From: a virus
IMG/VR virus record: IMGVR_UViG_3300029305_001256
DNA length: 44,269 nt
Reading direction: 5' to 3' (one strand)
The notes below the pieces were generated by a model that was given only the letters and a program-made list of their open reading frames with translations, ran no database searches and was not told the DNA's origin. Shown here one piece after another: positions 1 to 44,269 of the stretch; positions within the stretch are counted from its first letter, which is position 1, and the number at the start of each line of letters is the position of its first letter. The position numbers and the translations under genes are program-made.

Positions 1-127
1 CCCCGGAGGCAAGGTTTGATAAAATGGTGGATGCCTTTATCAACCCGCCACAAAGCGTATTTGCCGCTTTTAGGAGGCTTAAATGGTAAGGGGTGTAAAC
101 CTTGCCGCCGCTGTAAAAAGCCTCTGG
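1..127. repeat. Terminal overlap, identical to 44143..44269. This is a circular-contig assembly overlap, so the unique genome length is 44142 bp.
   Basis: The window starts ccccggaggcaaggtttgataaaatgg. The same string restarts at 44143 and runs to the last base. The overlap cuts through the 3' end of CDS 43830..44231 and the start of CDS 83..451. Confidence 0.9.
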
Positions 128-451
128 AGTGGCGTGTGCACCGTTACGGTGCGTGAAAACGAAACCAATGAGGCCAACGGGCGTACAGAGGCAAAGGAGG
201 TTGACCTTTGCACAAACGAGCCCTGCCGTATTTCTTTTGATACGGTCCAGGTAACGGAGCCCTCCAACGGCGCCGCCCAAATAAAGCAAACCGTTACGCT
301 GTTTATTGATCCAGCTGTTTCTATCCCGGCAGGATCCAAAATCACCGTAACGCAGAACGGCACCACCGGGGTGTATGAGCAAAGCGGTAAGGCTGCGGTT
401 TATTCCGCACATAAGGAAATACCGCTTGAGCTCTTTAAGGGGTGGGCGTAA
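83..451 (+). CDS. Head-tail joining / head-closure-like neck protein
   Basis: ATG 83 overlaps the stop of the connector gene (ATGGTAA). The product is 122 aa and lies between the connector and a gp10-like gene. The function is positional and judged by eye only. Confidence 0.55.
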   Translation: MVRGVNLAAAVKSLWSGVCTVTVRENETNEANGRTEAKEVDLCTNEPCRISFDTVQVTEPSNGAAQIKQTVTLFIDPAVSIPAGSKITVTQNGTTGVYEQSGKAAVYSAHKEIPLELFKGWA

Positions 452-954
452 TGGCAAAATGGGGCAAAGCAGATTTTGAGCAATTCAAGCAATTACAGGA
501 TCGCCTCCAAAGGCTGGAGCAAATTGATCTTGATAAATTTTGCAGGGATGTATCAAAGGAGCTTGCCGCCCGTTTGCTTGCACTCGTTATACCCCGCACC
601 CCCGTTGGTGTGTACCCAGAGGGTACCGGCAAGAATGGCGGCACATTAAGGCGTGGATGGACCGGTGGCAAAAACGCTGGTGCAAGAGCCTATGCCCAAA
701 GCCTGCCAATTACAAAGGTGGGCCACACTTACACCATTGAGGTTATAAACCCCGTGGAGTATGCAAGCTATGTGGAATTTGGGCACAGACAAACACCAGG
801 CCGTTTTGTACCCGCTATTGGAAAACGCCTCAAAGCATCGTGGGTTGATGGGCAGTATTTCCTCACCGTATCGGAGGAGGAGCTGCAACGGTTGGCCCCG
901 GTGATTATACAGCGGAAACTCGATCAATTACTCCGGGAGGTATTCAATGGCTGA
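451..954 (+). CDS. HK97 gp10-family-like neck/tail-completion protein
   Basis: The start overlaps the upstream stop as TAATG at 449..453. The C-terminal half contains ...PVEYASYVEFGHRQTPGRFVP..., typical of gp10-type proteins. The ORF-track start at GTG 442 is less likely. Confidence 0.65.
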   Translation: MAKWGKADFEQFKQLQDRLQRLEQIDLDKFCRDVSKELAARLLALVIPRTPVGVYPEGTGKNGGTLRRGWTGGKNAGARAYAQSLPITKVGHTYTIEVINPVEYASYVEFGHRQTPGRFVPAIGKRLKASWVDGQYFLTVSEEELQRLAPVIIQRKLDQLLREVFNG

Positions 955-1366
955 AATAAGTTATAACAGCATTTTTGACGGGGTAACACTTGCCTTGCAT
1001 CGTGCGTTTCCAGCGGTGCATATACACGGCAGGACCGTCAAACAAGATCTGCATCCCGGTGATTTCAATGTGTTGCCGATCACCCCACAACATAGTGGGC
1101 AGATGGGCTCCCGTGCTAACCGCAGCATTACCTTTGATGTTATCTATTACGCCACCGAAAATGGCGGGCGTGAGGAGTGCCTGGAAAAGGCAAACCTCTT
1201 ACCCAAAGCCATTGGCACTATAACCACCCCGGAGGGTGATAAGGTGCACGGCACCGGCTTTGAAAGCACCATTGAGGATGGTGTGCTGCATTGCATTGTG
1301 CGGTACCCCCATTTTGTCTATGAAAAGGCAACCGGGGATGCTATGGAAACGCTAAAAATGAAATAG
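947..1366 (+). CDS. Neck/tail-terminator-position structural protein (hypothetical)
   Basis: A 139-aa ORF whose start overlaps the upstream stop. Its position is immediately upstream of the sheath module. Confidence 0.5.
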   Translation: MAEISYNSIFDGVTLALHRAFPAVHIHGRTVKQDLHPGDFNVLPITPQHSGQMGSRANRSITFDVIYYATENGGREECLEKANLLPKAIGTITTPEGDKVHGTGFESTIEDGVLHCIVRYPHFVYEKATGDAMETLKMK

Positions 1367-1377
1367 GAGGCTTGGCT

Positions 1378-1560
1378 ATGGCAACAAAGACCAATGCAGA
1401 GGCTGTGGCTCCCGTGCACACAAAGGCACAGCTGCTTGCCTCAAAGAAATATGCCAACAGGCAGGATATTATCAACGCCCTGCTTGAGGATGGCAAGACC
1501 TATACCACCGCCCAGGTGGATGCGTTGATTGAAAAATTTATGAAAGGACAGGTAAAGTAA
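1378..1560 (+). CDS. Small hypothetical protein
   Basis: AGGAGG at 1365..1370 lies 7 nt before ATG 1378. The product is 60 aa, and the gene is coupled to the sheath gene with a 1-nt gap. Confidence 0.5.
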   Translation: MATKTNAEAVAPVHTKAQLLASKKYANRQDIINALLEDGKTYTTAQVDALIEKFMKGQVK

Positions 1561-1561
1561 T

Positions 1562-2884
1562 ATGGCACACGGTGGCGGCACCTGGCTTACCCAAAATAAG
1601 GTAATGCCCGGTACTTATATCAATTTTACCAGTTTGGCCAAGGCTACTGCGGCTCTTTCCGATAGAGACATTGCGGCAGCCCCCTTTGAGCTGAATTGGG
1701 GCCCGGAGGGTACCGTTTTTGAGGTTACTTCCGGCGATTTCCAGAAAAACAGCAAGGCCATTTTCGGCTACGGCTACGATGCCCCGGAAATGCTTGCATT
1801 GCGTGAGATTTTCTGCCACGCAACCAAAGTGTATTGCTACCGCTTGGGTAGCGGCGGCGTAAAGGCTGCTAACACCTATGGTACAGCAAAACACCCCGGC
1901 ACTCGTGGCAATGACATTACCATTGTTATTGCGGCGAATGTTGACGATGAGAGCGCCTACGATGTAAGCACTCTTGTTGGTGGCTCTGTGTATGAAACCC
2001 AGACCGTTGCGGGAGCATCCAACCTTGTTGACAACGATTTTGTTGTGTTCAAAAAGGATGCAGAGCTTGCCAATACGGCAGGCTTGCCTATGACCGGCGG
2101 CACAAACGCTGCCAGCATTTCCGGTGAGGATCACCAGGCTTTCCTTGATAAGATCGAAAGCTACGCATTTAACGCACTTTGCTGCCCGGCAGCCGATGCC
2201 TCGGTTGTTACCCTTTACGCAAAGTTTGCAGAGCGTGTGCGTGATACCATCGGCTCCAAATTCCAGGTAATTGCTTGGCAGCCTGCGGCTGACTATGAGG
2301 GCGTTATCGGCGTTTGGAATGAGGCAACCCACGGATCCATTGCGAATGTTGCAAAGCACTCCCTTGTATATTGGGTGGCTGGTGCACAGGCAGGGGTTGC
2401 TGTCAATAAATCGCTCACTAATACCGTGTATGATGGTGAGCTCATTGTGGATGTGGAATACACCCAGGCAGAGCTTGAGGCTTGCATTAAGGCCGGCAAG
2501 TTTATGCTCCACAATGTAAACGGCACGGTGCGTGTTTTGGAGGATATTAACACCCTCGTTACCCTTAACGATGAAAAGGGTGAGATTTTCCAGAGCAACC
2601 AGACCGTAAGAGTGTGCGACCAGATCGCCAACGATGTTGCGGTGCTCTTTAACACCCGCTATGTTGGCCAGGTACCGAATGATGCCTCTGGGCGTGCTAC
2701 CCTCTGGAACGATATTGTTAAGCTGGTGCAGGAGCTTGAGCGCATCCGTGCGGTTGAGGACTTTGACACCGACACAGTAACGGTAGAGGTTGGCGATAAC
2801 AAAAAGGCGGTACTGCTCACTATCAACGGCCTTAACATCGTAAATGCGATGAGCCAGCTCTATATGAGCGTTATTATTCAGTAA
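1562..2884 (+). CDS. Contractile tail sheath protein (XkdK-like)
   Basis: A 440-aa ORF directly upstream of the tube gene. Length and sequence character fit the PBSX-type sheath family. Confidence 0.85.
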   Translation: MAHGGGTWLTQNKVMPGTYINFTSLAKATAALSDRDIAAAPFELNWGPEGTVFEVTSGDFQKNSKAIFGYGYDAPEMLALREIFCHATKVYCYRLGSGGVKAANTYGTAKHPGTRGNDITIVIAANVDDESAYDVSTLVGGSVYETQTVAGASNLVDNDFVVFKKDAELANTAGLPMTGGTNAASISGEDHQAFLDKIESYAFNALCCPAADASVVTLYAKFAERVRDTIGSKFQVIAWQPAADYEGVIGVWNEATHGSIANVAKHSLVYWVAGAQAGVAVNKSLTNTVYDGELIVDVEYTQAELEACIKAGKFMLHNVNGTVRVLEDINTLVTLNDEKGEIFQSNQTVRVCDQIANDVAVLFNTRYVGQVPNDASGRATLWNDIVKLVQELERIRAVEDFDTDTVTVEVGDNKKAVLLTINGLNIVNAMSQLYMSVIIQ

Positions 2885-2898
2885 AGGAGGCAGCGTAA

Positions 2899-3375
2899 AT
2901 GGATAGCACAAAGATTATGGCAACCAATGATGCTCCGGTTGCGAAATTTGCCGAGGTATTTGTTACCCTCAATGGTAAGCGTTATGCAATGCTTATGTGT
3001 AAAAACTTTGAGGGCAAGGCCAGCATTTCCAACCAGGATGTGCCCCGTATGGGCTCCATCATTATGGGTAAGAAACCCACCACCGTTGAGCTTTCTTTCT
3101 CAATGACCATCTACAAGTGCACCGAGATTTTTGATGATGTGCTTGACACATTCATTAAAACCGGTGTAATGCCCACTATGGACATCCAGACCTCCAACGA
3201 GGATCCGGCAACCTCTATGGGCCGCACAACCAAGGTTTACAATGATTGTGTGCTTGATGGTGATGTGCTGCTTTCGTTGGCAGGCTCCGAGGATGATTTC
3301 ATTGAGCAGGAGATCAGCGGCTTTGCAGGCGGCTACACACGCCCCGAAAAGTACAAAAACCCGGCTTATATGTAA
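2899..3375 (+). CDS. Tail tube protein (XkdM-like)
   Basis: A 158-aa ORF with an AGGAGG RBS, lying between the sheath and chaperone genes. Confidence 0.8.
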   Translation: MDSTKIMATNDAPVAKFAEVFVTLNGKRYAMLMCKNFEGKASISNQDVPRMGSIIMGKKPTTVELSFSMTIYKCTEIFDDVLDTFIKTGVMPTMDIQTSNEDPATSMGRTTKVYNDCVLDGDVLLSLAGSEDDFIEQEISGFAGGYTRPEKYKNPAYM

Positions 3376-3404
3376 GCCACAATAATTAAGGAGGTAATTG
3401 CTTT

Positions 3405-3833
3405 ATGGCAAAATCATTGAGTGCTTTTATGGCACAGAACGCTAAAAAGGTTGAAAACCGCAAAATTGTTGCATCCACCCGCTTTGTTGGTGAGGATGGT
3501 AAGCCTATGGAATGGGAGATCGCTTGCATTACCGCAGGTGAAAATCAGAAGATCCGCAAAAGCTGTATGAGGAGCGTACCGGTAAGCGGTAAGCGTGGCC
3601 AGTACACGCAGGAGTTTGATAATGCCGGCTACCAGGCAAAACTTGCCGTAAGGTGCACGGTGTTCCCGGATCTCAACGATGCAGAATTGCAGGAAAGCTA
3701 CGGCGTTATGGGCGCCGAGCAGCTCATTTCCGCTATGCTTACCGGCGGTGAATTTGATGAGTACATTTCCGCACTCCTCGACCTTAACGGTTTTACCGAT
3801 ATGGGCGATCTGGTGGATGAGGCAAAAAACTAA
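3405..3833 (+). CDS. Tail assembly chaperone (XkdN-like), short form
   Basis: A 142-aa ORF between tube and tape measure. It ends directly after an A-AAA-AAC slippery heptamer. Confidence 0.75.
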   Translation: MAKSLSAFMAQNAKKVENRKIVASTRFVGEDGKPMEWEIACITAGENQKIRKSCMRSVPVSGKRGQYTQEFDNAGYQAKLAVRCTVFPDLNDAELQESYGVMGAEQLISAMLTGGEFDEYISALLDLNGFTDMGDLVDEAKN

Positions 3834-4021
3834 TATTGGAGGGTGAGGCCGAGGCAAACTATGCCTATTACGCCCTCCACAAATTCCGCTGGAAACCCTC
3901 GGAATTTTTGGCGTTAGATCCGTATGAGCAGGCTTTTGTTGTGGCCGCCATTGATGTACGGGTTGACAAAGAAAAGAAAGAGGCGGCAGCGGCAAAACGA
4001 AAATCAAGCAGACGGAAATAA
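3405..4021 (+). CDS. Tail assembly chaperone, -1 frameshift-extended form (G/GT-type)
   Basis: A -1 slip at 3824..3830 reads AAA AAA CTA ATA TTG and enters the frame of ORF 3836..4021 without a stop. Confidence 0.6.
3824..3830 (+). other. Programmed -1 ribosomal frameshift slippery heptamer A-AAA-AAC
   Basis: An X-XXY-YYZ heptamer in the zero frame of CDS 3405..3833, one codon before its stop. The downstream ORF is in the -1 frame. Confidence 0.6.
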
Positions 4022-4049
4022 AACGGGGCTACGGCTCCGTTTTGTTTTT
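4022..4049 (+). terminator. Terminator-like hairpin between chaperone and tape-measure genes
   Basis: AACGGGGC-TACG-GCTCCGTT (8-bp stem with one mismatch) followed by TTGTTTTT. Confidence 0.35.
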
Positions 4050-4066
4050 CCGGAAAGGAGGTACTT

Positions 4067-6436
4067 ATGGGTGCTGTTAGATCGCAGCTTGTTATCAATG
4101 ACGGTATGACCTCCGCATTAAGGCGTATAAACAAGGCAATGAGCTTGATGATTGGCAACTTTGAGGCCGTACAGCGTGCCTCTGGCCAAAGCATTAACAC
4201 CTCAAACCTTAACGCCGCACGGCAGGAAATTGGCAGAGCCAATGCCCAGCTTGATGTTATGGAGCAAAACTACCGTGCAATAAACGATCAACAGAACAAC
4301 CTCAACAGAGGCCTAAACACCGGCACCAAAAATGCTGGTGGGCTTTTAAGTAAAATTAAAAGTGTGGCTGCTGCGTACCTCGGTATGAAAGGCATAACTG
4401 CAACGGTTGGACTTTCGGACACTATGACAAGCAACCGAGCCCGCCTGGAGCTCATTGTTGACGATGGCGGCAGCGTTGCAGAGCTTGAGCAAAAGATTTA
4501 CGCCTCTGCACAAAGAGCCCGTGCAGGCTTTACGGAAACAATGGCCACAGTATCAAAGCTGGGGCTTGTAGCCGGTAAGGCTTTCCGCAGTAACGATGAG
4601 ATCATTGCTTTCCAAGAGCTGGTAAACAAAAACTTTGTTGTGGGCGGTGCATCCGCTACCGAGCAGGCATCTGCTATGTATCAGCTAACCCAGGCAATGG
4701 GCTCCGGGCGCTTGCAGGGCGATGAGTACAGATCCATTATTGAAAATGCCCCCTTGCTTGCAAAAAGCATTGAGGACTATATGCGGAATGTGCAGGGAGC
4801 CACCGGCACAATGAAAGATTGGGCATCGGAGGGTAAACTTACCGCCGATGTTATTAAGGCGGCTGTTTTCAATTCTGCGGATGAGGTTGAGGAGCGTTTC
4901 AACAAAATGCCCAAGACCTGGAGCCAGGTGTGGACCTCGATGAAAAACCGAGCCATTAAGGCTATGGATCCTGTGCTTGTTAAAATCAATCAGCTTGCAA
5001 ATAACGCAAAGGTGCAAAAGACCATAAACGGGCTTGTAAATGGCTTTGCCCTCGTTGCCAATGTGGCTGCGGGAGCGTTTGAGGTTATCAGCAATATATA
5101 CGCATTTATGAGCGATAACTGGAGCACGATTGGCCCCATAATTATGGGCGTGGTTGCCGCCCTCTTGCTTTACAAGGGTGCTGTGCTTGCCATTACCGCC
5201 ATTGAAACCATTTCAGCGGTGGTAAAGGGCGTGCTTGCAGCCGCCCAAATGATGCAAACGGGTGCAACCTTTGCCGCTACGGCGGCACAATACGGCTTAA
5301 ATGCCGCCCTGTGGGCTTGCCCCATTACCTGGATCATTGCCCTCATTATTGCATTGATCGTTGTTTTCGTTATCTTTACGGAGCAGATCACCGGTGCAAT
5401 TTGGTGGCTGGGTGCTCTTTTCAAAAATGTTGGCCTGTGGATCGCAAATTGCGGTTTGGCAGCTTGGCAGGTTATAAAAAATGTGGGGCTTTGGTTTGCT
5501 AACCTCGGCCTTGCTATCTGGCAGGTAATTAAAAACATTGGGGCTTGGTTTGCAAACCTCGGTGCAAGTGCGTGGGCCATCATCAAAAATACCGGTTTGT
5601 GGTTTGCAAACCTCGGTATGGGCATCTGGAATGTGCTCAAGGCTGCGGCAAGCAATGTGGGTACCGCTTTCAAAAATGCGTGGATCGGCATCCAAATTGG
5701 CTTTTGGACTATGCTGGATGTTATTATGCAGGGCATTAAATCTTTGGCCGAAAAGGCCAATAAGTGCCTTGGTTGGATGGGTGTAAACATTGACACCTCC
5801 GGCCTCGATTTTGCATCCAAGAAAATTGACGAGCTGAACGGCAAAAAGGAAAGCTATGAGAGCATAAGCGATGCGTGGACAGAGGGCTTTAACACCTTTG
5901 CGTATGACAGCGTAAGCGATGCGTGGAACTCCCACGATTATGGCAGCGTTGGTGATGCAATGGGCACCTTTGACTACGGCAGCGTTGGTGATGCTTTTAA
6001 CACCTTTGACACATTCCAAGACGGTTGGGGCTCCGATGCCTACGCCGCAGGTGCAGAGGTGGGCGCCGGCATTAAGGACTGGATGGGTGATAATCTTTCT
6101 GTAAATGGCATCCTTGAAAAAATGGGCGTAAGCACCGGACCGGAAACAACGGATCCGTTGGGTTACGGTAGCACCCTGGATGATATTGCAGGCGATACCC
6201 AGAGCCTTGCCGGTAGCACCGACAAAACCACGGAGGAGCTTGCATACTTGCGTGATATTGCGGAGCAGGAGGCTATTAACCGCTTTACTACCGCAGAGGT
6301 TAAAATTGATATGACGGGAATGACAAACCGCATTGACAGCAACCTCGATATTGATGGCGTTGTTGGCCAGCTTACCGATGGCTTTGTTGATGCGTTGAGT
6401 ACCGCAGCGGAGGGGGTGCACGACGATGAGCTATAA
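4067..6436 (+). CDS. Tail tape measure protein
   Basis: A 789-aa ORF downstream of the chaperone pair. It has a helical N-terminal half, a hydrophobic central region and internal tandem repeats. Confidence 0.9.
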   Translation: MGAVRSQLVINDGMTSALRRINKAMSLMIGNFEAVQRASGQSINTSNLNAARQEIGRANAQLDVMEQNYRAINDQQNNLNRGLNTGTKNAGGLLSKIKSVAAAYLGMKGITATVGLSDTMTSNRARLELIVDDGGSVAELEQKIYASAQRARAGFTETMATVSKLGLVAGKAFRSNDEIIAFQELVNKNFVVGGASATEQASAMYQLTQAMGSGRLQGDEYRSIIENAPLLAKSIEDYMRNVQGATGTMKDWASEGKLTADVIKAAVFNSADEVEERFNKMPKTWSQVWTSMKNRAIKAMDPVLVKINQLANNAKVQKTINGLVNGFALVANVAAGAFEVISNIYAFMSDNWSTIGPIIMGVVAALLLYKGAVLAITAIETISAVVKGVLAAAQMMQTGATFAATAAQYGLNAALWACPITWIIALIIALIVVFVIFTEQITGAIWWLGALFKNVGLWIANCGLAAWQVIKNVGLWFANLGLAIWQVIKNIGAWFANLGASAWAIIKNTGLWFANLGMGIWNVLKAAASNVGTAFKNAWIGIQIGFWTMLDVIMQGIKSLAEKANKCLGWMGVNIDTSGLDFASKKIDELNGKKESYESISDAWTEGFNTFAYDSVSDAWNSHDYGSVGDAMGTFDYGSVGDAFNTFDTFQDGWGSDAYAAGAEVGAGIKDWMGDNLSVNGILEKMGVSTGPETTDPLGYGSTLDDIAGDTQSLAGSTDKTTEELAYLRDIAEQEAINRFTTAEVKIDMTGMTNRIDSNLDIDGVVGQLTDGFVDALSTAAEGVHDDEL
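5423..5638 (+). repeat. Four tandem 54-nt (18-aa) repeats inside the tape measure gene
   Basis: The four units read KNVGLWIANCGLAAWQVI, KNVGLWFANLGLAIWQVI, KNIGAWFANLGASAWAII and KNTGLWFANLGMGIWNVL. Confidence 0.8.
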
Positions 6437-7127
6437 ATGCTATTTGTTTGGCCAGCTTATGCCGGAAACACCGAGCAAGCTGACCGTTAAGATCAAAGGC
6501 AAAAACAAAACGCTGGAGCTGCTTAATGAGGGTGAAATAAACTTTTTACGCACTCCGGGGCTCACCGAGATCACCCTGCCGCTGACATTCCCGATGCTGA
6601 CCGGCTCCCGCCGCCCAGATTATTACCTTAACCTTTTGGAAAAGGCAAAGACCGGCAGGAGCACAACGCAGTTTATTATGACCAGAACAACGCCAAACGG
6701 CAGGCTGCTTTTTGATACCAATATCAAGGTAAGCGTGGAGGACTACACTATTACGGAAAGTGCCACAAACGGCCTGGATGTATCGGTGGAGGTAAACCTC
6801 AAGCAGTACCGTGATTATGGTACCAAGACCATTAAGGTTGAAACGGAGGCCAAGAAAACCACCGCAGCAGTTACACAGCAGACACAACCCAAAAAGCAAA
6901 CAACTACCACAAAGACCGCAACTGTAACAAAAGAACGGCCAGCAACTACCGCCCCAAAAGCTACCACCTACACCGTTAAAAAGGGTGATTGCTTATGGAA
7001 TATTGCAAAAAAATATTTAGGAAATGGTGCAAAGTACAACCTAATTTACAACGCAAATAAGGATAAGATCAAAAACCCCAACCTTATTTATGTTGGCCAG
7101 GTTTTGACCATTCCGCAGGTTAAGTAA
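6426..7127 (+). CDS. LysM-domain tail protein (XkdP-like)
   Basis: C-terminal LysM signature YTVKKGDCLWNIAKKYLGNGAKYNLIYNANKDKIKNPNLIYVGQVLTIP. The gene overlaps the tape-measure stop. Confidence 0.8.
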   Translation: MSYKCYLFGQLMPETPSKLTVKIKGKNKTLELLNEGEINFLRTPGLTEITLPLTFPMLTGSRRPDYYLNLLEKAKTGRSTTQFIMTRTTPNGRLLFDTNIKVSVEDYTITESATNGLDVSVEVNLKQYRDYGTKTIKVETEAKKTTAAVTQQTQPKKQTTTTKTATVTKERPATTAPKATTYTVKKGDCLWNIAKKYLGNGAKYNLIYNANKDKIKNPNLIYVGQVLTIPQVK

Positions 7128-8092
7128 TGACCTACGAGCTTTTGATACAACACGGTAAAACCATTATGTACCCGCCCATTGTTGACGGTGTAACGGTGGA
7201 ATGGGAACGGCAGGGGCAACCCGGTAAACTCACCTTTGAGGTTATCAAAACGGAAAACCTCTCTTTTGAGGAGGGCGATCCCTGCCGTTTCTCGGTAGAT
7301 GGTGAGCCGTTGTTTTACGGGTTTGTGTTCGATAAATCACGATCCGGCAGTAGCCCCGAAAAGGTTAAGGTTACTGTGTACGATCAGCTGTATTACCTTA
7401 AAAACAAAGATACCTATGTGTACAGCAATAAAACAGCCACAGAGGTTGTTAAAATGATTGCAGAGGACTTTGGGCTTAACCTCGGCACCCTGGATGATAC
7501 CGGTTATAAAATCGAAACCAGGACAGAGGAAAACACAAGCCTCTTTGACATCATACAAAACGCTTTGGATGCCACCACAAAGGCAAAAACAGAGATGTAT
7601 GTGCTCTATGACAAAGCGGGCAAGCTAATGCTTACCAATATTGGCAATATGAAATTGGGCATCGTAATTAACGAGGAAACAGCCGGCAATTACGAATACA
7701 AGAGCAGCATTGCCGATAACACATACAACAGAATAAAATTGCTCTATGAGGACAGCGATGCCGGCACCCGCCAGGTGTACATTGCCCAGGATAGCTCCAA
7801 CATTAACAAGTGGGGTGTATTGCAGTATTACGAAAAACTGAACGATGCGACCAATGCCAAAACAATGGCAGATGCCTTGCTCAAACTTTATAATGCAAAA
7901 ACCCGCACCTTGAAAATATCGGATGCCTTGGGTGATACCAGGGTAAGAGCCGGTACAATGCTGGTGGTTATGCTTGGGTTGGGTGATATAAACCTCTCAA
8001 ATTTCCTTTTGGTTGAGCAGGTAAAACACACCTTTTCCAACGGCCAGCACCTTATGGAGTTAAAACTGCGAGGTGGTAAATTTGTCGCTTGA
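7127..8092 (+). CDS. Baseplate hub / late-control-D-like tail protein (XkdQ position)
   Basis: A 321-aa ORF with an ATGA-type overlap to the LysM gene. It holds the conserved position in PBSX-type modules. Confidence 0.6.
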   Translation: MTYELLIQHGKTIMYPPIVDGVTVEWERQGQPGKLTFEVIKTENLSFEEGDPCRFSVDGEPLFYGFVFDKSRSGSSPEKVKVTVYDQLYYLKNKDTYVYSNKTATEVVKMIAEDFGLNLGTLDDTGYKIETRTEENTSLFDIIQNALDATTKAKTEMYVLYDKAGKLMLTNIGNMKLGIVINEETAGNYEYKSSIADNTYNRIKLLYEDSDAGTRQVYIAQDSSNINKWGVLQYYEKLNDATNAKTMADALLKLYNAKTRTLKISDALGDTRVRAGTMLVVMLGLGDINLSNFLLVEQVKHTFSNGQHLMELKLRGGKFVA

Positions 8093-8477
8093 TATAAACA
8101 CACTTGTAAAAGCGGTAAAGCGTGCCGCCGTTGATGCTGTGATGGCACAAAAGCCAATGGCGTTTTGCTTGGGTGAGGTTGTTTCAGCCTCCCCCTTAAA
8201 AATATCCGTTGACCAAAAAATGACACTCACGGCGGCGCAGCTCATACTCACCAATGCGGTGCGTGATTATGTGGTATATATGACCGTTGACCACAGCACC
8301 GATAGCACAAGCGGCGGCAGCGGTGATAGCTCCTTTGCATCCCACAGCCATAAGTACACCGGTAAGAAAAAGTACACGGTGCACCTGGGGCTTAAAAAGG
8401 GTGAAAAGGTTATCCTGCTCCGGTGCGATGGTGGGCAAAAATTTATTGTCTTTGACAGAGTGGAGGTGCCCAAGTAA
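8073..8477 (+). CDS. Small baseplate protein (XkdR position)
   Basis: A 134-aa ORF. The start is uncertain: GTG 8073, or TTG 8082 which follows GAGGTGG. Confidence 0.5.
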   Translation: MVNLSLDINTLVKAVKRAAVDAVMAQKPMAFCLGEVVSASPLKISVDQKMTLTAAQLILTNAVRDYVVYMTVDHSTDSTSGGSGDSSFASHSHKYTGKKKYTVHLGLKKGEKVILLRCDGGQKFIVFDRVEVPK

Positions 8478-8896
8478 TGGCTGAAATGCAATTTTTACCG
8501 CAAACCGGTGATGATATTGACCTTATGGAGTTTGCCATAGAGGAGCAGCCCAGCTACACCTACAAGCTGGATATAGACAAAGGGCGTATAAGAGGTATGA
8601 CGGATGAGGCAGATGCAATGCTCCAGGCCGTTTACCTTATCCTTTCCGTGGAAAGGTACCAATACCCCATTTATTCATTTAACTACGGCGTGGAGCTTGC
8701 TGACCTCATAGGACAGCCCAAAGATTATGTAATGAGTGAGGCAAAGCGCCGCATTACCGAGGCCTTAACGCAGGATGATCGTATTGAGAGTGTTGACGGG
8801 TGGGCCTTTGAAACCACCAAAAAATCAGTTATTGTTACCTTTACGGTGCATACGATTTTTGGCGATATTGAAACAACAAAGGAGGTGGCGGTATGA
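8477..8896 (+). CDS. Baseplate wedge protein (XkdS / gpW-gp25-like position)
   Basis: A 139-aa ORF overlapping both of its neighbours, directly upstream of the baseplate J-like gene. Confidence 0.55.
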   Translation: MAEMQFLPQTGDDIDLMEFAIEEQPSYTYKLDIDKGRIRGMTDEADAMLQAVYLILSVERYQYPIYSFNYGVELADLIGQPKDYVMSEAKRRITEALTQDDRIESVDGWAFETTKKSVIVTFTVHTIFGDIETTKEVAV

Positions 8897-10122
8897 GCTT
8901 ATTTGAGGATCGTACCTTTGAAAACTTGCTTGCAAGTGCACTTGCAAGGGTAAGCCCCACCCTGGATAAGAGGGAGGGCTCCCTCGTGTATAACGGCAAT
9001 GCCCCGGCAATGGCAGAGCTGGCACAGTTATACATTGGCCTGGACTTTGTTTTTACGGCCACTTATATTGCCACCGCACCCCGTGAGTACCTTATTGAGC
9101 GTGCAAAGGACCGTGGTATGGAGCCCAAAGCGGCAAGTGCTGCGGTATTCCGTGCAGAGTTTAATATTGAGGTGCCCGCGGGTGCACGCTTTTCCTGTGA
9201 GGATCTTAACTTTTATGTGGCAGAGCGTATGCCTACCGATGAGGACACGGCAACCGGCTTGAGCCATAAGGTTATTTGCGAAACCGCCGGCACGGTGGCC
9301 AATGACTACACCGGGGCACTTATCCCCATTGAGTACATTGACGGGCTGGCATCCGCAAACCTCGTTGAGCTGCTTATCCCTGGCGATGATGAGGAGGATA
9401 CGGAGGTATTTAGGCAAAGGATCCTGGATGCCCTCCAATCACAGGCGTTTGGTGGAAACCAAGCAGATTACAAGCAAAAAGTTTTGAGCATTGATGGTGT
9501 GGCCGCCGTTAAGGTACACCCCGTATGGAACGCTGACACGCCCCCTGCTGCCTTTATTCCCTCCGAGGCGGTACAGGCGTGGTTTAATGACGGTATGGAT
9601 GGTGTAACCGATACGGCGGCAAAGGAATGGCTCACAGCCATTTACAACGCTGCCATCAATAAAAAGCTAACGGTGGGCGGCACGGTCCGCTTGGTGGTTA
9701 TGGCTGCCAACAATTCTGCACCCTCGGAGCTTTTGCTTGAAACCGTACAAACCACTATTGATCCCACGCAAAATGCCGGTGAGGGTATGGGGCTTGCCCC
9801 CATTGGCCACATCGTTAAGGTGGATGGTGTTAAGCTCCAAACCATTAACATTACCACCAACATTGTGCTTACGGCAGGCTGGGTGTGGGCCAACGCAAAG
9901 CCCTACATTGAGGAGGTTATTGATAACTATTTCAATGAGCTTGCCGAGGCCTGGGAAAGCAGCACCAACCTGGTTGTGCGTATTTCCCAAATTGAAAGCC
10001 GGATCCTGCAAGAGTGCTCCGCTTTTGTTATGGATATATACGGCACGCAGATCAATGGCGGCAATGCCAATATAACACTCGGTGAGGACTACATCCCCGT
10101 GCGAGGTGTTATAAATGAATGA
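8893..10122 (+). CDS. Baseplate J-like protein (XkdT-like)
   Basis: A 409-aa ORF. Size, position and sequence character fit the baseplate J family. Confidence 0.75.
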   Translation: MSLFEDRTFENLLASALARVSPTLDKREGSLVYNGNAPAMAELAQLYIGLDFVFTATYIATAPREYLIERAKDRGMEPKAASAAVFRAEFNIEVPAGARFSCEDLNFYVAERMPTDEDTATGLSHKVICETAGTVANDYTGALIPIEYIDGLASANLVELLIPGDDEEDTEVFRQRILDALQSQAFGGNQADYKQKVLSIDGVAAVKVHPVWNADTPPAAFIPSEAVQAWFNDGMDGVTDTAAKEWLTAIYNAAINKKLTVGGTVRLVVMAANNSAPSELLLETVQTTIDPTQNAGEGMGLAPIGHIVKVDGVKLQTINITTNIVLTAGWVWANAKPYIEEVIDNYFNELAEAWESSTNLVVRISQIESRILQECSAFVMDIYGTQINGGNANITLGEDYIPVRGVINE

Positions 10123-10735
10123 TAGAAAATTGATTGACTACCTCCCGCCTGTATTGCAGGCCGTGCTTGAGTATGTGCAGATAACTGCCGCACAGCAACC
10201 GGAGTTTGAGCTGGCTTGGGATGCCCTTAACTTTGTTATGGATAATCAATTTATTGATACCGCAACCGAGGAGGGCGTTGCAGTATGGGAAAAGGAGCTC
10301 AACATTGTACCCCTTAATACGGAAACGCTGGAGGAGCGTAAACAGCGTATAAAAACCGCCTGGACCTATGGCGTGGTTTATACCTATAATTGGCTGGTGA
10401 ATTGGTTAAAAACCTCCTGCGGTGATACACGCCGCTTGCCCACCATCAATGATTACACCCTCCGTGTAGCGTTGCCCGTTTCTGTTGACTACATAAGAAT
10501 TTTGGAGGATATGAGGCGGTATATATCGGCCAATGTGCTTATAGATCCCCTCATCCTGCTTACCAAAATTGATATGACACACTATGTGGGTGCTGCTTTC
10601 CGGCACTCGGTGCGCCAGACGATGCAAACACCGGCGTGGGATATGGATAACATAAACCTGCTTACCGATGAAAACGGCATCGTGCTTATGGAGGAGGCAG
10701 GCAGCAAAATACTTTATGAGGAGGTTGTTGTATGA
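10115..10735 (+). CDS. Baseplate/tail-fibre attachment protein (XkdU / P2 gpI-like position)
   Basis: A 206-aa ORF overlapping the J-like gene and the fibre gene. Confidence 0.55.
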   Translation: MNDRKLIDYLPPVLQAVLEYVQITAAQQPEFELAWDALNFVMDNQFIDTATEEGVAVWEKELNIVPLNTETLEERKQRIKTAWTYGVVYTYNWLVNWLKTSCGDTRRLPTINDYTLRVALPVSVDYIRILEDMRRYISANVLIDPLILLTKIDMTHYVGAAFRHSVRQTMQTPAWDMDNINLLTDENGIVLMEEAGSKILYEEVVV

Positions 10736-12015
10736 CACCTAATTTAACAGATGCCGGCAAAAATCTTTTGCTCCGGGCATTAACAGGTGAAACCATCACC
10801 TTTACCAAAATACAGCTTGGTAACGGTCCTGCTCAAGATGCGAAAGCGGCAACGGGGCTGGTAAACCCCCTGCTTACTGTTGAGCTTTCCAAAATGGAGG
10901 TTGGCCAGGAATATGTTACCCTTACAGCTGCTTTTACCAACGGTACCGTTGTGAGTGGTTTTCATATCACGGAGGCAGGTTTTTATGCCAAGGATCCGGA
11001 TGATGAAACCAAAGAGCTTTTGTACGCCCTCGGCAACGAGGATGAAAGCACCGCAGACTATGTACCGAATAACGCAAACCGCATCCTGGAAATGGAGTTT
11101 AATGCTCTGCTTTTCGTGGGCGATGCGGAAAATGTGGCGGCGGCTATTAACAGCTCCCTTGTTTATGCCTCTGCTGCTGACCTTGAGGCACACACCGGAA
11201 ATGTGGAAAACCCGCACGGCGTTACAAAGGAGCAGGTGGGGCTCGGCAATGTTCCCAACAAGAGCACCAACGATCAAACCCCTACCTATGAAACCGCAAC
11301 ATCCTTTGCAACCCTTACCTCCGGTGAAAAGTTAAGCACCGCCTTTGGAAAAATCAAGCTGGCGATCACCAACCTTATTAACCACATTAGTAACAGGAGC
11401 AACCCGCACGGTGTAACAGCCGCACAGGTAAATGCGGCGGCAAAGGCTCATACGCACAATGCCACCGACATTAACGCAGGTACGGTGCCCGTTGCCCGTG
11501 GTGGCACAGGTGCAAGCTCTTTCCCATCCGGTGCTTTGGTGCGTGGTACGGGTGGCGCATCGCTTAACTATTTACAGGGTGCAGGTGCTTTATACTCACC
11601 CTCTACCGGCAACCCTCGATTTGGTACCCTGCCCATTTCTATGGGTGGCACGGGCGTTACTACGCTTAATGCGTTGCTTGAACTCGTTGCACAAAACCTT
11701 TTTGTTACCGGTATGTATGACGGTAACGGATCTGCGGGCCGTGTAATTGATCTGGGCTTTACCCCCAAAGCGGTATTGCTTTTTGATGCCGAGGGTAATA
11801 CCCACGATGATGTTGACGATCTGCACGGCGGCTTGGCATTGCGTAATTACAATGTTATCAGCCGTAATGCCTCTAATACTTACACCACAACCTGGAGCAA
11901 TACATATTGCGTGCTGGGCATCGTGAGTGGCGGTTTTAGAGTGAACTACAACAGCGGCCAGGAAATACGCTCCAACGAAAACGGCCACCGTTATTATTAC
12001 ATTGCATTTAGATAA
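10732..12015 (+). CDS. Tail fibre protein
   Basis: A 427-aa ORF with repeated fibre-type motifs (NPHGVTKEQVGLGNV..., NPHGVTAAQVNAA..., VARGGTGA, MGGTGV). Confidence 0.7.
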   Translation: MTPNLTDAGKNLLLRALTGETITFTKIQLGNGPAQDAKAATGLVNPLLTVELSKMEVGQEYVTLTAAFTNGTVVSGFHITEAGFYAKDPDDETKELLYALGNEDESTADYVPNNANRILEMEFNALLFVGDAENVAAAINSSLVYASAADLEAHTGNVENPHGVTKEQVGLGNVPNKSTNDQTPTYETATSFATLTSGEKLSTAFGKIKLAITNLINHISNRSNPHGVTAAQVNAAAKAHTHNATDINAGTVPVARGGTGASSFPSGALVRGTGGASLNYLQGAGALYSPSTGNPRFGTLPISMGGTGVTTLNALLELVAQNLFVTGMYDGNGSAGRVIDLGFTPKAVLLFDAEGNTHDDVDDLHGGLALRNYNVISRNASNTYTTTWSNTYCVLGIVSGGFRVNYNSGQEIRSNENGHRYYYIAFR

Positions 12016-12017
12016 GA

Positions 12018-12027
12018 GGGGGGGGGG
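12018..12027 (+). repeat. G10 homopolymer, intergenic, acting as the Shine-Dalgarno region of CDS 12037
   Basis: The sequence reads TAA GA GGGGGGGGGG TAAAGTGAT ATG. Confidence 0.9.
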
Positions 12028-12036
12028 TAAAGTGAT

Positions 12037-12261
12037 ATGATTACAAAACTCAAAGAGGGTAACACCTATGTTGTTGACAATGAGGGCATTTATACGGAGT
12101 TTATCTGCGATGAGCCCGCCGATGTGCTGAACTTGCCAACGGGTGCAAATTCCTCCAGCCTTGACAGGCCACGCCCCGGTAGCACGGCGGTTATCACCAG
12201 CACCCAAGAGGTGTATGTGCTTACCAATCAGCGTGTATGGGTTGCACTTGTAGAGGGGTGA
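12037..12261 (+). CDS. Hypothetical protein (tail-fibre module)
   Basis: A 74-aa ORF preceded by the G-rich SD. Confidence 0.5.
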   Translation: MITKLKEGNTYVVDNEGIYTEFICDEPADVLNLPTGANSSSLDRPRPGSTAVITSTQEVYVLTNQRVWVALVEG

Positions 12262-12265
12262 TAAT

Positions 12266-12451
12266 ATGGCAAATATGGCTGTGTTAAAGCCCTTACCCCA
12301 AGACAATAACCCCATAACCCTTTTGCTTATGCGTAAAGGTAAAAGCAAGGTTATTGAGCCGCCTGCCGGCTCCGTATTCCTTGCTGACGAAAACAACAGG
12401 CTCCTCCGTGATGAACGGGGAGCCTATTTAATTGAAAACAAGGAGGACTAA
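12266..12451 (+). CDS. Hypothetical protein (tail-fibre module)
   Basis: A 61-aa ORF, tightly packed between its neighbours. Confidence 0.45.
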   Translation: MANMAVLKPLPQDNNPITLLLMRKGKSKVIEPPAGSVFLADENNRLLRDERGAYLIENKED

Positions 12452-12457
12452 ACCACT

Positions 12458-14233
12458 ATGGCAAATACTGTTTCGGTTGTTGAAAAACCCATCCCCGAAA
12501 AAGTAAGCAAAGAGGCTTATGTGCTCGGCATCCAGGATGATGGATCCGGCAAGCAAGCCCTTTACCGCTTGCCCCTTAATGAGGTGCGTGCAAACGGTGC
12601 AAATGACCTGTTTATTATCCCGGCTCTTATTGAGCAGTACGGTACCAAGCAGGCATTTACCGTGTTTGTAAACGCTAATGCCGAATATGACAGCCTCACC
12701 AACCTTGCGGATCGTTTCTTTAAGGCTGCGGCCTCGGCGGTTACGCAAACCTATACCTCACAATTTTACCGCTATAACACCAGCAACAGCTCCCTTGGTA
12801 CCAAGATGGCTGACAATGAGGGGCTTGTTTGTACCCCCTCCACCATTGCCACCGCCGGCCAGGATGATTATGCAGACCTCCCGCTTTTCGCTTGCTTTGA
12901 TATTAACTATATCATTGACAGCGTAAGCCTTGAGCCGGTAATTATCGCCATCAAGGATGTTTACGGGCCCTTTACCTCCACGCCCACCGAGAGCTTGGTT
13001 GGCGTGCTCCAAATGACGGGCTGGGTACGCCGCAGCGGTGATGATACCACCAAAACCGTTGAATACAGAGCACAGCAGGCGGCAGGCTTTAAGCCTTTGC
13101 CGGAGGGTGTAAAGGTTGACGGCAGCGTGCGTGGTTATGTTATCCACGCCAAGTATGCCGCAGGCTTGGATGCAAACGGTTTGCTTTCCAGCATTTCCGG
13201 CGTACAGCCTGCGACCTCAAGATCCGGATCCCAGGGCTCAAAGAGTATCAGCCACGATGGGCAAATTGCTTTGTGGCGTGCCCGTGGCAACCAGTACAGC
13301 GGTGCCTCCCTTTGCGACCACGCATTTTTGCAGCTTATGCTTGAGATCAAATATGCTGACCTCGGCAACGCTGTTAAAATGGCCGGCTGTCGCAGTTACA
13401 GCACCAGCTATGCCGCCGCTGTTTCCGAGAACGGTGTAAACCGCATTGTGCTTACTGCATCGCAGGGTGCTTATTATGTGGTTGGCTCCCGTGTTTCTAT
13501 CGGTACCAGCAATGACCGTGCAAAAGCAACCTGCTACGATGTGCACGATATTGCCACCGTTGCCAGCATTGAGGATGTAACCATTAACGGCACCGCCTAC
13601 AAGGCCGTTTATTTAGCCACAGAGGATATTTTCGATGTGGTGGCGGGTACAACCTACATCACCCCGCAGCCGTGGGCTACGGGCAGCACAGACAGCGTAC
13701 CGGGCAATGACGGCAGCCCTACCAACAACACCAACGGCAAAGAGCCCTTTAAGATCCAGGGCATTGAGGTTATGCTTGGTATGTACGAGGTGCCCGGCGG
13801 CGTTAAGCTGAATGAGGACACGGAAAAGTACACCGTATATGCAAACCGTTTGGCCGCTGATATTGTGGCAGGCGGTACCATCAACGATGGTTATTTTATC
13901 CTTGGAACTATCCCCAAAGAGGAGGCGGCAGCGTGGAAATACAACGCCGAGCTCAACTGGGATGCCAATGACCAGGATGCTTATATGCTTGGCCAGCAGT
14001 TTGAGGGCGGCTCCACAACGGGCTACCGATCCGCTACATACCGAGATGCGGCAGCAACTACCGGTTGGCGTGAGTGGCGGGCTTTCGGTGGTTTGGTCAA
14101 TGGCGGGTACAGCGGTTTGGCTTGCGCTAGTTTGTACGGTGGCCTCGGCAATGCTGACTGGCACATCGGCGCCCGCTCGTCTGGCACCTCCGGTAATAGG
14201 GGTGAATATACGGCGGCGCAGGCCGCCGTATAG
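12458..14233 (+). CDS. DGR target protein: tail-fibre/receptor-binding-module protein carrying the variable repeat in its C-terminus
   Basis: A 591-aa ORF. Its last ~50 codons (...WRAFGGLVNGGYSGLACASLYGGLGNADWHIGARSSG...) align to the template repeat, with differences at template adenines. Confidence 0.85.
   Translation: MANTVSVVEKPIPEKVSKEAYVLGIQDDGSGKQALYRLPLNEVRANGANDLFIIPALIEQYGTKQAFTVFVNANAEYDSLTNLADRFFKAAASAVTQTYTSQFYRYNTSNSSLGTKMADNEGLVCTPSTIATAGQDDYADLPLFACFDINYIIDSVSLEPVIIAIKDVYGPFTSTPTESLVGVLQMTGWVRRSGDDTTKTVEYRAQQAAGFKPLPEGVKVDGSVRGYVIHAKYAAGLDANGLLSSISGVQPATSRSGSQGSKSISHDGQIALWRARGNQYSGASLCDHAFLQLMLEIKYADLGNAVKMAGCRSYSTSYAAAVSENGVNRIVLTASQGAYYVVGSRVSIGTSNDRAKATCYDVHDIATVASIEDVTINGTAYKAVYLATEDIFDVVAGTTYITPQPWATGSTDSVPGNDGSPTNNTNGKEPFKIQGIEVMLGMYEVPGGVKLNEDTEKYTVYANRLAADIVAGGTINDGYFILGTIPKEEAAAWKYNAELNWDANDQDAYMLGQQFEGGSTTGYRSATYRDAAATTGWREWRAFGGLVNGGYSGLACASLYGGLGNADWHIGARSSGTSGNRGEYTAAQAAV
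14074..14184 (+). repeat. DGR variable repeat (VR)
   Basis: Aligns without gaps over 111 nt to 14295..14405. There are 16 mismatches, 13 of them opposite TR adenines. Confidence 0.9.
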
Positions 14234-14250
14234 AGGGGCGTTAGCCCCTC
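14211..14250 (+). other. Two adjacent GC-rich hairpins, each with a 7-bp stem and 4-nt loop, just 3' of the VR
   Basis: CGGCGGC-GCAG-GCCGCCG at 14211..14228 and GAGGGGC-GTTA-GCCCCTC at 14233..14250. Both stems are perfect. The second starts on the last base of the stop codon. Confidence 0.7.
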
Positions 14251-14294
14251 ATAAAGGGATGTACTGTGGACCCTCGTGCCCTTTGTCCTATGTT

Positions 14295-14405
14295 GTGGCA
14301 GGCTTTCGGTAATTTGAACAATGGCGGCAACAGCGGTTTGGCTTACGCTAATTTGAACAATGGCCTCGGCAATGCTAACTGGAACATCGGCGCCCGCTTT
14401 TCTGG
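14295..14405 (+). repeat. DGR template repeat (TR)
   Basis: An adenine-rich copy of the VR with 24 A, mostly in AAC/AAT codons. The 72-aa ORF 14266..14484 over it is the shadow of this repeat. Confidence 0.9.
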
Positions 14406-14492
14406 TAGATATTTATTTTTATTACGCAGTACATTTATGGCGGCTCTGCTGCCATACGGGGTAACACCTGCCTTGGGCTCATAACCCAAAAA

Positions 14493-15716
14493 TTGAGATA
14501 TAACCGGCACCGTAAGGAGGGGCGGTATTACAAGGCCGCCCCTGGGGTTAGTAGAGAAAACCGAAAGCCCTTGTGCTCACCAGACGATATAAAGGAGGGG
14601 TTACTTATCAAGACCTATTGCAAAAATATTGATATAACAAACCCCGATGTGATAGAGCCCTGGGTGCACCTCTGCATCACGGATCCCAAAAAGCGAAACC
14701 GCCCAGGTTTTAAGCGTTTGGTTGCCAAATACGGAGGTGCCCACGGCATTGCGGTTGAGATCACGGAGCGAATAAAAGCCCGTGATCTTGCTTTGCCGCC
14801 TATACATTATCGTAACCGGGTTGATAAGAGCAGCGGAAAAGAACGCAGGCTCGGTATTGAGAGTGCTATGCAGCAATGTATGAATTATGTTGCAGTTTAC
14901 GCACTTATGCCTATGTTAAAGGCAAAGGTTGGCCAATTCCAATGTGCAAGCATACCGGAGCGTGGCCAAATTTACGGTAAAAAGGTGCTTGAGAAATGGA
15001 TCCGCAAAGATCCCAAAGGCACTAAATATTATGACAAAATGGATGTGCGGCATTGCTTTGAAAGCATCAAGTGCCGCACGGTCCGCAAACTGCTTGAGCG
15101 TGATATACACAAAAACCCTACACTTATATGGTTTGTATGTGCTTTGGTTGACACATACGAGGATGGGCTTTCAATAGGCAGCTTTTTGAGCCAATGGCTG
15201 TGTAACTATGTTATGAGCTACGCATACCACTACGCCACGGAGCAGCTTTACAAAGAACGCCGGGGCAAGCGTAAAAACCTTGTTACCCACCTGCTTATGT
15301 TTATGGATGATGTGTATATGACCTCCGGCTCAAAGCGTGATCTTAAAATGGCAGGCAAGCAATTTGAGGAGTACCTGCTTACCCGCTTGGGGCTTTGCAT
15401 AAAGCCTAACCACCACATTAAGGAAACGGCAAAGGAGCCACCGGATATGATGGGCTTTGTTGTTTCCAAAGAGTGCACCACCATAAGAGCCCGCACCTTT
15501 GTACGGGCACGCAGGGCACTTATAAGGGCCTGGAGGCGTATGCAGGCTGGGCTGTGTATTTACATACAAAACGCCCGCCGCATTGTTTCATACCGTGGCT
15601 ATTTTAAGCACACCAACTCCCAAAAGGTGGCTGCGACCTTGCACCTCAAAGAGGTGTTTAGAACTGCACGCAAAACAATAAGTAATTTTTCAAAGAGAGG
15701 AATGGTACCAGTATGA
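14493..15716 (+). CDS. DGR reverse transcriptase (5' boundary uncertain)
   Basis: RT motifs are present: ...GKERRLGIESAMQQC..., DVRHCFESI, the DGR-type LSIGSFLSQ (I/LGxxxSQ), and FMDDVY (YxDD class). A strong AAGGAGG at 14592..14598 suggests the real start lies near 14600 rather than at TTG 14493. Confidence 0.85.
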   Translation: MRYNRHRKEGRYYKAAPGVSRENRKPLCSPDDIKEGLLIKTYCKNIDITNPDVIEPWVHLCITDPKKRNRPGFKRLVAKYGGAHGIAVEITERIKARDLALPPIHYRNRVDKSSGKERRLGIESAMQQCMNYVAVYALMPMLKAKVGQFQCASIPERGQIYGKKVLEKWIRKDPKGTKYYDKMDVRHCFESIKCRTVRKLLERDIHKNPTLIWFVCALVDTYEDGLSIGSFLSQWLCNYVMSYAYHYATEQLYKERRGKRKNLVTHLLMFMDDVYMTSGSKRDLKMAGKQFEEYLLTRLGLCIKPNHHIKETAKEPPDMMGFVVSKECTTIRARTFVRARRALIRAWRRMQAGLCIYIQNARRIVSYRGYFKHTNSQKVAATLHLKEVFRTARKTISNFSKRGMVPV

Positions 15717-16081
15717 TTACAAAAGCGTATTTTACAGAACGCCCGGAAAGTATCAAGTTTATGCCTTTGCCCTCCGGGGATGCAGATCTCTGGTTGCGTA
15801 AAAACATTGCCGAGATTACGGATCCGGAAACCAACGAGGTAAGCTATGAGGCCGATGAGGCATATATGCGTACCGATGCCACCAAGGCTGAGATTGAGGC
15901 AGATTTTGAGGGCTGGTTTGAAACCGCCAGCGAATGGCAGCCCACACAGCCCACACCTGCACCCGGCACCGAGGATGAGCGTATTACCGCCCTTGAGGGC
16001 GAGGTGGAAACCTTAAAGGTTGAAAACGCCGCACTCAAGGAGGAATTGCAGGCAACAAAAATTATTTTGGGGGTGGACTAA
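15713..16081 (+). CDS. Acidic coiled-coil protein of the tail-fibre/lysis junction (XkdW-position hypothetical)
   Basis: A 122-aa ORF with an ATGA overlap to the RT stop. The C-terminus is coiled-coil (LEGEVETLKVENAALKEELQ). Confidence 0.5.
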   Translation: MITKAYFTERPESIKFMPLPSGDADLWLRKNIAEITDPETNEVSYEADEAYMRTDATKAEIEADFEGWFETASEWQPTQPTPAPGTEDERITALEGEVETLKVENAALKEELQATKIILGVD

Positions 16082-16492
16082 ATGACACTTGTTGAATATG
16101 CAATGCAGTTACGCCCCCTCATTGAAAAGGCGGCACAAAGCCTGCCGGATGAGGATGCTCTTAACGGCGTTGCTTTATTTCCCCATTGGGCCGTTGGTGT
16201 AGATTACACCGCCGGCCAAAAGGTGCAGTATGATGGCGTGCTTTACACCGTACTGCAACCTCATACATCACAAGAAACCTGGAGCCCCGCAGCTGCACCC
16301 AGCCTCTTTGCAAAGGTACTGATCCCCGATCCTACGGTGATCCCCGAATGGGAACAGCCGGACAGCACAAACGCATACAAAAAGGGTGATAAAGTACGCT
16401 ATAACGGCGTGGTTTATGAAAGCCTTATTGATGGGAATGTGTGGAGCCCGGAGGCTTACCCTGCCGGTTGGCGTGTGGTTGAGGAGGGTTAA
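16082..16492 (+). CDS. Carbohydrate-binding protein (two CBM5/12-like repeats)
   Basis: Two repeats of the Y..G..V.Y.G..Y....H.S...W.P pattern: YTAGQKVQYDGVLYTVLQPHTSQETWSP and AYKKGDKVRYNGVVYESLIDGNVWSPEAYP. Confidence 0.55.
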   Translation: MTLVEYAMQLRPLIEKAAQSLPDEDALNGVALFPHWAVGVDYTAGQKVQYDGVLYTVLQPHTSQETWSPAAAPSLFAKVLIPDPTVIPEWEQPDSTNAYKKGDKVRYNGVVYESLIDGNVWSPEAYPAGWRVVEEG

Positions 16493-16495
16493 GCC

Positions 16496-16837
16496 TTGTA
16501 TGTAGATGCACAAACCATTATAACGGCGGGGGCGGTATTAACCGCCCTCATCGCATTTATCACCCTTGCCTGGAAACTTTTTCAATGGATCAACAGCGTT
16601 AAAGAGCTCAAGCAAGAGGTGGCAAGCCTCAAGACAAAGCACGATGAGGATATTAAGGCAGTAAAGAATATGCACAACCACGATCGTGATGGCATCCAGG
16701 AGGAGCAAACCCTGGTTGTGTACGGTTTGCTTGCCTGCCTTAAAGGCCTTGCAGAGCAGGGCTGCGATGGCCCCGTTTCCGAGGCTATTGACCGTATAGA
16801 AAAACATATCAACAAAAAGGCCCACGGCCAAGAATAA
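16496..16837 (+). CDS. Membrane-anchored coiled-coil protein of the lysis cassette (possible holin partner)
   Basis: TTG start 7 nt after GAGGAGGG. There is one N-terminal hydrophobic helix (IITAGAVLTALIAFITLAW) followed by a charged helical region. Confidence 0.4.
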   Translation: MYVDAQTIITAGAVLTALIAFITLAWKLFQWINSVKELKQEVASLKTKHDEDIKAVKNMHNHDRDGIQEEQTLVVYGLLACLKGLAEQGCDGPVSEAIDRIEKHINKKAHGQE

Positions 16838-16853
16838 TAAGGAGGTTTTCCCT

Positions 16854-17798
16854 ATGATGAAAAGCACAGATTTTATTGCAAAGCTCAAGGATATTGCCAC
16901 CAACTATAAAACCCTCTATGTGATGGGTTGTTTTGGTGCCCCTATGACCAGCAGCAACAAAAAGCGTTATACCAATAACCATACCTATAACAAGCAGGCT
17001 GCCCGCACAAAAATGATTAACGCCGCCTCTGCCGACACTTTCGGCTTTGACTGCGTTTGCCTCATTAAGGGTGTGCTGTGGGGATGGTGTGGCAATGCCA
17101 ATAAAACATACGGCGGTGCAGGTTACGCCATCAACGGGGTGCCGGACATCGGCGCCGACACGATGATCACCAAGTGCTCCGGTGTTTCCACCAATTTTGC
17201 CAACATCGTACCCGGTGAGGCGGTGTGGATGCCCGGCCATATCGGTGTATATATCGGCAACGGCTTGGCCGTTGAATGTACGCCCAAGTGGGAAAACAAG
17301 GTACAGATCACAGCGGTTGGCAATATCGGCAAAAAGACCGGTTACAACACCCGCACCTGGACCAAGCACGGCAAGCTCCCTTATGTGGAGTATGTTGCAG
17401 AACAGCAGCCCGTGCAGCAGCCCGTGCAGCAGCCCGTTGTAACACCCACCGCCTCTGCCTTTAAGGCTGGGGATGAGGTGAAAATCACCGGCAACACCTA
17501 CTATAACGGCGGTACCATACCGAGCTGGGTAAAAGCAAAAAATTGGATCGTTTACTCGGTAAGCGGTGATCGTGTTGTTATCAATAAGAGCGTTGATGGC
17601 AAAAATGCAATTATGAGCCCCGTTAAGGCCTCAAACCTTGCACTTGTTTCCAGCAGCACCACAAAGACCGTTGAGCAACTTGCCCGTGAGGTTATCCAGG
17701 GCAAGTGGGGTAACGGAGCCACCCGTAAAAAGAGGCTCACCGAGGCTGGTTATTCTTACGCCGCCGTGCAGGCGAAAGTGAACGAATTACTCAAATAA
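16854..17798 (+). CDS. Endolysin: NlpC/P60-like cysteine peptidase, SH3-like domain and CW_7-like cell-wall-binding repeat
   Basis: Cys...His pattern (GFDCVCLIKG ... GHIGVYIGNG), a QQPVQQPVQQPV linker, and a C-terminal GKWGNGATRKKRLTEAGYSYAAVQAKVNELL motif. Confidence 0.8.
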   Translation: MMKSTDFIAKLKDIATNYKTLYVMGCFGAPMTSSNKKRYTNNHTYNKQAARTKMINAASADTFGFDCVCLIKGVLWGWCGNANKTYGGAGYAINGVPDIGADTMITKCSGVSTNFANIVPGEAVWMPGHIGVYIGNGLAVECTPKWENKVQITAVGNIGKKTGYNTRTWTKHGKLPYVEYVAEQQPVQQPVQQPVVTPTASAFKAGDEVKITGNTYYNGGTIPSWVKAKNWIVYSVSGDRVVINKSVDGKNAIMSPVKASNLALVSSSTTKTVEQLAREVIQGKWGNGATRKKRLTEAGYSYAAVQAKVNELLK

Positions 17799-17814
17799 AT
17801 AGGAGGATCCTAAA

Positions 17815-18186
17815 ATGGAATTTTTGAAACTTTTTATTTCCGAATACGGCACCACCATTGTGTATGCTATTCTTACTGCTATTGCTGGCTACCTCGGCAT
17901 TGTGGTTAAGCAGTTATACACAAAGTACATCAACGATAAGACCAAGCAGGCCGTGGCCAAAACGGTTGTGCAGGCTGTTGAGCAGATTTACACCGATCTG
18001 CACGGTGAGGAAAAGCTGGACCAAGCCCTTACTGCTGCCTCCGAAATGCTGGCAGAAAAAGGCATCACCATTACTGATCTTGAGCTCCGTATGCTTATTG
18101 AGGCAGCGGTGGCAGAGTTTAACGATGCCTTTAATAAGCCCACGGATGCAGAGGCGCCCGCTGTTTCTAACAAAGAGGCAGAGTAA
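17815..18186 (+). CDS. Holin (LL-H-like)
   Basis: A 123-aa ORF with an N-terminal transmembrane helix (TIVYAILTAIAGYLGIVV) followed by a helical cytoplasmic domain. It lies next to the endolysin. Confidence 0.6.
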   Translation: MEFLKLFISEYGTTIVYAILTAIAGYLGIVVKQLYTKYINDKTKQAVAKTVVQAVEQIYTDLHGEEKLDQALTAASEMLAEKGITITDLELRMLIEAAVAEFNDAFNKPTDAEAPAVSNKEAE

Positions 18187-18205
18187 AATGTTTTTTGTGT
18201 AAAAT

Positions 18206-18224
18206 TGTTAGAAACATTCTAACA
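18206..18224. other. Perfect palindrome TGTTAGAA-ACA-TTCTAACA (candidate attP core or regulator site)
   Basis: 8-bp arms with a 3-bp spacer. The same octamer TTCTAACA recurs in tandem at 18295..18310, with a 7/8 inverted copy near 18241. Confidence 0.45.
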
Positions 18225-18282
18225 TTTTGCAAGGCACAATGTTAGGCGGTTTGTTTTGCGGAAAAACCAAGCATTTACAAGG

Positions 18283-18398
18283 TTTATTGTACTTTTCTAA
18301 CATTCTAACATTTTTTTGTATAGAGTGAAAAATAGGAGGTTTTGAGGGTAATTTTACCGCCTACCCGCCTAATGTGTGCCCGTATGCGTGCGTAAGAA
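18283..18398 (+). repeat. Dispersed ~115-bp non-coding repeat, copy A (partner 34143..34261)
   Basis: Shared blocks are TTTATTG..TTTTCT.AC..T..ACATTTTTTT and ACCGCCTA(A)CCCGCCTAA..G...GTAT(AT)GCGTGCGT..GAGAA/AAGAA. Confidence 0.65.
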
Positions 18399-18441
18399 TA
18401 ACAAGCACTTTCGCCAAAAAGATGCACGATAATAAAATCAA

Positions 18442-18476
18442 ACGGCCCAGGGGTTTTATGCCTCTGGGCCGTTTTT
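18442..18476. terminator. Bidirectional intrinsic terminator at the 3' end of the integrase gene
   Basis: ACGGCCCAGGGG-TTTTATG-CCTCTGGGCCGT (12-bp stem with one G-U), followed by TTTTT on the + strand and by TTGATTTT on the - strand. Confidence 0.7.
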
Positions 18477-18478
18477 CG

Positions 18479-20074
18479 TTATTCTGTTGGTATGGTAATT
18501 GCAAACACATTACGCCACACCACAACCGTAAAATTATTACGGCTGTGGTGTTCGGCTGTGTGCGTTATGGTGGAACATAACGCACGGCAAACGAACTCTG
18601 CACCCTCGGTGCCGAGGCTGTCAACCTCGGCCAAGGTAATGGTGCGATTATCCCCAGAATAGTTAAAGGTAAGCGTTATTTTATCATCATACACAAATAT
18701 GGCATTTATGAAAGTATCAATAAGCCGCTTTTGAAATTCTGGGCTTTTTACATCGCCGTTTCTAAAATCGGTAAGGAAAAAGAGCACATAATCACGGGTG
18801 ATCTGCCAGGACCGTACCAGCTCCAGGTGTGAAAGCTCGGCCTCGATTTCCGCACGCTGTGCATCCAACTCATCCAACCGCTTTTTGGTGGCCTCGTTGA
18901 ATATACCCGCCTCAATGGCTTTTATAATATTGCCGGTGGCTTTTTCCACCTCGGCCAGCTTACGCTTTAAGGCCTCGGCAAGATCGTTATCCTGGTTTTG
19001 TGCTTGGTAGCACTCATATACAGCATCGGCAATGAACTCCAGCAGCGCATCATCCTTGAGCAGATCCATAACGGCGTTTATAACAATGCCCTCGATCCAC
19101 TCCTGCCGCACAGCTTTTTTATGGCAGGTACGCTCCCGGCGTTTTTTGGTGCACACATAATAATTGTGCTTGGCACCGGTTTTGCTGGTACCGCTTTCCC
19201 CGATCATACCGGAGCCACAATGCCCACAGAAAAGTTTATCAGTAAGAATATAATCGGCACGGCTCCAGGTGTGTGCCGGTGCCCTTTTGTTTACTTTTAG
19301 CATTTCCTGCACCTTTGCAAATGTTTCCACATCAATTATGGCCGGCACGCCGCCCTCGATCCTTACATCATCCTTATAAGTATATACACCGATATACTTT
19401 TCATTTTTAAGCATTGAGTGCAGGCTGTTTTTGGTAAATTTACCGCCCCGGAGGGTACGGAGCCCCCGGTTGTTGAGCTCGGTAACAATTTCCGTAACGG
19501 TGCTGCCTTTGGCGTACATATCAAACACCAAGCGGACCGTTGGCGCCGTTTCCGGATCTATTACAAATTTTTTAGTGGCGGGATCCGTTTTGTACCCCAG
19601 AGGCCTGTTGCCCCCGGTGCTTTGGCATTTCTCTGCACTTGCCCGTTGGCCACGCAGGATGTTTTGGGAAAGCTGGAGGCTGTAATATTCAGCCATACCC
19701 TCAAGCACGCTTTCCAAAATAACGCCCTCCGGGCTGTCTGGGATGCTTTCAGCAACATACACCACTTTTACACCGTTCTTTTTACAGCGGTATTTATTGA
19801 AAGCGATCTCCTCACGGTTACGCCCAAAGCGATCTATTTTCCACAATATTATTGTATCAAACTGCTTTTTGGCCGTATCTTTGAGCATTTCCTGGAATTG
19901 CTCACGGTTATCATTGCGGCCCGTCATTGCTCTGTCGCAGTATTCTTTTACGATGGTAAGCCCGTGTGCTGCCGCATATTTGTATGCCTCGGCAAGCTGC
20001 CCCTCAATACTTTGCTCACCTTGCCTGTGGCTGGAGTACCGGGCATAAACCACCGCTATACGCTTTTTGCTCAC
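18479..20074 (-). CDS. Large serine recombinase (integrase)
   Basis: A 531-aa ORF. It has a resolvase-type N-terminus (RIAVVYARYSSHRQGEQSIEGQ), a recombinase domain, a zinc-ribbon (CGHCG...C..C) and a coiled-coil C-terminus. The GTG start overlaps the upstream stop. Confidence 0.9.
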   Translation of the reverse strand: MSKKRIAVVYARYSSHRQGEQSIEGQLAEAYKYAAAHGLTIVKEYCDRAMTGRNDNREQFQEMLKDTAKKQFDTIILWKIDRFGRNREEIAFNKYRCKKNGVKVVYVAESIPDSPEGVILESVLEGMAEYYSLQLSQNILRGQRASAEKCQSTGGNRPLGYKTDPATKKFVIDPETAPTVRLVFDMYAKGSTVTEIVTELNNRGLRTLRGGKFTKNSLHSMLKNEKYIGVYTYKDDVRIEGGVPAIIDVETFAKVQEMLKVNKRAPAHTWSRADYILTDKLFCGHCGSGMIGESGTSKTGAKHNYYVCTKKRRERTCHKKAVRQEWIEGIVINAVMDLLKDDALLEFIADAVYECYQAQNQDNDLAEALKRKLAEVEKATGNIIKAIEAGIFNEATKKRLDELDAQRAEIEAELSHLELVRSWQITRDYVLFFLTDFRNGDVKSPEFQKRLIDTFINAIFVYDDKITLTFNYSGDNRTITLAEVDSLGTEGAEFVCRALCSTITHTAEHHSRNNFTVVVWRNVFAITIPTE

Positions 20075-20562
20075 AGCTCGGTTATTTCCTTTGCTCTGCC
20101 GAGGGTAAGCAGGCCAAAGTTAGACACAAAGGGCATTGCATCCATCGGCGTACCCTTTAAGGCAAAAACAAGGTGCCCCAGGGTGGCATCCTTTTTGTAA
20201 GTTACTACCATATAATTTTTATAGGTGGTTTGTTTTATTTCCTTTTCTTTTGCTCGGCCACCGATGAGGGCACCGGGTACACCGGCAATAATTGCACCAG
20301 CGATGGCGCCGCCGGCACTTGAAACATACTGCTTTGTGATCTGCTCCTCCGTATCTGTTTTGGTTGCAATACTTACCATTTTATCAATAGACAGATTAAA
20401 GGATCCGGAGAGGCTGGATATTGCAAGGCCCGCCTCGGTAAGTGCCAAGGTGCACATTGTGCCGCCGGGAACGGGCAAGCCGCTAAAATGGGCATAGGTA
20501 CCCTGTACGGGCTTAAAATCATCCTTTGTAAGCGGTTTACGCTTTTTCTTAAAACCAAACAT
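20071..20562 (-). CDS. Lysogeny-operon protein of unknown function with a central glycine-zipper segment
   Basis: A 163-aa ORF with a GGAGG RBS. It lies between the repressor and integrase on the same strand and contains GGAIAGAIIAGVPGALIGG. Confidence 0.6.
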   Translation of the reverse strand: MFGFKKKRKPLTKDDFKPVQGTYAHFSGLPVPGGTMCTLALTEAGLAISSLSGSFNLSIDKMVSIATKTDTEEQITKQYVSSAGGAIAGAIIAGVPGALIGGRAKEKEIKQTTYKNYMVVTYKKDATLGHLVFALKGTPMDAMPFVSNFGLLTLGRAKEITEL

Positions 20563-20575
20563 ATATACACCTCCT

Positions 20576-20602
20576 GCCTCGGCTCTGCCGGGGCTTTTTT
20601 TT
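20576..20602 (+). terminator. Plus-strand intrinsic-terminator-like hairpin with T8, inside the leftward operon
   Basis: GCCTCGGC-TCT-GCCGGGGC (one G-U) followed by TTTTTTTT. It is oriented against the flanking minus-strand genes. Confidence 0.4.
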
Positions 20603-21113
20603 ATTTTACAAGCTCGGCAGCGTAAGCAAGCAGCTGTGCCTGCTTTACTATATCCATTTTGTCAAAGAGCTCAAGCAGGGCCTTTTGGTGCTCGGTGAGA
20701 GAGGTACCAACGGTGTTGCCGTTGCCAATGATGTTGCCGTTTCCATTTACGGTGTTAAAGGAGTTTTCTGCAAGGGCATCCTGCATCTGTGCCTTTTCAA
20801 AAGCAAAATACGCATCAATGGCGGCGTGCTCGTTGTAATTGTGTTGCTCAAGCAAATGCTGCCACACGCCCTGGTTAAAAGCAGATGTATCTATGCTTTC
20901 ATAGTCAATAGGCCAATCAATCTCACGCTCCAACTCATCAATGGAAAGCTCAAAATAATCTGCGATCTTTTTAAGCGTGCTGTTGCGGGGCCTCTTTTTG
21001 AGGTTTTTCCAAGTGGTACCTGCGGAGCTTGAAAAACCAAGCTCAATGGTAAGTGCTGTAACTGTGGTGCCTTTGTTCTTACAAAGGGCCTCGATCCTCT
21101 GGTAAAAAGTCAT
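20601..21113 (-). CDS. CI-like repressor (XRE-family HTH)
   Basis: N-terminal HTH (FYQRIEALCKNKGTTVTALTIELGFSSSAGTTW). It is divergent from the early lytic genes and has a GGAGG RBS. Confidence 0.8.
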   Translation of the reverse strand: MTFYQRIEALCKNKGTTVTALTIELGFSSSAGTTWKNLKKRPRNSTLKKIADYFELSIDELEREIDWPIDYESIDTSAFNQGVWQHLLEQHNYNEHAAIDAYFAFEKAQMQDALAENSFNTVNGNGNIIGNGNTVGTSLTEHQKALLELFDKMDIVKQAQLLAYAAELVK

Positions 21114-21159
21114 TGTTTTGCCTCCAAAAAATTTTTTTCAAGAAATTATGCAAAAACAC

Positions 21160-21188
21160 TTGACAACCGAGCAAAACCGAGTTATAAT
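21160..21188 (+). promoter_or_regulatory. Rightward early promoter: TTGACA, 17-nt spacer, TATAAT
   Basis: Consensus -35 at 21160..21165 and -10 at 21183..21188. The spacer contains AACCGAGCAAAA (21165..21176). Confidence 0.7.
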
Positions 21189-21291
21189 GTAGTCAACCAA
21201 TTAAAAGCAAGGCAAAACGAAAAGACCTTTGCGGTTTGGTTAATTTTCGCAACGGTTTAGTGCTCTAATATCAAGTTTGCTGGCAACAAAC

Positions 21292-21320
21292 ATTATAACA
21301 CTAAACCGAGCAAAAGTCAA
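21292..21320 (-). promoter_or_regulatory. Leftward promoter: TTGACT, 17-nt spacer, TATAAT, facing the rightward promoter
   Basis: On the minus strand the -35 is at 21320..21315 and the -10 at 21297..21292. The spacer contains the same 12-mer (plus-strand AACCGAGCAAAA at 21304..21315). Confidence 0.65.
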
Positions 21321-21339
21321 GTAAAAGGAGGTATTTTGT

Positions 21340-21519
21340 TTGGAAAAGTTTTATAGCTGTGAGCAAGTGGCTGACCGCTACGCCGTAAAAATCGAAACTG
21401 TCCGAGAGTGGATCAAGGAAAAAAAGCTCCCGGCTGTAAAGATCGGCAAGCTCTATCGCATCAAAGAATGTGATCTCATTGCCTTTGAGCAGAAAAACCA
21501 GACCATCACAGACGAGTAA
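21340..21519 (+). CDS. Small HTH DNA-binding protein (excisionase/MerR-type fold, in the Cro position)
   Basis: TTG start 8 nt after AAGGAGG. The 59-aa product contains ...YSCEQVADRYAVKIETVREWIKEKKLPAVKIGKLYRIKECDLIAFE... It is not in the ORF track because it is under 60 aa. Confidence 0.65.
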   Translation: MEKFYSCEQVADRYAVKIETVREWIKEKKLPAVKIGKLYRIKECDLIAFEQKNQTITDE

Positions 21520-21532
21520 GGAGGTACGCCCA

Positions 21533-21730
21533 ATGTTGCCCGTACATTTCAACACGGACCAAATGGGGAAAGTAGCAAAGCACTTGCTCGGCTCCGGTCC
21601 GTTGCCGGAATTACAGGCGCATAGCGAAAACCCCGCAAACAAACGCCGCTTTGAGGAGTGGCAGAAAAGGAGGGAGGCAAATGCCGGTAGATCCCAAACC
21701 ATACCAACAGCTTGCTGCACGGAGGCGTAA
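21533..21730 (+). CDS. Small hypothetical early protein
   Basis: AGGAGG lies 7 nt before ATG 21533. The product is 65 aa. Its 3' end overlaps the next gene out of frame. Confidence 0.45.
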   Translation: MLPVHFNTDQMGKVAKHLLGSGPLPELQAHSENPANKRRFEEWQKRREANAGRSQTIPTACCTEA

Positions 21731-22388
21731 GCAACAGCAGGCACTACGCAGAGCCCTCCTGGTGCTCTTAGGCATCGCCCTTTTGATCTTTGGCCTCGGT
21801 GTGCTTTTAGGTTACACCCTGGGAACGGTCCACGCAAAAGCCGTGGCACCCGTACCGGATGAGCTGACCTATAACGCCCAGAGCCCACAGACAAAGTACG
21901 ATGCAACCATTACAAGTATGGACTTTAAGGAAACCGAAAAGCCCGCAGTAATTCCCGCCAACCTTATTGTGAGTGAGGGCAACGCTTTAAGCCCGGAGCT
22001 GCAAAAGATTATGCAGGAAAAATGCGAGGAGTACGGTGTGCCCTACGCCCTGGCACTTGCTTTGGCTGACCAGGAAACCCGCTTTGATCCCGATGCTGTA
22101 AGCGGCACCAATGATTATGGGCTTATGCAAATTAACAGCATCAATTTTGAATGGCTCCGAGAGAGAGGCATTGATCCGCTGACCTATGAGGGAAACATTG
22201 AGGCGGGTGTGCTTATTCTTTCCAAAGCCATTAACCGCTACGGCGATTATGGGCTTGCACTTATGGCTTATAACTGCGGTGATACCGGAGCAAAAAGGCT
22301 GTGGGATGCAGGTACATACAGCACCAAATACTCCAGAGAGGTTTTGGAGCGTTACAACAAATGGGTGCAGATCGTGGAGGGCAAATAA
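21681..22388 (+). CDS. Membrane-anchored lytic transglycosylase (SLT domain)
   Basis: The RBS is GGAGGGAGG. There is an N-terminal transmembrane helix (ALLVLLGIALLIFGLGVLLG) and SLT motifs (ALADQETRFDP, YGLMQIN, AYNCG). Confidence 0.75.
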   Translation: MPVDPKPYQQLAARRRKQQQALRRALLVLLGIALLIFGLGVLLGYTLGTVHAKAVAPVPDELTYNAQSPQTKYDATITSMDFKETEKPAVIPANLIVSEGNALSPELQKIMQEKCEEYGVPYALALALADQETRFDPDAVSGTNDYGLMQINSINFEWLRERGIDPLTYEGNIEAGVLILSKAINRYGDYGLALMAYNCGDTGAKRLWDAGTYSTKYSREVLERYNKWVQIVEGK

Positions 22389-22571
22389 ATGGCCTATTAC
22401 CACACCTGCCCAGAGTGCGGGGCCAATTTGGATCCCTGCGAAAAATGCGATTGTCAAACAATAAAAAACAATATAACCAAGGAGGCTAACGAAAATGTTA
22501 GAAATGAAGATCACCATTGCCGCCCCGGATCTGGCGGCAGCCATCAACAACCTTGCCGTGGCACTTGCTAA
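22389..22571 (+). CDS. Small zinc-ribbon-like protein
   Basis: ATG immediately follows the upstream stop (TAA-ATG). The N-terminus reads MAYYHTCPECGANLDPCEKCDC. The 3' part overlaps the next gene, so the true extent is uncertain. Confidence 0.4.
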   Translation: MAYYHTCPECGANLDPCEKCDCQTIKNNITKEANENVRNEDHHCRPGSGGSHQQPCRGTC

Positions 22572-23013
22572 CGGCAACACCGTACCCGCTGAAAAGCCCG
22601 CAAAGGCTGAAAAGCAGACCGAGGCAAAGGTTGCCGCACAGCAGGCACAGGCACCCGTAAACCCTATGCAGGCAACTGGTGCACCTTTGAGTGCGACACC
22701 TGCCCAGACCGTGGCACCTGTGGCTAATGTTCCCGTTGCACCCGCTGTGGTACAGCAGGCGGCACCCGCCGTGGCACCGGTAGCACAGGCACCTATTGCC
22801 CAGGCTCCCGTTGCATCCGCAGTACCCACCGGAGCACCTACCTACACCCTGGAAATGATTGCAAGAGCCGGCACGGCACTTGTAGATGCTGGCAAGATGG
22901 ATGCACTTTGTGGCCTGCTTGCCAAGTACGGGGTTGAGGCTCTTACTGCATTGGATCCCGCACAGTACGGCAACTTTGCAAACGATTTGAGAGCCCTCGG
23001 CGCACAGATTTAA
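22495..23013 (+). CDS. Ala/Pro/Gln-rich early protein (hypothetical)
   Basis: AAGGAGG RBS. The 172-aa product has a low-complexity centre and a structured C-terminus. Confidence 0.6.
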   Translation: MLEMKITIAAPDLAAAINNLAVALANGNTVPAEKPAKAEKQTEAKVAAQQAQAPVNPMQATGAPLSATPAQTVAPVANVPVAPAVVQQAAPAVAPVAQAPIAQAPVASAVPTGAPTYTLEMIARAGTALVDAGKMDALCGLLAKYGVEALTALDPAQYGNFANDLRALGAQI

Positions 23014-23022
23014 GGGGGGGGG
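23014..23022 (+). repeat. G9 homopolymer, intergenic, acting as the Shine-Dalgarno region of CDS 23030
   Basis: The sequence reads TAA GGGGGGGGG TAAGATT ATG. Confidence 0.9.
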
Positions 23023-23029
23023 TAAGATT

Positions 23030-24235
23030 ATGCCGACACCGGAAAAACACGCTCTGCTGTCTGCATCCTCTGCCTCACGCTGGCTGCGTTGCACAGCCGC
23101 CCCTCGATTTGAGGAGCAATTCCCGGAAAAAACCTCGGAATACGCAGAGGAGGGCCGACTTGCCCACGCTATTTGTGAGCTCAAGGTAATTAAGAAATTT
23201 ACCACACAGCTTACACCCCGTATGTATAGCACCCGCATTAACAAGCTCAAAAAGGATCCGCTGTACACCGATGAAATGGATAAAACATCGGATCTGTATG
23301 TTGAGCACCTTACCGAAAAGGCTATGACCTATAACAGCACGCCCAGCGTTGCCGTTGAGGTGCAGGTTGATTTTGCCGAATATGTACCGGAGGGCTTTGG
23401 TACCTGCGATTGCATTATGATCGGCGGCGATACCCTCAACATTACCGACTATAAGCACGGCAAAGGCGTGCCTGTATCGGCAGAGGGCAACGCACAAATG
23501 AGGCTTTATGCCCTCGGCGCTTTGAAACGCTACGCACCTATTTACGGCAACACCATTAAAAAAGTGTGTATGACCATTGACCAGCCCCGCATCCAGGATG
23601 AGCCCAGCACCGAAACCATAACCGTTGAGGAGCTGCGTGCTTGGGGTGAAAGCATCAAGCCTGCTGCCGCCAAGGCATATATGGGGCTCGGTGAATTTTG
23701 CCCCGGTGAGCATTGCCGTTTTTGCAGAGGCAAGGCACAATGCAAAGCCCGTGCTGCCATTAACACAGCCCTTGAGGAGTTTAAGGACTGCGTACCGCAG
23801 AACGGTGAAAAGCCGCCCCTCTTTGGCCAGGGAGTGCTTACGGATGAGGAGATCGGTGATCTGCTTGTAAGGGGTAAGGAGCTCGTGGCCTGGTATAAGG
23901 ACCTTGAGGAGTACGCACTTAACGCCCTGCTTAACGGCGGTACCATCCCCGGATGGAAAGCGGTAGCAGGCAGGAGCAACCGTACATTTACGGACACGGA
24001 TGCAGCCGTTGCGGCTGTTATCGCTGCCGGGTACGATGAGGCCCTTGTTTATGAGCGTAAGCCCAAAACCCTTACCGAGCTTGAGAAACTTATGGGCAAG
24101 GCTGAATTTGCAGCCAAATTGGGTGCCTATGTGGTTAAGCCTTTGGGCAAGCCCACCCTTGCACCTATGACCGACAAACGAGAGCCTTACAGCCCTGCCG
24201 CCGCCGATTTTGCGGAGGTGGCAAACAATGGATAA
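23030..24235 (+). CDS. PD-(D/E)XK / Cas4-like recombination nuclease (DUF2800-type)
   Basis: A 401-aa ORF with nuclease-core-like DCIMIGGDTLNITDYKHGKG and a C-terminal Cys cluster (FCPGEHCRFCRGKAQC). It is a typical first gene of this replication-module type. Confidence 0.7.
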   Translation: MPTPEKHALLSASSASRWLRCTAAPRFEEQFPEKTSEYAEEGRLAHAICELKVIKKFTTQLTPRMYSTRINKLKKDPLYTDEMDKTSDLYVEHLTEKAMTYNSTPSVAVEVQVDFAEYVPEGFGTCDCIMIGGDTLNITDYKHGKGVPVSAEGNAQMRLYALGALKRYAPIYGNTIKKVCMTIDQPRIQDEPSTETITVEELRAWGESIKPAAAKAYMGLGEFCPGEHCRFCRGKAQCKARAAINTALEEFKDCVPQNGEKPPLFGQGVLTDEEIGDLLVRGKELVAWYKDLEEYALNALLNGGTIPGWKAVAGRSNRTFTDTDAAVAAVIAAGYDEALVYERKPKTLTELEKLMGKAEFAAKLGAYVVKPLGKPTLAPMTDKREPYSPAAADFAEVANNG

Positions 24236-24617
24236 CACACAGCTTACCGTGCTTGTAGAGCGTTGTGTTATGCAGATCAACCCGGATCCGTTTTTCGATA
24301 ACAGCACCCTGGCAAACATCCGTAAATTATTCCGTTATGTTTTCCAGGAGCCGGACCGTAACACGGAAACCATTGCAGCCCTCGGCGGGTACCTGCCCGC
24401 CAAGGTTGCAGAAACAAAAGCAGCTTGGGGCGATGCAAGCGTTGCCTATACCAACGGCTATGTAGATTTAAGTTATAGGCAGTATGGTATGCCAAAAAGT
24501 GTGATAAACAGCACCGTGGCCGCCAACAAAAAGCTGCTTGCCGCTGTAAAGCGTGCAAAAGCCAAGCACGAAAAATATGTAAAAATTTTGGCTGCCTTTG
24601 AGGCCGCCGCAAAATAA
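24228..24617 (+). CDS. Hypothetical early protein
   Basis: ATG 24228 overlaps the upstream stop region. The product is 129 aa. Confidence 0.55.
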   Translation: MDNTQLTVLVERCVMQINPDPFFDNSTLANIRKLFRYVFQEPDRNTETIAALGGYLPAKVAETKAAWGDASVAYTNGYVDLSYRQYGMPKSVINSTVAANKKLLAAVKRAKAKHEKYVKILAAFEAAAK

Positions 24618-24635
24618 CCAAGGAGGCATAAAATT

Positions 24636-24951
24636 ATGCGTTTCAATGAGAACATCCCCCCCCCGTATGAGTGAGGCCCACAAAAGGGCCGAGGCTGAAA
24701 GCGCCGCCTGTGATATGTTGCTTGAGCTTATGCTTGAGAGCGATATGCCGGAGGAGCGTAAGGTTGGCCTGCACATTATGAAAGCAGCAAGAAACCTGCA
24801 CGAGGCTATCAGCAATATTGTTGGTGAGTATGCGGATCCCACCAAAGAGGTACCGTATGAAACCGCCAAGCAGGTTGCTGAATACCTCGGCCTGGTACAC
24901 ACAGGCATTATGCAATTTATGGAAACCCAAAACAACCAATGTACTGAATGA
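24636..24951 (+). pseudogene. Early gene interrupted at a C9 tract (frameshifted, or phase-variable OFF state)
   Basis: AGGAGG at 24621..24626 is followed by ATG 24636, which gives MRFNENIPPPYE-stop. The long ORF (..RMSEAHKRAEAES..., ending 24951) is one base out of frame. C8 or C11 would join the two. Confidence 0.6.
24656..24664 (+). repeat. C9 homopolymer at the frame break of gene 24636..24951
   Basis: Read directly. It lies in codons 8-10 after the RBS-served ATG. Confidence 0.9.
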
Positions 24952-24977
24952 AATTTATATCAAAGGAGATCAAGAGT

Positions 24978-25718
24978 ATGTATCAAAACATTGCAACCAA
25001 AGTATTAACCGGTGAGGTACGCCTTTCCTATGTCAACCTCATCACACCCAGAGCCGCACAGCAGGGCGGTGAGCCTAAATACAGCGTAACGCTGCTTATT
25101 CCCAAGAGCGATAACGCCACCAAGATGGATATTGACAACTCCATCCGTGCGGCGTATGAGGAGGGTGTAAGCAAAAAGTGGGGCGGTGCACATCCCCAGC
25201 CCAAGGTTATTGTGCACGATGGCGATGGTTTACGCCCCTCCGGCTTGCCTTTCGGTGAGGAGTGCAAAGGCTGCTGGGTAATTACCGCATCCACCAAGAA
25301 CAAGCCCCAGGTGGTTGGCATTGATAATGTCAACTGTGAGCTTGCCCCCAACGATATTTACAGCGGTATGTATGCCCGTGTAACCCTTAACTTTTTTGCC
25401 TACGATACGGCAGGCAGCAAGGGCGTTGGCTGTGGCCTCGGTAATGTTATGAAAACCAGGGATGGTGAGCCCCTTTCCGGTGGTGCATCCGCTGCCAGCG
25501 ATTTTGCAGACTTTAACACAATGCCTGCGGCGGCTCCTGCATACGGCACCGCACCCGCTTATGGTGCCCAGCCCAATTATGCGGCACCCGCTGCACCTGC
25601 TTACCAGGCACCTGTTGCTCCCGCTTATCCCCAGGCGGCACCCCAGCAGTACGCACAGCCCGCAGCTCCCCAGCAGGGCGGCGTAAGGATCAACCCCATT
25701 ACCGGACAGCCGATGTAA
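24978..25718 (+). CDS. ssDNA-binding-type protein (DUF2815-like)
   Basis: AAAGGAG RBS 9 nt before ATG 24978. The N-terminus reads MYQNIATKVLTGEVRLSYVNL and the tail is Pro/Ala/Gln/Tyr-rich. ATG 24948 (ATGA overlap) is an alternative start. Confidence 0.65.
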   Translation: MYQNIATKVLTGEVRLSYVNLITPRAAQQGGEPKYSVTLLIPKSDNATKMDIDNSIRAAYEEGVSKKWGGAHPQPKVIVHDGDGLRPSGLPFGEECKGCWVITASTKNKPQVVGIDNVNCELAPNDIYSGMYARVTLNFFAYDTAGSKGVGCGLGNVMKTRDGEPLSGGASAASDFADFNTMPAAAPAYGTAPAYGAQPNYAAPAAPAYQAPVAPAYPQAAPQQYAQPAAPQQGGVRINPITGQPM

Positions 25719-25737
25719 ACAAAGGAGGTAAAGAGCT

Positions 25738-27720
25738 ATGCACCACTTGAGCATTGACCTTGAAACATACTCAAGCGTGCCGATTGGAAAAGCCGGCGCC
25801 CAAAAGTACATTGCAAGCCCCGACTTTGAGATCCTGCTCTTTGCCTATTCCTTGGATGGCTCACCGGTTGTATGCGTGGACTTTGCCCAGGGTGAAATGC
25901 TACCGCAGGAAATTGCAAACGCATTGACCTCCCCGGACTACATAAAGCACGCATACAATGCTCCCTTTGAGTGGGGCTGCCTTTCCAAATATGTGGGCAG
26001 GCAGCTCCCACCGGAGCAATGGCGTTGCACAATGTTCCACGGCCTTTACGCTGGCTATACGGCGGGCCTGGAGGCCACAGGGCGGGCGTTAGGCCTTGCA
26101 GAGGATAAACGCAAGCTCAATACAGGTAAAGCCCTTATACGCTATTTCTGCGTGCCCTGTGCCCCCTCAAAGGCAAACGGTATGCGTACACGAAACTACC
26201 CCCACCATAACCCGGAGCGTTGGCAGTTATTCAAAGAGTATTGCTGCCAGGATGTTGTTACGGAAATGGAAATTGAGAGGCGGCTTTCAGCAATACCCGT
26301 ACCGGACTTTGTGCAAAAGGAATGGGAAACGGATCTCATTATCAACAGCCGAGGCGTGGCGGTTGATATGGAAATGGTTGAGGGTGCCCTGGAGCTCGGT
26401 GCTACGGTCCGCAACAGCCTTATGACAGAGGCAATGCAAATATCCGGGCTGAATAACCCCAACAGCGTAAAGCAGCTTGCTGCTTGGCTTGAGGAGGAAA
26501 CCGGTGAGGAGGTTGCCGCCCTGCGTAAGGACACCGTGGCAAAGATGCTTGCCCGTGATGATAACAGCCCCCAGGTACAGCGTATGCTTGAGATCCGGCA
26601 GGAGCTTGGCAAGACCAGTACCAAAAAATATGATGCCATTGAGGTGGCTGTGTGCCCGGATGGGCGTGTGCGTGGGCTTTTGCAGTTTTACGGAGCCAAC
26701 CGCACCGGCAGATGGGCAGGCCGTTTGGTGCAGGTGCAAAACCTGCCCCGCACCTATACGGAGCCCCTGGAGCTTGCCCGTGAATTGGTAAAGGGCCGAA
26801 ACCTTAACGCCCTCAAGGCCATTTACGGCAGCATCCCGGACACATTAAGCCAACTTATACGCACAGCCTTTATAGCACCGCCTGGGCACATACTCATTGA
26901 TGCTGACTTTTCAGCCATTGAGGCCCGTGTTATATCGTGGCTTGCCGGTGAGGAGTGGCGCCTTGAGGTTTTCCGCACCCACGGCAAAATATATGAGGCA
27001 TCTGCATCCCAAATGTTTGGCGTGCCCCTTGAGCTTATCAAAAAGGGCAACCCCGAATATGCCCTCCGACAAAAGGGCAAGGTTGCAGAGCTTGCACTCG
27101 GCTACCAAGGCAGTACCGGTGCACTTATCAATATGGGTGCTCTTGATATGGGCATCCCGGAGGAGGATCTGCCGGATATTGTTACCCGTTGGCGTGATGC
27201 CAACCGGCGCATAAGGGATCTGTGGTACAAAATGGATGCCGCCGCCGTGCAGATTATCACCCAGGGTGGAGCCGTTGGCGTAAACAATGTGGTTATTGCC
27301 CGTGAGTTTAACTACGAGCAAGGCACCGATTGTATGACCATAACGCTACCCTCCGGGCGTAAGCTCTATTACATTGAGCCCCAAATTGGCCAAAACCAAT
27401 GGGGCAGCCCCTCAATATCGTATATGGGTATGGACCAGACCACAAAGAAATGGAAACGCATAGAAACCTACGGCGGCAAGCTTGTGGAGAACTGTGTGCA
27501 AGCCATTGCCCGTGATTGTCTGGCACAGGCCATTGAGCACCTTGAGGCTGCCGGCCTGCCTGTTATATTCCACATACACGATGAGGTTGTTATTGATTGC
27601 CCGCCCAATGCCGCCACCCTGGAGGATGTGGTTAAGATCATTGCACAGCCCATACCCTGGGCTCCGGATCTGCCGCTGGGTGCGGATGGCTGGGTTGGCC
27701 AATTCTTTAAGAAAGATTAA
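25738..27720 (+). CDS. Family-A DNA polymerase with 3'-5' exonuclease domain
   Basis: A 660-aa ORF. The exonuclease motif is LSIDLETYS. The polymerase motifs are DFSAIEARV, QKGKVAELALGYQG and HIHDEVV. Confidence 0.85.
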   Translation: MHHLSIDLETYSSVPIGKAGAQKYIASPDFEILLFAYSLDGSPVVCVDFAQGEMLPQEIANALTSPDYIKHAYNAPFEWGCLSKYVGRQLPPEQWRCTMFHGLYAGYTAGLEATGRALGLAEDKRKLNTGKALIRYFCVPCAPSKANGMRTRNYPHHNPERWQLFKEYCCQDVVTEMEIERRLSAIPVPDFVQKEWETDLIINSRGVAVDMEMVEGALELGATVRNSLMTEAMQISGLNNPNSVKQLAAWLEEETGEEVAALRKDTVAKMLARDDNSPQVQRMLEIRQELGKTSTKKYDAIEVAVCPDGRVRGLLQFYGANRTGRWAGRLVQVQNLPRTYTEPLELARELVKGRNLNALKAIYGSIPDTLSQLIRTAFIAPPGHILIDADFSAIEARVISWLAGEEWRLEVFRTHGKIYEASASQMFGVPLELIKKGNPEYALRQKGKVAELALGYQGSTGALINMGALDMGIPEEDLPDIVTRWRDANRRIRDLWYKMDAAAVQIITQGGAVGVNNVVIAREFNYEQGTDCMTITLPSGRKLYYIEPQIGQNQWGSPSISYMGMDQTTKKWKRIETYGGKLVENCVQAIARDCLAQAIEHLEAAGLPVIFHIHDEVVIDCPPNAATLEDVVKIIAQPIPWAPDLPLGADGWVGQFFKKD

Positions 27721-27733
27721 AGGAGGATCGGCA

Positions 27734-28527
27734 ATGCAGTATATGGGCGGCAAAAGCCGTATTGCCCGCAGCATTGCTAACATAATCAATGAGGTACCAA
27801 GGTGGAAAATCAAGAATAGCAACACCGTTGGCACAGATCCTCAACTCTGCGGGGGGGGGCTTGCTTTGTTAGTCTTTTCTGCGGTAGCTGCTCCGTTGAG
27901 AGCAAAGTAACCGGTTATGACCGCATCATCCTAAACGATAAGCACGAGTATTTGATCTCAATGTTAAAGGGTGTACAGCAAGGTTATGAATTGCCGGAAA
28001 CCATAACGGAGGATCAGTACCAATATATACGAGCCAACAAGGATGCAGATCCCGTGCTCACAGGCTTTGTGGGTTTTGGGTGCAGCTTTGGTGGCAAGTG
28101 GTTTGGCGGTTACGCCAGGAATAAGGGCGGCACCAATTACGCAGCCCAAAGCAAAAGATCATTGCTTAAAGATATGGCCACGCTCGGCGGTGCAGAGTTT
28201 ATTTGTGGCGATTATCGCAAAGTACCGATACCGCCCGGAGCCGTTGTGTATGCGGATCCACCGTATGCAGACACCACGGGCTATAACGGTGAGAAATTTG
28301 ACAGCAAAGAGTTTTGGCGGGCAATGCGGTTGCTTGCTGATACCGGGCACACCGTTTACATAAGTGAGCAGACCGCCCCGCCAGACTTTGTATGCGTGTG
28401 GGAAAAGCCCTTTACCCGCACCCTCGACAGAAACAAGGGCAACCAATTTAAGGTAACAGAAAAGCTGTTTACCTATGTATCACCGCTTTACCAAGGAGGC
28501 GTACAAATTGATACCCTTACCAAATAA
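27734..28527 (+). pseudogene. Dam-like (D12-class) N6-adenine DNA methyltransferase split by a G9 tract
   Basis: The N-terminus MQYMGGKSRIA... is in frame 2 up to the tract. The continuation ...ACFVSLFCGSCSVESKV...VVYADPPY... is in frame 1, and G10 would join them. Confidence 0.75.
27851..27859 (+). repeat. G9 homopolymer at the frame break of the Dam-like gene
   Basis: Read directly. The context is CTGC-G9-CTTGC. Confidence 0.9.
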
Positions 28528-29065
28528 AAAATACAGCGTTATATACGCAGATCCACCCTGGGCTTATCAGCAAGGTGGCAGAGGTGCCGCCAAGCATCAT
28601 TACGATACGATGAGCACCGAGGCATTATGCAATATGCCCGTGCGGGATATTTGCACCGATGATGCCGTGCTCTTTATGTGGGCCACTTTCCCGAATTTGC
28701 CGGAGGCATTAAAGGTGATGGAGGCCTGGGGCTTTACCTACAAAACGGCAGCGTTTGTGTGGGTGAAACAAAACAAAAAGGCACCCACCTTGTTTATGGG
28801 TGGCGGCTCCTACACCAGGGCAAATGCGGAGGTTTGCCTGCTCGGTGTAAGCAAGAATACCAAGGCAAAAAGGTTTGTGGCATCACACAGCGTGCGGCAG
28901 ATCATTATAACACCGGTACGCCAGCACTCCCAAAAGCCCGCAGAGGCACGGGATCGCATCCGTGAACTCACGGGGGGGGATCACTCGTACATAGAGCTTT
29001 TTGCCCGAAATACCACACCCGGCTGGGATGTGTGGGGAAACGAGGTAAACAAATATGAAAACTAA
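28508..29065 (+). CDS. MT-A70-family N6-adenine DNA methyltransferase
   Basis: AAGGAGG lies 8 nt before the in-frame TTG 28508. The DPPW motif is present (YSVIYADPPWAYQ) and the family-typical C-terminus reads HSQKPAEARDRIREL. It contains an in-frame G8 tract. Confidence 0.8.
   Translation: MIPLPNKKYSVIYADPPWAYQQGGRGAAKHHYDTMSTEALCNMPVRDICTDDAVLFMWATFPNLPEALKVMEAWGFTYKTAAFVWVKQNKKAPTLFMGGGSYTRANAEVCLLGVSKNTKAKRFVASHSVRQIIITPVRQHSQKPAEARDRIRELTGGDHSYIELFARNTTPGWDVWGNEVNKYEN
28972..28979 (+). repeat. G8 homopolymer, in frame, inside the MT-A70 gene (encodes T-G-G-D)
   Basis: Read directly. The context is TCAC-G8-ATC. Confidence 0.9.
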
Positions 29066-29555
29066 AATATACATTGCCGGCAAGATTACCGGCGATCCGG
29101 AATATAAAGCAAAGTTTGATGCTGCGGCAGCAGAGTACAAAAAAAAGGGTTACACCGTGCTTAACCCCTCTTGGATGCCCCAGGGTATGCAGCCTGCCGA
29201 TTATATGCGTATTTGCTTTGCAATGATCGACACAGCGGATGTGGTTGCTTTTCTGCCTGGGTTTAGCAAGAGCCCCGGTGCAAGGCTGGAGGCAGAATAC
29301 TGTTTTTATACCGATAAAAGCACCATTATGCCGGATGGTGAAAGTTTGGAAACACCGAACTGCTCACAAAAAGAATTGACGGCATTAAAAGCGGTGTACT
29401 ACTTGGCCGAGAGAAACCCACGCCTGCGTATGGGTGGCACTTGGGTTGAGGATGTACACAATATGGAAACCTGCCAGCGGATCCCGTTTGTTGAGGCAAT
29501 GCGGCTTGTTGGTAATATGCTTTATTGCTCCGATGATGAGGAGGCAAGACCGTGA
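29055..29555 (+). CDS. DUF4406 / nucleoside-deoxyribosyltransferase-like protein
   Basis: The N-terminus MKTKIYIAGKITGDPEYKAKF... and the later ...VVAFLPGFSKSPGARLEAEY... are typical of that fold family. Confidence 0.6.
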   Translation: MKTKIYIAGKITGDPEYKAKFDAAAAEYKKKGYTVLNPSWMPQGMQPADYMRICFAMIDTADVVAFLPGFSKSPGARLEAEYCFYTDKSTIMPDGESLETPNCSQKELTALKAVYYLAERNPRLRMGGTWVEDVHNMETCQRIPFVEAMRLVGNMLYCSDDEEARP

Positions 29556-30153
29556 AACACTACGGCGATATAACAAAAATAAACGGAGCTGCTGTGGAGC
29601 CCGTCAATGTGATTATTGGCGGCAGCCCTTGCCAGGATCTTTCCGTTGCAGGTAAGCAAGCAGGCTTACAGGGTGAACGGTCCGGGCTCTTTATGGAGCA
29701 ACTGCGTGTGATAAAAGAAATGAGGAGGGCTGACAATGCCAGAGGTAGAACAGGAAAAGACACCCGCCCAAGGTATATGGTGTGGGAAAATGTGCCCGGA
29801 GCTTTCAGCTCCACAGGAGGAGCCGACTTTGCAGCCGTGCTCCAAGAAACCGCAAAAGTGGCCTGCGAACAAGCCCCCGCTGTTCCTATCCCTAAAAACG
29901 GATGGCCTCCAGCCGGATGCCTTACCGATGTGGGAGGACAATGGAGCATTGCGTGGAGAGTACTTGATGCACAGTTTTGGGGCGTGCCCCAAAGACGAAA
30001 ACGCATCGCACTTGTCGCAGATTTTGGAGGCCTCACCGCACCCGAAATACTCTTTGAGCGCCAAGGCGTGCCTGGGTATATTAAACCGTGCGGAACGGAG
30101 GGGCAAGGTGCTCCCGGAAATATTGAAACAAGCACTAATACAGCAAGCCCAAC

Positions 30154-30161
30154 GGGGGGGG
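30154..30161 (+). repeat. G8 homopolymer inside the C5-MTase locus
   Basis: The context is AAC-G8-CTTATTG. It is in frame for ORF 29552..30502, and it is also where the overlapping ORF 29736..30239 begins to run out. Confidence 0.9.
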
Positions 30162-30303
30162 CTTATTGCATACAAGGTAACTGCATCGACAGAGCAGACA
30201 CCGCAGGATGCAACGGCAAAGGATGGACCGAGGGAGTAAGCTACACCCTAAACACCATTGACCGCCCCGCTGTGCTCCCTTTTGTGCCAGCCCCTCAAGT
30301 AAC

Positions 30304-30310
30304 GGGGGGG
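30304..30310 (+). repeat. G7 homopolymer inside the C5-MTase locus
   Basis: The context is AAC-G7-CTTACATTG. Frame 1 is open from here into the next recognisable segment. Confidence 0.9.
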
Positions 30311-30618
30311 CTTACATTGACAGCTCACCCTTTCGATCCGGCACAGGTAACTGCCCCGTTACATCGCAACCCAATGACGAACACAGAGAAATGCCACACG
30401 CTGCACAGCCTGGATGCCCCGGCGATTGTATCATATTTGAGCCGGGATCCTGCACCCGTGTTGGCGGGCATATCTGGCAAGATGGAAAAACCCCGGCGTT
30501 AAGAGCCGATGCAGGCGATAACCGCCCCGCCATAGCCCTTGAGCACCACCCTAACGATAGCAGGGTGAAAATAGCCGAGGATGGAATTGTACAAACCCTC
30601 AATGCTCGTATGGGCACC

Positions 30619-30627
30619 GGGGGGGGG
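30619..30627 (+). repeat. G9 homopolymer inside the C5-MTase locus (encodes GGG of ARMGTGGGNVPLV)
   Basis: Read directly. It is in frame for ORF 30391..30666. Confidence 0.9.
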
Positions 30628-30826
30628 AATGTTCCACTCGTTATGTGCTCTACCAAAAGGCCATAGGCAGCCTATGTGCGAGGGATGCCAAAGGGATTGG
30701 CAACCAATATGTGCAGGAGGGCAAGTGCCTAATTATGGAGGTAACAAAATGATAATGTTTGAAAACTACCAATTTGCTAATTGGCGCCCCGGATGCGGAA
30801 CGCTAAAAGCAAGCGGTGGCGATTAC

Positions 30827-30835
30827 GGGGGGGGG
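30827..30835 (+). repeat. G9 homopolymer at a frame break of the C5-MTase locus
   Basis: ...TLKASGGDYGGG in frame 2 continues as SENLIVYEYWNGE... in frame 0. G8 would join them. Confidence 0.9.
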
Positions 30836-30908
30836 CTCGGAAAACTTGATTGTGTATGAATATTGGAACGGTGAGCCTGTGGTTGACACACTCACCGCAC
30901 GAAACGCT

Positions 30909-30917
30909 GGGGGGGGG
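30909..30917 (+). repeat. G9 homopolymer inside the C5-MTase locus (encodes GGG of ARNAGGGQRM)
   Basis: Read directly. It is in frame for ORF 30816..31352. Confidence 0.9.
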
Positions 30918-31344
30918 CAACGGATGCCGGATAAACAAAATTTTAACTGCGTTGTAGGAGCAGAGCAAAACCCTACTGAAACAAATTATATTGTACGCCG
31001 CCTTACACCGCTTGAATGTGAACGCCTGCAAGGTTTTCCGGATGGCTGGACCGATATAGGCGAATACACCGACAGCAAAGGTAAAGTACATAAAGAGTGT
31101 GCAGATAGTGCACGCTACAAGGCACTTGGCAACAGCATTGCCATACCGCCGTGGACTTATGTATTACAGCGGCTTTCTGTCTGCTGTGGTACGGAGGCAA
31201 CGATGGCCAGCTTATTTGATGGCATCGGCGGTTTTCCTCTTATCTGGGAACGCATTAACGGCAAAGGCTCTTGCCTTTGGGCAAGTGAAATTGAGGACTT
31301 TCCCATTGCCGTTACAAAATACCATTTTCCGGAGGAGGTACCCG

Positions 31345-31554
31345 ATGAGTAAAATACCTTACAGAAATAGTGAGGGCTACGCAGATCCCACGGCATACGC
31401 CGCCCTGGAGCCTATTGCCCAGGAGGAGGCAGCCCTTGAAAGCAAAGTAAACTTTTTAATAAAGGTGCTCAAATTCATTGCCAACGAGGCTGGGTTTGAT
31501 GTAACCAACCGCATTGAATTATGCGACAGAAAAACCGGCAGGGTTTTTAAGTAA
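31345..31554 (+). CDS. Small hypothetical protein upstream of the primase-helicase
   Basis: ATG 31345 overlaps the end of the MTase locus. The 69-aa product begins MSKIPYRNSEGYADPTAYAALEPI... Confidence 0.55.
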   Translation: MSKIPYRNSEGYADPTAYAALEPIAQEEAALESKVNFLIKVLKFIANEAGFDVTNRIELCDRKTGRVFK

Positions 31555-31555
31555 G

Positions 31556-31563
31556 CCCCCCCC
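31556..31563 (+). repeat. C8 homopolymer, intergenic
   Basis: The sequence reads TAA G CCCCCCCC GT GGGGTGGGC. The tract can pair with the following G-rich run. Confidence 0.9.
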
Positions 31564-31591
31564 GTGGGGTGGGCGGTAAGGAGTAACCGCT

Positions 31592-33988
31592 ATGCTAAAT
31601 GATAGAAAAATAACCATATCAGCCGGAGCAAGCCGCCGTGCCACCCTTTGGACCGCACAAACGCTGCTTATATCGGAGTTATGGGAAAAGCTAAAAGTGC
31701 CGGCAAGGGGCACGGAAACCCTTGCAGAATATATGAGCCTCAAAAAGGCTCAACAGGATGAGCTCAAGGATATTGGCGGCTTTATGGGCGGTACCCTTAA
31801 CGGCCCACGCCGTAAAGCAAACAATGTTACCGGGCGTGATATTATCACCCTCGACCTTGACAACATCCCCGCAGGTGGCACGGATGATGTGCTGCGGCGT
31901 GTTGAGGCTCTGGGTTGTGGGTACTGCGTATATAGCACCCGTAAGCACCAGCCGGCGGCACCCCGCCTCCGTATTCTGCTGCCTATGGATAGGACCGTAA
32001 CCGCCGATGAGTATGAGCCTATTGCACGCAAAATGGGTGAGTACATCGGCCTGGAGTTTGCGGATCCCACTACCTTTGAGGTAAGCCGCCTTATGTATTG
32101 GCCCAGCTGCTGTGCTGACAGCCAATATATTTACCTCACCGCAGATAAGCCCCTGCTTTCAGCGGATGGCTTGCTTGATACATACGCCGATTGGCACGAT
32201 ATGACCACCTGGCCCGCTTTGCCGGGGCAGCAGGCGTTTACCAAGCTGGCGGTAAAACAAGGCGATCCGGAGGGCAAAAACGGCGTTGTGGGTGCTTTCT
32301 GCCGTACCTATGACATTTACCGTGCTATGGAGGAATTGATCCCCGGCATATATGAGCCCGTTGACACAATGCCCGGCAGATACACATACATTGGAGGCTC
32401 CACCACCGGCGGTGCTGTGCTGTACGATAATGGCAAATTTTTATACAGCCACCACGCAACGGATCCCTGCTCCGGCAGGCTCGTAAATGCCTTTGACCTG
32501 GTACGCCTCCATAAGTTTGCGGATGCAGACGATGAGGCACAGGCTGGCACACCCGCCAACCGCTTGCCCTCTTACGCTGCTATGTGTGAGTTTGCCACCG
32601 GCCTTGCCGATGTTGCAGGCCTTATGGCACAGGAGCGTTACGCAAACGCTGCAAAAGACTTTGAGGGCATCGGCCCCGATAATGCCGATGATCCCGCCAA
32701 CTGGATGGCCTTGCTTGAAACAAGTGCCCAGACCGGTGCAGTAAAAGGCACCATAAACAATGTGCTTATTATCCTGGAGCACGATCCGATGCTCAAAGGT
32801 AAGTTTGCCCTCAACCAATTTGCCAACCGTGGTGAGGTGCTGGGGGCTCTGCCGTGGGATCAGCGTACCAAACGCCGCCTGTGGGATGATAACGATAACC
32901 AAGGCCTTTATTGGTACATTGAAAAGGTGTATAAGATCACCGGCAACGGCAAAATTGATGGTGCACTTTCCCTCCATTCCAACCGTTTTGCTTTTAATGA
33001 GGTGCAGGACTACCTGGGAGGCCTCAAAGGCAAATGGGATGGCGTGCCCCGCCTCGATACTCTTTTCATTGACTACCTCGGCGCCAAAGATACAGCATAC
33101 AACCGTGCTGTTACCCGTAAGGCCTTTGTGGCAGCTGTTGCCCGTGCCATTACGCCCGGCTGCAAGTATGACAATATGGTGATTTTGACCGGCCCCCAGG
33201 GCCTTGGTAAAAGTACCCTTTTGGATAAAATGAGCCGTGGCTGGTTTAATGACAGCATCCGCACCTTTGAGGGTAAAGAGGCCAGCGAATTGCTCCAGGG
33301 CGTTTGGCTGGTGGAGGTTGCGGAGCTTGATGCTTTCCGTAAAACCGACATTGCCCGCATAAAGCAGTTTTTGTCTTTGAAAACAGACCGCTACCGCCCC
33401 GCTTATGGCCGAAATGTTAAGGAGCTCCCACGCTGCTGTGTATTCTTTGGCACCTGCAATGAAACAGAGTTTTTGCAGGATCCCACCGGCAACCGCCGTT
33501 TTTGGCCCGTTGACACCGGGGAGCAAAGAGGCACCAAAAGCGTATTTAAGGATCTTGATGATGAGGTGGATCAACTGTGGGCTGAGGCAGTAATGCGGTG
33601 GCAGCTCGGTGAGCCGTTGTACTTAACCGGTGCCATTGAGGAGGATGCAAAGGCCAAGCAGGAGGAACACCGTGAGGCATCCAGCCGTGAGGGCATCGTG
33701 CGTGAGTTTATGGATCGACAGGTGCCCGATGATTGGAGCAAATGGCCTCTTGATAAGCGGCGTATGTTCTGGGCAGGCGGTGTGCAGGGCAACATCACCC
33801 TGGTGCCCCGTGATCGTGTATGTGCCCTTGAGATATGGTGCGAGGCTTTCGGCGGCTCCATTAAGGAAATGAAAAACACCGATACCAGGGAGCTTAATGC
33901 AATTATTGCCGCAACGCCGGGCTGGAAAAAAGCAGATAAGCCCAAGTATATGGGGCCCTATGGGGCACAGCGTGGGTTTGTACGCTGA
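31592..33988 (+). CDS. Primase-polymerase / VirE-type P-loop helicase fusion (replication initiator)
   Basis: A 798-aa ORF. The N-terminal region resembles prim-pol. The Walker A motif is LTGPQGLGKST and the Walker B-like motif is VWLVEVAELD. Confidence 0.8.
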   Translation: MLNDRKITISAGASRRATLWTAQTLLISELWEKLKVPARGTETLAEYMSLKKAQQDELKDIGGFMGGTLNGPRRKANNVTGRDIITLDLDNIPAGGTDDVLRRVEALGCGYCVYSTRKHQPAAPRLRILLPMDRTVTADEYEPIARKMGEYIGLEFADPTTFEVSRLMYWPSCCADSQYIYLTADKPLLSADGLLDTYADWHDMTTWPALPGQQAFTKLAVKQGDPEGKNGVVGAFCRTYDIYRAMEELIPGIYEPVDTMPGRYTYIGGSTTGGAVLYDNGKFLYSHHATDPCSGRLVNAFDLVRLHKFADADDEAQAGTPANRLPSYAAMCEFATGLADVAGLMAQERYANAAKDFEGIGPDNADDPANWMALLETSAQTGAVKGTINNVLIILEHDPMLKGKFALNQFANRGEVLGALPWDQRTKRRLWDDNDNQGLYWYIEKVYKITGNGKIDGALSLHSNRFAFNEVQDYLGGLKGKWDGVPRLDTLFIDYLGAKDTAYNRAVTRKAFVAAVARAITPGCKYDNMVILTGPQGLGKSTLLDKMSRGWFNDSIRTFEGKEASELLQGVWLVEVAELDAFRKTDIARIKQFLSLKTDRYRPAYGRNVKELPRCCVFFGTCNETEFLQDPTGNRRFWPVDTGEQRGTKSVFKDLDDEVDQLWAEAVMRWQLGEPLYLTGAIEEDAKAKQEEHREASSREGIVREFMDRQVPDDWSKWPLDKRRMFWAGGVQGNITLVPRDRVCALEIWCEAFGGSIKEMKNTDTRELNAIIAATPGWKKADKPKYMGPYGAQRGFVR

Positions 33989-34001
33989 TATGTTACAAAC
34001 A

Positions 34002-34168
34002 ATATTACAAATGCGGCTTACATTTATAAAACCGTGTAGAAATGTAAGAAAATCAAAATATTACATTTTTACACGGAAAACCGCCTTTTTGTAATATTGT
34101 AATGTACTTTGTAATATCGCAAAACCGCATAAAATAAGGCTTTTTATTGATTTTCTTACAATATTACA
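34002..34168. repeat. Iteron-like cluster of the octamer ATATTACA (candidate replication origin or regulator array)
   Basis: Forward copies are at 34002, 34058 and 34161. Inverted copies (TGTAATAT) are at 34090 and 34110, with a 7/8 copy at 34098. The region is AT-rich and lies directly after the primase-helicase gene. Confidence 0.5.
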
Positions 34169-34261
34169 TTTTTTTCTATTAACTATTAAAAATAGAGAGT
34201 TTGAAAGAAATAAAACCGCCTAACCCGCCTAAATGCGGGGGTATATGCGTGCGTGTGAGAA
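34143..34261 (+). repeat. Dispersed ~115-bp non-coding repeat, copy B (partner 18283..18398)
   Basis: See copy A. This copy ends 25 nt before the start of CDS 34286. Confidence 0.65.
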
Positions 34262-34285
34262 AAACGGAAAAGGAGGCAATTTGCA

Positions 34286-34576
34286 ATGCTTGAGAGCGAT
34301 GTTGAAAAACACCTCTGCAAGAGGGTTAAAAATGAGTTACACGGCTGGGCTCTTAAATTTGTAAGCCCCGGACAAAACGGCGTACCAGATCGCATCGTGT
34401 TAGTGCCAATGGGGCGCATCTACTTTGTGGAAACAAAGGCCCCTGGTAAGAAACTGCGAAAATTACAAGAGTGGGTGTGCGGGCTTATTAAGGGTTTAGG
34501 CTTTGCCGTTTTAAGGTTGGACACCAAGGAAAAGGTGGATGCCTTTGTAAGGGAGGTAATGAGCAATGGAATATAA
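34286..34576 (+). CDS. VRR-NUC domain nuclease
   Basis: A 96-aa ORF with the core GVPDRIVLVPMGRIYFVETKAPGKKL (D...E.K pattern). Confidence 0.75.
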   Translation: MLESDVEKHLCKRVKNELHGWALKFVSPGQNGVPDRIVLVPMGRIYFVETKAPGKKLRKLQEWVCGLIKGLGFAVLRLDTKEKVDAFVREVMSNGI

Positions 34577-35948
34577 ACCGCATAATTACCAAGCCTATTG
34601 CATCCAGCGTATTGTTGAGGATCCGGCGGTTGGGTTGTTTTTACGGCCCGGCCTCGGCAAAACCTCAATAACACTTTCAGCCATAAACATATTGCGGTAC
34701 TACCGCTGGAGCGTGCGTAAGGCTTTGGTTGTAGCACCCAAAAAGGTGGCAGAGGGTACCTGGAGCAAAGAGGCAAGCAAGTGGGATCACCTGCAACACC
34801 TCCGTGTGGTAACGGTCCTGGGGAGTGCTACCAAACGCATTAAGGCACTCAACACCCCTGCGGATGTGTATGTTATAAACCGTGAAAATATCCCCTGGCT
34901 GGTTGACTATTACAAACAGGCGTGGCCGTTTGATATGGTGGTGCTTGATGAAAGCACGAGCTTTAAGAGCAGCAAAAGCAAACGCTTTAAGGCCTTAAAG
35001 CTGGTACGCCGCTTTATGCGTAAGGTTGTGCTGCTTACCGGCACACCATCCTCCAAAGGTATTGAGGACCTTTGGGCACAGATCTATTTGCTGGATGAGG
35101 GTGCAAGGCTGGGCAAGACCATTACACAGTACCGCCAAATGTATTTTGATTGCAATACACACGGCGGGCATTTCACAGAATATAAGGCAAAAGACGGAGC
35201 CGAGGCTGCCGTGCTTAATGCAATAAGTGATATTTGCATCAGTATGAAAGCCGAGGACTACCTGGAGCTGCCTGCGTGCATTGACCACGAGATCCCTGTT
35301 GTGCTTGATGATAAAGCCCTTAAAGCCTACAACCAATTTGAGCGTGATCTGTTGCTTGAGGTAAATGAGGATGTTATCACGGCCAACACCGCCGGTGTAC
35401 TTACCGGCAAACTGTTACAGTTTTGTGCCGGTGCCATTTATGACAATGACCACAACACCGTGCACCTCCACGATTGCAAACTTGATGCGTATATGGAATT
35501 GCTGGAGCAGCTTAACGGTGAGCATTGTATCACCTTTTATGGCTTTCAACACGATAAGGAGCGCATCCTTGAGGCTTTGGCCAAAACCAAGCTGCGGGTG
35601 CGTGTATATAAAGACACCAACGATGAGGATGATTGGAACGCCGGCAACATTGATGTGTTACTGGTGCATCCCGCCAGCTGTGCCTATGGCCTTAACCTGC
35701 AAGCAGGTGGCCGGCATATAATCTGGTTTACACCAAATTGGAGCTTTGAGCTTAATGACCAGGGCAAGTGCCGTTTGTGGCGGCAGGGCTCCACCTATGA
35801 CAAGGTTTTTGTGCATTACCTTGTTGTACAGGGTTGCGTTGATGAGGATGTGCTTGCAGCGGTGCAGGACCGTGAGAGCACCCACGAAAATGTGATGAAT
35901 GTACTAAAAGCACGAATAAAGAAAGTAAGAGAGGAGGCAGCAATATGA
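34566..35948 (+). CDS. SNF2-family helicase
   Basis: The motifs include LRPGLGKT (Walker A), VVLDEST (DExx), LLTGTP, and the C-terminal helicase motifs VLLVHPASCAYGLNLQ. Confidence 0.85.
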   Translation: MEYKPHNYQAYCIQRIVEDPAVGLFLRPGLGKTSITLSAINILRYYRWSVRKALVVAPKKVAEGTWSKEASKWDHLQHLRVVTVLGSATKRIKALNTPADVYVINRENIPWLVDYYKQAWPFDMVVLDESTSFKSSKSKRFKALKLVRRFMRKVVLLTGTPSSKGIEDLWAQIYLLDEGARLGKTITQYRQMYFDCNTHGGHFTEYKAKDGAEAAVLNAISDICISMKAEDYLELPACIDHEIPVVLDDKALKAYNQFERDLLLEVNEDVITANTAGVLTGKLLQFCAGAIYDNDHNTVHLHDCKLDAYMELLEQLNGEHCITFYGFQHDKERILEALAKTKLRVRVYKDTNDEDDWNAGNIDVLLVHPASCAYGLNLQAGGRHIIWFTPNWSFELNDQGKCRLWRQGSTYDKVFVHYLVVQGCVDEDVLAAVQDRESTHENVMNVLKARIKKVREEAAI

Positions 35949-36433
35949 CAGTAAAGGAGCTTTCACAGTTATACTACCTTAACCGTGAGATCGAAATGGA
36001 CCAGGTGCGACTTGACAACCTGGATGTGGAAATTAAGGAGGATGAGGAGCAACTGGCTGAGCTTGAGCGTATTGCATCAAGCCCCTCCTCACCCAATTAT
36101 GACGGTATGCCGAAAAGCCCAAGCTACGGCAACAAAATTGAAAATGCTGTTGCAAGGATCTGGGATCTTGAGGCAAGCATCAAACGCAAAAAGGCTTTAC
36201 GGTCCGATATTGCAATGACCATACAGGCAAAGCAAATTTTGTGCCTTACCGAGCGTAACAAGCTGGAGCGTTATATTGCCGAGCTGCCAACATCGTTGTT
36301 GCGTATGATCTTTACATATCGCTTTATAAACGGTTTGACCTGGGAGCAAGTATCGGCAAGTATCGGATGGCGTACAACAGCTGACAGCGTAAGGCAAATG
36401 TGTTACCGTTACCTCCGGGATGAAAAAGTATAA
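35945..36433 (+). CDS. Late-gene transcriptional regulator (sigma region-4-like / RinA-ArpU-type)
   Basis: A 162-aa ORF immediately upstream of the packaging genes. The C-terminal HTH-like sequence is FINGLTWEQVSASIGWRTTADSVRQMCYRYL. Confidence 0.55.
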   Translation: MTVKELSQLYYLNREIEMDQVRLDNLDVEIKEDEEQLAELERIASSPSSPNYDGMPKSPSYGNKIENAVARIWDLEASIKRKKALRSDIAMTIQAKQILCLTERNKLERYIAELPTSLLRMIFTYRFINGLTWEQVSASIGWRTTADSVRQMCYRYLRDEKV

Positions 36434-36460
36434 AAACTGTGTTTCAAATGTTCTTGTATT

Positions 36461-36489
36461 TTGCAAAACGGAGGTGTAAAATATATAAT
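36461..36489 (+). promoter_or_regulatory. Promoter upstream of the packaging/head operon: TTGCAA, 17-nt spacer, TATAAT
   Basis: The -35 is at 36461..36466 and the -10 at 36484..36489. Confidence 0.6.
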
Positions 36490-36530
36490 GCGGGTATTGA
36501 CCGATAAGGCAATGCCTCCTTGGTGAACAG

Positions 36531-36580
36531 CGGCAGAGGGGTTTTTCTCCGATCCCTCTGCTGTCTGTTCTTTTATTTTG
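36531..36580 (+). terminator. Intrinsic-terminator-like hairpin and T-rich tract in the leader of the packaging operon
   Basis: GCAGAGGG (36533..36540) pairs with CCCTCTGC (36554..36561), extendable by G-U and C-G pairs. It is followed by TGTCTGTTCTTTTATTTTGTT. Confidence 0.5.
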
Positions 36581-36601
36581 TTACAAAAGGAGCGTGAGCG
36601 T

Positions 36602-37090
36602 ATGGCAAAGGGCAAATATGCAGAGTGGCTTGAGCCAGAGGGCTTGCTGCTACTTGAGGCCTGGGCAAGGGATGGCTTGACGGATGAGCAAATTGCAAAA
36701 AATATGAAAATAAATGTTGCAACGCTGTACCGATATAAGCAAAACTATTGCGAGATTTGCGAGGCCCTAAAAAAGGGCAAGGATGTTGTGGATATTGAGG
36801 TTGAAAACTCCCTGCTTAAAAGAGCAAAGGGCTGTACCGTTGTTGAGGAAACCCAGGAGCTTATGATAAACCCCGATACCGGAAAGCGTGAACTCGTAAC
36901 CACCAAAAAGGTTATAAAAGAGATCCCACCGGACACCACCGCCCAAATATTCTGGCTTAAAAACCGCCGCCCCGATCTGTGGCGTGATAAGCAAAGTATG
37001 GAGCTATCTGGGGAGGTTAAAAACAACCCCTTTGCCGGTTTAACTACCGAGCAGCTTATTAAATTGGCTGATGCCGGTGATGATGATTGA
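36602..37090 (+). CDS. terS: Terminase small subunit
   Basis: The RBS is AAAGGAG. The N-terminus MAKGKYAEWLEPEGLLLLEAWARDGLTDEQIAKNMKINVATLYRYK contains an HTH. The gene lies directly upstream of terL. Confidence 0.8.
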   Translation: MAKGKYAEWLEPEGLLLLEAWARDGLTDEQIAKNMKINVATLYRYKQNYCEICEALKKGKDVVDIEVENSLLKRAKGCTVVEETQELMINPDTGKRELVTTKKVIKEIPPDTTAQIFWLKNRRPDLWRDKQSMELSGEVKNNPFAGLTTEQLIKLADAGDDD

Positions 37091-38487
37091 GCACAGCAAC
37101 CGTTAAGCTGGGCGCCAAAATAGAGCTTGCAAGGCGTGATTTTTGGCGATACTGTAACCTTAAAGCTCCAAAATTTTATAAAAAAGATCGGCAATTTTTG
37201 ATTGATTTTTGCCACGATTTGCAGGACTTTTACCAAAGCGATGATGAGGTGCTTATTGTAAATATGCCGCCTCGACACGGCAAGAGCCGTACAGCCCAAT
37301 GCTTTGTTGAGTGGATCCTGGGGCAAAACCAAACCGAAAAGATAATGACCGGCTCCTATAATGAAACGCTTTCCACCAGCTTTGCCAAAGGTGTGCGTAA
37401 CACCATTGCTGAGGAAAAGGCAGACGAAATGCGGGCCGTGTATTCCGATGTATTCCCAGGCGTGAGCATCAAGCAGGGTGATGGTGCAATGAACTTGTGG
37501 AGCCTTGAGGGCGGTTATAACAACTACCTTGCAACCTCTCCCACGGGTACCGCCACCGGTTTTGGTGCCACAATTCTTATTATTGACGATTTGATAAAAT
37601 CGGCACTTGAGGCTAACAACGCCGATACCCTTGAGAAACATTGGGAATGGTTTACAAATACAATGCTTTCCAGACTTGAGGAGGGCGGCAAGATCATAAT
37701 CATAATGACACGCTGGCACAGCTTAGACCTTGCCGGGCGTGCGTTAGATTTTTATACAGAGGCGGGCGCCAAGGTGCGGCACATATCGTATAAGGCCCTG
37801 CAAGAGGATGGCACAATGCTGTGCCCAGAAATATTATCCCTACGCTCCTATAAATCAAAAATAAGGGCTATGGGTGATGATATTGCATCCGCAAACTATC
37901 AGCAGGAGCCTATTGACATCAAAGGCCGTTTGTATAGCAGCTTTAAGACCTATGACAAACTGCCCACCGATGCAAGCGGGCACCTGCTTTTTACTGCTAT
38001 CAAAAATTATACCGATACAGCCGACACCGGCGATGATTACCTTTGCAGTATAAATTATGGCATTTACAACCAAGAGGCGTATGTGCTTGATGTGCTTTAC
38101 ACCAAGGCACCTATGGAGGTAACGGAGCCGCAAACCGCAAAAATGCTTAAAAAGGATAATGCGGGCTGGGCTGACATTGAAAGTAATAACGGCGGCAGGG
38201 GCTTTGCACGGTCCGTAACAAGGCACTTGGCTGCCCTGGGATCCAACCGCTGCCATATTGAGAGCTTTTACCAAAGCAAAAACAAGCAGGCCCGCATACT
38301 TTCAAATGCCACCTGGGTTATGGATCATATTTATTTCCCGGTGAATTGGAAAGACCGATGGCCGGAATATTACGAGGCAATGAGCCGATACCAGCGTGAG
38401 GGCAAAAATGCACACGATGATGCACCCGATGCCACCACAGGTATTGCCGAGCGTATAACCTACGGCTCACATTTCAGTTTTGAGTAA
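37087..38487 (+). CDS. terL: Terminase large subunit
   Basis: Walker A is MPPRHGKS and Walker B is ILIIDD, followed by a C-terminal nuclease region. The product is 466 aa. Confidence 0.9.
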   Translation: MSTATVKLGAKIELARRDFWRYCNLKAPKFYKKDRQFLIDFCHDLQDFYQSDDEVLIVNMPPRHGKSRTAQCFVEWILGQNQTEKIMTGSYNETLSTSFAKGVRNTIAEEKADEMRAVYSDVFPGVSIKQGDGAMNLWSLEGGYNNYLATSPTGTATGFGATILIIDDLIKSALEANNADTLEKHWEWFTNTMLSRLEEGGKIIIIMTRWHSLDLAGRALDFYTEAGAKVRHISYKALQEDGTMLCPEILSLRSYKSKIRAMGDDIASANYQQEPIDIKGRLYSSFKTYDKLPTDASGHLLFTAIKNYTDTADTGDDYLCSINYGIYNQEAYVLDVLYTKAPMEVTEPQTAKMLKKDNAGWADIESNNGGRGFARSVTRHLAALGSNRCHIESFYQSKNKQARILSNATWVMDHIYFPVNWKDRWPEYYEAMSRYQREGKNAHDDAPDATTGIAERITYGSHFSFE

Positions 38488-38501
38488 AGGAGGCGGCAGC
38501 C

Positions 38502-40046
38502 GTGAAAACATTAAACCTGCATACAAAGGCACCCACGGTGCTTATGGCCAGGATGGCAATGCAGATAAAGCCGGGAATGACCGACAAAGAATTTTTGGAG
38601 CACGAGATCAAGGCGTGGCTTGCATCCCCGGAACGCAAAAAGCAAATTGAGGGTGATGCCTATTATGAGGGCAAGCAGGATATTTTGCTGCGTAAGCGTA
38701 CTGTTATTGGCGAAAAGGGCGAGCTTAAAGAGGTTGAAAACCTGCCCAATAATCGTGTGGTTGATAACCAGTATGCCAAGATGGTTGACCAAAAGGCAAA
38801 TTACCTTTGTGGCCAGCCTGTTACCTTTGATACAAAAAATAAGGCCTTTGGTGAGGCACTTACCAAGGTGTTTAACAAAAAGGTTATGCGTGTGATCCGC
38901 ATCGTTGCCGAAAGAGCCTTGACCGGCGGCAAGGTGTGGGTGTTCCCGTACTACAATGAAAACGAGCTTGCTTTTGCAATGTTCCCCGCCCAGGATGTTT
39001 TGCCCCTTTGGGCTGACACCGAGCACACCGTGCTTGATTGTGCGGTGCACCTTTTCCCCGTTTATATCTACAATGAAAACAACGAGGAGGAGGTTGTGCT
39101 CAAGGTTGAAATTATCCACGGTGGCGGCATTGATCGTTATATCTGGGAGGATGATACCCTGGTGGTGGATAATGATGCCACCTCCGGCCCTTACCTCACC
39201 ATCCTTGACGAAAAGGGCAAGCCCACCGCATACAACTGGGAGCGCATCCCGCTTATTTGCTTTAAGTACAACCACCGTGAGCAGCCCCTGCTTTGCCGTG
39301 TAAAGTGCTTGCAGGATGCCCTTAACCTTATGCTTTCCAATTTCCTCAACGGTATGGAGGAGGATGTGCGTAATACGGTCCTCGTGCTCCACAATTACGA
39401 TGGTGAGGATCTGGGTGAGTTTAGGCGTAACCTGGCCACCTATGGCGCCGTTAAGGTACGCAGCTTTGAGGGCTCCAATGGTGCGGTTGACACTTTGGAA
39501 ATAAGCGTAAATGCCGAAAACTACAAAACCGTGCTGGAGCTGCTTAAAAAGGCCATAATCGAAAACGCCAGAGGCTACGATGCCAAGGATGAGCGTATGG
39601 GTGGCACACCTAACCAAATGAACATACTCTCAATGTATTCCGATATTGACCTTGATGCAAACGGTATGGAAACCGAATTTCAAGCCGCTTTTGAGGATCT
39701 GCTTTGGTTTGTGCGTGTGCACCTTGCCAATACCGGCGTGGGTGATTTCACCAACGAGGATGTAACGGTTATTTTTAACCGTGATATACTCGTAAACGAA
39801 AGTGAGGCCATTGAAAACTGCGGAAAATCGGCAGGCATCATAAGCAATGAAACGCTTGTAAAACAGCATCCTTGGGTTGACGATCCGGAGGAGGAGCTGG
39901 AACGCATTGCAGCTGAAAAGCTCAAAGCGGTTGAGGAGGCTGACCAATACCGTGCAGCCTTTGCCGCCACCGCAGGCGGTAACAAGGGCAACGAGGAGCC
40001 CCCTGCCGGTGGTGGTACACCGGAGGGCGGTGTTGTAAATGAATAA
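38502..40046 (+). CDS. Portal protein
   Basis: A 514-aa ORF directly after terL, with an AAGGAGG RBS and a GTG start. Confidence 0.85.
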   Translation: MKTLNLHTKAPTVLMARMAMQIKPGMTDKEFLEHEIKAWLASPERKKQIEGDAYYEGKQDILLRKRTVIGEKGELKEVENLPNNRVVDNQYAKMVDQKANYLCGQPVTFDTKNKAFGEALTKVFNKKVMRVIRIVAERALTGGKVWVFPYYNENELAFAMFPAQDVLPLWADTEHTVLDCAVHLFPVYIYNENNEEEVVLKVEIIHGGGIDRYIWEDDTLVVDNDATSGPYLTILDEKGKPTAYNWERIPLICFKYNHREQPLLCRVKCLQDALNLMLSNFLNGMEEDVRNTVLVLHNYDGEDLGEFRRNLATYGAVKVRSFEGSNGAVDTLEISVNAENYKTVLELLKKAIIENARGYDAKDERMGGTPNQMNILSMYSDIDLDANGMETEFQAAFEDLLWFVRVHLANTGVGDFTNEDVTVIFNRDILVNESEAIENCGKSAGIISNETLVKQHPWVDDPEEELERIAAEKLKAVEEADQYRAAFAATAGGNKGNEEPPAGGGTPEGGVVNE

Positions 40047-41634
40047 TGCAGACTATTGGGCACGCCGTTTTAAGATAATGGAGGATGCCCTCAAAGATCA
40101 ATCATACGAATATGTGTTAAACCTTGAAAAACAGTTTGATGCGGCCATCCGTGAGATTGATACGCAAATGCGGGCTTGGTACCAGCGTTTTGCGGTAAAT
40201 AACAATATTACCCTTGCAGAGGCACAAAAGATGCTTACCACTGGTGAGCTTAAAGAGTTTTTGTGGACCGTGCAGGAGTACATCGAAAAGGGCCGGGAAA
40301 TGAGCCTCAGCGGTGCGTGGATCAAAGAGCTTGAGAACGCATCGGCCAGGGTACATATTTCCCGCTTAGATGCCCTTAAATTCCAACTAAGGCAACAGGC
40401 TGAGGCATTGGCACAGGCAAGAGTAAAAGCCACCACCGATGCCTCACGCCTTGCCTATACACAAAGCTACTATCACACCGCTTTTGAGGTACAGCGTGGG
40501 CTTGGCGTGGGATGGACTATGCAGGCTCTTAATGAGGATGCAATAAAAAAGGTGCTTTCCCGCCCCTGGACCGTTGACAACCAGACATTTACGGCACGCT
40601 GTTGGACCGATAAGGCAAAGCTGGTGGAAACCGTCAACCAAGAAATTACACAAATGATGGCACGAGGTGCCGCCCCGGATAAAGCCATTGAGGCCATTGC
40701 CAAGCGGTTTAATACCAGCAAGACCAATGCCGGGCGTGTGGTTATGACGGAAAGCGCCTATTTTTCAAGTGCGGCCCAAAAAGATTGCTTTAACGAGCTT
40801 GATGTTGAGCGTTACCGGGTAATTGGTACGCTTGACACCCACACCTGCGATATTTGCGGGGATCTTGATGGGCGTGTGTACAAAATGAGTGAGTATGTGG
40901 TGGGATCCACAGCCCCGCCTTTTCACCCTTGGTGCCGTTGCTGCACCGCCCCCTATTTTGAGGATATGGAGGGCATCGGTGAGAGGTACGCCCGTGATGC
41001 CGAAACCGGGCAGCGTTATAAGCTCCCCAAAGATACCACATACAAGCAATGGAAACAGATGCAGGATGCCGCACACGGCTCCGGCTTTGTTGACAAAAAG
41101 CGTAAAATGGGGTATAATACAAGCACCGACACAAAACAATTTGAGGCCTACAAGGCACGCCTGGGCGATGAGGCGCCCAAGAGCTTTGCTGATTTCCAAA
41201 AGCTCAAATACGATAACCCCACCGCATACAATGACCTTGCCGGGTATTATCGTTATAAGGGAAACAACCCGGACAGTAACAGAGGCCTTTACAACGCCAA
41301 CAACGCAGCTAAGGCAATGCGTGCCGCCGGTACGCTTAAAACCAAGGGCACCATTACGGTTGCCCCCAAAGGCCGCAGTATTGTTGACATTAACACACAC
41401 GCCGCAAAGCGTATGGCTGAGCGTGGCATAACGCAGGAAATGGCACAGCAGATTATTGACAATGCCGATTTTGCTATTAAGCAACGCCGAGGATCCCAAT
41501 ACGCTTATTATACCAAAGAGGGCTTTGCCGTGCTTGATAACAACGGCGTGCTCGGTACAACCGGCCCACTTGATGAGGGCGGTAAAACATTATACGATGA
41601 GGTGATGAAAAATGCCAAAGACAGTAAGCAATAA
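40039..41634 (+). CDS. MuF / SPP1 gp7-family head morphogenesis protein with a C-terminal toxin-like extension
   Basis: The MuF core reads ...RVVMTESAYFSSAAQ...THTCDICGDLDGRVY...PPFHPWCRCCTAPY. About 200 further aa end in INTHAAKRMAERGITQEMAQQII...YAYYTKEGFAVLDNNGVLGT, which resembles DUF4258/BrnT by eye. Confidence 0.8.
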   Translation: MNNADYWARRFKIMEDALKDQSYEYVLNLEKQFDAAIREIDTQMRAWYQRFAVNNNITLAEAQKMLTTGELKEFLWTVQEYIEKGREMSLSGAWIKELENASARVHISRLDALKFQLRQQAEALAQARVKATTDASRLAYTQSYYHTAFEVQRGLGVGWTMQALNEDAIKKVLSRPWTVDNQTFTARCWTDKAKLVETVNQEITQMMARGAAPDKAIEAIAKRFNTSKTNAGRVVMTESAYFSSAAQKDCFNELDVERYRVIGTLDTHTCDICGDLDGRVYKMSEYVVGSTAPPFHPWCRCCTAPYFEDMEGIGERYARDAETGQRYKLPKDTTYKQWKQMQDAAHGSGFVDKKRKMGYNTSTDTKQFEAYKARLGDEAPKSFADFQKLKYDNPTAYNDLAGYYRYKGNNPDSNRGLYNANNAAKAMRAAGTLKTKGTITVAPKGRSIVDINTHAAKRMAERGITQEMAQQIIDNADFAIKQRRGSQYAYYTKEGFAVLDNNGVLGTTGPLDEGGKTLYDEVMKNAKDSKQ

Positions 41635-41797
41635 GATATTTTGCCCCCTGCTTAACAAGGAAATTGAGGAGGGGTACTGCTGGGAGCTCTGCAACATCGC
41701 CACAAATGATGTTTTGCTTGAGGGCGATACCGTAACAGATTGGGATGCAGCCCAAAAGACCTGCGACAAATGCGGCAGGTTTAATGAGGAGGACTAA
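41612..41797 (+). CDS. Small Cys-rich protein, candidate immunity partner of the MuF extension
   Basis: A 61-aa ORF that overlaps the MuF 3' end by 23 nt and is followed by a terminator. It has five Cys, including CDKC. Confidence 0.5.
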   Translation: MPKTVSNKIFCPLLNKEIEEGYCWELCNIATNDVLLEGDTVTDWDAAQKTCDKCGRFNEED

Positions 41798-41829
41798 AAG
41801 CCCTCCCACAATTTCATAGGTTGATTAAA

Positions 41830-41860
41830 GCATCGTGCTATTGCGGCACGGTGCTTTTTT
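41830..41860 (+). terminator. Intrinsic terminator after the MuF/small-ORF pair
   Basis: GCATCGTGC-TATTGCG-GCACGGTGC (9-bp stem with one G-U) followed by TTTTTT. Confidence 0.65.
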
Positions 41861-41974
41861 CATACAAAAATACCGCCGGCCCAGCGGATAACAAAACGGG
41901 TGTTGCAATACCGGGACTTGCCGGACAAACAAGGACAGCAACCAAAACCAAAGACCATAAGGAGGTAAACAAAA

Positions 41975-42589
41975 ATGTTGGATTGGTTAAAACCCATTTT
42001 GGGGGATGCCTACACGGAGGAGATCGACAGCAAGATTGCTGCCGAGATCGGCAAGGGCTTTGTTGCCCGTGCAGATTTCAACGAGGTAAGCACCGCCAAA
42101 AAGAAACTGGAGCAGGATGTGGCCACCCGTGATCAGCAGCTGGAGGACCTTAAAAAGTCAACCGGTGATATTGATGCCCTCAAGCAGCAGATTACCACGC
42201 TCCAAACACAAAACGCAGATGCTAAGACCGCTTACGAGGCAGAGATTGCCAAGGTTAAGCTCGATGCCGCCGTTGAGGCAGCCCTTACCGCTGCCGGTGC
42301 TAAAAACAACACCGCTGTTAAGGCTCTGCTTGCAGATTTCCTCAAGGATGCCAAAATTGCCGAGGATGGTACCGTCAAGGGCTTGGATGGCGAACTTGCC
42401 ACAATGGCAAAAGCTGAGGCTACTGCTTTCTTATTCAATACCGGTAACGGCGGGGCTCAGTTTAGAGGTATGGCTCCTGGAAACCCCGGCGGCAAGACAC
42501 CGCCCCCGGAGGGCAAAAAGCCATCCGAAATGAGTTATGATGAGCTTTGTGCCTATATGGAGGCTAACCCCGGCGTAAAACTCGATTAA
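41975..42589 (+). CDS. Head scaffolding protein
   Basis: A 204-aa ORF with an AAGGAGG RBS and long coiled-coil character. It lies immediately upstream of the capsid gene. Confidence 0.75.
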   Translation: MLDWLKPILGDAYTEEIDSKIAAEIGKGFVARADFNEVSTAKKKLEQDVATRDQQLEDLKKSTGDIDALKQQITTLQTQNADAKTAYEAEIAKVKLDAAVEAALTAAGAKNNTAVKALLADFLKDAKIAEDGTVKGLDGELATMAKAEATAFLFNTGNGGAQFRGMAPGNPGGKTPPPEGKKPSEMSYDELCAYMEANPGVKLD

Positions 42590-42631
42590 CCCCAAAACAT
42601 TATAAAAATCTAAAAAGGAAAGGTGAACATA

Positions 42632-43810
42632 ATGCCTAACACTAAGTTTGATGCCAAAAGCTTTAATGCTGAGGCGTTTAAGTACAAGGTTGGTACCGTT
42701 CCCAACTTGAAAATGAACGAGCTGAAAAAGTCCTCTGCTCTCGTTGGCAACCCGGACATCAAGGATGTTTTCTCCAGCCAGAACGGCACGGGCTATGCCC
42801 GCATTGCTATGCGTGGCTTGGCAGATGGCGATGCTGTCAACTATGACGGCCAGACCGACATCACCGCTACCAGCACCAAGACCTTTGAGCAGGGTGTTGT
42901 TGTGGTAGGCCGTGCTAAGGGCTGGGTTGAGCGTGATTTTTCCTATGACATCACCGGCAAGGTTGATTTTATGGATAACATCGCAAAGCAGATCGCTGAG
43001 TATAAGGATGGCCTCGACCAGGGCACTATCCTTGCGATCCTCAAGGGTATTTTTGCAATGACCGGCGGCAAAAACGCTGAGTTTGTTGCAAAGCACACCA
43101 CTACTGTTGACGGTGATATGACCGCAACAACCCTCAACTCCGCTACCAACAAGGCCTGCGGTGCTAACAAAAAGGCTTTTGCCCTCGTGTTTATGCACAG
43201 CGATGTAAGCACCGGCCTGGAAAACCTCAACCTCATTGAGCGCCTCAAGTACACCGATGCACAGGGCATCACCAGATCCCTTGACCTCGGTACCTGGAAT
43301 GGCAAGCTCGTGGTTGTGGATGATGATATGCCCGCTGAGGAGGGTTATTTCCCTGCAACTGCAAGCGATCCCGGCGCCCTCAAGGTTGTTGCAAGCTCTG
43401 CAACTCCTACGGATGGTGAGATCAAGGCAAGTGCCGTAACTCCTTACTTTGGCAACGGTGCGGTTGCTGCTGATACCTATGTGGTACCCGGCACCCGTTA
43501 CACCACTTACGCTCTTGGTAAGGGCTCCATTTCTTATGAGGACATCGGCGTTAAGGTGCCTTATGAAATGGACCGTGATCCCAAGGTAAACGGCGGTGAG
43601 GACACCCTCTACATCCGTCAGCGTAAGTGCTTTGCACCTTTTGGCATTTCCTATGAAAAGGCCAGCCAGGCATCCCTCTCTCCTACGGATGCAGAGCTTG
43701 CCAACGGTGCAAACTGGAGCGTGGTACACACCGGCGAAAATGCGGAAAAGGATCGTACCTACATCAACCACAAGGCTATTGCCATCGTGAGAATTTTCTC
43801 CAGAGGCTAA
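42632..43810 (+). CDS. Major capsid protein
   Basis: A 392-aa product from ATG 42632, downstream of the scaffold gene. The ORF-track start at GTG 42623 is less likely. Confidence 0.8.
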   Translation: MPNTKFDAKSFNAEAFKYKVGTVPNLKMNELKKSSALVGNPDIKDVFSSQNGTGYARIAMRGLADGDAVNYDGQTDITATSTKTFEQGVVVVGRAKGWVERDFSYDITGKVDFMDNIAKQIAEYKDGLDQGTILAILKGIFAMTGGKNAEFVAKHTTTVDGDMTATTLNSATNKACGANKKAFALVFMHSDVSTGLENLNLIERLKYTDAQGITRSLDLGTWNGKLVVVDDDMPAEEGYFPATASDPGALKVVASSATPTDGEIKASAVTPYFGNGAVAADTYVVPGTRYTTYALGKGSISYEDIGVKVPYEMDRDPKVNGGEDTLYIRQRKCFAPFGISYEKASQASLSPTDAELANGANWSVVHTGENAEKDRTYINHKAIAIVRIFSRG

Positions 43811-43829
43811 GTAATAGGAGGTGCAGCAA

Positions 43830-44231
43830 ATGGCTCTGTATGAGGATGTTGTGGCAAGGCTTGCAAGCCTTGGCTTTACAGTAACCGCAACCGACACACC
43901 GGATGCTGCCGTTACTTATTCCATTAACCGTGCTGAGGCTTTTATCAAGTCGCAGATCAACCGCACGGAAATACCGGAGGGGCTGTATTACACCCACATT
44001 GATATGGCGGTGGGCTTATTCCTTAAAGACAAAAAGGACACCAACCAGCTTGGTGCAAATTTTGACTTTACGGCGCCTGCTAAGAGTATCAGCGAGGGTG
44101 ATGTTTCCGTAACCTTTGCGGGAGCAGCGGATGGCAGCCTTACCCCGGAGGCAAGGTTTGATAAAATGGTGGATGCCTTTATCAACCCGCCACAAAGCGT
44201 ATTTGCCGCTTTTAGGAGGCTTAAATGGTAA
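43830..44231 (+). CDS. Head-tail connector (gp6-like DNA-packaging/adaptor protein)
   Basis: AGGAGG lies 8 nt before ATG 43830. The product is 133 aa. Its 3' end is duplicated at 1..89 by the assembly overlap. Confidence 0.65.
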   Translation: MALYEDVVARLASLGFTVTATDTPDAAVTYSINRAEAFIKSQINRTEIPEGLYYTHIDMAVGLFLKDKKDTNQLGANFDFTAPAKSISEGDVSVTFAGAADGSLTPEARFDKMVDAFINPPQSVFAAFRRLKW

Positions 44232-44269
44232 GGGGTGTAAACCTTGCCGCCGCTGTAAAAAGCCTCTGG
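44143..44269. repeat. Terminal overlap, identical to 1..127
   Basis: See the feature at 1..127. Confidence 0.9.

Follow-up and report, generated by a model that had tools for sequence, protein, structure and literature searches.

Length-variable poly-G tracts as probable contingency loci in the methyltransferase genes of a gut Clostridia phage

The G and C tracts of the phage analysed here are real, vary in length between genomes at near-zero sequence divergence, and change the reading frame. The window (the whole stretch of 44,269 nt, IMG/VR record IMGVR_UViG_3300029305_001256) represents a temperate phage of ~44.3 kb, of contractile-tail type, with gut Oscillospiraceae/Clostridia as hosts, and an accessory methyltransferase cassette lies downstream of its DNA polymerase gene. 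Judging from the sequence comparisons, we consider the tracts to be genuine hypermutable contingency loci that shuffle the active methylase set of the phage, with a probability of roughly 0.78. Very probably, they would turn the phage's marking of its own DNA on and off at random. If this is true, phage members would differ in which methylases are active. The earlier note had read the methyltransferase tracts as contingency loci with slipped-strand phase variation, and this was supported by orthologous tracts, length differences at zero substitutions, frame shifts and purifying selection.

Tract inventory and chance expectation

The G/C tracts of the window are non-random. A scripted homopolymer scan returned the same positions and lengths as the 11 G or C runs of at least 7 nt previously listed by eye (Table 1). 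The G+C content of the window is 50.0%, and the extension probability per base was approximately 0.18 for G/C runs up to length 5. The length distribution was bimodal for both G runs (G5 = 6, G6 = 0, G7 = 1, G8 = 2, G9 = 5, G10 = 1) and C runs (C5 = 24, C6 = 0, C7 = 0, C8 = 1, C9 = 1). Ten runs of at least 8 nt were observed against 0.95 (order 0 Markov null) or 0.59 (order 3) expected, so the earlier estimate of ~1.3 was of the right order of magnitude. For runs of at least 9 nt, 7 were observed against 0.24 (order 0) or 0.12 (order 3).

Eight of the 11 tracts fall in the methyltransferase block, as had been noted, and this block makes up 8.4% of the window (binomial p = 3e-7). The use of GGG runs at Gly-Gly positions in the methylases and their avoidance elsewhere were confirmed: GGG was the first codon in 10/29 Gly-Gly pairs of the block and in 1/75 pairs of non-methylase genes (Fisher p = 7e-6). 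The three frame breaks reported earlier (24656, 27851 and 30827) are all real, and each can be repaired by one base. The earlier note had seen no tract in head, packaging or tail genes; the 12018 tract lies outside any gene but within the tail module.

Table 1. Coordinates of the homopolymer tracts and methyltransferase features in the window.
Feature	Position	Strand	Remark
G10	12018..12027	+	scripted homopolymer scan
G9	23014..23022	+	scripted homopolymer scan
C9	24656..24664	+	scripted homopolymer scan
G9	27851..27859	+	scripted homopolymer scan
G8	28972..28979	+	scripted homopolymer scan
G8	30154..30161	+	scripted homopolymer scan
G7	30304..30310	+	scripted homopolymer scan
G9	30619..30627	+	scripted homopolymer scan
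G9	30827..30835	+	scripted homopolymer scan
G9	30909..30917	+	scripted homopolymer scan
C8	31556..31563	+	scripted homopolymer scan
Dam N-terminus A, frame 1: MQYMGGKSRIARSIANIINEVPRWKIKNSNTVGTDPQLCGGG	27734..27859	+	own SD and ATG; runs into the G9 tract
Dam N-terminus B, frame 2: MRYQGGKSRIATPLAQILNSAGGG	27789..27859	+	overlaps A out of frame; second GGKSRIA copy
Dam (D12-class N6-adenine methyltransferase) body, frame 0, begins ACFVSLFCGSCSVE	27860..28527	+	Pfam matches
MT-A70-family methyltransferase	28475..29065	+	Pfam E = 5e-31
C5-cytosine methyltransferase (Dcm), circularly permuted	29552..31352	+	motif content and order
Nested +1-frame ORF inside Dcm, 167 aa	29736..30239	+	own SD and ATG; conserved

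Length variation among related genomes

Four independent metagenome contigs from four different samples (L242-L245) showed 0 substitutions against the window over 12.5–20.6 kb. They differed from it by 1–3 single-base indels only, all in the poly-G tracts of Dcm and running in both directions (longer and shorter). The five Dcm tracts at 30154, 30304, 30619, 30827 and 30909 have the lengths (8,7,9,9,9) in the window, and (9,7,8,9,9), (8,7,9,8,9) and (8,7,8,8,10) in genomes otherwise identical. Three relatives (L014, L015 and L017) share 98% identity across 5.8 kb, with ~100 substitutions, and poly-G tracts account for 4/4 of the internal indels that could be aligned clearly.

The earlier note had suggested comparing tract lengths in related phages, and orthologous tracts of varying length were found in many independent short-read assemblies. 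Among 241 polymerase-anchored loci, the tract density was 1.8–5.5 per 10 kb in the 0–4 kb after PolA (methylase block) and 0.0–0.5, mostly about 0.1–0.2, per 10 kb in most other bins. PolA itself carried 4 tracts in 480 kb, and a second, lower maximum (1.3 per 10 kb) lay ~3–4 kb upstream of the PolA end. Alleles with runs of at most 6 G were nearly always in frame.

Predicted switching of the methylase genes and the other tracts

Strand slippage in replication would add or remove single bases at the G/C runs, and the tracts would have built up in the accessory cassette downstream of the polymerase. The methylase tracts lie at Gly-Gly(-Gly) positions, so a one-base change puts the downstream part in another frame. 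The result would be a phage population with differing active methylase sets and presumably differing DNA-methylation patterns. Methylation protects DNA from some restriction systems and makes it a target of others, such as Type IV enzymes. The most likely benefit would be bet-hedging between these two kinds of host defence, and a variable methylation of the lysogen may be a secondary effect.

MT-A70 appears to be a simple switch between ON (G8) and OFF. Its G8 tract encodes ELTGGD and is in frame in the window (ON, in silico). Across relatives, G8 was in frame in 12 loci and G6/G7/G9 were out of frame in 13, and 12/12 tract-free alleles were in frame.

Dam is predicted to be a three-state switch, in which one tract phase gives isoform A, one gives isoform B and one gives no product. 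Both N-termini carry the cofactor-pocket motif GGKSRIA in different frames upstream of the tract. The tract acts as selector in silico: A is fused at G(3n+1) and B at G(3n+2), and the gene is OFF at G(3n), as in the window (G9). The claimed repair at 27851 by a single base works in either direction, since G10 gives a 264-aa protein (MethyltransfD12 matched from profile position 1, E = 5e-14) and G8 a 245-aa protein (MethyltransfD12, E = 9e-17). In both conceptual proteins the N-terminal part of the D12 match is recovered. Orthologous Dam tracts have lengths of 7 to 13 (for example G11 in L163, B-fused). Among 53 loci with both N-termini, 19 were A-fused, 16 B-fused and 18 OFF in silico, and the protein database holds many entries of either length class. 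Irrespective of the ON or OFF state of the tract, the body has no stop over 200–249 codons in 49/51 loci uncut by contig ends. The GGKSRIA peptide is 100% conserved in both N-terminal copies across 57 loci, and the codons differ synonymously. No obvious SD of its own was seen for N-terminus B in the window. Without selection for expression in more than one tract phase, the duplication of these N-termini in two frames would be difficult to account for, and it suggests an evolved accommodation of the tract. The tract is G9 in every near-identical genome seen of the window's lineage and the protein search gave no full-length Dam >90% identical to this lineage, so the OFF state of Dam may in effect be fixed in this lineage.

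Dcm has the motif order IV-VI-VIII-TRD-IX-X-I-II and is split into several ORFs in the window. Through its five serial tracts, products that are truncated, split or full-length could arise in many combinations. With tracts of (8,8,8,8,9) it becomes a single 599-aa ORF (PF00145, E = 5e-34), and in the window's lineage every frame break can be repaired through tract lengths alone. At 30827, the one-base repair is G8, which links GDYGGG to SENLIV. In related loci the Dcm tract sites were 30–45% in frame. No locus with at least two Dcm tracts had Dcm as a single ORF, and a tract-only route to one ORF existed in 12/34 loci; this may mean that Dcm functions as a split enzyme, or that it is switched in a more complex way than ON/OFF. 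In the nested ORF, the G8 tract at 30154 is located at the end of the conserved domain, and G9 at this site would join the nested ORF to the Dcm target-recognition part. Such a G9 fusion form exists (P0001, 100% identical to the query), and the substitution periodicity moves to the frame of the nested ORF after ILFERQG.

The dN/dS values were 0.063 for the Dam body, 0.072 for MT-A70, 0.144 and 0.109 for the N and C parts of Dcm, and 0.138 for PolA. Purifying selection on the three methylases is thus about as strong as on the polymerase, also downstream of the tracts, which indicates that the genes are in use and not decaying.

In contrast to the earlier reading, the tracts at 12018, 23014 and 31556 are intergenic and not frame switches. 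The tracts at 12018 and 23014 are in Shine-Dalgarno position and therefore are not reading-frame switches. The G10 at 12018 (TAA GA G10 TAAAGTGAT ATG) is the Shine-Dalgarno element of a 74-aa ORF (12037-12261) just 3′ of the tail-fibre gene (10732-12015). Ten other contigs encoding the identical 74-aa protein have G8, G9 (six contigs), G10, G11 and G15. The G9 at 23014 is the Shine-Dalgarno element of a DUF2800/PD-(D/E)XK gene (23030-24235), 7 nt 5′ of its ATG. The orthologous sites have GGAGG (L002, L003, L005, L009), GGAGGG (L013), G6A (L007), G8 (L162) or G9 (L163). The C9 at 24656 encodes Pro-Pro-Pro in a 12-codon leader ORF (24636-24674) with a strong SD, and the downstream ORF (ATG 24667 to 24951) lies immediately before the SSB gene. 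With C9 (8 loci) the leader ends at a TGA 5 nt past the downstream ATG; the one-base repair, C8, joins MRFNENIPP to the MSEAHKR ORF, and this fusion was seen in L215 (MRFNENIPPRMSEARKK). The C8 at 31556 lies between a 69-aa ORF (31345-31554) and a VapE-like primase/helicase gene (31592-33988). Relatives have C7 to C11 at a matching downstream distance, and no significant RNA structure was found at this tract. The 23014 and 31556 tracts were constant in the near-identical genomes covering them. Tracts would also be retained at sites where a change of length is nearly harmless, namely the two Shine-Dalgarno elements, the poly-C between genes and the short leader ORF.

Alternative explanations and precedents

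The tracts could be a neutral by-product, in which slippage-prone runs arise from G-rich precursors (GGAGG SD sites, Gly-Gly codons) and are kept where frameshifts are tolerated (dispensable methylases, non-coding spacers), so that switching has no adaptive value. Several observations fit this. Tract-free relatives have ordinary GGAGG or GGCGGAGG at the orthologous sites, essential genes have no tracts, and multi-tract loci never have an intact Dcm. The in-silico ON fractions are also near those of neutral tract drift (1/3 per frame, 2/3 for Dam). Tracts also occur at SD and intergenic sites, where length changes have no obvious effect. The mutational process evidently makes tracts there without an evident switching function. 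Purifying selection on the methylases and the peptide-conserved N-termini of Dam in two frames argue against neutrality. Moreover, many other non-essential small ORFs of the 20-kb loci are nearly tract-free, and the same tract sites are retained across clades whose polymerase proteins are ~82% identical. We consider the neutral reading unlikely.

Slippage at the level of expression is less probable still. Here, transcriptional slippage or ribosomal frameshifting would give mixed frames from each genotype, and DNA length would matter little, which is recoding and not phase variation. This would suit the lasting purifying selection in genomes that are mostly nominally OFF, and the absence of stops in all three frames for tens of codons past some Dcm tracts. 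In other systems, RNA polymerase can slip on A/T runs of 9 or more. However, most of the transcriptional slippage sites known from bacteria consist of A/T, and length variation was seen directly in the DNA. No supporting feature of programmed ribosomal frameshifting, such as a stimulatory structure, was found, and slippage of this kind could coexist with DNA-level switching instead of replacing it.

Homopolymers of 8–10 G are error-prone on several platforms, and the earlier note had named miscalling as its alternative; miscalling of the tracts, or at least of their frame-breaking lengths, in truly intact genes is very improbable as the main cause, because well over 100 independent contigs, produced by different projects and assemblers, have orthologous tracts, five tracts including Dam G9 have the same length in all near-identical assemblies covering them and those of Dcm alone differ, A8 and T8 runs are constant, two further independent assemblies repeat the window's exact lengths, differences between 98%-identical genomes reach 4–6 bases (7 to 13) in both directions, and miscalls would not create N-termini duplicated in two frames. 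A few extreme runs look artefact-like (G21 in L101, C15/G14 at the contig end of L004), and a junction between two tracts in L016 could be an assembly collapse; these few cases favour miscalling.

The earlier note was not aware of such tracts in a methyltransferase cluster of a Firmicutes-type phage. The host, an Oscillospiraceae-type Clostridia MAG, is consistent with this phage type. The idea has some precedent. Receptor-binding genes of Campylobacter phages are known to carry poly-G tracts. A poly-G tract was also noted in a methylase gene of Bordetella phage BPP-1 (PMC12633550).

G/C tracts of the window and their setting

The long G and C runs of this phage are best read as contingency loci in which slippage would randomise which of the phage methylases get made, a reading to which we give a probability of about 0.78. 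The benefit would probably be a bet-hedge between restriction that is blocked by methylation and restriction that depends on it.

The window is a temperate phage of roughly 44.3 kb with a G+C content of 50.0%. A serine integrase was annotated, together with baseplate, tail-fibre, repressor, large terminase and portal genes. The replication module comprises DUF2800, Enc34-type SSB, family-A polymerase (PolA), VapE, VRR-NUC and SNF2 genes, and the methylase cassette separates the polymerase gene from VapE. Megablast of 22000-34000 against 50,697 GenBank phage records found nothing close and only two short matches, and the relatives were therefore taken from metagenomes. The nearest genome records are MAGs of Oscillospiraceae, Ruminococcus and Faecousia. 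Many relatives lie within contigs of 100-300 kb, which indicates that they are prophages.

A scripted scan reproduced all coordinates and lengths in the earlier note's list of 11 G/C runs of at least 7 nt. The methylase genes hold seven of them and a leader ORF one, making eight within ORFs; two more are at Shine-Dalgarno (SD) sites and one is intergenic. The G-run lengths are bimodal (G5 six times, no G6, G7 once, G8 twice, G9 five times, G10 once), with an extension probability of ~0.18 per base as far as G5. The C runs comprise 24 C5, no C6 or C7, one C8 and one C9. The claimed excess of long runs held in Markov simulations of orders 0 and 3, which gave 0.95 and 0.59 expected runs of at least 8 nt (10 observed) and 0.24 and 0.12 of at least 9 nt (7 observed). 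An order-1 model was unsuitable because it is blind to the real drop in P(G|GG), and an order-5 model because it learns the tracts themselves. The concentration near the methylases was also borne out, 8 of the 11 tracts falling within 8.4% of the window (p = 3e-7). The same is true of the encoding of Gly-Gly by G runs, which occurs at 1 of 75 sites in the rest of the genome vs. 10 of 29 in the cassette (p = 7e-6). Avoidance elsewhere and enrichment in the cassette would follow if selection removes tracts from sites at which a frameshift kills.

Table. Features of the window and of related loci (L numbers) compared with it.
Feature	Position	Strand or frame	Description
G10 tract	12018		intergenic; SD position 9 nt upstream of ATG
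Variable repeat (VR)	14074-14184		C-terminus of 591-aa tail protein
Template repeat (TR)	14295-14405		
RVT_1 reverse transcriptase	14493-15716		
Serine integrase	18479-20074	minus	annotation
G9 tract	23014		intergenic; SD position 7 nt upstream of ATG
C9 tract	24656		Pro-Pro-Pro in 12-codon leader ORF (24636-24674) with strong SD
Dam, D12-class methylase	27734-28527		methylase cassette
Dam N-terminus A	start 27734	frame 1	MQYMGGKSRIARSIANIINEVPRWKIKNSNTVGTDPQLCGGG
Dam N-terminus B	start 27789	frame 2	MRYQGGKSRIATPLAQILNSAGGG
Dam body		frame 0	ACFVSLFCGSC...
MT-A70 enzyme	28475-29065		methylase cassette
G8 tract	28972	in frame	within MT-A70
DUF4406 protein			methylase cassette, listed between MT-A70 and C5 methylase
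C5-cytosine methylase (Dcm)	29552-31352		methylase cassette
Dcm tracts	30154, 30304, 30619, 30909	locally in frame	
C8 tract	31556		intergenic, upstream of VapE
Permuted Dcm, relatives	L012 14460-16116; L064 7801-9546; L015 13304-15220		
Nested ORF, elsewhere	L081 2839-3258; L256 2216-2710 (phage P7 dmt)		about 140-170 aa, as in the window

Reading frames and selection in the methylase genes

The G9 at 27851 interrupts Dam, and the window sequence as it stands encodes Dam fragments only. As the earlier note had proposed, a one-base change repairs the gene. G10 fuses N-terminus A to the body (264 aa), G8 fuses N-terminus B (245 aa), and G9 fuses neither of these two alternative starts. The Pfam D12 profile (PF02086) matched the conceptual G10 and G8 forms from profile position 1, with E-values of 5e-14 and 9e-17 (53 and 62 bits, cut-off 22), and the body alone with 1e-4. 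Dam carries the DPPY motif as ADPPYADT. The distance from GGK to the FxGxG-type motif (LFCGSC) is ~20 residues in B, which is the canonical spacing, and ~38 in A, whose extra linker is the B sequence read out of frame.

Both N-termini were present in 53 of 57 loci, with A fused in 19, B fused in 16 and an out-of-frame (OFF) tract in 18. The two copies of GGKSRIA, the N-terminal motif of the cofactor pocket in D12 methylases, do not vary as peptides and differ in synonymous codons (e.g., AGC CGT vs. TCA AGA), so that both are kept by selection at the protein level. Judged from the sequences, the two copies are the strongest sign that the tract may long have acted as an expressed switch. Both Dam length classes occur in the protein database, in clusters of hundreds of members. 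Among loci in which the gene is uncut by a contig end, the Dam body is free of stops over 200-249 codons in 49 of 51, in in-frame (ON) and OFF alleles alike.

The nearest analogue of the putative Dam switch would be lic1 of Haemophilus influenzae, which Weiser and colleagues reportedly described in 1989 as a three-phase translational switch with starts in two frames upstream of a CAAT repeat. In both cases, a repeat tract lies downstream of starts in two frames, and two of the three phases give a product. The lic1 starts yield short leader peptides, whereas each Dam N-terminus carries its own GGKSRIA copy, and one copy read out of frame forms the linker of the other. The literature search found no duplicated-motif, three-state switch of this design. 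The dual-frame N-termini would illustrate how a gene can evolve to function in two of three repeat phases.

A sister clade (L012, at 12070 and 12148; L084, L086, L090, L093 and L095) has a pair of poly-G tracts in the 5′ region of Dam, with ~79 nt from one to the other. The first of them is inside N-terminus A and is also the SD element of N-terminus B, giving up to nine tract-phase combinations.

MT-A70 matched PF05063 over its full length (E = 5e-31, profile positions 1-172 of 172). Across the relatives, 12 alleles of its tract were in frame and 13 out of frame, and the Dcm sites were in frame in ~30-45% of cases, so that both states are well mixed in nature. Alleles with runs of at most 6 G were nearly always in frame. 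In both Dam and MT-A70, the frame of an otherwise intact gene is switched.

Dcm is split by frame changes in the window. The frame in use after the tract at 30619 ends in a stop 12 codons on. The G9 at 30827 is out of frame, as the earlier note had stated, and a G8 there is part of the combination of tract lengths (8,8,8,8,9) that gives a single 599-aa ORF in the lineage of the window. The tracts as sole lesions of Dcm everywhere were rejected: a single ORF is reachable by tract changes alone in only 12 of 34 loci, and in the clade of L015 the gene consists of two ORFs (445 aa and 163 aa) as a fixed arrangement. Since, in addition, no locus with at least two tracts has Dcm as one ORF, the enzyme may function split. 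Judging by these frames, which of several products is made, truncated or fused, may depend on the tracts.

Dcm is circularly permuted, with the motif order IV-VI-VIII-TRD-IX-X-I-II and the permutation point between motifs II and IV. Motif IV (..HYGDITKI..SPCQ) comes first, and at the end motif X is followed by motifs I/II, which are fused in frame (..GNSIAIPP..MASLFDGIGGFPL..). All motifs of the canonical PF00145 architecture are there, but I/II come after X. More than 20 related loci share the permuted order, among them L064, which has no tracts and a single ORF. A non-canonical motif order is compatible with function in C5 methylases, as is a division into two polypeptides within the variable region; M.AquI has two subunits, and M.BssHII and the plant DRM enzymes have a rearranged motif order. 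The two-ORF arrangement of the L015 clade resembles such split enzymes.

A nested +1-frame ORF with its own SD and ATG lies inside Dcm at 29736-30239. Its C-terminal helical part (LSQILE..KYSLSAKACLGILNRAERRGKVLPEILKQAL.. / LSQILE..KY.LS.KAC.GIL.RA..RGK.LP..L..AL) is conserved in about 100-130 phage records, among them phages of Vibrio, Escherichia (P1/P7 dmt), Streptococcus and gut Clostridia, and its frame always differs from that of the annotated methylase. The main Dcm frame that overlaps this part is an unconserved linker, and the substitution periodicity shifts to the nested frame exactly there. The G8 at 30154 is at the end of the nested ORF, and G9 alleles join it to the target-recognition half of Dcm. 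The nested ORF had no sequence match in the PDB, and its AlphaFold2 model was poor (mean pLDDT 60), with only the C-terminal two-helix unit confident. We found no literature on it, nor any description of a permuted C5 order combined with poly-G tracts and a nested ORF. If real, it would be a widespread unannotated phage gene.

A more specific reading, which we offer tentatively and with the odds somewhat against it, is that the cassette is an evolved "methylome randomiser", in which serial poly-G switches would give each phage lineage combinatorial methylation states as a bet-hedge. It would consist of a Dam that has three states and a functional motif in duplicate, one copy per frame; an MT-A70 with two states; and a permuted C5 enzyme with five tracts. 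The two sides of the bet would be restriction blocked by methylation and restriction triggered by it. The tract at 30154 would also toggle the nested gene, fusing it to the C5 target-recognition half or separating it from that half.

The dN/dS values (Nei-Gojobori) were 0.063 for the Dam body downstream of its tract, 0.072 for MT-A70, 0.144 for the N part of Dcm, 0.109 for its C part downstream of all tracts, and 0.138 for PolA. Such strong purifying selection and the dual-frame Dam N-termini fit poorly with the tracts being a neutral by-product in dispensable genes, an explanation that we consider unlikely even though the SD tracts are in line with it, as are ON fractions close to random. Decay of the methylases into pseudogenes was ruled out by the dN/dS values and by the stop-free Dam bodies of the OFF alleles.

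Tract length among related genomes

A total of 241 related loci were obtained by polymerase-anchored searches of viral, metagenome and genome collections. Long G/C runs recurred in many of them, and the lengths were again bimodal in 80 pooled viral loci. Over the 4 kb that follow the polymerase, the 241 loci had a tract density of 1.8-5.5 per 10 kb; most other bins had 0.0-0.5 per 10 kb, with a smaller peak of 1.3 per 10 kb ~3-4 kb upstream of the polymerase end.

Four contigs from four different samples (L242-L245) were found because they encode an identical MT-A70 protein. They showed 0 mismatches to the window over 12.5-20.6 kb and one to three one-base gaps, all of which fall in the poly-G tracts of Dcm. 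We regard this comparison of assemblies as the decisive result for the putative hypermutability of the tracts.

Table. Lengths of the Dcm poly-G tracts in the window and in four contigs without mismatches to it.
Assembly	30154	30304	30619	30827	30909
Window	8	7	9	9	9
L242	9	7	8	9	9
L243	8	7	9	8	9
L244	8	7	8	8	10
L245	8	7	9	8	9

Another group of relatives (L014, L015 and L017) is 98% identical with ~100 substitutions, and 4 of 4 clearly aligned internal indels are at poly-G tracts, whose lengths span 7 to 11. The remaining gaps of this alignment are only in its ragged last 30 columns. Homopolymers capable of slipping are placed in coding sequence or expression signals and differ in length between identical or nearly identical genomes, which on sequence grounds qualifies them as candidate contingency loci.

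Slippage at the level of expression could coexist with switching at the DNA level, but as the explanation of the tracts it is quite improbable. Tract length is not fixed between genomes. Among the four intergenic and leader-ORF tracts that were folded (31556, 24656, 23014 and 12018), none had RNA structure (terminator, attenuator or frameshift stimulator) better than that of shuffles. A sequencing or assembly artefact is hardly credible, given that five tracts including the Dam G9 are constant in all near-identical assemblies covering them, that A8 and T8 runs never vary, and that the tract lengths of the window are exactly matched by two more independent assemblies (L258 and L259).

The source assembly of L243 (88,530 nt) and that of L249 (88,182 nt) are near-exact dimers of the 44.3-kb genome (88,530 = 2 × 44,265), and contig L259 begins exactly at the 30154 tract. 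Both observations would follow from the behaviour of assembly graphs at within-sample polymorphisms, and dimers of this kind might contain two variants. L016 (at 12962), compared with L015 (12959-14785), jumps directly between poly-G tracts 1.8 kb apart, which takes out most of two methylase genes. This jump is either a deletion by tract-tract recombination or an assembly collapse.

Related systems and tracts outside the methylase genes

Phage orphan methylases are usually regarded as an invariable means of countering restriction. If random switching applies to them, one phage genotype would be a cloud of epigenetic types, with consequences for host-range prediction and for methylation-based host linking in metagenomics. 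The reading of "frameshifted" virome methylase genes, which are routinely annotated as pseudogenes or split ORFs, would also be affected. Contingency loci would be extended to the temperate phages of the dominant gut Clostridia, of which, to our knowledge, almost nothing has been cultured. The system would be a natural setting in which to ask when methylation helps a phage and when it harms it. No multi-tract methylase cassette in gut Clostridia phages was found in the literature.

Hypermutable poly-G tracts have been reported in Campylobacter Fletchervirus phages (Sorensen et al. 2021, Cell Rep 35:109214, as cited in PMC12633550 and PMC12823448). As cited there, these are also phage-borne G tracts in coding genes (G7-G11) whose variable length switches the frame, which makes the phage populations phenotypically mixed. 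They affect receptor-binding proteins, and their carriers are virulent phages whose proteobacterial host is AT-rich, whereas the tracts of the window lie in a methyltransferase cassette and at ribosome-binding sites of a temperate Clostridia phage with 50% G+C. The phasevarions of Haemophilus, Neisseria, Helicobacter and Moraxella (e.g., PMC6902483, PMC7383803) have simple-sequence repeats inside DNA methyltransferase genes as well, with random, reversible ON/OFF switching and alternative methylomes. Those repeats lie in chromosomal genes of Gram-negative pathogens (Type III mod, Type I or Type IIG), and their regulatory effects have been demonstrated. In contrast, the window has three orphan Type II-like methylases (D12 Dam, MT-A70 and C5) clustered on a phage.

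Contingency loci have also been described in coliphages T2/T4 and others (Gomez, Barrick & Waters, bioRxiv 2025, PMC12633550), where homopolymers in phage genes, such as the T2 DNA-modification gene agt, undergo reversible frameshifts as bet-hedging against host defence. That survey counted every homopolymer of at least 6 bases as a putative locus and included experiments on cultured coliphages. The window tracts are 7-10 G/C long with several in series per gene, and their evidence comes from comparing metagenome assemblies. The Bordetella phage BPP-1 (Liu et al. 2004, as cited in PMC12633550) is likewise temperate, with a poly-G tract in a methylase gene and a diversity-generating retroelement. 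In the account given by PMC12633550, that tract is noted without further study, and no cassette-wide pattern, population data or multi-frame design is described.

A probable diversity-generating retroelement was also observed at 12458-15716 of the window. Its VR and TR differ at 16 positions, 13 of which are TR adenines.

Outside the methylase genes, the tract at 12018 varies from G8 to G15 across ten contigs with an identical downstream protein, and the sites orthologous to the 23014 tract read GGAGG in relatives. The frame break that the earlier note had placed at 24656 was found there, C8 creating a fusion of the leader with the ORF behind it (seen in L215). Under C9, translation of the leader ends 5 nt past the downstream ATG, and under C10 stop and start overlap as ATGA. 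The ORF downstream of the leader is potentially expressible in all three phases of the C tract. In the closest relatives (L163, 11984-12202; L164, about 1780-1996), an additional ~220 bp are inserted between the polymerase gene and Dam; a small ORF encoded there has a C8 tract too (..VAPPPQDK..).

Follow-up and report, generated by a model that had tools for sequence, protein, structure and literature searches.

In the prototype diversity-generating retroelement (DGR), that of Bordetella phage BPP-1 (mtd-avd-TR-brt), an adenine-mutagenised cDNA made from the TR replaces the VR at the 3' end of a tail-fibre gene. To our knowledge, this is the only DGR to have been reconstituted biochemically, and Avd is required in it. 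An Avd or HRDC accessory accompanies about 74% of DGRs and is not universal. Architecture A (TR-RT with no accessory) accounts for 29% (75/372) of the DGRs of Wu et al. (2018; NAR 46:11; PMC5758913), who conclude that an Avd-independent homing mechanism exists and who divide VRs into the classes CLec1-3 and Ig1-2. The literature searched yielded no biochemical study of any Architecture A member. Among GenBank phage records, RT or target similarity to the locus described here is confined to DGRs of cultured and uncultured gut phages, namely Faecalibacterium phage FP_Epona, Butyrivibrio phages Arawn and Idris, Lactobacillus phage LBR48, the Bacteroides 'hankyphage' and human faecal 'Bacteriophage sp.' contigs (MT83xxxx). 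These have the gut habitat, a phage-borne RT and tail-associated targets in common with it and are distant in sequence (RT at most 39% and target at most 38% identity).

The stretch of DNA analysed (the window; 44,269 nucleotides, IMG/VR record IMGVR_UViG_3300029305_001256) is a complete circular 44-kb temperate myovirus with a contractile tail from gut Oscillospirales (Clostridia), whereas BPP-1 is a podovirus of Bordetella. No nucleotide-level match was found among 50,697 phage records, and the closest relatives are metagenomic contigs and prophages in Oscillospirales MAGs. The joint best explanation of region 12458-15716 (Table 1), held here as very probable, is a phage-borne DGR of the accessory-less target-TR-RT architecture that works by the mechanism proposed below and diversifies a tail-fibre tip.

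Table 1. Coordinates of the DGR, its RNA elements and neighbouring tail genes in the window
Feature	Position	Strand	Remarks
Baseplate J	8893-10122		Upstream of the target gene
Mu Gp48-like gene	10115-10735		Upstream of the target gene
Tail fibre gene, phrog_7037	10732-12015		Upstream of the target gene, two small ORFs between
DGR target gene, tail-fibre-like virion protein, 591 aa	12458-14233	+	phrog_17147 at 3e-107; phrog_5302 'tail protein' weak
C-terminal module with VR, ~160 aa, residues 430-591	13745-14230	+	Portable domain
VR	14074-14184	+	Codons 540-576 of the 591-codon ORF 12458-14233
IMH-like VR 3' end	14163-14184	+	GC-rich GGCGCCCGC (14168-14176), then CG (14178-14179); TT in TR
Hairpin 1	14207-14232	+	TATACGGCGGC-GCAG-GCCGCCGTATA; 11-bp GC-rich stem, 4-nt loop; straddles stop codon, 22 nt past VR
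Hairpin 2	14233-14250	+	GAGGGGC-GTTA-GCCCCTC; 7-bp stem, 48 nt past VR
Duplex upstream arm, GGATGTACTGTG	14257-14268	+	Pairs with 14425-14436
TR, non-coding, 24 adenines	14295-14405	+	Encodes invariant template 'WQAFGNLNNGGNSGLAYANLNNGLGNANWNIGARFSG'
Spacer RNA, ~200 nt, TR to RT	14406-14606	+	AT-rich 19-nt linker, then downstream arm, hairpins and conserved blocks
Duplex downstream arm, CGCAGTACATTT	14425-14436	+	Pairs with 14257-14268
Spacer hairpins	14437-14455; 14473-14489	+	Alignment of relatives
Conserved spacer blocks	AAAATTGAG 14489-14497; AACCGGCACCG	+	Alignment of relatives
Covarying spacer stem	14516-14525/14536-14545	+	Alignment of relatives
Conserved spacer blocks	GGTTAGTAGA 14546-14555; AAACCGAAAGCCCTTGTGCTC 14558-14578	+	Alignment of relatives
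Shine-Dalgarno AAGGAGGGG and putative RT start ATC	14592-14600; 14607-14609	+	Start non-canonical, assigned from homology alone
DGR RT, 369 aa	14607-15716	+	Pfam RVT_1 at 3e-9; phrog_1423 at 1e-56
RT motif 4, LSIGSFLSQ	15168-15194	+	DGR hallmark IGxxxSQ
RT catalytic motif FMDD	15300-15311	+	FMDDV spans 15300-15314

The repeat pair and its reverse transcriptase

The VR and TR (repeat family D1) align without gaps over 111 nt at an offset of 221 and with 86% identity, leaving 110 nt between them. They differ at 16 positions, 13 of which lie opposite TR adenines (13/24; nine A>G, three A>T and one A>C); with 24 adenines among 111 positions, the hypergeometric p for 13 or more of the 16 mismatches landing on adenine is 3.3e-8. 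The three remaining mismatches are a C/G difference (TR 14328, VR 14107) and a TT/CG pair (TR 14399-14400, VR 14178-14179). The TR adenines are divided equally between codon positions 1 and 2 (12 each, none at position 3) and include ten AAY codons, and the corresponding residue changes from TR to VR are Asn to Gly, Val, Tyr, Ser, Asp and His, Tyr to Cys and Gln to Arg. The first-pass annotation of this DNA had described the same ungapped repeat, and all of its counts and amino-acid consequences were reproduced; a recount again placed 13 of 16 mismatches on A, in place of the even spread over the four TR bases that it had named as a refuting outcome.

Comparison with related loci extends this pattern. 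The TR is identical at 111/111 positions in L097, which is ~86% identical to the window overall, and in L098, the flanks of which are 95.6% identical; complete conservation of the TR against an 86% identical background indicates continuing selection on the template. The VRs of L097 and the window differ at 16 sites, 15 of them at TR adenines. Pooling of 68 related TR/VR pairs shows that 975 of 1600 TR adenines are changed (61%), compared with 8-43 changes per ~1800-2100 positions for C, G and T individually (0.4-2.4%). Lineage-specific substitutions at non-adenine sites are shared by the TR and VR of a locus, which indicates that transfer from TR to VR is ongoing. In an alignment of 120 target homologues, AAY-templated columns have entropies of 2.4-3.5 bits and the columns next to them ~0-0.4 bits. 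The VR-TR-RT order and the adenine bias of the mismatches persist in every relative examined, the most distant having an RT ~35% identical, and the repeat-plus-RT arrangement is conserved alongside different target proteins.

The predicted RT is of the DGR type as judged from motifs and profile scores, the criteria being a motif 4 of the form [I/L/V]GxxxSQ rather than QGxxxSP, an intact YxDD and a closer relationship to bRT than to the RTs of group II introns or retrons. The motifs LSIGSFLSQ and FMDDV, to which the first-pass annotation had pointed in the ORF adjacent to the repeats, are present, and the best match of the RT profile in the PDB is BPP-1 bRT (8ub7_A; 2.8e-21, 79 bits), compared with 47.5 bits for LtrA and 36 bits for a retron-type RT. 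Alignment with Brt using hhalign gives a probability of 99.2%. The window and BPP-1 share homologous RTs with IGxxxSQ and YMDD-type motifs; the two are only ~18-22% identical. Homologues begin with MKTYCK at the codon equivalent to 14607. Most relatives have GTG or ATG there, L022 and L030 have ATA, and L032 shares ATC with the window; this ATC is the most likely start of the RT, in preference to the upstream TTG (14493) with which the ORF begins.

The separation of the two repeat copies by only 221 nt, together with weak, sub-threshold similarity of the RT to NCBIfam group II and retron models, could also reflect a decaying tandem-like duplication of the gene 3' end lying beside an unrelated RT (group II intron, retron or Abi-type). 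The recount and the clade-wide statistics refute such an origin, the probability of which is negligible: mismatches are concentrated on A both in the window (13/16, p = 3e-8) and in the pooled pairs (61% versus at most 2.4% for the other bases), the repeat-plus-RT layout persists with different targets, and the RT has IGxxxSQ and bRT as its best solved relative. A group II intron was rejected on a TIGR04416 score of 45 bits against a cut-off of 300 and the lack of any Rfam group II intron at the gathering threshold or E ≤ 1. A retron was rejected on an NF038233 score of 26 bits against a cut-off of 235, the lack of any Rfam retron RNA and the tail and lysis genes that neighbour the RT.

The window differs from BPP-1 in having no avd and a VR-TR gap of only 110 nt. 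A bAvd profile (PF22296) that detects BPP-1 Avd at 7e-36 matched none of the ~55 window ORFs, the best tblastn hit of Avd to the window has an E of 0.29, and Avd is absent across the whole clade of relatives; no HRDC gene was found either in the cassette or elsewhere in the circular genome. The absence of Avd, the VR-TR gap of 71-170 nt in ~70 relatives and the acidic nature (pI 4.2) of the ORF downstream of the RT therefore place the locus within the known Architecture A and not outside DGRs. As in that architecture (PMC5758913), target, TR and RT share one strand and are not accompanied by Avd, HRDC, MSL or CH1. The element had been called complete in the first-pass annotation; this holds only in the sense of an accessory-less TR-RT architecture, since neither Avd nor HRDC is encoded in the cassette or the genome.

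Putative homing signals and the template RNA

In BPP-1, a GC-rich IMH with IMH/IMH* differences marks the 3' end of the repeats, and the window has a comparable element. The TT/CG pair, proposed earlier as an IMH/IMH*-like end, is borne out by relatives: the same difference is fixed in L097 with its identical TR, and in every relative the final ~8 nt of the repeat contain an analogous one, in the form of one or more non-adenine mismatches. By analogy, this difference would give homing its directionality.

For the GC-rich hairpins that follow the VR, as in BPP-1, Guo et al. (2011; PMC3240598) describe a stem of 7-10 bp, a four-nucleotide loop of the GRNA type and a distance of 4-34 bp from the VR. 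The two hairpins of the window match this description in structure and position and only partly in loop consensus: both loops (GCAG and GTTA) fall outside GRNA, and hairpin 2, at 48 nt, lies beyond the published distance. Hairpin 1 is the best candidate for the target-site hairpin or cruciform. The DNA fold of 14180-14256 has an energy of -25.8 kcal/mol (z = -6.2), and the hairpin 1 stem shows compensatory changes among relatives, for example GGCGGC/GCCGCC versus GCCGGC/GCCGGC. The stem of hairpin 2 (GAGGGG/CCCCTC) is conserved across the whole RT clade, with a loop that is GGTA, and so fits GRNA, in most close relatives; it is not an intrinsic terminator because it lacks a T-tract.

Sequences upstream and downstream of the TR form a duplex in the DGR RNA of BPP-1, termed 'cPRT Stop' (Handa et al., bioRxiv 10.1101/2023.10.23.563531). 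An analogous TR-enclosing duplex of 12 bp, including G-U pairs, is present in the window, and ~45 of 50 related loci have a helix of 8-16 bp in this position, the arms representing 37 different sequences (Mann-Whitney p = 8e-22 for own-locus versus cross-locus pairing). Close relatives hardly vary in the block 14254-14290. By analogy with BPP-1, this duplex may stop cDNA synthesis. The upstream arm is intergenic in the window and lies inside avd in BPP-1, and the TR is separated from the downstream arm by a 19-nt AT-rich linker in contrast to the ~58 nt of BPP-1, which accommodate the stem-loop bound by Avd as well as the priming strand; no TR:spacer priming duplex comparable to TR117-129:Sp47-56 of BPP-1 is evident in this linker. 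The overall spacer length of ~200 nt is a further difference from BPP-1. For the spacer, RNAalifold supports only a small hairpin (U-A to C-G in 6/13 sequences) and a 3-bp long-range helix, and no Rfam family matches it. The single-sequence minimum free energy of the whole RNA is no better than that of shuffled sequences (z = -0.04).

Several of these features could also be those of a fossil, a DGR that was recently active and is now inactive in this particular phage. The ATC start of the RT, the absence of Avd and the departure of the hairpin 2 loop (GTTA) from the GGTA of close relatives would fit such a loss, as would the one private non-adenine mutation of the VR (14107), which is read here as an ordinary mutation since the last homing event. 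However, the RT has an uninterrupted reading frame that retains every catalytic motif, the TR is fully conserved on its 86% identical background and only that one non-adenine change has accumulated in 111 nt; moreover, ATA or ATC starts recur in four relatives with diversified VRs, and adenine turnover is 61% across the clade even though none of it has Avd. Inactivation is accordingly considered improbable.

Target protein and proposed mechanism

No Pfam family was detected in the 591-residue target, and sequence and profile searches of the PDB gave no match. A VR-bearing domain is expected to have a C-type-lectin (or Ig-like) fold with the variable residues on one face, for which the first-pass annotation had proposed a test on residues ~480-591; sequence, profile and fold comparisons yielded no match to Mtd or to any solved CLec variable protein. 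AlphaFold2 models the full protein with a pLDDT of 67 (~30 for residues 541-591) and the segment 220-591 with a pLDDT of 56, again leaving the VR region at ~30; a Foldseek search of the PDB with the predicted fold, in which the VR region is thus modelled at a pLDDT of ~30, found no match. Against BFVD, Foldseek identified predicted 'tail collar fiber' and crAss 'tail fiber' proteins (E of 1.7e-26 to ~1e-5). The target has no detectable similarity to Mtd (hhalign probability 0.15%), and the only tie of the VR module to it is the short NIGAR motif shared with the TR-encoded end of Mtd, the TR-encoded peptides of both systems ending in '...NAN(WN)IGAR'.

The C-terminal module that contains the VR was found by phmmer in 209 matches at E ≤ 1e-3 among 1.84 billion representatives, nearly all of them ending at the C-terminus. 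The proteins that carry it at their extreme C-terminus range from 142 to 1958 residues, and Pfam does not cover the module in 70 of them; the N-terminal parts to which it is joined include BppU_N, collagen, phage fibre repeats and Prophage_tail.

The lack of a Pfam or PDB match for the target, the existence of a separate tail-fibre gene upstream (phrog_7037, 10732-12015) and a location that also adjoins a CBM5/12 protein and lysis genes leave some room for a genuine DGR whose target is not a receptor-binding tip but another tail-associated or surface protein, such as a decoration, depolymerase-like or superinfection-related protein, serving a purpose other than a change of host range. This is regarded as unlikely, although less so than inactivation of the element. 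Synteny places the gene among the baseplate and fibre genes of a tail module of the PBSX-like kind, which together with the BFVD matches to predicted tail-collar or tail fibre proteins bears out the first-pass assignment to the tail-fibre module; in other proteins this C-terminal module follows N-terminal parts of the BppU_N, collagen-like, fibre-repeat and Prophage_tail kinds, and tail proteins make up most phage DGR targets (Roux et al., 2021; PMC8144416). A tail-fibre tip is therefore preferred as the target.

The following steps are modelled on the BPP-1 paradigm. An RNA starting at or upstream of 14257 would extend across the TR and the ~200-nt spacer as far as the RT gene; it is probably a read-through product of the late tail operon, since no promoter or terminator was found between target and RT. 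The covarying ~12-bp duplex (14257-14268/14425-14436) would close the TR into a loop, and the spacer core, with its conserved blocks, may bind the RT. The RT, presumably made at a low level from the AUC codon behind a strong Shine-Dalgarno sequence, would copy the TR into cDNA and misincorporate opposite its 24 adenines, in keeping with the placement of these adenines and the A>N changes observed. The cDNA would then replace the VR (14074-14184) by homing, which the GC-rich IMH (CG, versus TT in IMH*) and the conserved downstream hairpin or hairpins may steer.

Adenine bias, RT type, the IMH/IMH*-like end, genomic context and relatives agree with the core of the initial reading, a DGR in which an adenine-error copy of the TR is written into the 3' end of a tail-module gene. 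The element is a good yet ordinary case of a known system, in its known subtype without Avd. Its output would be up to ~1.5e14 variants at 14 residues of the C-terminal tip while the TR stays invariant, and diversification of the VR most likely varies receptor binding by the phage.

Repeat pair and reverse transcriptase

A direct-repeat search of positions 12000-17000 returned one strong family, the variable repeat (VR) and template repeat (TR) of a diversity-generating retroelement (DGR), which are 86% identical over 111 nt and lose homology sharply at both edges. A recount agreed base for base with the repeat coordinates, mismatch count and adenine bias of the first-pass annotation: 16 of the 111 positions differ and 13 of these lie opposite TR adenines (9 A>G, 3 A>T and 1 A>C), so that 13 of the 24 TR adenines are mismatched. 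The annotation had asked whether mismatches might be spread over all four template bases; the chance probability of at least 13 of 16 falling on adenine (24 adenines, 111 positions) is 3.3 × 10−8. The non-adenine differences are C/G (TR 14328, VR 14107) and TT/CG (TR 14399-14400, VR 14178-14179). The latter, proposed earlier to reflect the IMH and IMH* elements at the 3' ends of VR and TR, is common to the window and the related contig L097, as such a distinction predicts. The VR spans codons 540-576 of the target, a 591-residue tail-fibre-like protein. All 24 TR adenines occupy codon positions 1 or 2, in ten AAY codons and otherwise in CAG, AGC, TAC and ATC, and with this placement randomization yields ~1.5 × 10^14 peptides and zero stop codons. 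No second, remote VR-like copy was found on either strand of the window.

The reverse transcriptase (RT) ORF matches Pfam RVT_1 and phrog_1423 'reverse transcriptase' (1 × 10−56). In NCBIfam it reaches 45 bits with the group II intron maturase model (cut-off 300) and 26 bits with a retron model (cut-off 235). A phmmer search of the PDB with the RT gave no match, and bRT, the RT of the prototype DGR of Bordetella phage BPP-1, was reached by profile only. The best solved relative of a profile of 39 homologues is 8ub7_A (2.8 × 10−21, 79 bits), the aligned part of which has the same sequence as BPP-1 Brt in NC_005357; the scores are 47.5 bits for group II LtrA and ~36 bits or fewer for retron-type RTs. 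The RT aligns with Brt by hhalign with 99.2% probability over 263 columns. Motif 4 is SIGSFLSQ and the catalytic box is FMDD; [I/L/V]GxxxSQ is a signature of DGR RTs. These motifs, the proximity to bRT and scores far under the group II and retron cut-offs uphold the earlier assignment to the DGR type, and the enzyme is, as judged from its sequence, a DGR RT.

RT homologues begin with MKTYCK right behind a strong Shine-Dalgarno (SD) sequence. The aligned window codon is ATC, 6 nt past a perfect SD, and the start codon in relatives is GTG, ATG, ATA (loci L022 and L030) or ATC (locus L032). Gene callers choose an in-frame upstream TTG that has no SD. Since the region upstream of 14607 shows non-triplet indels and RNA-like conservation, it is non-coding. 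The RT appears to initiate at the ATC. The non-AUG start may serve as dosage control on the RT.

Coordinates of the DGR features and of other elements in the window
Feature	Position	Description
Terminal overlap	1-127; 44143-44269	
Target ORF	12458-14233 (+)	591 aa
VR	14074-14184	
Block GGGGTGAAT	14199-14207	Encodes 'RGE' of the target C-terminal tail
Hairpin 1	14207-14232	11-bp GC-rich stem, loop GCAG; 22 nt past VR, straddles stop codon
Hairpin 2	14233-14250	GAGGGGC-GTTA-GCCCCTC
Non-coding block	14254-14290	Near-invariant among close relatives
Duplex, upstream arm	14257-14268	GGATGTACTGTG
TR	14295-14405	
TR 5' end	14301-14310	GGCTTTCGGT
Duplex, downstream arm	14425-14436	CGCAGTACATTT; 19 nt beyond TR
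Extra spacer sequence	14437-14472	Includes hairpin ATGGCGGC-TCT-GCTGCCAT
RT ORF	14493/14607-15716	
Spacer block	14559-14568	ACCGAAAGCC
TTG start of gene callers	14571	
SD and ATC start	14592-14609	SD AAGGAGGGG; ATC at 14607
122-aa and CBM5/12 proteins	15713-16492	Between RT and lysis genes
D12-class fragment	27952-28527	Adenine-methylase-like
MT-A70	28475-29065	
C-5 cytosine methylase, N-terminal part	29552-30502	Profile 46-130
C-5 cytosine methylase, C-terminal part	30816-31352	Profile 258-321

Related loci and genome context

A word-indexed search gave 278 RT homologues (E ≤ 1 × 10−5), and more than 568 related stretches are present in IMG/VR. The VR-TR-RT order recurs in 10 close and about 60 more distant loci, down to 35% RT identity, each with 9-30 TR/VR mismatches that are nearly all at TR adenines. 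When 68 distinct pairs are pooled, the VR carries another base at 975 of 1600 TR adenines (A>G 452, A>T 307, A>C 216), compared with 43/1796 C, 8/2088 G and 31/1778 T. Lineage-specific non-adenine substitutions are present alike in the TR and VR of a single locus, a pattern that we read as the footprint of continuing TR-to-VR transfer. The most informative comparison is with contig L097, which matches the window at ~86% identity across 10 kb and yet has an identical TR. Its VR differs at 16 positions, of which 15 are TR adenines; the sixteenth is G14107 of the window, so the C/G mismatch there is a private point mutation of the window VR. Among 120 target homologues, the column entropy is 2.4-3.5 bits at residues 545, 547, 548, 551, 558, 560, 561, 565, 567 and 569, which are the AAY-templated positions, and about 0-0.4 bits at the residues between them. 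These comparisons are the closest proxy for the read mapping suggested at first pass. The window element is an intact and probably recently active DGR.

The TR is identical at 111/111 positions in the window, L097 (7838-7948) and contig L098 (130-240), the last being 95.6% identical to the window. This invariance reflects either very strong purifying selection on a non-coding template or recent spread of the cassette among related phages. In loci L001 and L017 (1752-1862) the TR is down to 17 adenines from 24, with seven lost in the 3' half, where it is identical to its own VR, a pattern suggestive of VR-to-TR gene conversion or of mis-homing of cDNA into the TR, either of which would erode the template. 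The TR of locus L091 (2194-2301) is also adenine-poor (13 versus 24).

The first and last 127 nt of the window (GC 50%) are identical, indicating a circular, complete phage genome of ~44.1 kb rather than a fragment; related contigs are 43-46 kb. Tail and baseplate genes encode head-tail adaptors, tail sheath, tube, an XkdN-type chaperone, tape measure, a LysM protein, YqbQ, DUF2577, a sheath initiator, baseplate J, a Mu Gp48-like protein and a tail fibre, and are followed by two small ORFs, the DGR target, TR, RT, a 122-residue acidic protein, a CBM5/12 protein, and endolysin and holin. A serine recombinase and an HTH repressor are encoded on the opposite strand, with replication and methylase genes and the terminase, portal, Mu-F-like protein, scaffold and capsid genes elsewhere. 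By this content the phage is a temperate PBSX-like myovirus. The gene order places the target right after the tail-fibre genes, as annotated at first pass, and the overall reading given there, a DGR diversifying the C-terminus of a tail-fibre-module protein, is essentially right.

The 122-residue ORF, the start of which overlaps the RT stop codon (ATGA), and the 136-residue protein of two CBM5/12 modules are kept beside the RT in close relatives and are possibly fibre-associated or cell-wall-binding factors. Further downstream, ~300 nt separate two ORFs that match the N- and C-terminal parts of one C-5 cytosine DNA methylase family and could represent a split, interrupted or frameshifted methylase. 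The adenine-methylase-like D12-class fragment and MT-A70 ORFs lie just upstream of this pair.

Close RT relatives reside in metagenome-assembled genomes (MAGs) from human, goat and deer gut that are assigned to Ruminococcus, Faecousia, Acutalibacteraceae and Oscillospiraceae, and the clade is ubiquitous in gut Clostridia phages. A megablast search of 50,697 phage records with the cassette gave no match. One 1779 bp contig with an 84%-identical RT (L104, JAFQEF010000090.1) was assigned to the MAG of an 'Akkermansia sp.', after which P0251 is named. Every other host belongs to the Clostridia, which makes a mistake in binning more probable than a host in a second phylum.

DGR RNA, candidate target-site elements and the absence of Avd

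No Avd, the accessory protein of the BPP-1 DGR, was found in the window: the Pfam bAvd model detects BPP-1 Avd at 7 × 10−36 and none of the window ORFs, NCBIfam and PHROGs added nothing, and tblastn of Avd against the window gave noise only. The VR-TR gap is 110 nt, within a range of 71-170 nt in ~70 relatives. The 122-residue ORF behind the RT was weighed as a possible replacement for Avd and discarded: its product is acidic (pI 4.2), with a coiled-coil tail, and matches phrog_37768 (unknown function), whereas Avd proteins are basic, with a pI of ~9.5 (Wu et al., 2018, PMC5758913). In locus L014 an XkdX-family gene comes directly after the equivalent ORF, pointing to a protein associated with the tail fibre. 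The window DGR is of the known Architecture A, which lacks an accessory gene, makes up 29% of DGRs and from which an Avd-independent mechanism was inferred (Wu et al., 2018, PMC5758913). In the literature searched, no other paper mentions such a mechanism and no biochemical study of an Avd-less DGR was found.

The two flanks of the TR contain complementary 12-nt arms. Of 50 distinct loci, about 45 have an equivalent helix of 8-16 bp in the corresponding place, built from 37 different sequences, and pairing between upstream and downstream flanks is much stronger within a locus than between loci (Mann-Whitney p = 8 × 10−22). Support for the duplex comes from this unfitted own-versus-cross-locus control and from scripted pair counts, the MAFFT alignment of the arms being one column off; RNA duplexfold on long flanks discriminated poorly. 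The helix corresponds to the BPP-1 avd:Sp 'cPRT Stop' duplex, in which Sp is the spacer RNA between TR and RT. That duplex is seen in the bRT-Avd-RNA cryo-EM structure, and such duplexes, averaging 13 bp, are predicted in 207 DGRs, all with an Avd-like gene (Handa et al., bioRxiv 10.1101/2023.10.23.563531). The stretch from the TR to the downstream arm is 19 nt and AT-rich in the window, whereas it is ~58 nt in BPP-1 and contains the Avd-binding stem-loop; such a short linker thus fits a DGR that lacks Avd.

Elsewhere, the ~200-nt spacer forms two small hairpins as well as a covarying stem and contains several invariant blocks; these elements would bind and position the RT. The conserved RT-proximal core reads AAAATTGAG...AACCGGCAC...GGTTAGTAGA...AAACCGAAAGCC. 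No Rfam family matched the TR-spacer region at E ≤ 1 or the whole window at gathering thresholds. A single-sequence fold of the 357-nt DGR RNA is no more stable than shuffles (z = -0.04) and its minimum-free-energy (MFE) structure lacks the covarying duplex. With RNAalifold, the 13 spacers aligned by MAFFT yielded just 7 pairs, because a variable hairpin was misaligned. The extra spacer sequence past the downstream arm is also present in L006, L008 and L009 and absent from L001-L003, so this point of the spacer accommodates modular insertions. Between target and RT, the + strand has no promoter-like or terminator-like site, and the DGR RNA is therefore probably part of the late tail transcript.

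A pairing of the TR 5' end with its perfect complement, an invariant spacer block, appears in the single-sequence MFE but was not adopted: by eye there is no covariation, the pairing being wobble-kept in L011 and broken in L017, L024 and L014. The complementarity may be functional or a coincidence of conserved 'AFG' codons.

Beyond the VR, positions 14180-14256 fold as DNA into two adjacent hairpins (z = -6.2 versus shuffles). In relatives, the sequence of hairpin 1 varies and its pairing is kept. The same holds for the BPP-1 cruciform, in which stem structure matters and stem sequence does not (Guo et al., 2011, PMC3240598), and hairpin 1 is a candidate for the corresponding structure. The stem sequence of hairpin 2 is conserved clade-wide with variable loops; having no T-tract, it is not a terminator. 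Just 5' of hairpin 1, the GGGGTGAAT block keeps its nucleotide sequence even in loci that are very distant and encode other target proteins, suggesting a cis role in target-site recognition besides coding.

Target protein and wider significance

Searches of the PDB with the target by phmmer and by sequence and profile methods gave no match, and the C-terminal peptide encoded by the TR ('ancestral') gave noise only. AlphaFold2 modelled the full-length target (55 sequences) with a pLDDT of 67 overall and ~30 for residues 541-591, which again reached ~30 in a model of residues 220-591 (136 sequences). Foldseek of the full-length model found no PDB match at E ≤ 0.001 (best 0.27); in BFVD it matched models from uncultured gut and crAss-like phages that are annotated as tail collar fibre or tail fibre proteins (E of 1.7 × 10−26 to ~1 × 10−5). 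A portable module makes up the last ~160 residues. Exhaustive phmmer placed it at the extreme C-terminus of at least 209 cluster representatives with lengths of 142-1958 residues, the N-terminal parts of which contain BppU_N, collagen repeats, fibre repeats or Prophage_tail domains; a word-indexed search with the C-terminal 171 residues was far less informative (15 close fragments only). The fold matches and this module give good support from context to a receptor-binding role, which is still inferred.

The target family aligns with Mtd, the BPP-1 target, by hhalign at 0.15% probability. The C-type lectin fold proposed at first pass received no confirmation from the models and searches described here. 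As Pfam also leaves the lectin domain of Mtd uncovered, its silence on the VR module is uninformative. The sole link to lectin targets is the likeness of the ends of the TR-encoded peptides (...NSNANIGARGVC in BPP-1 and ...GNANWNIGARFSG in the window).

These features allow a tentative reading, which we consider rather doubtful, of Avd-independent mutagenic retrohoming in which RNA would do the job of Avd, together with a VR module that would be a new variation scaffold or a very divergent C-type lectin. Its first part is based on the shrinkage of the Avd-binding segment to a 19-nt linker, the retained TR-enclosing duplex and the added conserved RNA core, and its second on a ~160-residue module that has no Pfam family, PDB relative or AlphaFold model.

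Otherwise this is a textbook DGR and one more gut-phage case of targeted tail-protein hypermutation; DGRs acting on phage tail proteins are well catalogued, above all those from the gut, and the accessory-less architecture has been described before. Modestly beyond the routine are the clade-wide lack of Avd with the TR-enclosing duplex kept, the unclassified VR module and the recurrent AUC/AUA RT start, none of which is established new biology. With a complete circular genome and the VR, IMH, hairpins, duplex, spacer core, SD and AUC mapped to the base, the element is a compact candidate for reconstitution of an Avd-less DGR. The upstream:downstream 'stop' duplex is not confined to the Avd-containing DGRs for which it was described but is kept, with abundant covariation, in this clade without Avd, and a widespread, unannotated C-terminal variable module is carried on the tail fibres of phages of Oscillospirales, hosts that are abundant and poorly cultured gut bacteria.

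Follow-up and report, generated by a model that had tools for sequence, protein, structure and literature searches.

A probable natural family of phage C5-cytosine methyltransferases with a circular permutation between motifs II and III

Circular permutation of the C5-cytosine DNA methyltransferases (C5-MTases) is a textbook case with one natural prokaryotic topology, in which the break lies in the variable region. This single topology had been read as a sign that evolution preserves both structural domains. In the plant DRM-type enzymes, motifs VI to X come before motifs I to V, and the break is between V and VI. Multispecific phage C5-MTases of the SPR/phi3T type carry tandem target-recognition domains (TRDs), one for each specificity.

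Albert et al. (PMC5944983, 2018, PLoS One) gave the name "Type B" to permutants that start between motifs II and III; these engineers reported the type absent from nature. Among their M.MpeI/M.SssI permutants, this break gave the highest activity of the ten permitted topologies, about that of the wild type; they speculated that it might weaken AdoMet binding in vivo (PMC5944983). Our literature search for II/III permutations in nature and for overlapping ORFs in the C5-MTase genes of phages returned only that paper and the EcoHK31I case described below.

The DNA analyzed here, called the window, is a viral stretch of 44,269 nucleotides (IMG/VR record IMGVR_UViG_3300029305_001256). An earlier note on its sequence had described a permuted C5-MTase at 29552-31352 and had stated that the known permuted enzymes break elsewhere, which agrees with the literature.

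Motif order and break point of the window gene

The start at GTG 29552 and its GAGGAGG ribosome-binding site were as the earlier note described, and the in-frame stop 12 nt upstream is TGA 29537-39. The stop of the upstream DUF4406 gene (29553-55) overlaps the start. The parts of the locus are as follows.

29538..29544 (+): ribosome-binding site GAGGAGG, 7 nt 5' of GTG 29552
29552..30502 (+): segment A, frame 2, a 316-aa ORF that begins at motif III and holds motifs III, IV, VI and VIII, a linker and the first TRD-like modules
29555-78 (+): motif III, KHYGDITK
29618-44 (+): motif IV, GGSPCQ (PCQ)
29783-800 (+): motif VI, WENVPG (ENV)
29981-30016 (+): motif VIII, GVPQRRKR (QRRKR)
30161-226 (+): TRD-like module AYCIQGN.., segment A
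30236-74 (+): TRD-like module VSYTLNTIDRPAV, segment A
30389-430 (+): TRD-like module KCHTLHSLDAPAIV, segment A
30433..30666 (+): segment B, frame 1, with IFEPGSC.., KTPALRADAGDNRPAIA and IVQTLNARMGTGGGNVPLV
30648..30752 (+): segment C, frame 0, LYQKAIGSLCARDAKGIGNQYV..CLIMEVTK, ending TGA TAA (TGA 30750-52)
30749..30835 (+): segment D, frame 2, MIMFENYQF..CGTLKASGGDYGGG
30816..31352 (+): segment E, frame 0, a 178-aa ORF with the last TRD-like module, motifs IX and X, a linker, motifs I and II and the stop
30879-929 (+): last TRD-like module, VVDTLTARNAGGGQRMP, segment E
30996-31049 (+): motif IX, segment E
31113-48 (+): motif X, segment E
31164-202 (+): X-to-I linker, LQRLSVCCGTEAT
31203-41 (+): motif I, MASLFDGIGG, MASLFDGIGGFPL, segment E
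to 31352 (+): motif II, ASEIE..AVTKYHFPEEVPDE-stop, with ..WASEIEDFPIAVTKYHFPEEVPDE at 31275-349, segment E

The catalytic and cofactor motifs of a C5-MTase were all present (FDGIGG, ASEIE, SPCQ, ENVPG, QRRKR, RRLTPLECERLQGFPDGW and GNSIA), each where the earlier note had placed it, and the permuted order that it had read, III-IV-VI-VIII-variable region-IX-X-I-II, was confirmed. This is not the canonical linear order from I to X. It is not that of Type H/J, because III is N-terminal and IX and X come after both VIII and the variable region, and it is not the DRM-type order, because no break separates IV from VI in the first ORF. The rearrangement is unit-length, with the start at III and I-II after X in the same chain, as in Type B. 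From the translations, seven repeated modules of the type xxTLxAxxxGGxxxPxV could be read in the variable region.

Profile searches gave the split, out-of-order match to PF00145 that had been proposed as a check. With a cut-off of 22 bits, the first ORF matched profile positions 46-130 through aa 3-100 (77.7 bits), and the last ORF matched positions 258-321 through aa 40-119 (47.8 bits). The C-terminal 49-aa tail (segment E aa 128-175) corresponds to positions 1-46 of TIGR00675, in which the split is 1-46/48-132, and to positions 54-99 of phrog_363; segment A starts at phrog_363 position 100 and covers 100-227. Segment E was matched as a single stretch (49-175) by phrog_16427, and the intact relative P0241 (the MT836154 ORF) scored 107.3 bits with TIGR00675 (cut-off, 100.65). 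In canonical relatives, the sequence that spans the break point is ..FPIKVTKHHFPNV|KHLGDITKINGAEVEPV.., and their junction ..HFPNV|KHLGDITKING.. corresponds to the C-terminal plus N-terminal ends of the window protein. Both the profile coordinates and this comparison put the break exactly at the II/III junction, as the earlier note had it. The results support the prediction that the window gene is a C5-cytosine DNA methyltransferase gene circularly permuted at that junction.

Distribution and conservation of the permuted order

A look at related phages, also proposed earlier, found the permuted order in the isolated Faecalibacterium phages Toutatis and Lelie. Of the 120 best full-length proteins in the database, 113 had the order III-IV-VI-VIII-IX-X-I-II; these begin MKHLGDIT and finish ..FPIAVTKRRFGEE. 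Motifs IX-X-I-II fell in one C-terminal stretch in 150/150 of the top 50%-identity cluster representatives, and 743 of the cluster representatives scored E<=1e-30. About 33 Clostridia genomes, mostly Oscillospirales, carry the permuted gene, and a 129-kb contig of an Oscillospiraceae MAG has a junction that matches the window's at 100% identity. Loci L008, L009, L010 and L098 (604 aa) each have an intact single ORF, with lengths of 453-604 aa. Cluster look-ups returned generic names, e.g., "DNA (cytosine-5)-methyltransferase 1," and a megablast search of phage records with the locus gave no match.

The interval from X to I was stop-free in 86 loci, and its spacing was 87 nt in 80 of them. Codon-position entropies in the I-II segment were 0.75/0.66/1.52, the third position having twice the value of positions 1 and 2. 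This pattern indicates that the X-linker-I-II fusion is real: in frame, conserved and under purifying selection. The earlier note had named two ways in which its reading might fail. The first, a canonical I-II segment upstream, is absent, and the DUF4406 gene abuts the start. The second, that the I-II segment is a separately translated remnant, fails because the Met ahead of it is replaced by Leu in 34/86 loci (LGSL).

In a neighbor-joining tree, 43 of 50 permuted sequences formed one clade; because 7/50 fell outside this main clade, a single origin is not proven. A genomic context shared by permuted and canonical genes (DUF4406/small ORF/VapE primase) was considered and rejected; the context is not conserved and thus gives no evidence on origin. 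Most likely, duplication, fusion and truncation gave rise to the family on one or only a few occasions. The data are consistent with a duplication-and-truncation route, in that a former start Met and a former C-terminal tail appear to be kept in the linker.

The carrier is a ~44-kb temperate phage (prophage) of an Oscillospiraceae gut bacterium. In the protein layout (III-IV-VI-VIII-multi-module variable region-IX-X-~20-aa linker-I-II), the canonical N-terminal ~47 to 50 residues, with the FxGxG loop of motif I and the acidic strand of motif II, are encoded after motif X. The moved segment corresponds to beta1-alphaA-beta2 of the AdoMet-binding Rossmann half. The permuted chain probably folds into the ordinary class-I methyltransferase fold: the N- and C-termini are close in canonical C5 enzymes, so the former C-terminal tail could act as a linker, and the new termini would fall in a tolerant II-III surface loop. 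AlphaFold2 modeled the intact member P0241 poorly, with a mean pLDDT of 42 and a pTM of 0.35 from a shallow 44-sequence alignment, and the model did not resolve docking of the I-II segment. The TRD-like modules may let intact members methylate phage DNA, possibly at several targets, and so evade host restriction.

Frame breaks, homopolymer tracts and an overlapping ORF

The span 29552-31352 is not one ORF in the window; the locus falls into five frame segments. The "same ORF" of the earlier note holds for IX-X-I-II, which are contiguous in 30816..31352, and applies to this last ORF only, not to the whole locus. The four frame breaks are three 1-nt deletions common to all near-identical contigs plus one private extra G. 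The A-to-B break at ~30431 is a 1-nt deletion outside any homopolymer, needs a -1 shift, and is also present in L012, L013 and L014; the B-to-C break at ~30646 is a second 1-nt deletion. The C/D break is an A5-to-A4 deletion relative to continuous relatives (P0003, P0047 and P0008) and creates a stop/start overlap, in which ATG 30749 of segment D overlaps the segment C stop (AAATGA) and is preceded by GGAGGT. The D-to-E break is at the G9 tract at 30827-35, after which frame 0 resumes. With the G8 found there in at least three near-identical contigs, D is in frame with E (208-aa ORF, P0003), and the extra G at 30827 is the sole difference between the window and L012 over 20.6 kb. The same breaks were seen in the independent assemblies L012 to L014. 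Because the window copy is frame-disrupted, the enzyme cannot be made from it as one chain; most likely the copy has been inactivated or, less likely, split. Frame breaks were found in 27/54 complete permuted loci, which could reflect frequent decay.

The G tracts of the locus are these.

30154..30161 (+): G8 tract in the gene, encoding Gly-Gly(-Gly) of a TRD-like module
30304-10 (+): G7 tract, encoding Gly-Gly(-Gly) of a TRD-like module
30619-27 (+): G9 tract, encoding Gly-Gly(-Gly) of a TRD-like module
30827..30835 (+): G9 tract, G8 in at least three near-identical contigs
30909-17 (+): G9 tract, encoding Gly-Gly(-Gly) of a TRD-like module

Tracts of at least 8 number 4 in the 1.8-kb locus and 10 in the whole window versus ~1 expected for the window. 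This ten-fold excess would fit phase variation, a possible but doubtful alternative in which the frame breaks are a reversible OFF state and poly-G slippage turns the enzyme, or the recognition modules that it carries, on and off. The sole indel differences between near-identical genomes are also at tracts (G9/G8 at 30827, G8/G9 at 28972 and C9/C8 at 24656), the same site is G9 in Toutatis and G14 in Lelie, and a G/C tract of at least 7 is present in 24/27 broken loci versus 13/27 intact ones. However, homopolymer length differences may be assembly or sequencing errors, and two of the window's four breaks are fixed in every copy at sites outside G/C tracts. Thus, the window copy cannot revert by slippage alone.

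An active split methyltransferase, assembled noncovalently from the 316-aa segment A (III to VIII and its modules) and from the last ORF, is unlikely. Its second half would be a TRD module-IX-X-I-II chain, 208 aa with G8, whose own GGAGG-ATG overlaps the preceding stop. The ATGA stop/start overlap with a ribosome-binding site at 30749 suggests translational coupling, and M.AquI and M.EcoHK31I are naturally split C5-MTases. Fragments of cp62M.MpeI with the same topology (residues 62-279 plus 280-61) complement each other in vivo (PMC5944983). Against this, modules B and C are untranslatable or orphaned through the frameshifts at ~30431 and ~30646, the window's G9 shortens the last ORF to 178 aa with loss of the start linked to the ribosome-binding site, and among relatives the breaks are scattered and no two-ORF architecture is conserved.

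Short GGAGG-containing repeats at all three junctions and the GGAGGCAACG-ATG of the window's I-II segment would suit an assembly error, or 31203-31352 as the remnant of a second, truncated methyltransferase gene, but we consider such readings refuted, with a negligible chance of being right: the order recurs in isolated phages with completely sequenced genomes, as it does in hundreds of independent assemblies; motif I always follows X in frame with no intervening stop; the Met lacks conservation; and selection acts in that frame. The explanation that we hold with high confidence is a natural phage family of C5-MTases with Type B order, of which the window copy is most likely an inactivated member.

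A further ORF overlaps segment A.

29736..30239 (+): overlapping ORF "ALT," +1 frame, 167 aa, with its own GAGGAGG-N7-ATG
30009-30137 (+): its conserved C-terminal module, HLSQILE..KYSLSAKACLGILNRAERRGKVLPEILKQAL

When loci were compared, its Shine-Dalgarno (SD)+ATG start was found, the wobble phase switched to the +1 frame in 45 and 42 diverse loci, and stops were avoided in that frame (P~1e-26). These signatures indicate that the overlapping ORF is under purifying selection across phage C5-MTase genes, permuted and canonical, including P1 dmt. Its conserved ATG is upstream of the ENV codons; an ATG inside these codons was rejected as the start since it is not conserved (Asn is encoded by AAC in 20 loci and by AAT in 14). 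AlphaFold2 modeled the module as helical (pLDDT, 85 to 96). Foldseek with this model found no match in the PDB with E<1, a PDB sequence-profile search gave no hit at E<=10, and no family was found in Pfam, NCBIfam or PHROGs. That LSxIL..KYxLS is the usual variable-region start of ordinary C5-MTases was dropped, given no Foldseek, PDB-profile or family match. A clean two-ORF layout with the overlapping ORF fused to TRD-IX-X was also rejected, having been seen only in the isolated frameshifted contigs L007 and L095. In Toutatis, gp14 is the N-terminal methyltransferase half fused to the overlapping-ORF module. In P1, the +1-frame ORF within dmt would encode the peptide LSQVLEQTSIPQR...

We lean slightly toward a joint reading, a second, separately initiated +1-frame gene together with a choice made by tract length. 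The gene would have ~135 to 160 codons, its SD+ATG arising from the codons that follow the conserved KEMR motif. It would overprint motifs VI to VIII as a disordered stretch and end in a ~45-residue helical module (LSQILE..KYxLSxKACxGILxRAxxRGKxLPxxLxxAL) that appears more conserved than the methyltransferase frame it overlaps. The product would be a so far unrecognised protein that partners or regulates the methyltransferase. The length of the poly-G between VI and VIII would pick the full-length enzyme, the N-terminal half plus module, or a truncated product.

Comparison with known systems

Judged from sequence, this is a large natural family of Type B C5-MTases, so far unremarked. Engineers found the II/III break best and asked why nature was without it; phages of gut Clostridia use it abundantly. 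The family offers hundreds of natural sequences for tests of cofactor affinity, folding and fragment complementation, which may be useful for split-methyltransferase epigenome tools. The genes are often called as fragments, and a C-terminal I-II may confuse annotation that looks for motif I at the N-terminus. The variable poly-G tracts and the conserved overlapping ORF suggest that anti-restriction methylation in phages is regulated in ways yet to be explored.

Canonical phage "orphan" C5-MTases (PHROG 363/116), e.g., Javan105 QBX13763 (Streptococcus phage), the C5 domain of P1 Dmt and Akkermansia phage Chantilly, share with the window family ..WASEIE.FPI.VT.., KHLGDI, GSPCQD, WENVPGAFSS, WGVPQRRRR, RRLTP.ECERLQGFPD and GNS.A, as well as the TRD-like modules and the +1 overlapping ORF after motif VIII; they differ in having motifs I-II at the N-terminus. 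M.EcoHK31I (alpha/beta) and M.AquI are precedents for C5-MTases of two polypeptides. In EcoHK31I, the second polypeptide is encoded within the first gene, in an alternative frame (PMC2836561); this beta chain supplies motif IX, whereas the overlapping ORF in the window family has no methyltransferase motif.

Enzymes of the M.BssHII type (M.Alw26I, M2.Eco31I, M.Esp3I and M2.BsaI, among others; Type H/J) are also permuted, presumably via duplication and truncation. Their break is in the variable region (IX-X-I-VIII) and leaves both structural domains intact, whereas that of the window family falls between beta2 and beta3 and interrupts the AdoMet-binding half of the large domain. The engineered permutants of M.MpeI/M.SssI and, by directed evolution, M.HaeIII are alike in having a II/III N-terminus and I-II after X via a linker, and engineered permutants cut between VIII and the TRD yield fragments that complement one another. 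Those are laboratory enzymes, mono-specific for CG or GGCC, whereas the window family is natural and abundant and has a long multi-module variable region.

Motif order and break point of the permuted methyltransferase

The earlier note read a permuted C5-cytosine methyltransferase beginning at GTG 29552, and the window sequence agrees with that start: a ribosome-binding site (RBS)-like GAGGAGG precedes it, an in-frame TGA lies 12 nt upstream, and the preceding gene (DUF4406) has a stop codon that overlaps it.

29538-44, + strand, GAGGAGG, 7 nt before GTG 29552
29552..30502, + strand, first ORF, 316 aa, frame 2
30816..31352, + strand, last ORF, frame 0, closing at a stop

The first ORF carries KHYGDITK (conserved motif III), GGSPCQ (IV), WENVPG (VI), and GVPQRRKR (VIII). 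Encoded in the last ORF are RRLTPLECERLQGFPDGW (IX), GNSIAIP (X), then a linker of 13 aa, MASLFDGIGGFPL (I), and WASEIEDFPIAVTKYHFPEEVPDE (II), followed by the stop. A profile search gave the split, out-of-order PF00145 match that had been predicted, with the first ORF at positions 46-130 and the last at positions 258-321. The 49-aa C-terminal tail matched TIGR00675 positions 1-46; in the canonical phage family phrog_363, the tail corresponds to positions 54-99 and the first ORF begins at position 100. Across the break, a canonical relative reads ..FPIKVTKHHFPNV followed by KHLGDITKINGAEVEPV... Therefore, the permutation is unit-length and the break falls between motifs II and III. The proposed motif order and break point are confirmed, but the proposed single continuous ORF is not: in 29552-31352, the homologous coding sequence runs through several frames.

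The same arrangement recurs across phages, metagenome-assembled genomes (MAGs), and isolates; it is not an artifact, and the permutation is supported at the family level. With tblastn of phage records, IX-X-I-II appeared as an uninterrupted stretch in about eight human-gut phage contigs as well as in Faecalibacterium phages FP_Toutatis and Lelie; their permuted genes begin MIHLGDITK and finish ..GSLFDGIGGFPL..WASEIEEFPIAVTKRWF... Unbroken permuted ORFs are present in MT835513, MT836154, and MT836051, and one of 604 aa in an Oscillospiraceae MAG. When one intact permuted ORF was used as the query, a protein search returned 8000 proteins; among the best 120, the order III-IV-VI-VIII-IX-X-I-II was present in 113, the start MKHLGDIT in 112, and the end ..AVTKRRFGEE in nearly all. 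When 1.84 billion cluster representatives were searched exhaustively with HMMER, 743 matched at E≤1e-30, and among the matches listed, IX-X-I-II was a single stretch reaching the C terminus in 150/150. Neighbor joining on the III-VIII region groups 43 of 50 permuted sequences with a single canonical sequence in one clade, which would fit a single origin or a small number of them. The hosts are mostly Oscillospirales and other Clostridia, and isolates with the gene include Acutalibacter sp. 1XD8-33 and Gemmiger sp. An87. One permuted protein of 734 aa has an intein-like insertion of ∼350 aa exactly at the catalytic Pro-Cys (GGSPC, then FPAGTLVLT...VVHN, then CQNMS).

We also examined the junction in 86 fetched loci. 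Motifs X and I are in the same frame with zero stops between them, their spacing is 87 nt in 80 loci, and the ORF usually ends 38 to 48 codons past motif I. Variability in the I-II segment is 0.75/0.66/1.52 bits at codon positions 1/2/3; the third position is twice as variable as the others, a mark of purifying selection in this frame. Immediately before ASLFDG/GSLFDG, 52 loci have Met and 34 have Leu. Because Met is replaced by Leu in the latter, the segment is not a separately started remnant but part of the same protein, as originally proposed.

The window junction is 100% identical to one within a 129-kb Oscillospiraceae MAG contig, which indicates a temperate phage or prophage, as do the neighboring genes (portal, tape measure, serine recombinase, family-A polymerase, and VapE primase). 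The window sequence lies inside this contig and also inside one of 88.5 kb, and its length of 44,269 nt agrees with that of contigs of 44,283-44,290 bp coding for the same protein. The window probably represents the entire genome of a temperate phage whose host belongs to the Oscillospiraceae.

Frame changes and G/C tracts

The homologous coding sequence in the window is interrupted as follows.

∼30431, + strand, frame 2 to frame 1
∼30646, + strand, frame 1 to frame 0
30750-52, + strand, TGA stop overlapping an RBS-preceded ATG (30749) in frame 2
30827-35, + strand, G9 tract, shift to frame 0

The breaks at ∼30431, ∼30646, and 30749 are common to the window and three independent JGI contigs (L012-L014). 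At 30827, these contigs have G8 versus G9 in the window, and with G8 the final two segments form a single 208-aa ORF. That one G is the sole difference between L012 and the window over 20.6 kb. L013, compared over 16.7 kb, has 4 substitutions and 3 indels relative to the window, and the indels (24656, 28972, and 30827) are all in G/C tracts. Ten G/C runs of 8 or more occur in the window versus ∼1 expected, and four are inside the methyltransferase gene.

24656-24664, C9 tract, one base different in L013
∼27701-27910 and 27952-28527, ORFs of a D12/Dam-like methyltransferase gene split at a G9 tract
28972-28979, G8 tract in the MT-A70 gene, one base different in L013
L001:3299-3307, G9 between VI and VIII in Toutatis
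L002:3294-3307, G14 between VI and VIII in Lelie

The upstream D12/Dam-like gene is split at G9 27851-59, inside its ..LCGGGA.. cofactor-binding motif, and its N-terminal part (MQYMGGKSRIA..) and DPPY-containing part are in different frames. The MT-A70 product is 194 aa in L013 versus 196 aa in the window. Toutatis and Lelie are otherwise nearly identical, and neither tract restores the full-length frame: G9 puts III-VI in frame with the C-terminal module of an overlapping ORF (annotated gp14; see below), and G14 leads to an early stop. Half of the 54 complete permuted loci (27) are intact and the other 27 broken, the breaks lying in the variable region in 15 and in the VI-VIII interval in 8. 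Tracts of 7 or more are commoner in broken (24/27) than in intact (13/27) loci. This excess and the Toutatis/Lelie difference fit phase variation by poly-G length, although homopolymer length differences may be sequencing errors.

Two long tracts, 12018-12027 (G10) and 23014-23022 (G9), lie immediately 5′ of start codons (..AAGGGGGGGGGTAAGATTATG) and appear to be or to overlap ribosome-binding sites; a change in tract length could therefore modulate translation. Between a small ORF (31345-31554) and the VapE-like primase gene, C8 31556-31563 followed by GTGGGGTGGGCGG forms a C8/G-rich inverted repeat, possibly a terminator or a further variable tract.

Because the frameshifts are fixed in the window lineage, gene inactivation is suggested, and the window copy is probably nonfunctional. 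A split enzyme is conceivable, since the cp62M.MpeI fragments [62-279] and [280-61] complement each other, but is less likely than inactivation.

An ORF overlapping motif VIII in the +1 frame

29736-30239, + strand, overlapping ORF, +1 frame, over and past motif VIII

This ORF encodes ..HLSQILEASPHPKYSLSAKACLGILNRAERRGKVLPEILKQAL.. and ends in a helical module, LSQILE..KYxLSxKACxGILxRAxxRGKxLP. It is found in the window, L003, L004, L005 (P1 dmt), L006, and L015-L175, in permuted and canonical phage C5 methyltransferase genes alike; canonical examples are in Streptococcus phage Javan105, Akkermansia phage Chantilly, P1 (dmt), and a mycobacteriophage. The annotated frame never contains this peptide, and motif VIII is always 64 nt upstream in the −1 frame. 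Over ∼90 nt, conservation of the module exceeds that of the underlying methyltransferase frame: across 45 diverse loci, identity in the 90 nt past the motif start was 0.82/0.66/0.52 in the +1 frame versus 0.38/0.26/0.21 in the methyltransferase frame, and the most variable codon position switches there to match the +1 frame. The switch was repeated in an unbiased set of 42 loci picked solely by methyltransferase-frame motifs, in which AC.G[IV]L lies at exactly +76 nt in the +1 frame in 35/42 and in the main frame in 0/42. Upstream, the +1 frame is open for 71 to 144 codons in 34/34 loci; with synonymous resampling, 8% would be expected to reach 100 open codons, and for all 34 to remain open over 48 codons or more, the joint probability is ∼1e-26.

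The start is an ATG a few codons 3′ of a conserved KEMR motif, whose codons, GA(A/G)ATGAGG, provide an upstream +1-frame TGA plus a Shine-Dalgarno-like GAGG; a Shine-Dalgarno-like motif is present in 24/34 loci. Gene callers occasionally predict the ORF as an orphan protein of 75 to 160 aa. AF2 predicts residues 1-90 to be disordered and ∼100-140 to be a confident helical module, and searches for structural and sequence relatives found none. The ORF is likely translated; we would guess that its product is a partner or regulator. M.EcoHK31I offers the nearest precedent: its beta chain is encoded in an alternative frame within the alpha gene.

A 237-aa deletion variant combines the overlapping ORF's N-terminal part (..GEYLMHSFGVCPKDEN) with KTPCLSAG..IX-X-I-II in a single frame; recombination between short, similar stretches that lie in different frames apparently produced this fusion. 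The homologous methylase of Mycobacterium phage Schatzie (L006, 827-2350), annotated [quoted passage not shown] has an embedded HNH endonuclease ORF and also the conserved +1 peptide.

Comparison with known permuted enzymes

Albert et al. (2018; PMC5944983) reviewed the natural permuted C5 methyltransferases M.BssHII, M.Alw26I, M2.Eco31I, M.Esp3I, and M2.BsaI, plus 22 from REBASE, and in every one the permutation site is in the variable region. Their engineered "Type B" permutants, with the N terminus between II and III, had the highest activity, similar to the wild-type level (PMC5944983). Our literature search found no later description of a natural II/III permutation; database entries for the permuted family members carry generic names only, and phrog_16427 appears to contain the C-terminal ORF, without comment on permutation. 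By analogy with the engineered enzymes, the permuted chain would keep the ordinary methyltransferase fold, the old C-terminal tail would act as the linker between X and I, and the new termini would fall in the II-III loop; the AF2 model was too poor to support this mechanism. Among natural enzymes, the II/III break is a new permutation topology of a well-known enzyme: natural M.BssHII-type enzymes are broken in the variable region, whereas the window family is broken at II/III, with its N terminus placed as in the engineered Type B enzymes.
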